A program made the translations under genes and the position numbers. A stretch of 48,000 nucleotides of DNA from Iphinoe sp. HA4291-MV1 (lineage in GTDB: Bacteria > Cyanobacteriota > Cyanobacteriia > Cyanobacteriales > Nostocaceae). The stretch lies in assembly GCA_019359415.1 (NCBI GenBank), contig JAHHHH010000023.1, forward strand, positions 1-48,000. The letters run 5' to 3'. The number at the start of each line of letters is the position of its first letter. The first letter of the stretch is position 1. Under the pieces are notes generated by a model that did not search any database, was not told the DNA's origin, and worked only from the letters and a program-made list of their open reading frames with translations. Positions 1 through 48,000 of this stretch are shown one piece after another.

Positions 1-75
1 AACGCGGTCTTGAGGGTTTCCCTCAAAGAGCGATTTTGAACCCGTAGGGTGATGTAAGTCGGGCTACGCCTGCAA

Positions 76-483
76 TTGCTGTTTGAGCCTAGAATCCCCC
101 GAATTCAATTCGGGGGAGTATGTCAAAACGGTTCTCCTTATCCTTGTATATACCCAGATTTGATGATGCGTTTAGAAATCAATGAATCAAAGGCTAATAA
201 GCGATTTGTACATCGTTGGCTTGCTTGTACATTAGTTCGTGACTATATCAAGAGTAAGGCAAAGGGAACAAGCCCAACAATGAAAAAGATTTCTCAGGAA
301 ATCGTCATGAATATTCCCTTTCCTTCAGATTTATCCATAGCCGAACAACGCCGCATCGTCGCTTACCTCGATGAACTCCAAACCAAAGTAGACACAATGA
401 AACGACTCAGAGAAGAAGCAATGAAAGAACTTGATGTACTGCTATCTTCCATCCTTGACAAAGCATTCAAAGGGGAACTGTGA
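76..483 (+). pseudogene. hsdS: C-terminal remnant of a type I restriction-modification specificity subunit (HsdS)
   Basis: The tail ...GTSPTMKKISQEIVMNIPFPSDLSIAEQRRIVAYLDELQTKVDTMKRLREEAMKELDVLLSSILDKAFKGEL matches the end of an HsdS target-recognition domain plus the conserved C-terminal helix. The frame is closed upstream by a TGA at 37-39. The first ~120 nt contain hairpin repeats (cttgagggtttccctcaag, cccccgaattcaattcggggg). Only ~110 aa of a protein that is normally ~400 aa are present. Confidence 0.55.
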
Positions 484-551
484 TCACACAGATAGGTGCT
501 ATCTTTATCCTGGGTTGATAACTCATAAAGTTGATTATAAGAACTCTGTAA

Positions 552-2408
552 ATGGACTTAGAAAGTTTACTCCAGAAAATAAACATAAGAGAAGACCAAG
601 ACCTTGAGTGTAAGTCGGCTGATGGTGGTTTGCCCAATGATGTCTGGGAAACAGTATCTGCATTTGCAAATACAGATGGAGGCTACATTGTACTTGGTGT
701 CAGTGAAGGCAAAAGTGGACTTACCATTTCTGGAGTACGCAACCCAGATGGATTATTGAAAAAGTTTTGGGATAATCATAACAATTTCCAAAAACTTAGC
801 ACCCCAATTTGTTCTAGTTCAGATGTACAACTTCAACAGGTTGAAACACAAAATATAGTGATTATAAAAGTACCCAGAGCAACACCAAAACAGCGCCCTG
901 TGTACATCAACAATAACCCAATGACTGGCACATTCAAACGTAATTTTGAAGGAGATTATCATTGCACTTCCTCTGAAGTGCGGCAAATGTTACGGGATGC
1001 TGCAAACGAATCTCAAGATATCCAGATTTTAGAAGGATTTAATCTCACTGACCTTGACCCAGAAACACTTAAATCATTTCGCCAAAGGTTTACTTCCAGG
1101 GAACCCGATCACCCTTGGCTTGCATTAGACGATAAGAATTTGCTGACGCAGTTAGGTAGCTGGAAACGCGATCGCCTTACAAGTAAAGAAGGACTAACAC
1201 TAGCAGGTTTGCTCATGTTTGGTCGTGAGCGTAGTATTTTAGATGCGCTTCCTAACTACCAGCTAGATTATCAGGAGCGACTTTCTAATGATCCAGAAAT
1301 CCGCTGGACTTATAGATTGACACTCGATGGCAAATGGGAACCTAATCTTTTTAACTTCTATTACCGCGTTTATAGTCGTTTAGTCAACGATATAAATGTT
1401 CCATTTCAGCTTGACAAAGACGCAGTGCGACGAGGTGAAACTCATGTACATGAAGCACTCCGCGAAGCATTAGTCAATACCCTAATCCATGCAGATCATC
1501 AATCTACTCGCCCTATTTTAGTTACCAAATTTACAAATTCTTTTTTATTTTCTAATCCCGGTCGCCTGAGAATATCTCTTCAACAGCTTTATGATGGTGG
1601 GGTTAGCGATCCTCGCAACCCCAACCTGCAAAAAATGTTCCAAATGCTTGGTTTGGGTGAGAGAGCAGGCTCAGGTTTTGGAAAGATTCTCCGTGCTTGG
1701 AAAGAGCAGCAATGGTTGATTCCGTTGGTGTCAGAAAAATTAGAGTTAGAAATGACATCAATTGCATTACCAACGATGAGCTTGATTCCCGAAAATGTCG
1801 AGAAAGAGTTAAGAGAAATTGTCGGGGATGATTATTCTGAACTAACAGAGCTAGAACGCATTATTTTGGTACTAGCACATCAATTTGGAGAGGTTTGTAA
1901 TACTGATATTCAACGTTACAGACAGGAACACCCCAGAGACATAGGGGAGTGTCTCAAACACTTAGTATATAAAGGCTGCTTAGAAAGTTCTGGTCGTGGT
2001 CGTGGAACAAACAATACTTTAGCTAACACAGAAGCTCAACCAGATTTGCTTTCACTACTCCCAAGCCCCGAACATTACGAACCGAACTCCGAACATTACA
2101 AGCGTCTCCAAGATATTGCCGCCCCTGTCCGTGGGAAACGTCGCGCAGATCAAGAGTTAGTCGAGCAAGTAATTCTGGAACTATGCTCCGAACATTATCT
2201 ACAACTCCGAACATTAGCGGATCTATTAAACCGTAAGCCGGACACTATTAGAAACCACTATGTAAACCTAATGTTGCAGCGGGGCTTACTAAAACTGCGA
2301 TACCCCGAACAACTCAATCACCCTCAACAGGCGTACAGAACAGCATCTTTAGCAGATAGGGAAAATAATAAGACTTTTGACACTCCCCCATCTACCCAAA
2401 TTTTATGA
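552..2408 (+). CDS. AlbA_2 (Schlafen-like) plus HATPase_c_4 domain protein, the family often mis-annotated as RecG-like helicase or transcriptional regulator
   Basis: The N-terminus EDQDLECKSADGGLPNDVWETVSAFANTDGGYIVLGV is the AlbA_2 signature. The central REALVNTLIHADH...FSNPGRL...GGVSDPRNPNLQKMFQMLGLGERAGSGFGKI is the HATPase_c_4 signature. The C-terminal third is likely a winged helix and contains short repeats (tccgaacatta, four copies). Confidence 0.7.
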   Translation: MDLESLLQKINIREDQDLECKSADGGLPNDVWETVSAFANTDGGYIVLGVSEGKSGLTISGVRNPDGLLKKFWDNHNNFQKLSTPICSSSDVQLQQVETQNIVIIKVPRATPKQRPVYINNNPMTGTFKRNFEGDYHCTSSEVRQMLRDAANESQDIQILEGFNLTDLDPETLKSFRQRFTSREPDHPWLALDDKNLLTQLGSWKRDRLTSKEGLTLAGLLMFGRERSILDALPNYQLDYQERLSNDPEIRWTYRLTLDGKWEPNLFNFYYRVYSRLVNDINVPFQLDKDAVRRGETHVHEALREALVNTLIHADHQSTRPILVTKFTNSFLFSNPGRLRISLQQLYDGGVSDPRNPNLQKMFQMLGLGERAGSGFGKILRAWKEQQWLIPLVSEKLELEMTSIALPTMSLIPENVEKELREIVGDDYSELTELERIILVLAHQFGEVCNTDIQRYRQEHPRDIGECLKHLVYKGCLESSGRGRGTNNTLANTEAQPDLLSLLPSPEHYEPNSEHYKRLQDIAAPVRGKRRADQELVEQVILELCSEHYLQLRTLADLLNRKPDTIRNHYVNLMLQRGLLKLRYPEQLNHPQQAYRTASLADRENNKTFDTPPSTQIL

Positions 2409-2726
2409 GCTATTTACTTAGTCAATACTTTGAAAGACTTTGCTGCTAAATCGCCATCCATCAACCCACAACGTCAGAACTTTAAACCTTGCCCCACAGT
2501 TTGGACATTCTGAGAGTAAGAGTAACTGCTGGCGTTCACCTCCTCCCCTCCTGTGCAAATATTTAGATTTTTGTTCAAGCATTGTTATGGAACGAAGATA
2601 AAAGGCGTTCCCTTTATTTATTCGCTCGCTTCAAAATTAACGCAGCCATTTGAGACACAGAACTACTGGTAAAAACATTTGGGATAAACTTTAATTCTTC
2701 CTTCAGCATAGCTGCCCTCTACCTTA

Positions 2727-2790
2727 CCCGTAAGTCCTACGGACAGGCTCCGCCAACGCGCAGCGTCCCGGAGGGAAGGGCTGGTAATGA
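2727..2790. repeat. Copy of a GC-rich small dispersed repeat (SDR-like)
   Basis: aggctccgccaacgcgca at 2745-2762 is the exact reverse complement of 19295-19312, which lies inside the NRPS insertion. The GC-rich patch sits in AT-rich intergenic DNA. Confidence 0.6.
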
Positions 2791-2958
2791 TAGTATTGCC
2801 ATTTTGGCAAGTTTGTTTTTGAAAAATCGGATATTAGTAGATTGTGCCAATTGTTATTGATACTCGCACGTTTATTGCTATCTACCGAATACTGCTGAAG
2901 TGAAACCAATACTGAAATAGCGGTTCTCCAAAAAATTTTACGCTTTAGGAAATAATAC

Positions 2959-4197
2959 ATGGTACTCTCACTGTCTTCTGTTAATGTTATTCAGTATCTG
3001 TATAAAACAGGTCTGTGTAGCTCGGAAGAAGGCGCAAATGTCGATTCTGAACTACCACAAGCTAGTAAGAAAAACTTCAATGTACTGGTTACTTTGCCTG
3101 AACATCATAAACTGCTAGTTAAACAGAAACAATGCATTGATAATGATGGAAACCCGCATGAGTTTTTCAACGAGTGGTTGTTTCATCAACTGCTTCAGCG
3201 GTTTCCAGTGTTAAGAAATATTTCGGCGATCGCATCTTTAGTAGTGAATTTCGATCAAGAAAAAACTATTCTTGTTCGCCACTACTTAAAGGAGTATTTT
3301 GAACTAGGAAGTTTTTATCAAAAAAGTTTGCACTTTCCAAAGGCGATTGCAAACGCTATTGGCACTAGCTTGGGAGCGCTGCATCGTGCTACTTTCAATC
3401 GTCGGGAGTATCAGGATTTTATGGCAACTGCTCCTCAAGGAGAGTTTCGCTATCAATTTTATAATCCAGCCCAAGGAATGGGGTCAATTGGACCTGAAAT
3501 TTTTGGCAATGTTCCTACGGGTGCACTGAAATTCTATATTCTCTATCAACGTTATGAGAGTTTAGAAGCAGCAATTGCACAATTAGCGTACGATTGGAAT
3601 CCTTGCTGCTTAACTCATAATGACCTGAAATTGGAAAATATTTTAGTACATTCAAAGTGGGAGCAGTTAGACAATTGTCTTGTACGACTTATTGACTGGG
3701 AAGCTTGTTCTTGGGGAGATCCAGCTTTCGATCTAGGAACTTTAGTGGCAAGCTACCTAACAATTTGGTTAGAAAGCTTAGTGGTAGATTCTACTATCGA
3801 GTTAGAAGAATCGCTACTTCTTGCAGCAATTCCATTGGAAGTTCTCCAACCTTCACTCCTAGCTCTCATTCTAGCTTATCTTGATACTTTTCCAATAATT
3901 CTGGAGTATGGTTGTGCATTTGTTCAACGGGTTATCAAGTTTGCCGGTTTAGTTTTGATTCACCGAATTACCGACAATATTAAGTTTCACAAATACTTTG
4001 ATAATTCAAGTATTTGTATGCTTGAATTTGCCAAAACTTTACTCACTAGATCACAAGAGTCTGTGCTGACTGTTTTCGGTATCCGAGAGTCAGAAATCAT
4101 GAAGTTTTTTGCAAAATCTGCTCAATTATCTCAACCGGAAAGAGAGAATAATTTGCTTCGCCTTTATTATGACAAAGCTCGTCTGCGCGGTTGTTAA
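2959..4197 (+). CDS. Protein-kinase-like (aminoglycoside phosphotransferase / APH family) phosphotransferase
   Basis: Catalytic loop LTHNDLKLENILV and metal-binding segment LIDWEACSWGDPAFDLG are typical of APH/CotS-type kinases. The protein is 412 aa. Its stop lies 46 nt upstream of the next gene on the same strand. Confidence 0.75.
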   Translation: MVLSLSSVNVIQYLYKTGLCSSEEGANVDSELPQASKKNFNVLVTLPEHHKLLVKQKQCIDNDGNPHEFFNEWLFHQLLQRFPVLRNISAIASLVVNFDQEKTILVRHYLKEYFELGSFYQKSLHFPKAIANAIGTSLGALHRATFNRREYQDFMATAPQGEFRYQFYNPAQGMGSIGPEIFGNVPTGALKFYILYQRYESLEAAIAQLAYDWNPCCLTHNDLKLENILVHSKWEQLDNCLVRLIDWEACSWGDPAFDLGTLVASYLTIWLESLVVDSTIELEESLLLAAIPLEVLQPSLLALILAYLDTFPIILEYGCAFVQRVIKFAGLVLIHRITDNIKFHKYFDNSSICMLEFAKTLLTRSQESVLTVFGIRESEIMKFFAKSAQLSQPERENNLLRLYYDKARLRGC

Positions 4198-4243
4198 TGT
4201 GAGAAGGTAAAAATTCGCCACTTCTAATATATGAGTTTTTATA

Positions 4244-5332
4244 ATGCTAGAGTCTTCTACCAAACCACTGCTAAATTCTCTTTTGGATATTGCTAGCAAT
4301 ATCCAAATTGAATCCAACTTTTGCATTCGCCATCCCAAATATCAACCCTTTGCTCTGCCAGCTAAGATAGCAGACCGATTTCGACAAAATTCGCAAGTAT
4401 TACAATATAAGTATCTTGCTCTGCTATTGCGAAATTTCCTTCACGGTATTTATTACAATGGCTCTCTACAAACCACGTTGTCACTTAATGGTGATGTGAG
4501 TCATAACTTGCCACACAAAAACTTGGAAAGCCATTCTATTTTGGAGATTGATTGGCAATTTTACGAACTACTACATACCAGTAACCATGGTACAGGTTAC
4601 TTTGACCCGGGTTGGCAGCTGTTGCGACGGGAACCAGATGGTAGTATAGCAGTGACCAAAGGTGGTTTGACATTATATGTTGAGTACACTCACAACCTGG
4701 AACCATCAACCCTGACTGCCAAAGTCGGAGAGTTGATTGATATTTGGATGCCTAAAAATCAACTGCAAAACGGCTTTTACGTAGCGCTTAGCAATGTCGG
4801 ACAAGATTTGCAGGCTAATCTGGATGCTGATTTAGGCGCGGGGCGAATTTACTTTAATATTACTCCAATGGGTGCGATCGCTCTTATGGATAGTCTAACA
4901 CAGCAACTGAACGCTGCTGCGATTCCCTTTAGTTTTCAGGTTTTACACAATCCATCTGCCTATGGACGCTACGACTCAGGAGTGCTGTCCTTTGAGTGCT
5001 TAGACTATCCAGCAGTGCGAAAAGTCCTTCAGACTGTCTATGCAGAACATCAATCCCATTTCCACAAGGAAATCCCCTTATTTACCAAGTTTTTGGCACC
5101 AGGGTTGAGTTTAGCTGAAGAACTGAGCCAAAAATTTACCCCACAGGAAAGTTTTGGTATGAACCGCTGTCAAATTGTGGCAAATGCTTTGTTGGAGGTT
5201 TGGCAACAAGATAATGATTCAACCGAAGAGCGGATGAAAGCAATTCATCTACATTTTACTCGGCTCGGTATTGATTTACAGCGTCCTTACCTCAATCCTT
5301 GCTCTGAGGATATTTACTACCCTCTCAATTGA
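4244..5332 (+). CDS. HopA1-family-like protein (candidate phospho-Ser/Thr lyase partner of the upstream kinase)
   Basis: 362 aa. The segment GRIYFNITPMGAIALMDSLTQQLNAAAIPFSFQVLHNPSAYGRYDSGVLSF...EIPLFTKFLAPGLSLAEE fits my recollection of the HopA1 family core (R-x-Y-x-N ... R-x-D-x-x-V-x-Y/F ... PLFTK-L-PG). It is tightly linked to an APH kinase, as in LanK/LanY and TvaC/TvaD pairs. The family assignment is from memory and is not HMM-verified. Confidence 0.55.
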   Translation: MLESSTKPLLNSLLDIASNIQIESNFCIRHPKYQPFALPAKIADRFRQNSQVLQYKYLALLLRNFLHGIYYNGSLQTTLSLNGDVSHNLPHKNLESHSILEIDWQFYELLHTSNHGTGYFDPGWQLLRREPDGSIAVTKGGLTLYVEYTHNLEPSTLTAKVGELIDIWMPKNQLQNGFYVALSNVGQDLQANLDADLGAGRIYFNITPMGAIALMDSLTQQLNAAAIPFSFQVLHNPSAYGRYDSGVLSFECLDYPAVRKVLQTVYAEHQSHFHKEIPLFTKFLAPGLSLAEELSQKFTPQESFGMNRCQIVANALLEVWQQDNDSTEERMKAIHLHFTRLGIDLQRPYLNPCSEDIYYPLN

Positions 5333-5480
5333 TATAGCGCTTAACAGGGAACAGGCTTGAAAGTCTCTTGGTGTCCGTGTTTTCTCATTAGTTCGTGTCC
5401 TAATCTACCTGGCGACTGCTATAAAACGGATGATTGCGGTAAAATTATTTACTATAGCAGGCTATTTGCCAGCTATATAT

Positions 5481-5501
5481 TTTTGATTTTTGATTTTTGA
5501 A
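5481..5501. repeat. Tandem heptamer TTTTGAT/TTTTTGA x3
   Basis: tttttgatttttgatttttga lies directly upstream of the ATG at 5511. The ORF-track start at 5490 is a TTG inside this repeat and is probably not the real start. Confidence 0.8.
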
Positions 5502-5510
5502 TTTCTCAAT

Positions 5511-5957
5511 ATGCCGTTTACATATAACCGCACCATTCGCTTTCAAGATACTGATGCTGCTGGGGTAGTTTACTTTGCTAATATCTTGGCTATTTGTCAC
5601 GAGGCTTATGAAGAGTCTCTAATTATGTCTGGTATTAATCTCAAAGATTTTTTTACCAATCCATCTGTAGCTTTTCCCATTGTTCATGCTAATGTGGATT
5701 TTTTTCGTCCGCTGTATTGTGGAGATAATTTGCTTATTAAATTAATGCCTCAACAACTTAGTGTTGATAGATTTGAAGTGGCTTATGAAGTGATAGTTCG
5801 TGAGGTGATGGCTGCCAAGGCTGTGACTAGGCACGTTTGTATTGAGACAAATAGCAGAACGAAAACAGAGTTACCAGAAGAAATGAAAGAATGGTTGGAG
5901 AGAAACAAAAGAGGCGTAGAGAGTGCAGAGACAAGAAAGTCAAGAGAGATTATTTAA
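5511..5957 (+). CDS. 4HBT (hot-dog fold) acyl-CoA thioesterase, resembling the cyanobacterial 1,4-dihydroxy-2-naphthoyl-CoA hydrolase subfamily
   Basis: [37 protein letters not shown]...[20 protein letters not shown] contains the D-T-D-x-x-G-V-V-Y catalytic-Asp motif of 4HBT/YbgC thioesterases. The overall pattern matches my memory of Slr0204-type DHNA-CoA hydrolases. I chose the ATG at 5511 as the start. Confidence 0.6.
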
Positions 5958-6034
5958 AAAATTGTTTTGAGCTTATTGCTCAGTTCTCTGCACAAACGGT
6001 TTTTTGAAAACAGAGATCATAAGCTGTTCCACAT

Positions 6035-6350
6035 TTAAATTGCATAATTAGGACGGGCAAGATGCTCCGTTCGCGTAGCGTGTCCAAAGGACAAGATTGG
6101 AGTCTCCTCCAACAGACGCGCAAGGGACGGAGGAAACCTCCCTCCGGGTGAACCTTCTCCTGTCGGAACAGGTGAGCCAACGGATACGCTGAGTCCTCCG
6201 GACACGCACTCGCGTTCGCGAGCGCCAGTCCCCCTACCCTGTCGGGAAGCCGCTCCCTTGTCTACGTGACGGAAACCGCCATCGCTCTTAGCGTCTCCCC
6301 TTGGGAGAAGACGGGGGCTGGACTCACCGCTCCAACTTCTCTCCATCCCA
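6035..6350. repeat. ~300-bp GC-rich composite of nested small dispersed repeats
   Basis: Its reverse complement shares gagaagttggagcgg, cctccgtcccttgcgcgtct and aggagactccaatcttg with the insertion at 19218-19330. It also shares ccttctcctgtcgga (6153-6167) with 26334-26348 and cgttcgcgtagcgt (6068-6081) with 17817-17830. The shared blocks are separated by extra GC-rich inserts, which indicates nesting. The two overlapping ORFs called here (5980..6180, 6035..6346) are low-complexity and probably spurious. Confidence 0.7.
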
Positions 6351-6392
6351 CAAGAGTTACAAAAAATTCCAAGGCTGCAAACTAAATGTGGT

Positions 6393-7727
6393 TTAGCTTA
6401 TCTGATCCGATAGTTCATCTTCGACGAACCGCATGCGGGGATACTGGTAGCCTGCAACAGTTAGTAGCATACTGAAGGCTCCCATAATCATGAACATTAA
6501 GCCAATACCGCGACCAGGTCCAACACCTATGAGTTGTCCGATACTGCTGGCGAAAAGACCGTTGGAAGCCATTAAAGGCTCGAATACGCGGTCAGCTAGC
6601 GGTCCTGCGACAATATAAGCCAGTGGTTGCGATACGGTGGAAATCATTCTTCTCACAGCAAAGACCCTTCCCTGCACTTCGGGCGCGACTTTTCTTTGCC
6701 AGATGACTTGGAGAGAACAATAGATAATTTGCGAACCAAGACCGGATAGGAAAACAGCGACGGCTATGAGTGGGACAGAGGTACGCAACCCGGTGACAAA
6801 GATGCACAGTCCACCCAGTAGGTGGAAAACTAATATACTCTGCATGAGTCGCGTTGGTCCTTTCCAGGTACTTATTACTAGGGTACCCAGCAGCATACCG
6901 ATACCGTCGATGGATAGGATAATGCCGAGCATAGCAGGGGAGGCGAAGGACAACACCAGCGGCGTTGTGAGCACGTTAACGAATCCCAAGATAAAATTAG
7001 TGGTGCTAAAAAGAATGAGTAGTGCTAGCAGTCCTGCTCGGGAAGTGATGTACTTCCAGCCGTAGAGAAGCTCCCAAAGCAGAGAGTTTTCCTCTGCTTC
7101 CTCATCCTCAGTGTCGCTAGTTTTAACGTTAGGGAACCGAACCAAGAGCAGGGTCACCAGGGAGAACAAGAAGGTAGCAAAATCGATTAGAATGACACCT
7201 TGTAGATGGATGGTCACTACCAGTACACCTCCCAACACAGGTATAAGGAGCGATGATAAAGACTCTGCTAGCTCGGTCATGCCGTTGGCACGAGGCAAAA
7301 ACTGTTTGGGCACCAACTGGGGAATGGCGGCGCTATAGGCTGGCCACTGGAAGGCACTGAAGGCGGAACTAATGGCGGTAGCTATGTATACATGCCAGAC
7401 TTCAAGACGATCAGTTGTAAATAAAAGAGCGATCGCTATGGTACTCAGACCAGCGCCGGAGTCACTGAGAATCATAACCCAACGGCGATTCCAACGGTCT
7501 GCCAAAGCGCCAGCCAGGGGAGTCATCAAGATCCCAGGTACATGACTACATACAGAAGCGATCGCAAACTGAGTGACTGAACCTGTGTGTTGGTACACCC
7601 AGATATCTAGAGTGAATTCAGTGAGTTCGGAACCCATGACGGAGATCATTTGTCCAAACCAGACGAGAATAAAGACTCGTATTCCTTTGTTTGCAAGGTG
7701 TTTAGCCATCTTGTTTTCCTCAATCAT
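6393..7727 (-). CDS. MFS transporter of the EntS / MFS_3 (transmembrane secretion effector) type; probable exporter of the NRPS product
   Basis: About 12 predicted TM helices. The N-terminal FILVWFGQMISVMGSELTEF...LAGALADRWNRRWVMILSD is typical of the MFS_3 family. It follows the TE-terminated NRPS directly on the same strand. An alternative start is the ATG at 7709 (MAKHLANK), which has GAGGAA 6 nt upstream and lies 10 nt after the NRPS stop at 7720-7722. Confidence 0.8.
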   Translation of the reverse strand: MIEENKMAKHLANKGIRVFILVWFGQMISVMGSELTEFTLDIWVYQHTGSVTQFAIASVCSHVPGILMTPLAGALADRWNRRWVMILSDSGAGLSTIAIALLFTTDRLEVWHVYIATAISSAFSAFQWPAYSAAIPQLVPKQFLPRANGMTELAESLSSLLIPVLGGVLVVTIHLQGVILIDFATFLFSLVTLLLVRFPNVKTSDTEDEEAEENSLLWELLYGWKYITSRAGLLALLILFSTTNFILGFVNVLTTPLVLSFASPAMLGIILSIDGIGMLLGTLVISTWKGPTRLMQSILVFHLLGGLCIFVTGLRTSVPLIAVAVFLSGLGSQIIYCSLQVIWQRKVAPEVQGRVFAVRRMISTVSQPLAYIVAGPLADRVFEPLMASNGLFASSIGQLIGVGPGRGIGLMFMIMGAFSMLLTVAGYQYPRMRFVEDELSDQIS

Positions 7728-10700
7728 TCGTCTGGGAGCGTTCTAGGTAAACCTGTAGCTTTTCAGCTAGAACCTGGACATTTGGTTTGCTAATCATACT
7801 GTAGTGATCGCCCGGAACCAAGTGGAGCTCTACCCCTTGATTTGCTAACTTGTTCCAGCCTAGGGTTAGGTCCTCAGAATCTGCTTCTACTTCCTCCTGT
7901 GCTAAGAAAAGGGTAATCTTGCCTGGATAAGGTTGGGGGCTGTAGTTGTTTGCGGCTTGGATATGGCTTTTAAAAACTTGCTGTAGACGTTGTGCTTGAG
8001 CTAGTTCCAATTCTGGCGGTATCCCTAATAATGCGCCATTATTCCCCGTAAGTAAATCTTCTAAGAAAGCTACGTCGTCTGCTTCATTTAACTCTTCGTC
8101 CTCTGTAACAGGATAAGTATCTAGCAACGCCAACAAAGACACCTGCTGACCTTGGGCTTGGAGTTGCTGAGCCATTTCAAAGGCTACAAGTCCACCAAAG
8201 CTCCAACCTCCGAGAAGGTAGGGACCTTGCGGCTGAACAGTCTGCATTGCTTCAATGTAATGAGCTGCCATGTCTTCGACCTGAGTGTAAGGCTTGTGTT
8301 CCTCATCCAAACCTAGTGATTCCAGCCCATAAAATGGTTGTTCTGGATCTAGGTGACGCGCTAAATCAACGTACGCTAGAACAGTACCAACACCAGGATG
8401 GACGCAGAAGAAAGGTCGCTTAAAGCCGCCCGACTGAATTGGTACTAGGGTAGACCAAGAGGGAGAATCGGTTGAGGCGCGCAAAAGACTCGCCAGGTGT
8501 TCAATCGTTCCAACTTGGAAGAGTGCAGCCAGGGGCAGATTTTTTCCGAATTGCTGCTGAATCCGAGCCATCAAGCTTATGGCTAAAAGGGAATGACCAC
8601 CGAGATCAAAGAAGTTGTCCCGAACTCCAATAGGATGGACATCCAGAACTTGTTCCCAGATTTGCACCAGTTGCAGTTCTAAGATGTCACTGGGAGGGAC
8701 AAAGTTGTCCTTTAAACTCAGTTTCATATCCGGTGCAGGCAAGGCACGACGATCTACTTTGCCGTTGGGAGTTAGGGGCATCTTCTCCAAACTCACAACC
8801 GCTGATGGTACCATGTACTCGGGTAGTTTCTCCTTGAGGAAATTGCGCAGCTCAGTGGTGCTGACACCAGGTTCGGAGTTGGGAACGACATAACCCACAA
8901 GCTGCTTGTTGCCTGGTTGGTCTTCCCTTGCGATCGCCACCGCTTCCTGCACACTGGGGTGTTGACTCAGCAGTGCCTCTATTTCTCCCAACTCAATGCG
9001 AAAACCGCGAATCTTCACTTGCTGATCAATACGACCGAGAAACTCGATGTTGCCATCAGGTAGATAACGGGCTTTGTCGCCGGTTTTATACAGCCGATTG
9101 AATTTTGAATTTTGAATTTTGAATTTTGAATTTTCAAAGGGGTTGGGGATGAATTTCTCTAGTGTCAACTCTGGGCGATTGAGGTAACCCCTGGCTAAGC
9201 CAGCACCACCGATATACAATTCCCCAGGAACTCCTATAGGAACGCTTTGAAGATGGCAGTCTAGAATATAGACTTGGGTGTTAGCGAGCGGGCGACCGAT
9301 GGGTGGTACAGATTCGCCGTCGGTGCAAACAGCGGTGGTAGCACAGACAGTTGATTCAGTTGGTCCATAACCATTGAAGAAGCGTCGGTTACTAGACCAT
9401 TGCGCTACTAAATTAGGAGGACAAGCTTCTCCCGCCACGATGATAGTCTGCCAGTCTGGCAGTTCCGCAGTAGGCATGGCAGCGAGCGCTGACGGAGGAA
9501 GCGTAGCGTGGGTAATAGCCTGATTATGCATCAGCGAAATCAAAGCTGGTCCTGGAAGCAGAGATTCCCGCGTTCCCAGGCAAAGCCGCGCTCCTGCACA
9601 AAGGGTCATGACAACTTCCGAAATTGAGGCATCGAAACTAAAGGAAGCGAATTGCAGAACACGGCTATGAGATTGGACATCAAAAATGCGAATCTGTTCT
9701 AAAGCAAGGTTGCACAATCCCTGGTGAGCGACAAGGACGCCCTTCGGCTTTCCTGTAGACCCGGAGGTGTAAATCACATAAGCTAAGTTACTCGCTTGCA
9801 CACCAGTGCTTGGATTGTCTTGAGTTTGCCCACAAATGACCCCCCAGTCTGCATCCAAGCAAACCACAGGTGCTGTATGCTCAGGCAGATTTGCCGCCAA
9901 CTTTTGTTGAGTTAACAGCACCTTAACCTGGGAATCTGATAACATGAAGCTTAATCTTTCCTGGGGATATGCTGGGTCTAAAGGTACATAAGCACCACCC
10001 GCTTTGAGAATTCCCAGCAGTCCCACTATCATTTCTAAAGAACGCTCGACGCAGATACCTACGAGTATCTCCGGTTCGACTCCCAAAGTCTTGAGGTAGT
10101 GCGCCAGTTGATTGGCACGTGCATTTAATTGTTGATATGTCAACTGCTGATTTTCAAAGACTACCGCCACTGCGTCCGGTGTCCGTTCCACTTGTTGTTC
10201 AAACAATTGATGGATACACTTATCAGTAGGATATTCTACTTGGGTATCATTCCACTCAAAGAGCAACTGATGTTGCTCGGCTGTACTCAGCAGTGGTAAT
10301 TGAGCAACTGATTGCTCTTGATTAGCTACGATGCCTTCGAGTAAGTTTTGGAAATGTGCAATCATCCGCGCAATCGTGGTCGCATCAAATAAATCGCTGT
10401 TGTACACCAATTCCCCACTCAGTCCTGCTTCCGTTTCCTCCATTGACAACAGCAAATCATGAGTTGCTGTGACTTCCTCCTGTCCCACGAAGGGAGTGAT
10501 GGTCAAACCTGGCAATTCCAGTTCTTCCCCAGGAGTATTCTGCAAGATGAACATTACCTGGAACAGGGGGGAATAGCTCAACGAACGCTCTGGTTGCAGT
10601 TCCTCGACCAGCTTCTCGAAGGGCAAGTCCTGGTGAGCATATGCTCCTAAAGTCATCTCGCGCACCCGTTCTAAAAGCTCACTGAAAGTCGGATTTCCCT

Positions 10701-13700
10701 GAAGTTGGGTACGTAACACCAATGTGTTGACAAAAAAGCCAATGAGTGATTCTATTTCACTATGATTGCGGTTGGCGATCGCAGAACCAACGACGATGTC
10801 CTCCTGACCACTGTAACGTGAGAGTAAAGTGGTAAAAGCTGCAAGCAGGGTCATAAACAGGGTTACACCTGACTGCTGGCTCAGTGTCTTGAGTTTGAGC
10901 GTCAGTTCCCAACTGAGTTGAAATTCTTCAATGCCACCTTGGAATGTCTGTACTGCTGGGCGGGGGCGATCAGTGGGCAGTTCCAATAACGGCGGTGCTC
11001 CTGCTAACTGTTGCTTCCAGTAGTCCAGTTGCGTTTGCAGCACTTCCCCACTGAGCCATTCGCGTTGCCAAGCAGCAAAGTCGGCATATTGAATTGGCAA
11101 CTCTGGTAAGGGGGAAGGCTCCCCTGCACAGAAAGCTTCATAGAGTGCAGACAACTCGTGGATGAGTACCCCCATCGACCAGCCATCAGAAACGATGTGG
11201 TGCATCACCAGTAGCAGTACATGGGATTGTTCCTCCAACCGCAGCAAAGTGACTCGCAGGAGTGGACCATTTGAGAGGTCAAAGGGACGTTGAGCTTCTT
11301 CGCTGGCTAACTGTCCCACCTTAGTGGACTGCTCCTCTTGAGGCAGATGTTGCAGGTCTATCATCGGTAAAGCCACGGTTAAGCTGGGGGCGATGACCTG
11401 TACTGGGGAGCCGTTCACCATCTTAAAAGTCGTGCGCAGAATTTCGTGACGCCGCACGATTTCTTGTATAGCCATTTCCAGAGCGGCTACGTTAAGGGAA
11501 CCGATGAGACGCAGGGGATCTGGTATATTATAAGTGGCAGTTTTTCCCTCCAATTGGTCGAGGAACCACAGTCTAGTTTGAGCAAAGGACAGGGGTAAGT
11601 CTGCGTTCCGTGGAACCGATTTGATGGCAGGCGCATACAACCCCAAATCAGTATGGCGAGTAACTTCTATGAACTCGCTCAGTTCTGCTACAGTGGGGAA
11701 TTCAAACAAACGACGTAGGGGCAGATCCACCTCGAATACAGAGCGTAAGCGAGAAATCACCTGAGTCGCCAACAGAGAATGTCCTCCCAACTCAAAGAAG
11801 TTGTCGTGAATACCAACTTGTTTAAGATCAAGGACTTGTGCCCACAGCTGGGCTAGAATCTCTTCACTAGGAGTGCGCGGAGCAACAAAGCTGTCTTGAC
11901 CCAATTCAAAATCTGGCGCTGGAAGTGCTTTGCGGTCAACCTTGCCGTTAGGGCTGAGGGGCATTTTCTCCAAAGTGACGAATGCTGAGGGCACCATGTA
12001 ATCTGGCAGTTTCTCCTTGAGGAAACTACGCAGTTCATTACTGGTAACAGTTAGCTCAGGGTTGGGAACGACATAAGCAACTAGGCGCTTGTTTGCAGAT
12101 TGGTCTTCACTTGGGTTGACCACCGCCTCCTGTACACAAGGGTTTTGACTCAGTATCGCCTCAATTTCTCCCAACTCAATACGGAAGCCGCGAATCTTTA
12201 CCTGGTAATCAATACGACCAAGAAATTCGATATTGCCGTCACTAAGGTAACGGGCTTTATCACCAGTTTTATACAGACGTGCACCCTCTTGTTGGATAAA
12301 GGGGTCAGCAAGAAAAGCCCGTTGTGTCTGTTGTGGATTATTGAGATAACCACGTCCCACACCAACACCGCCTACGTAGAGTTCTCCAGCCACTCCAATG
12401 GGTGCTGGTTGCAGTTGGCTGTCGAGTACATACAGTTGTGTATTCAACACTGGACGACCAATCGGCAGGTTCAGTATTTCCTCTGAAGGAGGCTCACAAA
12501 TTGGGTAATGGGTGACATCATCTGAGCACTCCGTGGGACCATAGGCATTCAACATTGGGATTGTCGGGTAGTACTCCAACCACTGACGACACAACTGTGG
12601 TGGCAAAGCTTCACCTGTTAGGAGCAACCAACGCAACTCGGACAGTTGGGGTCGAGTAGAACCATTGGGTTCTATCTCCTGGAGTATCATACGCAACAGC
12701 GACGGCACAATCTCTAGAATTGATATTCCCTGAGTTTCCACCAGTTTCAGCAGTTGGGCAGGAGTTGCTGCAATTTCATGGCGGACAATCTCAACTCGTC
12801 CACCCACCAGCAGTGCTGCCAAAAATTGCCAAACACTGATATCAAAAGTCTGAGTCGCAGTTTGCGCCACTACGTCGGTAGCACTTAACTCTAACGTCTC
12901 TACCTTTGCATACAAATGATTCAGCATCCCCCGATGTTCCAGCATTGCTCCCTTGGGCAAACCTGTTGAACCTGAGGTGTAAATCACATACGCGAGATTA
13001 TCGCTTCGAGAACGCACTGGTAGGTTTTCACTTGAGTGCTGTTGTGCGTCCATCTCCTCAAGCCGCAGCAATTTTGGTGCTGTTCCTTCCAGGTTCCCAA
13101 GCGCAGAGATGACTATCGGTTCAAACTCGCTGGCGCTCAGCACTAAGGGCACCTGACTTTGCTCCAACACCTGGCGTATCCGCTCGACTGGATGCTGGGG
13201 ATTGAGCGGTAAGTATGCACCACCTGCTTTGAATACTGCTAGTATTGCTGTTAAGAAATCTATGTTGCGACGCAGGAGCAAAGCGACTATTGTTTCTGGA
13301 CCTACTCCAAACTCGACCAGATGTCTTGCCCAACGATTGGCGCGGGCGTTCAACTCATCGTAAGTGAGTTGCTGGTTTTCAAACACCACTGCGACTGCAT
13401 CTGGAGTGAGTGCTACCTGTGCTTCAAACAACTGAGGAAAACACTCTTTTCGAGGATACTCAACTTGGGTATCATTCCACTCTATCAGTAATTGATGTCG
13501 CTCGGCGGCACTCAGCATTGGTAATTGGGCAACGCTTTGTTGAGGACTAGCAACGATGCTTTCCAGTAAGGTTTGGAAATGTCCAATCATCCGCCTAATC
13601 GTGGTAGCATCAAATAAATCGCTTTTGTATACCAATTCCCCACTCAGCAGCCCTGCTTCCGTTTCTTCCATTGCCAGAAGCAAATCATCCTTTGCCGCGA

Positions 13701-15069
13701 CGCCCTCCAGTTCCAAGGGAGTTAGGGTAAGACCAGGCAGTTCCAGTTCATCGTCCGAGGCATTCTGCAAAATGAACATCACCTGGTACAGGGGGGCATG
13801 ACTCAAAGAACGCTCTGGTTGGAGTTCTTCGACCAGTTTTTCAAAGGGCAAGTCTTGATGGGCATAGGCTCCCAAGGTGATCTCGCGCACTCGTTCTAGA
13901 AGCTCACCGAAAGTAGGATTTCCCTGAAATTGGGTGCGTAGCACCAAGATATTGATAAAGAAGCCAATGAGCGACTCAATTTCACTGCGGTTGCGGTTGG
14001 CGATGAGGGAGCCAATGACGATGTCATCCTGACCACTGTAGCGTGAGAGTAAAGTGGCAAAAGCCGCTAGCAGAGTCATAAACAAGGTTACGCCTGATTG
14101 TTTGCTCAGAATTTTGAGCTTTTGCGTTAGCTCCCGATTGAGTTCAAATTCTTCACTACCACCTTGGAAGGTTTGAACTGATGGGCGGGGGCGATCGGTG
14201 GGGAGTTCCAGCAGGGGCGGTGCTCCTGCTAACTGTTGCTTCCAGTAGCCCAGTTGTGTTTGCAATACCTCACCAGTGAGCCACTGGCGTTGCCAAGCAG
14301 CAAAGTCCGCATATTGGATTGGTAATTCAGGTAAGGGAGAAGGCTTTCCTGCACAGAAAGCTTCATAGAGTGCAGATAACTCGCGGATGAATACCCCCAT
14401 CGACCAGCCATCAGAAATGATGTGGTGCATCGCCAGTAGCAGCACATGGGATTGTTCCCCCAGGCGTAGCAAACTCACTCGCAGTAGGGGACCGTTTGAA
14501 AGGCTGAAGGGGCGTTCAAAGTCGTTATTGGCTAACCATTGGACCTGTGTTGACTGCTCCTGTTTGGGCAAATGTTGCAGGTCGATGATTGGCACAGTTA
14601 TGGTTAAGGTAGGGGTAATAACCTGTGCTGGTGAGCCATTCACCATCTTAAAGGTGGTACGCAGAACTTCGTGACGGCGTATTATTTCTTGTACTGCCAT
14701 TTCCAGAGCGACTACGTTGAGGGAACCAATGAGGCGCATGGTCAATGGTATGCCGTAGGCAGCTTCCCCCTCCAGTTGGTCGATAAACCATAATCTAGTT
14801 TGAGCAAAAGATAGGGGCAGATCTATATTTCGGGGGACTGGAGTAATAGACTCAAAACTAGAATTTGAGTTCAGATTAACCTGCTGCAGAAAATTAATAA
14901 TTTCTACTTTGCGCTCAGCTAATTGAGCACGTATATCTGGTGTCAGTCTTCCCTTTGGAGCGTTACAGCGGAGGCGAACCTCCCCCAAAGTAGTTCCGTT
15001 AACACTCTCTACCCACAGCTGTATATCCAGATTGGCTAGATCAGACAAAAATTCTTCAATATTTTTCAT
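7720..15069 (-). CDS. NRPS, two modules plus thioesterase: docking-C-A-T-C-A-T-TE (modules 5 and 6)
   Basis: N-terminal TubC-like docking domain (MKNIEEFLSDLANLDIQLWVE...LRCNAPKGRLTPDIRAQLAERKVEIINFL). Approximate domain positions: C ~13520-14825 (LSFAQTRLWF, MHHIISDGWS); A ~11930-13440 (LAYVIYTSGSTGLPKG, NAYGPTECSDDV, YKTGD, GRIDYQVKIRGFRIELGEIE); T ~11690-11890 (FFELGGHSL); C ~10290-11600; A ~8750-10230 (SFDASISE, NGYGPTESTVCAT); T ~8520-8720 (FFDLGGHSL); TE ~7723-8470 (GWSFGG, GDHYSM). Confidence 0.95.
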   Translation of the reverse strand: MKNIEEFLSDLANLDIQLWVESVNGTTLGEVRLRCNAPKGRLTPDIRAQLAERKVEIINFLQQVNLNSNSSFESITPVPRNIDLPLSFAQTRLWFIDQLEGEAAYGIPLTMRLIGSLNVVALEMAVQEIIRRHEVLRTTFKMVNGSPAQVITPTLTITVPIIDLQHLPKQEQSTQVQWLANNDFERPFSLSNGPLLRVSLLRLGEQSHVLLLAMHHIISDGWSMGVFIRELSALYEAFCAGKPSPLPELPIQYADFAAWQRQWLTGEVLQTQLGYWKQQLAGAPPLLELPTDRPRPSVQTFQGGSEEFELNRELTQKLKILSKQSGVTLFMTLLAAFATLLSRYSGQDDIVIGSLIANRNRSEIESLIGFFINILVLRTQFQGNPTFGELLERVREITLGAYAHQDLPFEKLVEELQPERSLSHAPLYQVMFILQNASDDELELPGLTLTPLELEGVAAKDDLLLAMEETEAGLLSGELVYKSDLFDATTIRRMIGHFQTLLESIVASPQQSVAQLPMLSAAERHQLLIEWNDTQVEYPRKECFPQLFEAQVALTPDAVAVVFENQQLTYDELNARANRWARHLVEFGVGPETIVALLLRRNIDFLTAILAVFKAGGAYLPLNPQHPVERIRQVLEQSQVPLVLSASEFEPIVISALGNLEGTAPKLLRLEEMDAQQHSSENLPVRSRSDNLAYVIYTSGSTGLPKGAMLEHRGMLNHLYAKVETLELSATDVVAQTATQTFDISVWQFLAALLVGGRVEIVRHEIAATPAQLLKLVETQGISILEIVPSLLRMILQEIEPNGSTRPQLSELRWLLLTGEALPPQLCRQWLEYYPTIPMLNAYGPTECSDDVTHYPICEPPSEEILNLPIGRPVLNTQLYVLDSQLQPAPIGVAGELYVGGVGVGRGYLNNPQQTQRAFLADPFIQQEGARLYKTGDKARYLSDGNIEFLGRIDYQVKIRGFRIELGEIEAILSQNPCVQEAVVNPSEDQSANKRLVAYVVPNPELTVTSNELRSFLKEKLPDYMVPSAFVTLEKMPLSPNGKVDRKALPAPDFELGQDSFVAPRTPSEEILAQLWAQVLDLKQVGIHDNFFELGGHSLLATQVISRLRSVFEVDLPLRRLFEFPTVAELSEFIEVTRHTDLGLYAPAIKSVPRNADLPLSFAQTRLWFLDQLEGKTATYNIPDPLRLIGSLNVAALEMAIQEIVRRHEILRTTFKMVNGSPVQVIAPSLTVALPMIDLQHLPQEEQSTKVGQLASEEAQRPFDLSNGPLLRVTLLRLEEQSHVLLLVMHHIVSDGWSMGVLIHELSALYEAFCAGEPSPLPELPIQYADFAAWQREWLSGEVLQTQLDYWKQQLAGAPPLLELPTDRPRPAVQTFQGGIEEFQLSWELTLKLKTLSQQSGVTLFMTLLAAFTTLLSRYSGQEDIVVGSAIANRNHSEIESLIGFFVNTLVLRTQLQGNPTFSELLERVREMTLGAYAHQDLPFEKLVEELQPERSLSYSPLFQVMFILQNTPGEELELPGLTITPFVGQEEVTATHDLLLSMEETEAGLSGELVYNSDLFDATTIARMIAHFQNLLEGIVANQEQSVAQLPLLSTAEQHQLLFEWNDTQVEYPTDKCIHQLFEQQVERTPDAVAVVFENQQLTYQQLNARANQLAHYLKTLGVEPEILVGICVERSLEMIVGLLGILKAGGAYVPLDPAYPQERLSFMLSDSQVKVLLTQQKLAANLPEHTAPVVCLDADWGVICGQTQDNPSTGVQASNLAYVIYTSGSTGKPKGVLVAHQGLCNLALEQIRIFDVQSHSRVLQFASFSFDASISEVVMTLCAGARLCLGTRESLLPGPALISLMHNQAITHATLPPSALAAMPTAELPDWQTIIVAGEACPPNLVAQWSSNRRFFNGYGPTESTVCATTAVCTDGESVPPIGRPLANTQVYILDCHLQSVPIGVPGELYIGGAGLARGYLNRPELTLEKFIPNPFENSKFKIQNSKFNRLYKTGDKARYLPDGNIEFLGRIDQQVKIRGFRIELGEIEALLSQHPSVQEAVAIAREDQPGNKQLVGYVVPNSEPGVSTTELRNFLKEKLPEYMVPSAVVSLEKMPLTPNGKVDRRALPAPDMKLSLKDNFVPPSDILELQLVQIWEQVLDVHPIGVRDNFFDLGGHSLLAISLMARIQQQFGKNLPLAALFQVGTIEHLASLLRASTDSPSWSTLVPIQSGGFKRPFFCVHPGVGTVLAYVDLARHLDPEQPFYGLESLGLDEEHKPYTQVEDMAAHYIEAMQTVQPQGPYLLGGWSFGGLVAFEMAQQLQAQGQQVSLLALLDTYPVTEDEELNEADDVAFLEDLLTGNNGALLGIPPELELAQAQRLQQVFKSHIQAANNYSPQPYPGKITLFLAQEEVEADSEDLTLGWNKLANQGVELHLVPGDHYSMISKPNVQVLAEKLQVYLERSQTND
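9098..9137. repeat. Tandem heptamer AATTTTG x5 inside the A-domain coding sequence
   Basis: aattttg repeats at 9101, 9108, 9115 and 9122, then aattttc at 9129. On the minus strand this is translated as ENSKFKIQNSKFN, between NPF and RLYKTGD. Confidence 0.9.
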
Positions 15070-18000
15070 AGCTCTATTTCCTCCCGCTCCTCTAAGTCAT
15101 AACTAGAACTGGCTTTTAACTTTTGCACTGTCGAACGAATCTTCTCGATGCTCTCGGCTAAGTCAGCTACAGTGGGAAATTCAAACAAACGACGTAGGGG
15201 CAGATCCACCTCGAACACAGAGCGTAAGCGAGAAATCACCTGAGTCGCCAGCAGGGAATGTCCACCCAATTCAAAGAAGTTGTCGTGAATCCCCACTTGT
15301 TTAAGATTGAGGATTTCCGCCCATAGCTTCGCTAGAATCTCTTCGGTAAGAGTGCGGGGAGCAACAAAGCTGTCTTTGAGACTCAATTCAAGATCTGGCG
15401 CTGGAAGTGCCTTGCGGTCAACCTTACCGTTGGGAGTTAGAGGCATCTTCTCCAAAGTGACGAACGCTGATGGTACCATGTAATCTGGCAGTTTATCCTT
15501 GAGGAAATTGCGCAGTTCACTACTGGTAACAGTTAGCTCAGAATTAGGAACGACATAAGCAACTAGGCGCTTGTTTGCAGATTGATCACCACAAGGGTTG
15601 ACCACTGCCTCCTGCACACAAGGGTGTTGACTCAGTATCGCCTCAATTTCTCCCAACTCAATACGGAAGCCGCGAATCTTCACCTGGTAATCAATACGAC
15701 CGAGAAATTCGATGTTGCCGTCCGGGAGATAACGCGCTTTATCACCAGTTTTATACAGACGTGCACCCTCTTGTTGCGTAAAGGGGTCAGCAAGAAAAGC
15801 CTTTTGTGTCTGTTGTGGATTGTTAAGATAACCACGTCCCACACCAACTCCGCCGACGTAGAGTTCTCCAGCTACTCCAATCGGTACGGGTTGCAGTTGG
15901 CTGTCGAGTACGTAAAGCTGTGTATTCAACACCGCACGACCAATCGGTAGATTCAGTATTTCCTCAGAAGGTGGTGAGAAGATTGGATAATGGGTGACAT
16001 CATCTGAACACTCTGTCGGACCATAGGCATTCATCATCGGGATTGTTGGGTAGTACTCCAACCACTGACGACACAACTGTGGTGGCAGAGCTTCACCCGT
16101 TAGCAGCAACCAATGTAAGGCGGACAACTCAGGTTTGGCAGAATCATTGGCTTCTATTTCCTGGAGTATCATGCGCAACAGCGATGGCACTATCTCTAGA
16201 ATCGATATTCCTTGATGTTCTACTACTGTTAGCAGTTGGGCAGGATCTGCGGCGATCTCATCACGGACAATGTGAACCTGTCCACCGACTAGCAGTGCTA
16301 CTAGAAATTGCCAGACACTAATATCAAAACTTGCAGGAGCGGTTTGCGCTACCACATCGTTTGCATTTAGATGCAAATCTTGTGCCTTGGCATATAAATG
16401 ATTTAACATCCCCCGATGCTCCAGCATTGCCCCCTTAGGTTTACCCGTGGAACCCGAAGTATAAATGACATACGCTAAGTTGTCTGGCTTTGAACGCACA
16501 GGAAGGTTTTCACTTGAGTGCTGTTGTTCTTCCAGTTGTGAGATGTACAACAACTGTGGTGTTGTCCCTTCCAGATTTGTCAGTGCAGAGGTAACTATCG
16601 GTTCAAACTCGCTGGCACTCAACACCAAGGGCACCTGACTTTGCTCGAATACCTGGCGTATCCGCTCAACTGGATGATGTGGATTGAGCGGTAGATACGC
16701 CCCACCTGCTTTGAACACCGCTAGCACTGCTGTCAACAAATCTATATTGCGATCGCTCAACAAGGCAACCACTGTCTGTGCACCAACTCCAAGTTCTACC
16801 AGATGCCTTGCCCAACGATTAGCGCGGGCGTTTAATTGCTGGTAAGTCAACGCAGAGTTTTCAAACACCACTGCCACTGCATCCGGAGTGCGTGCCACTT
16901 GTGCTTCAAACAACTGGGGAAAACACTCTTCTAGGGGATATTCTGCTTTTGTATCATTGTATTCAAAGAGTAACTGATGCCGCTCGGCTGTACTCAGCAT
17001 TGGTAATTGAGCAACGCTTTGCTGGGGATTGGCTACAATACCTTCGAGCAAGGTTTGGAAATGTCCAATCATCCGCTTGATCGTGGTAGCATCAAACAAA
17101 TCCCTGTTGTACAGCAATTCCCCAGTTAGTCCTGCGTTTGTTTCCTCCATCGACAAAAGCAAATCATCAGTTGCGGTGACTTCCTCAACTTCTAAGGGAG
17201 TGATAGTCAAACCAGGCAGTTCCAGTTTCCCCATCGGGGCATTCTGCAAGATGAACATCACTTGGAACAGAGGGGAATGACTCAACGAACGCTCTGGTTG
17301 CAGTTCTTCGACCAGTTTTTCAAAGGGCAAGTCCTGGTGGGCATAAGCTCCCAAGGTGATCTCGCGCACCTGTTCTAAAAGCTCGCTGAAAGTAGGATTT
17401 CCCTGAAATTGGGTGCGTAGCACCAGTGTGTTGGTAAAGAAGCCAATGAGCGACTCAATTTCACTGCGGTTGCGGTTGGCGATCGGAGAGCCAATAACTA
17501 TGTCCTCCTGACCACTGTAGCGTGAGAGTAAAGTGGCAAAAGCCGCCAACAGCGTCATAAACAGGGTTACGCCTGATTGCTGACTCAGAGTCTTGAGCTT
17601 TTGTGTCACCTCCGGATTCAGTTGAAAGTATTCGTTGCTTCCTCGGAAAGTTTGAATCGACGGGCGGGGGCGATCAGTGGGGAGTTCCAGTAAAGGTGGT
17701 GCTCCTGCTAAGTGTTGCTTCCAGTAGTCCAGTTGCGTTTGCAGCACTTCTCCACTGAGCCACTCGCGTTGCCAATCAGCAAAGTCTGCATATTGAATCG
17801 GCAACTCTGGTAAACCAGTTCGCGTAGCGTCTCGCAGAGAAGGCTCTCCACCACAGAAAGCTTTATACAGTGCAGACAACTCGTGAATGAATACCCCCAT
17901 CGACCAGCCATCAGAAACAATATGGTGCATAGTTAGTAGCAGCACATGGGATTGTTCTTCCAACCGCAGCAAACTCACTCGCAGCAGTGGACCATTTGAG

Positions 18001-18446
18001 AGGTCAAAAGGTCGTTGAGCTTCTTCGCTGGCTAGCCGTTGCACCACAGCTGACTGCTCCTGTTGAGGCAGATGTTGTAAGTCTACCACTGGTAGGGTCA
18101 TTGTTAAACTGGGGGCAATGACCTGCATTGGGGAGCCACTGCCGTGCGCGGGTTTCCCACGTTGAGGCATGTGGCGTGAGTCATTCACCATCTTAAAAGT
18201 CGTGCGCAGAACTTCGTGACGCTGCACGATTTCTTGCACAGTCATCTCCAGAGCAACTACGTTGAGGGAACCGATGAGGTGCAGAGCTGCTGATATGTTG
18301 TAGGTGGCAGTTTCCCCCTCCAATTGGTCGAGGAGCCACAGTCTAGCTTGGGCAAAAGAGGCAGGAAAAACGAAGACATCTTCCTGGAAAGTATCCAGAG
18401 TATTCTCTGTCGCGGTTTGGGAATCTTCGGTAATATACTGGGTCAT
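15066..18446 (-). CDS. NRPS, one module: C-A-T (module 4) with an acidic C-terminal docking tail
   Basis: I place the start at ATG 18446 (MTQYITEDS), 1 nt from the upstream stop at 18448-18450. The ORF-track start at 18485 would overlap by 38 nt. Approximate domains: C ~17000-18370 (FPASFAQARLW, MHHIVSDGWS), A ~15420-16960 (FDISVWQ, NAYGPTECSDDV), T ~15160-15380 (FFELGGHSL). The stop overlaps the next start as ATGA (15066-15069). Confidence 0.93.
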   Translation of the reverse strand: MTQYITEDSQTATENTLDTFQEDVFVFPASFAQARLWLLDQLEGETATYNISAALHLIGSLNVVALEMTVQEIVQRHEVLRTTFKMVNDSRHMPQRGKPAHGSGSPMQVIAPSLTMTLPVVDLQHLPQQEQSAVVQRLASEEAQRPFDLSNGPLLRVSLLRLEEQSHVLLLTMHHIVSDGWSMGVFIHELSALYKAFCGGEPSLRDATRTGLPELPIQYADFADWQREWLSGEVLQTQLDYWKQHLAGAPPLLELPTDRPRPSIQTFRGSNEYFQLNPEVTQKLKTLSQQSGVTLFMTLLAAFATLLSRYSGQEDIVIGSPIANRNRSEIESLIGFFTNTLVLRTQFQGNPTFSELLEQVREITLGAYAHQDLPFEKLVEELQPERSLSHSPLFQVMFILQNAPMGKLELPGLTITPLEVEEVTATDDLLLSMEETNAGLTGELLYNRDLFDATTIKRMIGHFQTLLEGIVANPQQSVAQLPMLSTAERHQLLFEYNDTKAEYPLEECFPQLFEAQVARTPDAVAVVFENSALTYQQLNARANRWARHLVELGVGAQTVVALLSDRNIDLLTAVLAVFKAGGAYLPLNPHHPVERIRQVFEQSQVPLVLSASEFEPIVTSALTNLEGTTPQLLYISQLEEQQHSSENLPVRSKPDNLAYVIYTSGSTGKPKGAMLEHRGMLNHLYAKAQDLHLNANDVVAQTAPASFDISVWQFLVALLVGGQVHIVRDEIAADPAQLLTVVEHQGISILEIVPSLLRMILQEIEANDSAKPELSALHWLLLTGEALPPQLCRQWLEYYPTIPMMNAYGPTECSDDVTHYPIFSPPSEEILNLPIGRAVLNTQLYVLDSQLQPVPIGVAGELYVGGVGVGRGYLNNPQQTQKAFLADPFTQQEGARLYKTGDKARYLPDGNIEFLGRIDYQVKIRGFRIELGEIEAILSQHPCVQEAVVNPCGDQSANKRLVAYVVPNSELTVTSSELRNFLKDKLPDYMVPSAFVTLEKMPLTPNGKVDRKALPAPDLELSLKDSFVAPRTLTEEILAKLWAEILNLKQVGIHDNFFELGGHSLLATQVISRLRSVFEVDLPLRRLFEFPTVADLAESIEKIRSTVQKLKASSSYDLEEREEIEL

Positions 18447-18447
18447 C

Positions 18448-28400: not shown

Positions 28401-29071
28401 GACTTTTCAGTAAAGTAGGCTTCGTAGTGCGCCGCTATCTCTTGGATGAGCACTTGCATAGACCAGCGATCGCTGATAATGTTGTGCATCACGAGAAGCA
28501 GGACATACTCCTGTTCGCCCAGTCGCAGCAAGGTGGCTCGCAGCAACGGTTTATTCGTCAGGTCAAAAGGTCGTGATCGCTCCTCAGTAACTAGTCGTTG
28601 CACTTCGATAGACTGCTCAACTTCTGGCAACAGTTGCCAGTCCACCACTGGTAGCGTCAAGGTTAAGGTGGGGGAAATGACTTGGACTGGTTGCCCATCA
28701 ACGGTTGCAAAGGTGGTTCGCAAATTTTCGTGGCGTCGCACAATCTCATTAAGGCTTTGCTTTAGCGCCGCCACGTTGAGCGAACCCGTCAGACGAACGG
28801 CTGTGAATATGTTATGAAAGGGACTATCTGACTCCAATTGGTCGAGAAACCACAGCCTAGTTTGAGCAAACGATAGTGGCAGTTCGTTAGTGTTTTTCCT
28901 TGGAGAAATCGTTTGTATCTGAGGAATTTCAATTTCTTCTTGCTGTAGCGAGTATGCGATAAGTTCGCGCTTGTGTGCACAAAGTCCAGTTTCATTCGTC
29001 ATTTGGATATTCTGGGATAATTGTGCTTTTGTTAACTTTGCCGCATCATAACTCTTGTAAAAGTCAGTCAT
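22403..29071 (-). CDS. NRPS, two modules: C(degenerate)-A-T-C-A-T (modules 1 and 2) with an acidic C-terminal docking tail
   Basis: Approximate domains: C ~27560-28870 (LSFAQTRLWFLDQ, but the C3 motif reads MHNIISDRWS); A ~25960-27520 (FDIAALE, VMQATPATW, ILCGGEAL, NMYGPTETTIWST); T ~25730-25900; C ~24320-25640 (MHHIVSDGWS); A ~22760-24290 (FDISVWQ, NAYGPTECSDDV); T ~22520-22700; tail ...EEMARILAELEELEEL. The start is uncertain. I used ATG 29071 (MTDFYKSYD); the ORF track extends to 29125. Confidence 0.93.
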   Translation of the reverse strand: MTDFYKSYDAAKLTKAQLSQNIQMTNETGLCAHKRELIAYSLQQEEIEIPQIQTISPRKNTNELPLSFAQTRLWFLDQLESDSPFHNIFTAVRLTGSLNVAALKQSLNEIVRRHENLRTTFATVDGQPVQVISPTLTLTLPVVDWQLLPEVEQSIEVQRLVTEERSRPFDLTNKPLLRATLLRLGEQEYVLLLVMHNIISDRWSMQVLIQEIAAHYEAYFTEKSTPPELSIQYADFAHWQRQRLTGEVLETQLAYWKQQLAGASPVLELPTDRPRLAVQTFQGARELLVLPKPLSESLKALSQEKGVTLFMTLLTAFKTLLYRYTSQEDILVGSAIANRNVETKDLIGLFANTLVLRTQIQGNPTFSELLEQVREMTLGAYEHQDLPFEKLVEELQPERSLSHTPLFQVMFVLENNPGEKLELPGLSITPLEVENVTAKFELTLSMEETESGLRSWWEYNTDLFDAATIKRMADNFQTLLEGIVANPQQQITQLPLLSAVERHKLLFEWNDTQQEYPFDQCFPQLFEQQALSTPNAVAVVFENQQLTYRELNNRANQLAHYLRSLGVGPDVLVGICIERSLEMMVGLLGILKAGGAYVPLDPAYPQERLDFILSDAQVSVLLTDSSQLISSPLAFQNKEDLGNITPPQFKVICLETDWENIATQNAENPVPWAKVNHLAYVIYTSGSTGKPKGVQIEHGALVNFLTSMQRQPGLTQADVLLAVTTISFDIAALELYLPLITGARVELVTREVASDASLLSKQIAAAGATVMQATPATWRMLLAAGWNGVPGLKILCGGEALPSDLVQQLLATGAAIWNMYGPTETTIWSTAFEVGAAQISGTTIPIGRPIANTQIYLLDAELQPVPIGVPGELHIGGVGLARGYLNRPELTDEKFISNPFEKAVRAASPTGEGKRLYKTGDLARYLSDSTIEYIGRSDFQVKIRGFRIELGEIEAVVSQHPAVLQTVVIVREDVPGDKRLVAYIVVHPEQVPPSLSELRHLLKQQLPDYMVPANFVFLDAMPLTPNGKVDRRALPAPDMALSLTTNFVAPCTPTQEVLANLWAEVLSLKQVGIHDNFFELGGHSLLATQVISRLRSVLEVELPLRRLFEFPTVAEFSELIEATRHTGLGLQVPAIEPVSRNADLPLSFAQTRLWFLNQLEGETATYNMPEPLRLTGSLNVVALEMAVQEIVQRHEVLRTTFKMVNGSPVQVITPNLTVTLPVVDLQHLPQQEQSTVVQRLASEERSCPFDLSNDPLLRVSLLRLGEQSHVLLLVMHHIVSDGWSMEIFIYELSALYKAFCAGESSSLPQLPIQYADFAAWQREWLSGEVLQTQLDYWKEHLAGAPPLLELPTDRPRPPVQTFQGSTQYFQLNQEVTQKLKTLSQQSGATLFMTLVAAFTTLLSRYSGQEDIVIGSPIANRTRSEIESLIGFFVNTLVLRTDLSGNPSFSELLKRVREMTLGAYDHQDLPFEKLVEELQPERSLSYSPVFQVMFVLQNAQEGKLELPGLTISSLELEEVTATDDLFVSMEETQAGLSGKLVYNTDLFDATTIERMIGHFQNLLEGIVANPQQPIAQLPLLSTAERHQLLFEYNDTKAEYPLQECFPQLFEAQVARTPDAVAVVFENSVLTYQQLNARANRWARHLVELGVGADTVVALLSDRNIDLLTAILAVFKAGGAYLPLNPHHPVERQAQVFEQSRVPLVLTTSQLEPMVTSAFNTLEVTAPQLLLLEQMEEQQHSSENLPVRSKPDNLAYVIYTSGSTGKPKGAMLEHRGMLNHLYAKAQDLHLSDRDTVAQTAPASFDISVWQFLVALLVGGQVHIIRDEIAADPAQLLTVVEHQGISILEIVPSLLRMILQEIDRNDSTRPQLSKLRWLLLTGEALPPQLCRHWLEYYPIIPMMNAYGPTECSDDVTHYPICEPPSEEMLNLPIGRAVLNTQLYVLDSQLQPVPLGVAGELYVGGVGVGRGYLHNPQQTQRAFIADPFAQQEGARLYKTGDKARYLKDGNIEFLGRIDYQVKIRGFRIELGEIEVVLSQHPSVQEAVVIAREDQPGNKRLVGYVVPKSELTVTSSELRSFLKEKLPDYMVPSAFVTLEKMPLTPNGKVDRKALPEPDPTHSELEGTFVAPRTPVEEVLADIWTEILGLEQVGIHHNFFELGGHSLLATQVISRIYDVFQVKLPLRTLFETQTVADLAVSIVRSMAEETEQEEMARILAELEELEEL

Positions 29072-29308
29072 AGGACATAAATATGGATAAAGTGAACAGA
29101 AGTATGAGTGAGATTTTCTTCTCACTCAAGTAAAATGTTTTACTTATTTAGGTTTAGGAAGTGAAACCAAAGTTTACTTATGTTGAAATCAAGAGATTGT
29201 TGACTAACTAGTTATTTTTGCTGCGCTGTACTAGTTTTTTAGAAAGTCCCATTAGGTCAGTCTTACAGGAAAACACACCCAAATTTTCGTCGAATCATGC
29301 AATGTTTC

Positions 29309-30343
29309 TTAGTGTTCTTCCCGCTCTAACCAAGAAACTGGTAAAAATGATTTTATGGTGGTTCCCTGGTTTTGCGCGATCGCTAATTTGTAGGCTAACT
29401 GACCTAAAGCGAGGTCGAGTACGCCAAGCCCAAAAGGACTGAATATAGCAATTTTGTTATTGTCTTGCCGTGGTGCAACAATGCCATTGAGAACATCGCC
29501 AAGGGTACATCTAATAAAGTTTCTGTTACCCGTTAGTTGTTCAGCTAAGTGAATGGATGTTTGAGCGCGGCAAACATGGTCTACATCATCAACGATGTTA
29601 TCAGCTGATAAGATGATTTCCGGTGACAAGTCTCGTAGAGAAGTGTGCAAAATGATACTATCGGGACGACATTCGGAAATATCGAATATGTGTGGCTTGC
29701 TTGCAGTTGTCGCAAAGCAAATCACTGAGGCATTTTGAAAAATAGCATTGGGTTCTTCAACAATGGCAATTTCCAATTGCTCAGAGAGTTGTTGACACTT
29801 GTGTTTGAATTGCTCCGCTCTTTCCCGACTCAAGTCATAAATTAATAAAGTTTCTATTTCTGGGCGAGTGGCTAAGAGAAAGCGAACAGTTTCAAAATTA
29901 ATCAAACCAGTGCCAATGAGACCGACTGTAGCTAATGATTGTTCGCTTCGCAAGTATTTAGCAGCGATCGCAGCACTCGCAGCAGTGCGTTTTGCACTGA
30001 TGACAGAACTTTCCATAATCGCTTGTGGGTGACCAGTTTGTGCTGAATTTAGGATTAAAACAGCCGAGGCTCGTTCCATACCCAAAGCTAAATTGCCTGG
30101 AAAAGAAGCAATCCATTTGATACCTGCAGTATTCACATCACCACCCAAGTAAGCAGGTAAGGCAATGATTCTATCTTTTTCATTATTCGGAAAACGCAAG
30201 AAATTAGAATGGGGTAAGCTGCTATCGCCTTTAGCATGTGTCTGATAGGCTAATTTGACAGCTTGCAATATTTCCTGATCGCGACCTTTGAAAAGGTTCA
30301 CAATTTCATCGCCTTTTAACAGAAGAATGTTGTTGTCGTTCAT
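29309..30343 (-). CDS. sbnB: SbnB-type NAD-dependent dehydrogenase (ornithine cyclodeaminase/mu-crystallin family), 2,3-diaminopropionate biosynthesis
   Basis: DRIIALPAYLGG...GIKWIASFPGN...MERASAVLILNSAQTGHPQAIMESSVISAKRTAASAAIAAKYL...VGLIGTGLI aligns with my recollection of S. aureus SbnB (DRIIAMPSHIGG...GIKWIGS...MERASGVIILND...). I chose the start at ATG 30343 (MNDNNILLL), which has AGGAGG 7 nt upstream (cctcct at 30351-30356). Confidence 0.85.
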   Translation of the reverse strand: MNDNNILLLKGDEIVNLFKGRDQEILQAVKLAYQTHAKGDSSLPHSNFLRFPNNEKDRIIALPAYLGGDVNTAGIKWIASFPGNLALGMERASAVLILNSAQTGHPQAIMESSVISAKRTAASAAIAAKYLRSEQSLATVGLIGTGLINFETVRFLLATRPEIETLLIYDLSRERAEQFKHKCQQLSEQLEIAIVEEPNAIFQNASVICFATTASKPHIFDISECRPDSIILHTSLRDLSPEIILSADNIVDDVDHVCRAQTSIHLAEQLTGNRNFIRCTLGDVLNGIVAPRQDNNKIAIFSPFGLGVLDLALGQLAYKLAIAQNQGTTIKSFLPVSWLEREEH

Positions 30344-30489
30344 CGTAAACCTCCTATGGTTTGGAAACTTGAATTTTACAAAAGATGGAAAATCTGACTT
30401 GAATAGCACTTAGATAAGCACAAGATAAAGTTGATGAAACCTGAATGACTTGGTAGCTAACACCGTTTCACTTTAAGGTTGATACAAAT

Positions 30490-30545
30490 GGGAATCGAGA
30501 ATTGGAAATTGGGAATCGTCGAGCCTTGCCCATTGCCCATTGCCC
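30490..30545. repeat. Degenerate heptamer array (GGGAATC-type units followed by ATTGCCC-type units)
   Basis: The sequence reads gggaatc gagaatt ggaaatt gggaatc gtcgagc cttgccc attgccc attgccc, between sbnA and sbnB. It belongs to the same heptamer family as the arrays at 22244-22320 and 40894-40942. Confidence 0.75.
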
Positions 30546-30556
30546 TTAACTAACTA

Positions 30557-31648
30557 CTATTCAACATCACCAAAATTCTCCTTAACCCAACTGTCTGAAT
30601 AAACTGTGTCAAGATAGCGCTCACCGCGATCGCACAAAATCACAGCGCAAGTTGCACCAAAAGGAATCTCTTTTGCTTTTTTGGCAATTGCACTTATGAC
30701 TCCTCCTGATGAACCTCCAGCTAAGATTGCCTCTTGACGGAGTAAACGACGGCAGCCCACAATACAATCTTGATCGGTGACATGCATATACTCATCTTCT
30801 AGTCCGGGTTGGAACAACTCTGGAACTCGCGCCGCACCATGTCCTGGTATGAGCCGTTTACCTCGTTTGTCACCAAAAATCACACTCCCTTTAGCATCAA
30901 CAGCAATAATTTTTGTCTTGAGATTGTGAGTTCTGATATATTCAACGCAGCCACGGATTGTACCACAGCTACCAGTCGCGCAGAATAAGTAGTCAAGTTT
31001 GCCATTCAGGGCTGTGACAATCTCGTGCATCGTCTGATGATGAGCATGCGCATTATTAAAGTTGGCATACTGGTTACACCAGAAGCTATTGGGAATGGAA
31101 GCAAGCAATGATTTCACTCGGTTAATGCGAGCTGGCAAAAAATCACCCGTGATTGGATCTGGTTCTGCCACAAGATCAACTTGTGCTCCATAAGCTTTGA
31201 GAATGTTAAGATTTTGTTGCGTGGTTTTAGGATCGACTACACAGATAAACTTTAAACCGAGAACAGTACATGCTTGCGCCAGCCCGATACCTAAATTTCC
31301 TGAACTGGATTCAATAATTGTAGAACCAGGTCCAATATGTCCTTTTGCAAATGCATGTTTCAGCATATTTAAGGCTGGACGGTCTTTGACGCTCCCTCCA
31401 GGATTAAACATCTCCAACTTCGCAAAAAGTTGAAAGTGAGCATCTGGGAAAACTCGTGACAACTTGACCAATGGCGTATTACCGATTATCCCTAAAATCC
31501 CAGAATTGAATAAGGGTACATCTGTGCTTGGGGGAATCTCCACTCTTGAGACAAAGGGCGTTCGCGTAGTGCGCTTCGTTTGTTGATTGCTGCGAGGAGT
31601 TGACTTAGCTGGAGTAAATGGTTTGGTTTTGAGCATTTGATTTGACAT
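30557..31648 (-). CDS. sbnA: SbnA-type PLP-dependent enzyme (cysteine synthase fold), 2,3-diaminopropionate biosynthesis
   Basis: FAKLEMFNPGGSVKDRPA (PLP lysine), ESSSGNLGIGLA, CVVDPK, IAVDAKGSVIFGDK and RGERYLDTVYSDSWV closely parallel S. aureus SbnA as I recall it (IAVDAKGSVIFGDK, RYLDLVYSDTW). The N-terminal ~45 aa extension is low-complexity and contains a dispersed-repeat copy (gcgttcgcgtagtgcgcttcg, about 31569-31589), so the true start may lie further downstream. Confidence 0.85.
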   Translation of the reverse strand: MSNQMLKTKPFTPAKSTPRSNQQTKRTTRTPFVSRVEIPPSTDVPLFNSGILGIIGNTPLVKLSRVFPDAHFQLFAKLEMFNPGGSVKDRPALNMLKHAFAKGHIGPGSTIIESSSGNLGIGLAQACTVLGLKFICVVDPKTTQQNLNILKAYGAQVDLVAEPDPITGDFLPARINRVKSLLASIPNSFWCNQYANFNNAHAHHQTMHEIVTALNGKLDYLFCATGSCGTIRGCVEYIRTHNLKTKIIAVDAKGSVIFGDKRGKRLIPGHGAARVPELFQPGLEDEYMHVTDQDCIVGCRRLLRQEAILAGGSSGGVISAIAKKAKEIPFGATCAVILCDRGERYLDTVYSDSWVKENFGDVE

Positions 31649-31991
31649 TATTTTTTCCTTTCTTGTACGGTTAGCTCAGTTGAATGTTGCTTCTTCTATA
31701 GTTGATTTGGAAGTTTCAGTTTCTATAATTTAGGCAACACTAGCTAATTGAAGATTTACGCAAAGATTGAACCATCATTCACGAAGTACAGACTTTTTCT
31801 GACCTTTTCATACTTGTTCTGACTGACGTTATTTGAGGTATGCACAAAAATAGACTTCAAACAATTTTGGATAAATTCCGTAAATGAATATATGTTTTTT
31901 TTATTAACTAGGACTTACGCGACTGACAGGAGAAACAAAATATGATATGTGGTTCTCAGGCATTAGAGCTTGATTTTTCGATGATTTTTAA

Positions 31992-32024
31992 GCGATCGCG
32001 CAACAGGGCGCTCTGCGCGATCGC
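31992..32024 (-). terminator. Possible stem-loop built from two HIP1 palindromes
   Basis: gcgatcgcgca (31992-32002) and tgcgcgatcgc (32014-32024) form an 11-bp perfect stem with an 11-nt loop, ~100 nt downstream of the stop of the HEAT-NTPase gene. No convincing U-tract follows on either strand. Confidence 0.25.
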
Positions 32025-32121
32025 TACTTATCAAACTGCAAACAGAATAGGGTTTCAAATTATACTCTAGCAAGAGAGATAAAAGAAAAATAAGCAGCTA
32101 AGAAAGTTAAATGTTATTTGA

Positions 32122-34611
32122 TTACACTAAAGGTATAAGTGGTTTTACGGAATTGATAACACCTGTGAGTTTGCCTAACCTCTGTGGCACAAAATCAGAG
32201 TCTTTGGCATTCTCAATCTGAGTTAAGTAACACTCACGCACTGCCAAAAGAAAACCTTTGATCGTATCTTGTGCGCCTGTTTTGATCAAATCATCGGCTT
32301 TGCGAAAGAATTGCGATCGCCACTTACCATCGTTGTTACTGTAGATCTCCACCACATATAAAGCTGCGAGATATTCAGCTAAAGGATCAAGGCAAAAACG
32401 AAATTGGTCTTTTGCTGAACCGATGGTTTGAATGAGGTGGAGGCGGTTTTCTAAATAGTCAAGATGGGCTTCGGCATTATCAATACCCTGTGTCGCTAAT
32501 ACAGCGATCGCTTCTGTCCGTTTGGCATTTCCTGGTTGATAACTTGCCTGCAAACATTCCCACGCTAAGACTTTGGCATCTTGGTGAACTGTGCGATCGT
32601 CCAATTTATCAACTGTGACATCGCGGTTCAATTCATTCAAGTAACCCAACATTAAACTGGGAATATTTTCTGGTAAAGATACAGTATTCTGTGTTCCTAC
32701 TTTTGTGGCAATCAATTGTTCAGCATACAACTTTGCTAGCAACACGGTAATATCGCGTTGACCAACCATCAAAGATAGCCGACTACAAGCATCAAAAAAT
32801 TCTTGATCTGTAAAAGCATCTCGTTTCCCGTACTGCATCAGGTAAGCTTCCATAAATGAGGAAAGCTTATTGGCTTCAATGCGGAGGGGTTTTATTGTCG
32901 TTTTGTTTACTCGTCCCAACTTTTCTTCAATTCGAGAAGTGATCACTAAAGCATTGACTGAAAACTCTGGTGACTCTGGTTGAATAGCTTCGCGAGTCGT
33001 AGCGTTTAACTCAGAAAAGCGGTCTACGATAATGATGATGCGTTTTTTTATTAATAGTTGTTTTAGTAATTCTACGTGGATAGGTTCTGGCTCATCAATT
33101 AAAGCTTGCAACTGTCCCCGAATTGCCTCCAAGAGCGAAGATTTACCTTCCACCACCCGAAACTCTTCTTCTAGCAACACGGGTAACATCAAGTGTTCAC
33201 ACAGACGCTGTTCTTTCGTTTCTGCGTTAGCGCCTTGCGCGGCTCCCTTTGGGAGCATCGCCCACCGAGCAATCTGACAAGCTAAACTCGTTTTACCAAC
33301 ACCGCCTTCTCCCCAAATGACTAAACAACTACGCTTTTTCTCAAAAGTTGGGCGCAGATTCTCTGGAGCGAGTTGAACAACTGTATTTCCATCTAACACG
33401 ACAGGAATCGGAATATAGGTGGCACGAGAACTAACTGTATCTTTTTTTGGAAATTGCTCGCGCACTGAATGAATGTACTTCCCTACCCAGGCATCTAATA
33501 CGCGAGGGTGATAATGAAACCATCCGACAAAGAGTACATACCGCAATGGTAAATTTATGCTGACAAAAGGAAGAGAAACATCTGTATAAGACTTCAGGGC
33601 ATTATTGATTTTCAACAGCCACAAAGGCGCTACCCACAGCATAATTAAGCACAAAGCAGGTAGCAAGGTCATATACGCCGCAATTCCCAACAGCAATTTA
33701 TGCTTGAGTAACCATTCCCCAGCGCGATCAAATAAGCGAGTTTCTTTTTGGGCTTTTAGCGCTTCTAGGGGACGGCGGATTTCAGCAGTATCTAATTCGG
33801 TAAATTTATCTTGGTTTTCTTCGAGAATTTTCAGGACTTTTTCAAAGTCAGAGATAACTTTGGTTAATTTGGCGCTGGGTAACTTATCGGCTATATCTTG
33901 GTAGCTGCCGATGATACCTGCCAACCCTTTCACTGCTGCATAACGTACATAATATTCGCCATCGTTCAACAGAGGAATGATATCAGCAACTGCAGATGTG
34001 GCTTCACTCCCCATTGCGCCCAAGGCAAGTGCTGCATTTTTACGGACTCTGGGGTTTTTATCTTTTAACGCGTGCACCAGTGAAGGGACAGCAACTTTTG
34101 CTTCTCCCCCCAGTCGTTTCAACGCCAAAGCTGCGTAAATACGGACATATTCTTCTCGATCTTGCAATGCTGTCATGAGTGAGGGAACTGCGGGTTTAGC
34201 TGAAGCGCCGATTTCACCCAAAGCCAGAACGGCATACATTCGCACCTGAGCATCCTCATCCTGTAACGCTTCAGCCAGAGCACCCACTGCAGCATTAGCT
34301 TCCGAAGCCATATCACCCAACACCCAAGCAGCGCGCCAGCGGATATTGCAATCTGGATTTTTCAAAGCTTCTATTAATGCTGGTACTGCTGGCGAACCAA
34401 TACTGACAAGGGCATCATGTGCTTCTAAGCGAGTGCGGACACTATCATCGATTAACTTTTCAATAATCGGAGTAATTTTAGTGTCAGCCGGAATTTGTGC
34501 CCAACTGTTACCAGTCCACAGCAGGAATAGCATCAGAAACAGTACAGTCAGTTTGAGCGCTGCAAGTAGTGTTTGTCTGGCTTGCTTGGTTCGTGAACTG
34601 GTGCAAATCAC
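32122..34611 (-). CDS. Membrane protein with N-terminal HEAT (PBS-lyase type) repeats, TM segment(s) and a C-terminal P-loop NTPase (NACHT/STAND-like)
   Basis: Signal or anchor-like N-terminus (LKLTVLFLMLFLLWTGNSWAQ). Five or more HEAT repeats (ALIEALKNPDCNIRWRAAWVLG, EALQDEDAQVRMYAVLALG, TALQDREEYVRIYAALAL, HALKDKNPRVRKNAALALG, LLNDGEYYVRYAAVKGL). Hydrophobic stretch LLLGIAAYMTLLPALCLIMLWVAPLWLL. Walker A VIWGEGGVGKTSLA and Walker B-like RIIIIVDRFSE. Confidence 0.7.
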   Translation of the reverse strand: MICTSSRTKQARQTLLAALKLTVLFLMLFLLWTGNSWAQIPADTKITPIIEKLIDDSVRTRLEAHDALVSIGSPAVPALIEALKNPDCNIRWRAAWVLGDMASEANAAVGALAEALQDEDAQVRMYAVLALGEIGASAKPAVPSLMTALQDREEYVRIYAALALKRLGGEAKVAVPSLVHALKDKNPRVRKNAALALGAMGSEATSAVADIIPLLNDGEYYVRYAAVKGLAGIIGSYQDIADKLPSAKLTKVISDFEKVLKILEENQDKFTELDTAEIRRPLEALKAQKETRLFDRAGEWLLKHKLLLGIAAYMTLLPALCLIMLWVAPLWLLKINNALKSYTDVSLPFVSINLPLRYVLFVGWFHYHPRVLDAWVGKYIHSVREQFPKKDTVSSRATYIPIPVVLDGNTVVQLAPENLRPTFEKKRSCLVIWGEGGVGKTSLACQIARWAMLPKGAAQGANAETKEQRLCEHLMLPVLLEEEFRVVEGKSSLLEAIRGQLQALIDEPEPIHVELLKQLLIKKRIIIIVDRFSELNATTREAIQPESPEFSVNALVITSRIEEKLGRVNKTTIKPLRIEANKLSSFMEAYLMQYGKRDAFTDQEFFDACSRLSLMVGQRDITVLLAKLYAEQLIATKVGTQNTVSLPENIPSLMLGYLNELNRDVTVDKLDDRTVHQDAKVLAWECLQASYQPGNAKRTEAIAVLATQGIDNAEAHLDYLENRLHLIQTIGSAKDQFRFCLDPLAEYLAALYVVEIYSNNDGKWRSQFFRKADDLIKTGAQDTIKGFLLAVRECYLTQIENAKDSDFVPQRLGKLTGVINSVKPLIPLV

Positions 34612-34661
34612 CCGATTAAGATCTCCAATCAGAGGAAACTTTACTTATTTTACTCCGGGAT

Positions 34662-37367
34662 TCAACCTACGCCAGTTTTAAACACACTGACTGATGCTTG
34701 TAATTGCTGTGCGACTTCTACAGTTCGTTGTAAAGATGTTGACACAACACGAGACGAATCAGCAGTGCTTTCTGAAGCTTTGGCAATTTCCTTCATTAAA
34801 AGAGTAACAGTACCAGAAGTTTGAGCTTGAGAGACTGTTGTTAGAGAAATTGACTGCACCAACTCGTCAATTTGACGAGACACTTCTACAATTTTCTCCA
34901 TGCTTTGCTTAACTTCTTGAACAAGCTGAGCGCCTTCCACCACCTGAATTGTTCCCACCTCTATTGCCTGAATGACTGCATCGGTTTCTAAGTGGATATT
35001 TTGTGCAATGTTTTCAATTTCTTGAGCCGCTTGGGATGCTTGCGCTGCTAAGCGACCGACTTCAGCAGCCATGACGATCAAGCCCTGATTTTCTTCACCT
35101 TCTCGGGAGGCTTCAAGACTAGCATTGATGGATAACAAGTTGGTTTGCAATGCAATTTCGTTAATCAAGGTCACAACTGTGGAAATCTTTTGGGATGATT
35201 CACCAAAATGTTTGATCTTTTCAGCCGCTTCAGTAATTGTCTCTTGTAACTTGGAGATGGTAGAAACAGTGCGCTCCATTACTTCACCTGCAGCCAAAGC
35301 TGTATTTGCAGATGCACAAGCAACATCTGCTGCTTGATGAGCACTATTGGCGACTTCTTGAATAGAGAGGTTCATTTGCTCTACTGAATCAATGGTGCGG
35401 GTAATTTCTTCAGCTTGATTGAGTGCTTCATCCGCTAATTGACGAATAGCACTGGAGTTTTTCCCCACAGAAACATTGACCTGTTGGGCAGCTTGTTTCA
35501 CTTGAACCACTATTTGCCGCAGGCTTTCAATAATAGCATTGAAAAAGTCAGCCACGACGCCGATTTGACCAGTTGTCATTTCAGTTCGAGCAGTCAAGTC
35601 GCCTTTTGCGACTTCTTTGATGTCACCTATAAGTTCCATAAGCTGACGTTGGAGGACTTCTTTACTACGTCTTAGTTCCTCTTCTACTTGCTTGTTTTCA
35701 GTAATATCAACTTGCACTCCAATAAAGTTTATCACTTGTCCAGTGACGTCTCGTGATGGAGAAATGCTTAATTTATTCCAGAATGGGGTACCATCTTTAC
35801 GGTAATTCTTAATCACAACGTCACATGCTTGCTCCTGCTGCAATGCATTATGTATCTGCTCGATAGTAGCTGGGTCAGTGTCCGGTCCTTGCAAAAATCG
35901 GCAATTGCGTCCTAACACTTCTTCTTGTGAATAGCCGGTCATTTCTTCAAATGCTGGATTGCAAAAGATGATAGGATTATCCGGCTGACACGGATCGGTC
36001 ATAATAATACCATTGCTGGCTGCAGTAACAGCACGGTCTCGCATCCGCAATACTTCTTGTGCTTCTTGAAGGTCACGCAAAAGATTTGCTTGTTCCAGGG
36101 CGATGCTGACTTGAATGGCTAATTGCTCGAATAAATCAATTTCTGACTTCTGCCAAATTCGAGGTTCAGAACATTGATGACCGCATAATAAGCCCAAAAG
36201 CTGATTATCATATATAATGGGCGCAATCACATTCGCCTTGATTTGAAAGCCTTCAAGGATTTCTCGGTGACAATCTGTAAAATTCGCCTCATGAATGTTG
36301 TTTGTAGCTCGGACTCGACCATTTTTGTACATTTCAATATAATCTTCACCAAACGGAGCAACGACTGTTTTTCTTCCTAGAGTTTTTATCCAACCCTCTG
36401 CTATCGACTCGGCAATGATGGTACCACTCCAGTCAGGATTGAAGCGATAGACGACAACACGGTCTATATTCAGTGCTTTCCTGACTTCACCAACAGCTGT
36501 ATTGAGAACATCGTCCAAATTGAGAGAGCGGCGAATGCGGAGGATAATTTCTGTAAATAGTTGCGATCGCACAGTTTCTGCTTTTTGCTGTTTAAACAAC
36601 ATTACTTGGGTAGCCATTCGCCGATCCATCAAGGAAGTAAACAGCGTGAAACCTAAGATAATGAGTGTAGTAATGCCGATGCTCACAGCTAGCCACGTGA
36701 AGGAAGATTGCATTCCCTGAGACGCGACTGCACCACCAACCGTAGTCCGTCTGAAAGAAGCAGTTGCCATCCCTATGTAGTGTATTCCAGAGATGACAGC
36801 CCCCATGACAAATGCACTCAAAATCTTGCGTCTTATACTGGCTTGACCAATTTGCAAACGTAGCACCAAGGCAATCCACAGCGCGACAATTGACACACAG
36901 ATAGCGATCGCTATAAAAATAATAGACAGCACTGGGTCATACTGAATCGCTGCTTCCATTCGCATTGCCGTCATACCAATGTAGTGCATGGACGCGATGC
37001 CAATGCCCATCAACACACCGCCAATCAACAATTGCTGTATATTTAAGACTGGGAGACTGACAAGAAAAAGTGCACCTGCTGAGGCAACAATAGCAGGCAG
37101 CACAGAGAGTAGCACAGTCAACACGTCATAGCTCATTGGTATCGGTAAACTGAAGGCAAGCATAGCCACAAAGTGCATTGACCAGATACCAATTCCCATG
37201 ACAATCGCACCGCCAATTGTCCATGCACGTTTAGTCCATGCTTGAGCTACCGTTACTCGCTCAGCTAAATCGAGAGCAGTGTACGAAGCAAAAACAGCTA
37301 TCACAATCGAAAGAGCTACAAGAAGTGGATCGTATATACTACTCATCACCACATCTGCCTGAATCAT
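34662..37367 (-). CDS. Methyl-accepting chemotaxis-type transducer with MHYT, GAF and PAS sensor domains
   Basis: The N-terminal membrane region has three MHYT-type motifs (WSMHFVAM, ASMHYIGM, SGIHYIGM). A GAF-like region follows (RVVVYRFNPDWSGTIIAESI...LLGLLCGHQC), then PAS (IIFCNPAFEEMTGYSQEEVLGRNCRFLQG), then HAMP-like and MCP signalling heptads (ALQTNLLSINASLEASREGE). An alternative start is ATG 37346. Confidence 0.8.
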   Translation of the reverse strand: MIQADVVMSSIYDPLLVALSIVIAVFASYTALDLAERVTVAQAWTKRAWTIGGAIVMGIGIWSMHFVAMLAFSLPIPMSYDVLTVLLSVLPAIVASAGALFLVSLPVLNIQQLLIGGVLMGIGIASMHYIGMTAMRMEAAIQYDPVLSIIFIAIAICVSIVALWIALVLRLQIGQASIRRKILSAFVMGAVISGIHYIGMATASFRRTTVGGAVASQGMQSSFTWLAVSIGITTLIILGFTLFTSLMDRRMATQVMLFKQQKAETVRSQLFTEIILRIRRSLNLDDVLNTAVGEVRKALNIDRVVVYRFNPDWSGTIIAESIAEGWIKTLGRKTVVAPFGEDYIEMYKNGRVRATNNIHEANFTDCHREILEGFQIKANVIAPIIYDNQLLGLLCGHQCSEPRIWQKSEIDLFEQLAIQVSIALEQANLLRDLQEAQEVLRMRDRAVTAASNGIIMTDPCQPDNPIIFCNPAFEEMTGYSQEEVLGRNCRFLQGPDTDPATIEQIHNALQQEQACDVVIKNYRKDGTPFWNKLSISPSRDVTGQVINFIGVQVDITENKQVEEELRRSKEVLQRQLMELIGDIKEVAKGDLTARTEMTTGQIGVVADFFNAIIESLRQIVVQVKQAAQQVNVSVGKNSSAIRQLADEALNQAEEITRTIDSVEQMNLSIQEVANSAHQAADVACASANTALAAGEVMERTVSTISKLQETITEAAEKIKHFGESSQKISTVVTLINEIALQTNLLSINASLEASREGEENQGLIVMAAEVGRLAAQASQAAQEIENIAQNIHLETDAVIQAIEVGTIQVVEGAQLVQEVKQSMEKIVEVSRQIDELVQSISLTTVSQAQTSGTVTLLMKEIAKASESTADSSRVVSTSLQRTVEVAQQLQASVSVFKTGVG

Positions 37368-37772
37368 CTAAGTTAACCTCGCTCTAGATATTAAACAGGA
37401 AATAAAATATAAGTATTCTTGCAACTCCCCTTAAGAGGAGTACACCCATAAGTTAGAAAAATCTTGACCTATAAGCTCGGTAGACGTATTTACACCTTAC
37501 AGTGCGGATGAAAATGGCAGATGCAGAGAGTCTCAATCAAGCTCAAGCTTATGAGACAGTACGATGATTTTTTACTACCAAAATGCACTTTTTACATCTT
37601 TCTTTAGTAAGAAAAATTAAAACCGATTTAGCTGCAAAAGTAAAGTTTTTGCCTAAGCATTTTATAATTCTAAATATTTAAATAGAGTAAAGTATAATAT
37701 TTTACTAAAAATCAGATTTTTACGACTACTCTTAACTAGCAGATAGCTGCTTGTTTGTGTCAGAAGAGCCGA

Positions 37773-38426
37773 TCATACTTGATTATTTACTAGCTTCTGA
37801 ATCACAATTTCAATACGACGGTTCCTTTGTCGTCCTGCTGGGTTATCTGAACTGTCAGATTTTTTATTTGGTGCTATAGGTTGGGCTTCTCCATAACCTT
37901 CTTTCGATATAAAAGATATGTCTATACCACCTTTTTCACTTAGCCACCTTTGCACTGCTGCTACCCATTGCTCTGACAATACTAGATTGTTATCTTCTTT
38001 GCCGCTAGAGTCAGTATGTCCTAAGATTTGTAACCAAGTATTAGGATAATGATTATTGATTGCCTGACTGACCTGACGCAACATTTTCTCTGCATCTGGA
38101 CGAATCATATCCTTATTAGAGTCAAATAGGATATCTGCTGGCAGGGTGATAATAGCTAAATATTCATTTTCCTGAACTCGAATTTGCGAGGAAGTAATCT
38201 CAGGTAACTTTCTTTCCGGATAAGTGTTATGGGGAAATTTAACGCTGGGAGTTTGGACTTTTAAAAAGTGTGCCTTCAGTGTATACACTTCCGGAAATTC
38301 GGCTGGCGATAATTGAAGCTTTTGGAAGTTAGTTTCGTCTTTAGCTGTAATATGGTATAGAATACCACAAGCTATAAGAGCCAGAGTCGTAAGCACTAGG
38401 TAAATGTTGAGACGAGGTAAGTACAT
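37773..38426 (-). CDS. OmpA/MotB-family peptidoglycan-binding protein with an N-terminal membrane anchor
   Basis: C-terminal LQILGHTDSSGKEDNNLVLSEQWVAAVQRWL...GYGEAQPIAPN...GRQRNRRIEIVI is the OmpA_C-like signature. An N-terminal TM helix is present. Confidence 0.75.
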   Translation of the reverse strand: MYLPRLNIYLVLTTLALIACGILYHITAKDETNFQKLQLSPAEFPEVYTLKAHFLKVQTPSVKFPHNTYPERKLPEITSSQIRVQENEYLAIITLPADILFDSNKDMIRPDAEKMLRQVSQAINNHYPNTWLQILGHTDSSGKEDNNLVLSEQWVAAVQRWLSEKGGIDISFISKEGYGEAQPIAPNKKSDSSDNPAGRQRNRRIEIVIQKLVNNQV

Positions 38427-38561
38427 TTTCTGAATCTCACGAATCCAGATATCCGTATACTACTATACGTCAGAATAATCAACAAATGCTTCTTTCTTAA
38501 GTTATAAGTATTTTTTGTTATTATGGACACTTTGTTTTGTCATTAAAAACTCAATAACTCT

Positions 38562-39344
38562 TTATGAATTATTTATCAATTTGGTTCCACAATTCTTGCA
38601 GAATTTAGCATCTGTATCATGAAAAGACAAACTACATCCAGAACAAACCGTTTCCACTTGATTTGCAGTTTTGACTAATCTCTTTATCAAATCACCTACT
38701 TGCCAAGGAATGAGGGCAATACCTGTTAAAATCATCAATACTGTTAGCAAGCGACCTAATTCAGAAGTTGGAGTCACATCACCGAAACCAACAGTGGTCA
38801 TAGTTACTATAGAAAAATAAAAGGCATCCAAAAAAGTAGCAAAATTTTCTGAGTTAACAGGATGCTCCACTTGATAAATTAAACCAGAATATATAAAAAT
38901 AATGGCAAACAATGTGAATAATATTCTTGCAGAAATTAAACTATCTTCTTTACTAACACCAAACAAAGAATTTTTATTGATAAACCTGATTAAACGTAAA
39001 ATTCGGAACCATCGTAGTAATCGAATAAAGCTGATATCAACGACACCCAAGAAAAATGGTAGAACTGCTATTAAATCAATAATAGAATAAAAACTAAAAA
39101 GATACTTAATTTTATTTTCTTCACTCCATATACGGAGTAAATACTCTACAGCAAAAACGAGTAATATTACTGTATCTATCGAATCTAAAAGAAACCGTAC
39201 ACTATCAGAAATATTATAGGTTTGTGCAACAAAAATAACTGACGATAGTAAAACCAGAGCAGCAATGGTTAAATTGATGAATTTACCTATTGGTGTCTCT
39301 AAGTCTTTCAAATAAAATGCTGTTTTTTCTCTGCTAAGTAACAT
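38562..39344 (-). CDS. Potassium channel (ion_trans-type, TVGFGD filter) with a C-terminal zinc-ribbon
   Basis: Selectivity filter TTVGFGD. S4-like segment RLLRWFRILRLIRF. C-terminal CSGC...17 aa...CKNC motif. Confidence 0.8.
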   Translation of the reverse strand: MLLSREKTAFYLKDLETPIGKFINLTIAALVLLSSVIFVAQTYNISDSVRFLLDSIDTVILLVFAVEYLLRIWSEENKIKYLFSFYSIIDLIAVLPFFLGVVDISFIRLLRWFRILRLIRFINKNSLFGVSKEDSLISARILFTLFAIIFIYSGLIYQVEHPVNSENFATFLDAFYFSIVTMTTVGFGDVTPTSELGRLLTVLMILTGIALIPWQVGDLIKRLVKTANQVETVCSGCSLSFHDTDAKFCKNCGTKLINNS

Positions 39345-39512
39345 AATTTACAGAAGTCACGTCTAACAAATTTAGCAAGCAGACAGTGCTGAGTCATGAG
39401 TAGGAAGAAACGACACAGTTTATTGTGAATCTAAAGACTAGCTTAGCAACAGAAAAACCTTTATTCAGTACTCATGACTTTTGAACGCGTTACCATAAGA
39501 TATACTACATTC

Positions 39513-39604
39513 CAATACTGCTCGGATAAGCAAAAATTAGAAACCCGGTTTCTTTAAGAAACCGGGTTTCTGGCACCTCAACTATTCTTAACCGAGCAGT
39601 ATTG
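39513..39604. mobile_element. 92-bp MITE with 13-bp perfect terminal inverted repeats and a 10-bp target-site duplication
   Basis: The TIRs are caatactgctcgg (39513-39525) and ccgagcagtattg (39592-39604). The flanking direct repeats are tactacattc at 39503-39512 and 39605-39614. Internally there is a hairpin, agaaacccggtttct-ttaa-gaaaccgggtttct. Confidence 0.8.
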
Positions 39605-39648
39605 TACTACATTCTTGAAAATTCTAACTTTTAACTCCCAAGCTGATT

Positions 39649-40074
39649 ATGAACCCAGAAAATTTTATGCGTCTGGCGCTGGAAGAAGCAAAAAAAGGAG
39701 ATGCGCCATATGGTGCTGTGATTGTCAAAAATAACCAAGTCGTTGCCCTAGCTCATAATACTGTGAAGCGAGACAATGACCCTTCTGCCCATGCAGAAAT
39801 TAATGTCATTCGCCGTTTAACCGCTCAACTTCAAAACCCTTCTTTGGAAGGTTATACCATATATACCACTGGTGAACCTTGTCCGATGTGTGCATCTGCT
39901 TGCATTTGGACGGGTATATCAGAAATTGTATACGGTGCTTCTGTTAAAGATTTAGTTTCAGTTAATCAATCTCAGATTCACATATCATGTGAAGAGGTTA
40001 TTGTTAAGAGTTTTAGAAAAATCAAGGTAACAAGAGGCGTTTTAAGAGAAGAGTGCATAAAATTATTTAAGTAA
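39649..40074 (+). CDS. CMP/dCMP-type zinc deaminase (nucleoside/guanine/tRNA-adenosine deaminase family)
   Basis: HAEINVI and PCPMCASAC zinc-binding motifs; 141 aa. Confidence 0.8.
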   Translation: MNPENFMRLALEEAKKGDAPYGAVIVKNNQVVALAHNTVKRDNDPSAHAEINVIRRLTAQLQNPSLEGYTIYTTGEPCPMCASACIWTGISEIVYGASVKDLVSVNQSQIHISCEEVIVKSFRKIKVTRGVLREECIKLFK

Positions 40075-40084
40075 CTTTTAATTT

Positions 40085-40756
40085 CTACCCAAGATTATTT
40101 AAATAGGGTAAAAAAGAATTAGCAAAAATAGCAGCTTGGGTACGATCGCGTAAGTCTAGACGATTCAATATATTTGTGACATGATTCTTCACTGTCCCTT
40201 CAGAAATATAAAGTTGTTGTGCAATTTCTCTGTTATTTGCACCTGTAGCAATTAATCGCAAAACATCTTTTTCTCTGGGAGTTAATTCAGCCAAGCTAGG
40301 TGGCAAACATGGTGCCTGAGTTGATGTGATGCTGGAAAATTGAGTGAAAAGTTTTTTAACTATCCCTGGTCCTAATTGAGTATATCCTTTGTTAACAGCA
40401 CGAATAGCAACAGCCAACTCTTCAGAGGGTGTATCTTTTAGTAAATAACCCATTGCTCCATGTTGTAATGCTGCCTTTACATACTCATCATCATCAAAAG
40501 TTGTCAGCACTAAAACTTTAGTATTGGGAAAATGCTTGTGAATTTCCCGAGTTGCTGCAACGCCATCCATAACAGACATTCTAATATCCATGAGTACCAC
40601 ATCTGGATATAATTGTTCAATTAAATGAATTGCAATTTCTCCATTTTCCGCCTCTCCCACGATTTCTAAATCCTGTTCTAATTCCAATAATGCTTTTAAT
40701 CCTTGACGAATTAAACTTTGGTCATCTACAAGTAAGACTTTAATCATGTTAGTCAT
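40085..40756 (-). CDS. NarL/LuxR-family response regulator (REC + HTH)
   Basis: Receiver domain (VLLVDDQ...DVVLMDIRM...) and C-terminal LuxR HTH ([40 protein letters not shown]). Confidence 0.9.
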
Positions 40757-40831
40757 TAGTCATTAGTCACTATAAAAGTAGCTAGATTCTAAGTAGCCCT
40801 CATAAACTTGGGCATTGGGCAAAACAATTAA

Positions 40832-40942
40832 AAATTCAAAATTCAAAATTCAAAATTCAAAATTCAAAATTCAAAATTCAAAATTAAGAATCTAATTCCC
40901 AGTTCCCAATGCCCAATGCCCATTGCCCCTTGCCCCATTCCC
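40832..40942. repeat. Two adjacent tandem heptamer arrays (AAATTCA x7-8, then AATTCCC/ATTGCCC-type x7)
   Basis: Perfect aaattca units run from 40832 to 40880 with a variant unit to 40887. From 40894 to 40942 the units are aattccc agttccc aatgccc aatgccc attgccc cttgccc cattccc. The arrays lie between the histidine kinase and response regulator genes. Confidence 0.9.
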
Positions 40943-40961
40943 TATTTTCAAGATAGGGAAA

Positions 40962-42173
40962 TTAGTTAGCGGTAACTTTAGGTAAAGGAATAGAAGCTGT
41001 CATTGTGCAACCAGAACCAGGAGCGCTGTTAATATCAAAATGACCATCAAGTGCTAAAGTGCGATCGCGCATACTTTGAAGTCCAAAACCAGTGGTATTT
41101 TGTGTTAAATCAAACCCTATACCATTGTCCTCAACTTTTAACTGCACACTCATTTGAGTCATGGTTATTTCCAGTTTAACTTCTGTAGCTTGTGCATACT
41201 TACAGATATTTGTAAATGATTCTTGGACAATGCGGTAGATAGCAGTACTAATTTCAACTGGGATAGGGTGAGATAAGTGAATTTGACAAATTGGTGCGAC
41301 ATCAGTTGAACGCTGAATATTTTCTGCAAGTCCAGCGATCGCCTGTTCTAAGGGTTGTTCCTGTAAGGGATGAGAACGCATCGTAGATACTGAGTGACGA
41401 ACATCTTGTAGCGCCTTAGAACCTAACTCTTTTGCTTTTGTCAAGAAAGTTTGTGCTTTTGTTGGATGAGATTGCCAAAGTTTCAATGCAGTTTCTAATT
41501 GTAAATTCAAAGCTGTGAGAGAGTGTCCTAATGAATCATGTATTTCACGAGCAATGCGGTTACGTTCTTCAAGAGTGGCTTGATTTTCAATTCGTAAAGC
41601 ATATTGACGGAGTTTTTCATTAGCAATGGCTAGTTTATCTCGACTTTGTCGCTCAGATAAAACTGCATTCATCAACAGCAAAACAAACAATAAAGCTAAT
41701 CCGAATACCAGGACAAAGCTTAAAGTAAAAAACCAAAAACGCTCTTGTGCTAAAGGTGAGAGTGGTATGTGTGCAAAACGACGTCTCAGTGTTAGCAAAA
41801 ATAAAATAAATGATAAACCTGTGACTACTAAGCGACCTGGCAATTGAAAAATTAAACAACTGCGAATTACTAAAATAAGGTAAAGAAAAGGAAAAAGTCG
41901 AGCAGTTCTTCCTCCAAAAAATCCAGTGATTAAAATTAGGAATATTTCGGTACCAGTGAAAAGTACTTTAGTTATATAATCACGAGTTGGTAATTTTAAG
42001 CCCATTAAGCCAAAAAGCACCAAACTACAAATTGTCAATTCAGGAAATTTAGTCTGAAATCGATATGGGTGAAATGGTAGGGCAGCGGTAAAAGCAGCAA
42101 AAGCTAGCAATATCCACTCTAGATATAGTAGAAACCGAAAAGGATGATTGTGGAATTGAATCGAACGGCTCAC
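40962..42173 (-). CDS. Membrane sensor histidine kinase, HisKA_3 (NarX/DegS-like) type
   Basis: An N-terminal multi-TM region is followed by the H-box ERNRIAREIHDSLGHSLTAL and a HATPase_c region (VEDNGIGF...GFGLQSMRDR). Confidence 0.85.
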   Translation of the reverse strand: MSRSIQFHNHPFRFLLYLEWILLAFAAFTAALPFHPYRFQTKFPELTICSLVLFGLMGLKLPTRDYITKVLFTGTEIFLILITGFFGGRTARLFPFLYLILVIRSCLIFQLPGRLVVTGLSFILFLLTLRRRFAHIPLSPLAQERFWFFTLSFVLVFGLALLFVLLLMNAVLSERQSRDKLAIANEKLRQYALRIENQATLEERNRIAREIHDSLGHSLTALNLQLETALKLWQSHPTKAQTFLTKAKELGSKALQDVRHSVSTMRSHPLQEQPLEQAIAGLAENIQRSTDVAPICQIHLSHPIPVEISTAIYRIVQESFTNICKYAQATEVKLEITMTQMSVQLKVEDNGIGFDLTQNTTGFGLQSMRDRTLALDGHFDINSAPGSGCTMTASIPLPKVTAN

Positions 42174-42401
42174 AAAAATATACTCAAATTCAACTAGTTT
42201 TTATAGTAAAACTAAAAATCAATACTGTTTAGTTAAAGATCGTTGTCAGAATACCTTGTTCCCCGATGACTGAATCGGTGTTCTAGTCTATGACTAAAGT
42301 CATGGGTCTATTCGTGACTTTCTCCTCATGTAACCTTTAGAATGAATTTTTATGATGGTTATGATGGTTGTATCAAGCAGGAAAAACACGGGAGAGACTT
42401 G

Positions 42402-42851
42402 ATGAAACTCAAAAACTTATCACTGATTTGTGGAGCGATCGCCCTTGGTTTAACTGCAGCAACCTCCTTCGCCGTTAAAGCAGAGGCAAACTCCTCTTTA
42501 CCCTTAGTTGTGGCACAATCTCAGGAAAAAGGGGCATCACTTCAACGTTTGGGACTAACGGATGAACAAAAAACCAAAATAAAAGAAATCCGTCGCAGTA
42601 CTCGCGCCGAAGTTGACAAAATTCTTACCGAACAACAACGGAAACAGCTAAAAACCGTCATGCGAAACCGCGAGGCAGGGCGACGTGCATTTGATTCTTT
42701 GAATCTTTCTGATGATCAAAAAAACCAACTACGGCAAGTCATGCAGTCACAGAAAACGCAAATTGAAGCAGTTCTGACTACGGAGCAAAAAGAGCAACTG
42801 CAAAAATACCGTGACCAAATGCGTGCTCGTCGTCAACAACGCAATATGTAG
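42402..42851 (+). CDS. Secreted LTXXQ-motif protein (Spy/CpxP family-like periplasmic chaperone/sensor accessory)
   Basis: Signal peptide MKLKNLSLICGAIALGLTAATSFAVKAEA. Repeated LTDEQKTKIKEI / LTEQQRKQL / LSDDQKNQLRQV / LTTEQKEQLQKY motifs. I chose the start at ATG 42402, which has GGGAGAG upstream. Confidence 0.65.
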   Translation: MKLKNLSLICGAIALGLTAATSFAVKAEANSSLPLVVAQSQEKGASLQRLGLTDEQKTKIKEIRRSTRAEVDKILTEQQRKQLKTVMRNREAGRRAFDSLNLSDDQKNQLRQVMQSQKTQIEAVLTTEQKEQLQKYRDQMRARRQQRNM

Positions 42852-43017
42852 TTTATCATCAGCGCTCTTAATTTGAGCTATGTGAGTTGCGATATGTATT
42901 GCGCTTTCCAGATCTAGGTTAGGTAGCAGATACCTGTCTGGGGGTAATAAGCAAAGCGTAGTTTTCTTAACCTGTCATGAATCGTGAAGCGAGAGTTGGC
43001 GTTGCTCATATCTAAGC

Positions 43018-43682
43018 TTACGAAGATGTTACAACGCTTCTCTCCTCCCCAAAAAAAATTTGGTAGTGTCTTTGGTCAAGGTCAGCAATATTAAATAAAG
43101 TTAAAAAATCAATAGTTTTAAATTGCCTATCTATTGCAGGAAGACTACATATTTTAGTTCCCATTCGCAAATACAATCGAAAAAGATTGGGAATATCAAC
43201 ATTAGCTCCATCTATAGGATTCCTATTTGATTTTTGCTCAGCTAGGTACACCTTTATTCCTTCTTAAGAGTTCCCTGTTAAGAGTTCCCTGTTCCCTCCC
43301 CCTACGAGTTAGTTCACCAAATCAAACCGGATTCCTATAGAAAATCTTGTGAGATTTCACATTCATATTGAGAGTGTGGTTTAACGTGAATTATCGGATG
43401 CACTAATTGTGCTGATTGAAAATAATGATAGGCACAAGCTGCTTGCTTTAGTTCTTGTGTTAGGAGAGATGAGCATCCAAATAAATACTGCTTTTCACTG
43501 AAAACTAGATAGTTAGCCAGTCCTTTCCACAGTAAAAATAAAGACCGACTATTCCGGTATTTTTCAGCTATGCAGGCACGTCCAATTTCCACCGCTGACT
43601 GAAGCACAGTATCGGGGATACCATTTAGATTAAAAAGCTGCCTAGAGTAAAAACCAAAACTTTGCACTGGTTGTAGGGACAT
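43018..43682 (-). pseudogene. Decayed GNAT-family N-acyltransferase (Acetyltransf_5 / OlsB-like)
   Basis: Two ORF fragments (43335-43682 and 43018-43251) carry consecutive parts of the family (VEIGRACIAEKYRNSRSLFLLWKGLANYL...YLFGCSSL, then LFRLYLRMGTKICSLPAIDRQFKTIDFLTLF). They are separated by an out-of-frame gap containing the duplicated 14-mer taagagttccctgt. About 100 N-terminal residues of the family are missing. Confidence 0.55.
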
Positions 43683-43857
43683 AGTTACTGTTATTATCTT
43701 CTATCATAGGTATAGAAACAGCACAGTTTGTATTTGGCAGGCTTTCATTACGTAAACACCTATAAAACAAAGCTTTGAGCCGCACCTGTCTTACGATGAC
43801 AGGACAAATAACTGCTATGAATTGGTTCGTGGGAGACTGGTTTTAAGGAGAATACTC

Positions 43858-44307
43858 ATGAATAATAAGGTTTTTTTGATAAATATGCTGTCCTCTCATC
43901 CCGCAAAAGTCTTCAAGTTCTTGATATTCGCCGTGACAGTATTAGGAGTCAGTTTTTTAACGCCTCAAGGGGCTGCTGAGGCACAAAGTCATTCCACTTC
44001 TACTCCTGGTGTAGGCAACATTCTCAACTATCCTTCTGGAACAAGCATTAATCAGAATGGTGTCATTAACACACCAAATGGAAGTACGATTCCTCCTGCT
44101 GCGACAATCAATAATGGCAACGGCACTACTACTTACTATTATCAGAATGGAACACACATTAACATCAATAGCAATACAGTTAGCCCACAAGGAGCTGTGC
44201 TCACACCCGGAAGCTTGAATGGAGGGTTGAACCCTACACCAGAAAACCCGAACAGAGGTCTTTTGCTCACGCCAGGAAGCTCGAATGGAACGTTGAACAA
44301 TCGTTAG
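43858..44307 (+). CDS. Hypothetical secreted low-complexity (Asn/Gly/Thr/Pro-rich) protein
   Basis: ATG 43858 has AAGGAG 7 nt upstream. There is a hydrophobic signal-like segment ending AAEAQ. No recognisable domain. Confidence 0.45.
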   Translation: MNNKVFLINMLSSHPAKVFKFLIFAVTVLGVSFLTPQGAAEAQSHSTSTPGVGNILNYPSGTSINQNGVINTPNGSTIPPAATINNGNGTTTYYYQNGTHININSNTVSPQGAVLTPGSLNGGLNPTPENPNRGLLLTPGSSNGTLNNR

Positions 44308-44401
44308 CTACTTCACCAAAGAGATTTTAGTTCAACTTGCAATCTATTTTGCTGTCCTGCTTCATCGTTTATCTTGAAAGCAGGTGATCACTTTTTTCAG
44401 C

Positions 44402-48000: not shown

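Follow-up and report, generated by a model that had tools for sequence, protein, structure and literature searches.

The nearest described system for incorporating L-2,3-diaminopropionate (Dap) is the monobactam sulfazecin of Pseudomonas acidophila, in which module 3 of SulM (A3 structure, SulA3, PDB 9N1V) is accompanied by SulG/SulH. SulA3 binds its substrate in a 'mode 3' pocket with Glu4 and Asp8-Asp9; in mode 3 homologues position 2 is Ile and positions 5-7 are variable, and Thr at position 6 increased Dap activity in SulA3 (PMC12042044). A 2025 report described this pocket as found in no known BGC other than that of sulfazecin. The final module of PvdL provides a second reference point: its A domain loads L-2,4-diaminobutyrate (Dab) in the pyoverdine pathway (PMC12195549, PMC11855355). 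The Dap-forming pair SbnA/SbnB is best known from staphyloferrin B of Staphylococcus aureus, and its homologues feed antibiotics too (sulfazecin, capreomycin, alanosine). SbnA/SbnB had been reported in cyanobacteria by Mantas et al. 2022, as summarised in PMC9414260; according to PMC9414260, the pair is the sole 2,3-DAP route found in cyanobacterial genomes. 2,3-DAP is the proposed precursor of the neurotoxin BMAA.

Here we describe a locus in a MAG of the soil-crust cyanobacterium Iphinoe sp. HA4291-MV1 (Nostocales). The window, that is, the whole stretch analysed, covers 48 kb. At 6393-31648, seven co-directional minus-strand ORFs encode SbnA, SbnB, four NRPS proteins and an MFS exporter, each lying where an earlier sequence-only reading had placed it. 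The features are as follows.

30557..31648, minus strand: sbnA (TIGR03945; NCBI gene call start at 31636)
29309..30409, minus strand: sbnB (TIGR03944, Pfam OCD_Mu_crystall; likely true start ATG at 30343)
22403..29125, minus strand: nrps1, modules 1-2 (Pfam C-A-T-C-A-T; likely start ATG at 29071)
27551-28903, minus strand: C1* domain of nrps1 (Pfam)
28466..28486, minus strand: degenerate C1 active site HNIISDR, replacing HHxxxDG (alignment of six C domains)
25976-27496, minus strand: A1 of nrps1, Gly (code DILQLGMIWK)
22751-24250, minus strand: A2 of nrps1, X (code DIWELTADDK)
21934..22402, minus strand: non-coding nrps1-nrps2 spacer, 469 bp (CCCAATT about 10 times, GGGGAGCA 4 times)
18448..21933, minus strand: nrps2, module 3, C3-A3-T3 (Pfam C-A-T)
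18844-20412, minus strand: A3 of nrps2, Tyr-type (code DASTIAGVCK)
15066..18446, minus strand: nrps3, module 4, C4-A4-T4 (Pfam C-A-T)
15411-16910, minus strand: A4 of nrps3, X (code DIWELTADDK)
7720..15069, minus strand: nrps4, modules 5-6 and release (Pfam TubC_N-C-A-T-C-A-T-Thioesterase)
14881-15060, minus strand: TubC-type dock of nrps4 (TubC_N)
11929-13428, minus strand: A5 of nrps4, X (code DIWELTADDK)
8746-10203, minus strand: A6 of nrps4, Tyr-type (code DASTIAGVCK)
7762-8415, minus strand: TE of nrps4 (Pfam Thioesterase, 135 bits)
6393..7727, minus strand: MFS_3/MFS_1 efflux transporter (Pfam MFS_1 131.7 bits, MFS_3 71.3 bits)

The adjacent sbnA and sbnB products pass the NCBIfam equivalog models TIGR03945 (444.6 bits; cutoff 350) and TIGR03944 (425.8 bits; cutoff 327), bearing out the dedicated L-2,3-diaminopropionate supply that the sequence-only reading had proposed. 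SbnA matches P0001 of Iphinoe sp. HA4291-MV1 at 100% identity. Its best PDB match is S. aureus SbnA (287 bits), with cysteine and cystathionine synthases at 194 bits or less. In an alignment to 5d87, the equivalents of Lys47 (PLP), Arg132 and Tyr152 are conserved, and that of Ser185 is Gly, a point against the explanation favoured below. Because both family assignments are at equivalog level, the pair is predicted to synthesize Dap from O-phospho-L-serine and L-glutamate: SbnA would be the PLP-dependent N-(2-amino-2-carboxyethyl)-L-glutamate synthase of the first step, and SbnB the NAD-dependent dehydrogenase that releases L-Dap. The sbnB gene is 70–85% identical to NRPS-adjacent sbnB genes of other loci (L001 and L080-L089).

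Pfam resolves the four NRPS proteins into six modules, C*-A-T-C-A-T / C-A-T / C-A-T / TubC dock-C-A-T-C-A-T-TE, exactly the string read earlier from core motifs. A motif scan found motifs A3, A5, A7, A8 and A10 intact in all six A domains, the phosphopantetheine site GGxS in all six T domains (GGHSL in nrps1), and HHxxxDG in five C domains. The TE has its Ser within GWSFG (8194-8208), followed by LLALLD and PGDH, so that Asp and His are also present. With repeated C-A-T modules, intact motifs and a terminal release domain, the locus is a modular (type I) NRPS. The earlier identification of an NRPS cluster with six colinear modules, an SbnA/SbnB Dap supply and an adjoining MFS exporter is supported. 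Pfam detected no E domain in the cluster; C2 is much closer to the LCL domain TycC-C6 (314 bits) than to the DCL domains of PvdL (C4, 212 bits) and SrfA-C (150 bits). As also noted before, neither MbtH nor a PPTase, TonB receptor or tailoring oxidase was found in the 48 kb by Pfam scans of every ORF of 100 aa or more, together with a small-ORF listing in the gaps. The absence of PPTase and MbtH genes from the window counts against the explanation that we favour below.

The gene junctions had been described as tight, which at base level holds for three of the six. The nrps2 and nrps3 genes meet as TAA-G-ATG (stop end 18448, start 18446, GGAGAG before the start), nrps3 and nrps4 have the ATGA at 15066-15069 in common, and the first MFS ATG (7727) overlaps the nrps4 stop (7720), another ATG lying at 7709. 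The remaining three are gaps of 147 bp (sbnA-sbnB), about 183–237 bp (sbnB-nrps1) and 469 bp (nrps1-nrps2). The last, filled with heptamer tandem repeats, is a possible internal promoter site, and none of the small ORFs listed in it has both the size of MbtH and a plausible product. The claim of acidic C-terminal tails likewise stands for nrps1 (...EELEEL) and nrps3 (...YDLEEREEIEL) but not for nrps2, which ends in a basic, AT-rich-encoded tail. This protein begins with an 'LSPEKQALL' head, and its C-terminal end falls within the T-C linker. The TubC-like dock seen on the last protein is real: residues 4-63 of nrps4 match TubC_N (PF18563) with 62.9 bits (gathering cutoff 26), and the pairing of an nrps3 tail with a TubC dock recurs in locus L001. 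Hand-over from nrps1 to nrps2 would involve the acidic tail and an N-terminal helix, and that from nrps3 to nrps4 the acidic tail and the TubC-type dock. The nrps2/nrps3 split lacks recognisable docking elements. Judged from TAAGATG, translational coupling joins the nrps3 start to the nrps2 stop, and the break would be a secondary split within the T-C linker whose two parts are kept together by this coupling.

The A domains carry three codes: one in A1, one in A2, A4 and A5 (X), and one in A3 and A6. Their order, Gly, X, Tyr, X, X, Tyr, reproduces the pattern Gly/diamino/aromatic/diamino/diamino/aromatic of the sequence-only reading. The Dap-versus-Dab ambiguity of the X code was missed there. 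The X code is identical to the PvdL L-Dab domain at nine of nine pocket positions (alignment to 9up2/9lcp; the PvdL module is identified by the E-C-A-PCP order of domains in the solved structure) and to SulA3, the crystallised L-Dap domain, at six of nine. PvdL is also the best solved-structure match of the X pocket segment (131 bits), at 53.5% identity compared with 39% to SulA3; a code-lookup predictor would therefore call Dab. At the same time, X has the Glu4/Asp8/Asp9 binding mode of SulA3, A2, A4 and A5 all agree with the sequence definition of the 'mode 3' L-Dap pocket (Glu4, Asp8-Asp9, Ile2), and sequence search recovers the solved SulA3 chain. Domains with DIWE[L/I]TADD occur in nine of nine cyanobacterial sbnAB-linked NRPS loci (the window plus eight) and in none of 78 loci without sbnAB, so the context favours Dap. 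When the window was excluded, '..DD' pockets were present in 8 of 14 sbnAB-linked domains versus 2 of 245 others (Fisher p ~3e-10) and, counted by locus among those then in the test, in 5 of 5 versus 2 of 78. All these association figures overstate independence, as the sbnAB-linked loci share a phylogenetic relationship.

If the X modules instead loaded Dab, or Dap and Dab promiscuously, SbnAB would have some other function or cover just part of the supply, and Gly-Dab-Tyr-Dab-Dab-Tyr (linear M = 701.350) or a mixture would result. The complete pocket match to PvdL and the closer similarity over the pocket segment argue for such loading. We nevertheless consider it unlikely: no Dab-forming aminotransferase (PvdH/EctB type) is encoded in the 48-kb window, Dap made by SbnA/SbnB would have no other consuming A domain in the cluster, the X code is found in all nine sbnAB-linked loci, the window included, and SulA3 shows that a Glu4/Asp8/Asp9 pocket is able to bind Dap. 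The N-terminus of a Dap-containing product is a separate matter, as a C domain ahead of the first A domain is found in many lipopeptide synthetases and might be a lipo-initiation (starter) domain, yielding an N-acylated lipopeptide. However, C1 is 63–68% identical to the five catalytic C domains of its own cluster and, reading HNIISDR, has lost the catalytic second His and the Gly. Its homologues in related clusters form a decay series (full length, eroded, a 170-aa fragment, half a domain, absent), and the window encodes neither a fatty-acyl ligase nor an ACP. Lipo-initiation can hardly be entertained on these grounds. By its sequence, C1 is a decayed elongation-type domain (an LCL-type paralogue) and not a lipid starter; since the C domain of module 1 would be a catalytically dead relic, a free, non-acylated peptide N-terminus is expected.

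The destroyed C1 active site might also signal that the whole cluster is decaying, a relic with no hexapeptide product. Consistent with decay, the split of nrps2 and nrps3 in the T-C linker carries roughly 150 nt of AT-rich filler and lacks docking tails, a repeat-filled spacer lies inside the operon, and repeat-derived in-frame insertions are located in A1, A3 and C4 (in nrps2, 40 aa at 19216-19335 between motifs A6 and A7; in nrps3, at 18138-18182 and 17814-17840). The insertions and the undocked split may mean that function is reduced or lost, and assembly errors are possible in a MAG. Yet the NRPS reading frame of about 21 kb contains no internal stop or frameshift, the needed domains keep all catalytic motifs, the insertions sit in loops with the frame preserved, and the split has the Shine-Dalgarno-like GGAGAG ahead of the coupled start. 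A loading module can dispense with C1, which is missing altogether from relatives whose ORFs are otherwise intact. Decay is therefore quite improbable, and the locus is apparently a real, intact seven-gene peptide cluster. As for what such a cluster is for, the sequence-only reading saw a metallophore or siderophore that serves metal acquisition and leaves the cell through an EntS-like pump. The staphyloferrin B connection of SbnA/SbnB points this way, as does the proposal by Mantas et al. 2022 that cyanobacterial 2,3-DAP has a siderophore role (via PMC9414260), and several amines and phenolates could chelate Cu, Ni or Zn. EntS belongs to Pfam MFS_3, and the exporter is in that family; the 'EntS-type' label goes no further, as the transporter failed the EntS equivalog (NF007792; 99.1 bits, cutoff 324) and scored higher against Mef-type macrolide-efflux models (Mef(B) 126 bits; TIGR00900 223 bits, under its own cutoff of 320). 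Among ORFs of at least 100 aa, the 48-kb window encodes no TonB-dependent receptor, periplasmic binding protein, ABC importer or reductase. It also has no enzymes for catechol, hydroxamate, alpha-hydroxy acid, beta-hydroxy-Asp or thiazoline ligands and no Cy domains, and a low-power consensus test found no Fur-box-like match of at least 13/19 upstream of sbnA. Moreover, SbnAB homologues also serve antibiotic pathways, and relatives with five Dap modules look polycationic rather than chelator-like. We thus regard the metallophore function as doubtful: metal binding by the product is possible, and the product is probably not a classical iron siderophore.

The description of the locus as an orphan holds in that we found no described product for it in the searchable literature and no named homologue. 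It is not a one-off, however, but a member of a recurrent Nostocales family of sbnAB-NRPS-MFS clusters. Relatives occur in Scytonematopsis contorta HA4267-MV1, Fischerella sp. CENA71, Calothrix sp. NIES-4071, Tolypothrix carrinoi, Nostoc sp. DSM 114160 and metagenomic contigs, none with a known product. They share the sbnA-sbnB head, DIWE[L/I]TADD modules (three to five X modules), frequent X-Tyr pairs, and a TubC-docked terminal protein whose TE is followed by MFS_3. The nrps4 protein matches P0124 of Iphinoe sp. HA4291-MV1 at 100% identity and four further proteins (P0121, P0122, P0123 and P0143) at 66–67%, and in L086, L087, L090 and L091 an MFS_3 gene of 58–68% identity comes straight after the TE gene. 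Each relative has its own number and order of modules (for example, X-Ar-X-X-X-X in Scytonematopsis, X-X-Ser-... in L088 and X-Tyr only in Calothrix), and Gly-X-Tyr-X-X-Tyr occurs in none of them. By sequence, the clusters of this family would make cationic oligopeptides rich in Dap, and their MFS_3 exporter is conserved.

We consider it reasonably probable that the window contains an intact orphan cluster in which Dap supplied by SbnA/SbnB is built into a colinear hexapeptide, Gly-Dap-Tyr-Dap-Dap-Tyr, that is released by the TE and exported by the MFS_3 transporter. Module 1 would load Gly, and the six modules on four proteins, if they act colinearly, would assemble an all-L peptide. The Ser-Asp-His TE would either hydrolyse it off or lactamise it onto the side-chain amine of a Dap, giving a small phenolic peptide with three to four positive charges (linear M = 659.303), and the conserved MFS_3 pump would presumably export it. 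Most likely it would serve as a polycationic agent outside the cell, in antagonism or by attaching to surfaces or to anionic polymers.

More tentatively, Nostocales may secrete polycationic oligopeptides of a hitherto uncharacterised class, fed by SbnAB and rich in Dap (three to five per hexapeptide). These would be a source of peptide-bound 2,3-diaminopropionate, and in their A domains a code identical to that of PvdL would specify L-Dap. If true, these would be the first cyanobacterial non-ribosomal peptides made mainly of L-2,3-diaminopropionate and a new cationic-peptide scaffold. They would also provide a concrete origin for peptide-bound 2,3-DAP in cyanobacteria, relevant to the BMAA/2,3-DAP debate, and code-lookup predictors would mis-call the whole family, the L-Dab code of PvdL specifying L-Dap. 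The occurrence of one ten-residue code in a Dab module (PvdL) and in Dap-context modules is a natural experiment for A-domain prediction. By its sequence definition, the 'mode 3' pocket is widespread in cyanobacterial sbnAB-linked loci, contrary to the sulfazecin-only report. The family is small and uncharacterised, and its interest lies in natural-product chemistry rather than in a new kind of biology.

Compared with described systems, the locus shares the SbnA/SbnB pair, at equivalog level, with the sbn operon of staphyloferrin B, which relies on NRPS-independent synthetases and dedicated uptake genes, whereas the window has a modular NRPS and no uptake genes. Several diamino-acid residues, a polycationic product and dedicated efflux recall the tuberactinomycins (viomycin/capreomycin) and polymyxins, the former also having SbnA/B-like Dap genes (CmnB/CmnK). 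Unlike these systems, the window lacks capreomycidine, ureido and acyl tailoring genes and differs in host phylum and module order, and the polymyxin A-domain code, DVGEISSIDK, is mode 2. As in sulfazecin, Dap supply genes of the SbnA/SbnB type lie within the NRPS cluster and the pocket is mode 3, the Ile2 of the window code (DIWELTADDK, versus DVWEMNADDK in SulA3) being that of SulA3 homologues. SulM has a single Dap module, the last, and a TE that forms the beta-lactam, whereas the window has three such modules, a Tyr-type last module and a TE with a normal Ser nucleophile; a sulfazecin-like monobactam pathway does not fit the last-module code and the ordinary GWSFG serine TE. Unlike PvdL, for which PvdH provides L-2,4-Dab, the window encodes Dap synthesis and no aminotransferase, and it has no E domain, FAAL-ACP loading module, PvdP/N/O-type maturation enzyme or evidence of chromophore formation. 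Nonetheless, the last PvdL module and the X modules have the same nine pocket residues, DIWELTADD, and in both systems a diamino-acid module adjoins a Tyr-type module.

ORF calling in the window returned seven co-directional genes on the minus strand, with the same coordinates as had been read from the sequence alone, and Pfam and NCBIfam searches confirmed both the claimed gene set and a domain string of six modules spread over four proteins (C, A and T domains are numbered here in module order).

Genes of the cluster
30557-31648, minus: SbnA gene; Pfam PALP; NCBIfam equivalog, 444.6 bits (cutoff 350)
29309-30409, minus: SbnB gene; Pfam OCD_Mu_crystall; NCBIfam equivalog, 425.8 bits (cutoff 327)
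22403-29125, minus: nrps1; Pfam C-A-T-C-A-T
18448-21933, minus: nrps2; Pfam C-A-T
15066-18446, minus: nrps3; Pfam C-A-T
7720-15069, minus: nrps4; Pfam TubC_N-C-A-T-C-A-T-Thioesterase
6393-7727, minus: exporter gene; Pfam MFS_1/MFS_3

Base-level reading bore out the tight junctions, namely a 1-nt gap between nrps2 and nrps3 (TAA-G-ATG at 18448/18446, with GGAGAG upstream), an ATGA shared by nrps3 and nrps4 (15066-15069), and an overlap of the MFS start codon, ATG at 7727, with the nrps4 stop at 7720. The remaining three junctions are loose, at 147 bp, about 183-237 bp and, between nrps1 and nrps2, 469 bp. This longest spacer is packed with heptamer tandem repeats, and a small-ORF listing gave no plausible small gene in it. 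The TubC-like dock proposed for the N-terminus of the last NRPS protein is matched by TubC_N in nrps4. A homology search found the MAG Iphinoe sp. HA4291-MV1 to encode proteins with 100% identity to SbnA and to nrps4, the latter being P0124. In a motif scan, six A, six T and five C domains as well as the TE had all their core motifs intact, and the reading frame is uninterrupted over about 21 kb; we regard a dead cluster as improbable.

Four insertions interrupt domain alignments, all with the frame preserved.

In-frame insertions
26333-26371, in A1
19216-19335, in A3
18138-18182, in C4; no match elsewhere in the window
17814-17840, in C4

A GC-rich intergenic repeat block at 5958-6393 has segments of 13-50 nt in common (92-100% identity) with the A1, A3 and 17814-17840 insertions and with further sites, among them 44966-44985 and 2744-2767. 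Small dispersed repeats are known from Nostocales genomes, and the three repeat-matching insertions behave likewise, looking like such repeats going in frame into domain loops. Given its lack of a family match and its place inside this block, a 103-aa ORF (orf103, 6035-6346) was not accepted as a gene. The nrps1-nrps2 spacer holds heptamer arrays at 22240-22375 (CCCAATT about 10 times, GGGGAGCA 4 times), and related GGGCAAT/CCCAATT units occur in the sbnA-sbnB spacer (30410-30556); the arrays resemble STRR-type repeats, which we take to be typical of heterocystous cyanobacteria. At the nrps2-nrps3 boundary, the last residues of nrps2 (...PTIAPISRDS) are those that open a normal T-C linker. The T3-C4 linker is then broken by unique AT-rich sequence of about 150 nt (18366-18519; 32-42% GC), which holds the nrps2 stop, the GGAGAG site and the nrps3 ATG, before the C domain resumes at ...PASFAQ. 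We infer that a two-module protein, once continuous, was split secondarily here, without docking domains, and that the split pair stays functional via translational coupling.

The specificity codes were read from an alignment of all six A domains with a fragment of GrsA-PheA, whose own code was read back correctly as DAWTIAAICK. The codes are DILQLGMIWK for A1, DIWELTADDK for A2, A4 and A5 (called X below), and DASTIAGVCK for A3 and A6, reproducing the earlier pattern of Gly, diamino, aromatic, diamino, diamino and aromatic residues. The Tyr call for A3 and A6 assumes Tyr-type codes of the form DAST[IV]A[AG]VCK, and the Gly call for A1 likewise assumes codes that we take to be typical. Both calls fall back on typical codes because literature look-ups gave nothing usable: DASTIAGVCK and DASTIAAVCK had no match, nor did DIWELTADDK and ELTADDK for X, and DILQLGMIWK appears in one survey paper. 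The modules are recent duplicates, with identities of 83-89% among A2, A4 and A5, 91% between A3 and A6, and 77-84% among C2, C4, C5 and C6.

C1, the N-terminal C domain of nrps1, shares 63-68% identity with the elongation C domains of the same cluster, but its active site reads HNIISDR (28466-28486) in place of HHxxxDG. In homologous clusters this loading-module domain can be followed through successive stages of decay.

Loading-module C domain in relatives
Fischerella (L082): eroded, HHTISNS; N-terminus MTD(F/Y)(Y/W)K(S/T)YDAAKL shared
Calothrix (L080): a 170-aa fragment left
L089: C-terminal half only
L001 (Scytonematopsis) and L088: missing entirely

Kinship to elongation domains, the lost motif and the decay series together mark C1 as a vestige and led us to reject a lipo-initiation (lipopeptide) reading; an N-acylated product is unlikely. 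C2 matched the LCL domain TycC-C6 at 314 bits, compared with 212 bits for PvdL C4 and 150 bits for SrfA-C, both DCL domains, and Pfam found no E domain in the cluster proteins, on which grounds the product peptide would be expected to be all-L. A Tyr-type terminal residue and a Ser nucleophile in the TE led us to reject a monobactam product.

The central question was whether the X modules load L-2,3-diaminopropionate (Dap) or L-2,4-diaminobutyrate (Dab). We gathered sbnAB loci from SbnA homologues (Calothrix NIES-4071, Fischerella CENA71, Tolypothrix carrinoi, Nostoc DSM 114160 and three metagenomic/MAG contigs); a Scytonematopsis locus, found via nrps2 homology, brought the other sbnAB-NRPS loci to eight. 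They were compared with 78 NRPS loci, from cyanobacteria and elsewhere, that lacked sbnAB within 10 kb.

Organization of sbnAB-NRPS loci (Ar, aromatic)
Window (Iphinoe): sbnAB / Gly-X-Tyr-X-X-Tyr-TE / MFS
Scytonematopsis (L001, terminal protein P0123): sbnAB / X-Ar-X-X-X-X-TE
L088: sbnAB / X-X-Ser-...-TE
Fischerella (L082) and L089: start with X-Tyr
Calothrix (L080): X-Tyr only
Nostoc DSM 114160 (L086) and L087: ...X...-TE / MFS / sbnAB

At least one DIWE[L/I]TADD A domain was present in the window and in all eight other sbnAB-NRPS loci; the code was absent from the 78 loci without sbnAB, two of which had other '..DD' pockets. With the window excluded, '..DD' pockets occurred in 8/14 A domains of sbnAB loci and 2/245 of the others (Fisher p about 3e-10), and at least one such domain in 5/5 and 2/78 loci, respectively (p about 7e-7), although both p-values overstate independence, the sbnAB loci being interrelated. 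Two homologous terminal proteins, P0121 and P0122, carry three X modules like P0123; the contigs of P0121 and of another homologue, P0143, picked to check the sbnAB association independently, end before the cluster start. The window and Scytonematopsis keep two tail/dock pairs, the nrps1 tail with the 'LSPEKQALL' head of nrps2 and the ...EEREEIEL tail of nrps3 with the TubC dock. The TE gene is followed by an MFS_3 gene in L086, L087, L090 and L091, whose products are 58-68% identical to the window MFS, versus about 50-56% for MFS proteins of unrelated NRPS loci. In L080 (Calothrix sp. NIES-4071), a further NRPS, with a methyltransferase domain embedded in it, lies directly upstream of sbnAB (1-8096), and in L087 a penicillin-amidase-family gene follows sbnB (12195-14378); these may denote tailoring or processing in the relatives, and the window has neither.

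A 2025 structure paper on SulA3, the A domain of sulfazecin SulM module 3, defined a 'mode 3' L-Dap pocket by a Glu in code position 4 together with Asp at both 8 and 9 (PMC12042044). The SulA3 code is DVWEMNADDK, its homologues have Ile at position 2 and variable positions 5-7, an N2411T exchange (Thr at position 6) increased Dap activity, and the authors found no such pocket in other characterised BGCs (PMC12042044). DIWELTADDK fits the mode 3 definition. Whole-A-domain comparison with solved structures carried no specificity information; a pocket-segment search placed the pyoverdine synthetase PvdL best (131 bits) and SulA3 behind (102 bits), and the aligned PvdL pocket, DIWELTADD, is identical to the X code at 9/9 positions. 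Since a C-domain query found two C-like domains upstream of the matched A domain, the solved construct is E-C-A-PCP, the last PvdL module, which loads L-2,4-diaminobutyrate in the established pyoverdine pathway (PMC12195549, PMC11855355). In the alignment, this A domain (PDB 9up2/9lcp) has the Glu4/Asp8/Asp9 pocket, yet PMC12042044 limits mode 3 to sulfazecin among known BGCs.

Code identity thus points to Dab, and structural binding mode and genomic context to Dap. Loading of Dab, or promiscuous use of both, is the main rival; against it stand the mode 3 fit, the co-occurrence with sbnAB and the 48-kb window itself, which contains neither a PvdH/EctB-type aminotransferase nor a further A domain able to use Dap. 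On these grounds we favour Dap, which the X modules probably load. A pyoverdine-like chromophore, suggested by the Tyr adjoining a PvdL-like diamino module, was rejected as highly improbable, given that neither an E domain nor PvdP/N/O-like genes were found.

The SbnAB genes and an 'EntS-like' pump had given the locus the look of a metallophore pathway. The pump scored 99 bits against an EntS equivalog cutoff of 324 and resembles Mef-type efflux at least as well. Moreover, uptake genes and ligand-group-forming genes were not found in the window, a Fur-box consensus scan of the operon upstream regions (a low-power test) gave no match, and SbnAB homologues supply antibiotics as often as siderophores. 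A classical metallophore role therefore appears unlikely. The products look like small polycationic peptides with free beta-amines, three here and five in relatives, so we favour a secreted cationic agent; metal binding is possible.

GC content at 6001-30000 is 45-50% (48-50% over most NRPS and MFS genes, 45-46% at the nrps1/sbnB end), that of sbnA/sbnB 41-45%, and that of the flanks about 40% downstream and 35-45% upstream; horizontal origin of the NRPS genes, or compositional bias, is possible. The neighbouring genes were as follows.

552-2408: Schlafen AlbA_2 + HATPase_c_4 protein, 618 aa; adjoins a fragment (76-483) with a weak match to a type I restriction-modification specificity domain
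2959-4197, plus: phosphotransferase/choline-kinase-like protein
4244-5332, plus: HopA1 effector-family protein (PF17914, 200 bits), adjoining the preceding gene
5490-5957: hotdog-fold 4HBT thioesterase, convergent to the cluster, the repeat block lying between it and the MFS gene; possibly an unrelated neighbour, possibly an editing thioesterase acting in trans
32122-37367, minus: two large signalling-type genes directly upstream of sbnA, a HEAT-repeat/AAA_16/NACHT-C-terminal protein (829 aa) and an MHYT-GAF-PAS(LOV-like)-MCP-signal protein (901 aa)
46178-47893: 571-aa protein with a Beta-lactamase2 domain (class-A beta-lactamase; 254 bits), some 14 kb away from the cluster

The last gene is probably unrelated to the cluster; it is listed because the nearest L-Dap A domain characterised so far comes from monobactam biosynthesis.

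SbnA/SbnB occur in a subset of cyanobacteria, according to the summary of Mantas et al. 2022 in PMC9414260. Our literature and protein searches (MIBiG itself lay outside the sources) gave no product, MIBiG-type link or named homologue. The cluster adds to a well-known kind of system, within a small uncharacterised family, and its interest is for specialists: an identical Stachelhaus code occurs in a Dab module and in modules for which the context favours Dap, and the locus is a concrete route by which peptide-bound 2,3-DAP could arise in cyanobacteria. Among known systems, the X pocket is that of the last PvdL module, a Dab pocket, at every one of the nine positions, and it shares the Glu4/Asp8/Asp9 binding mode with SulA3.
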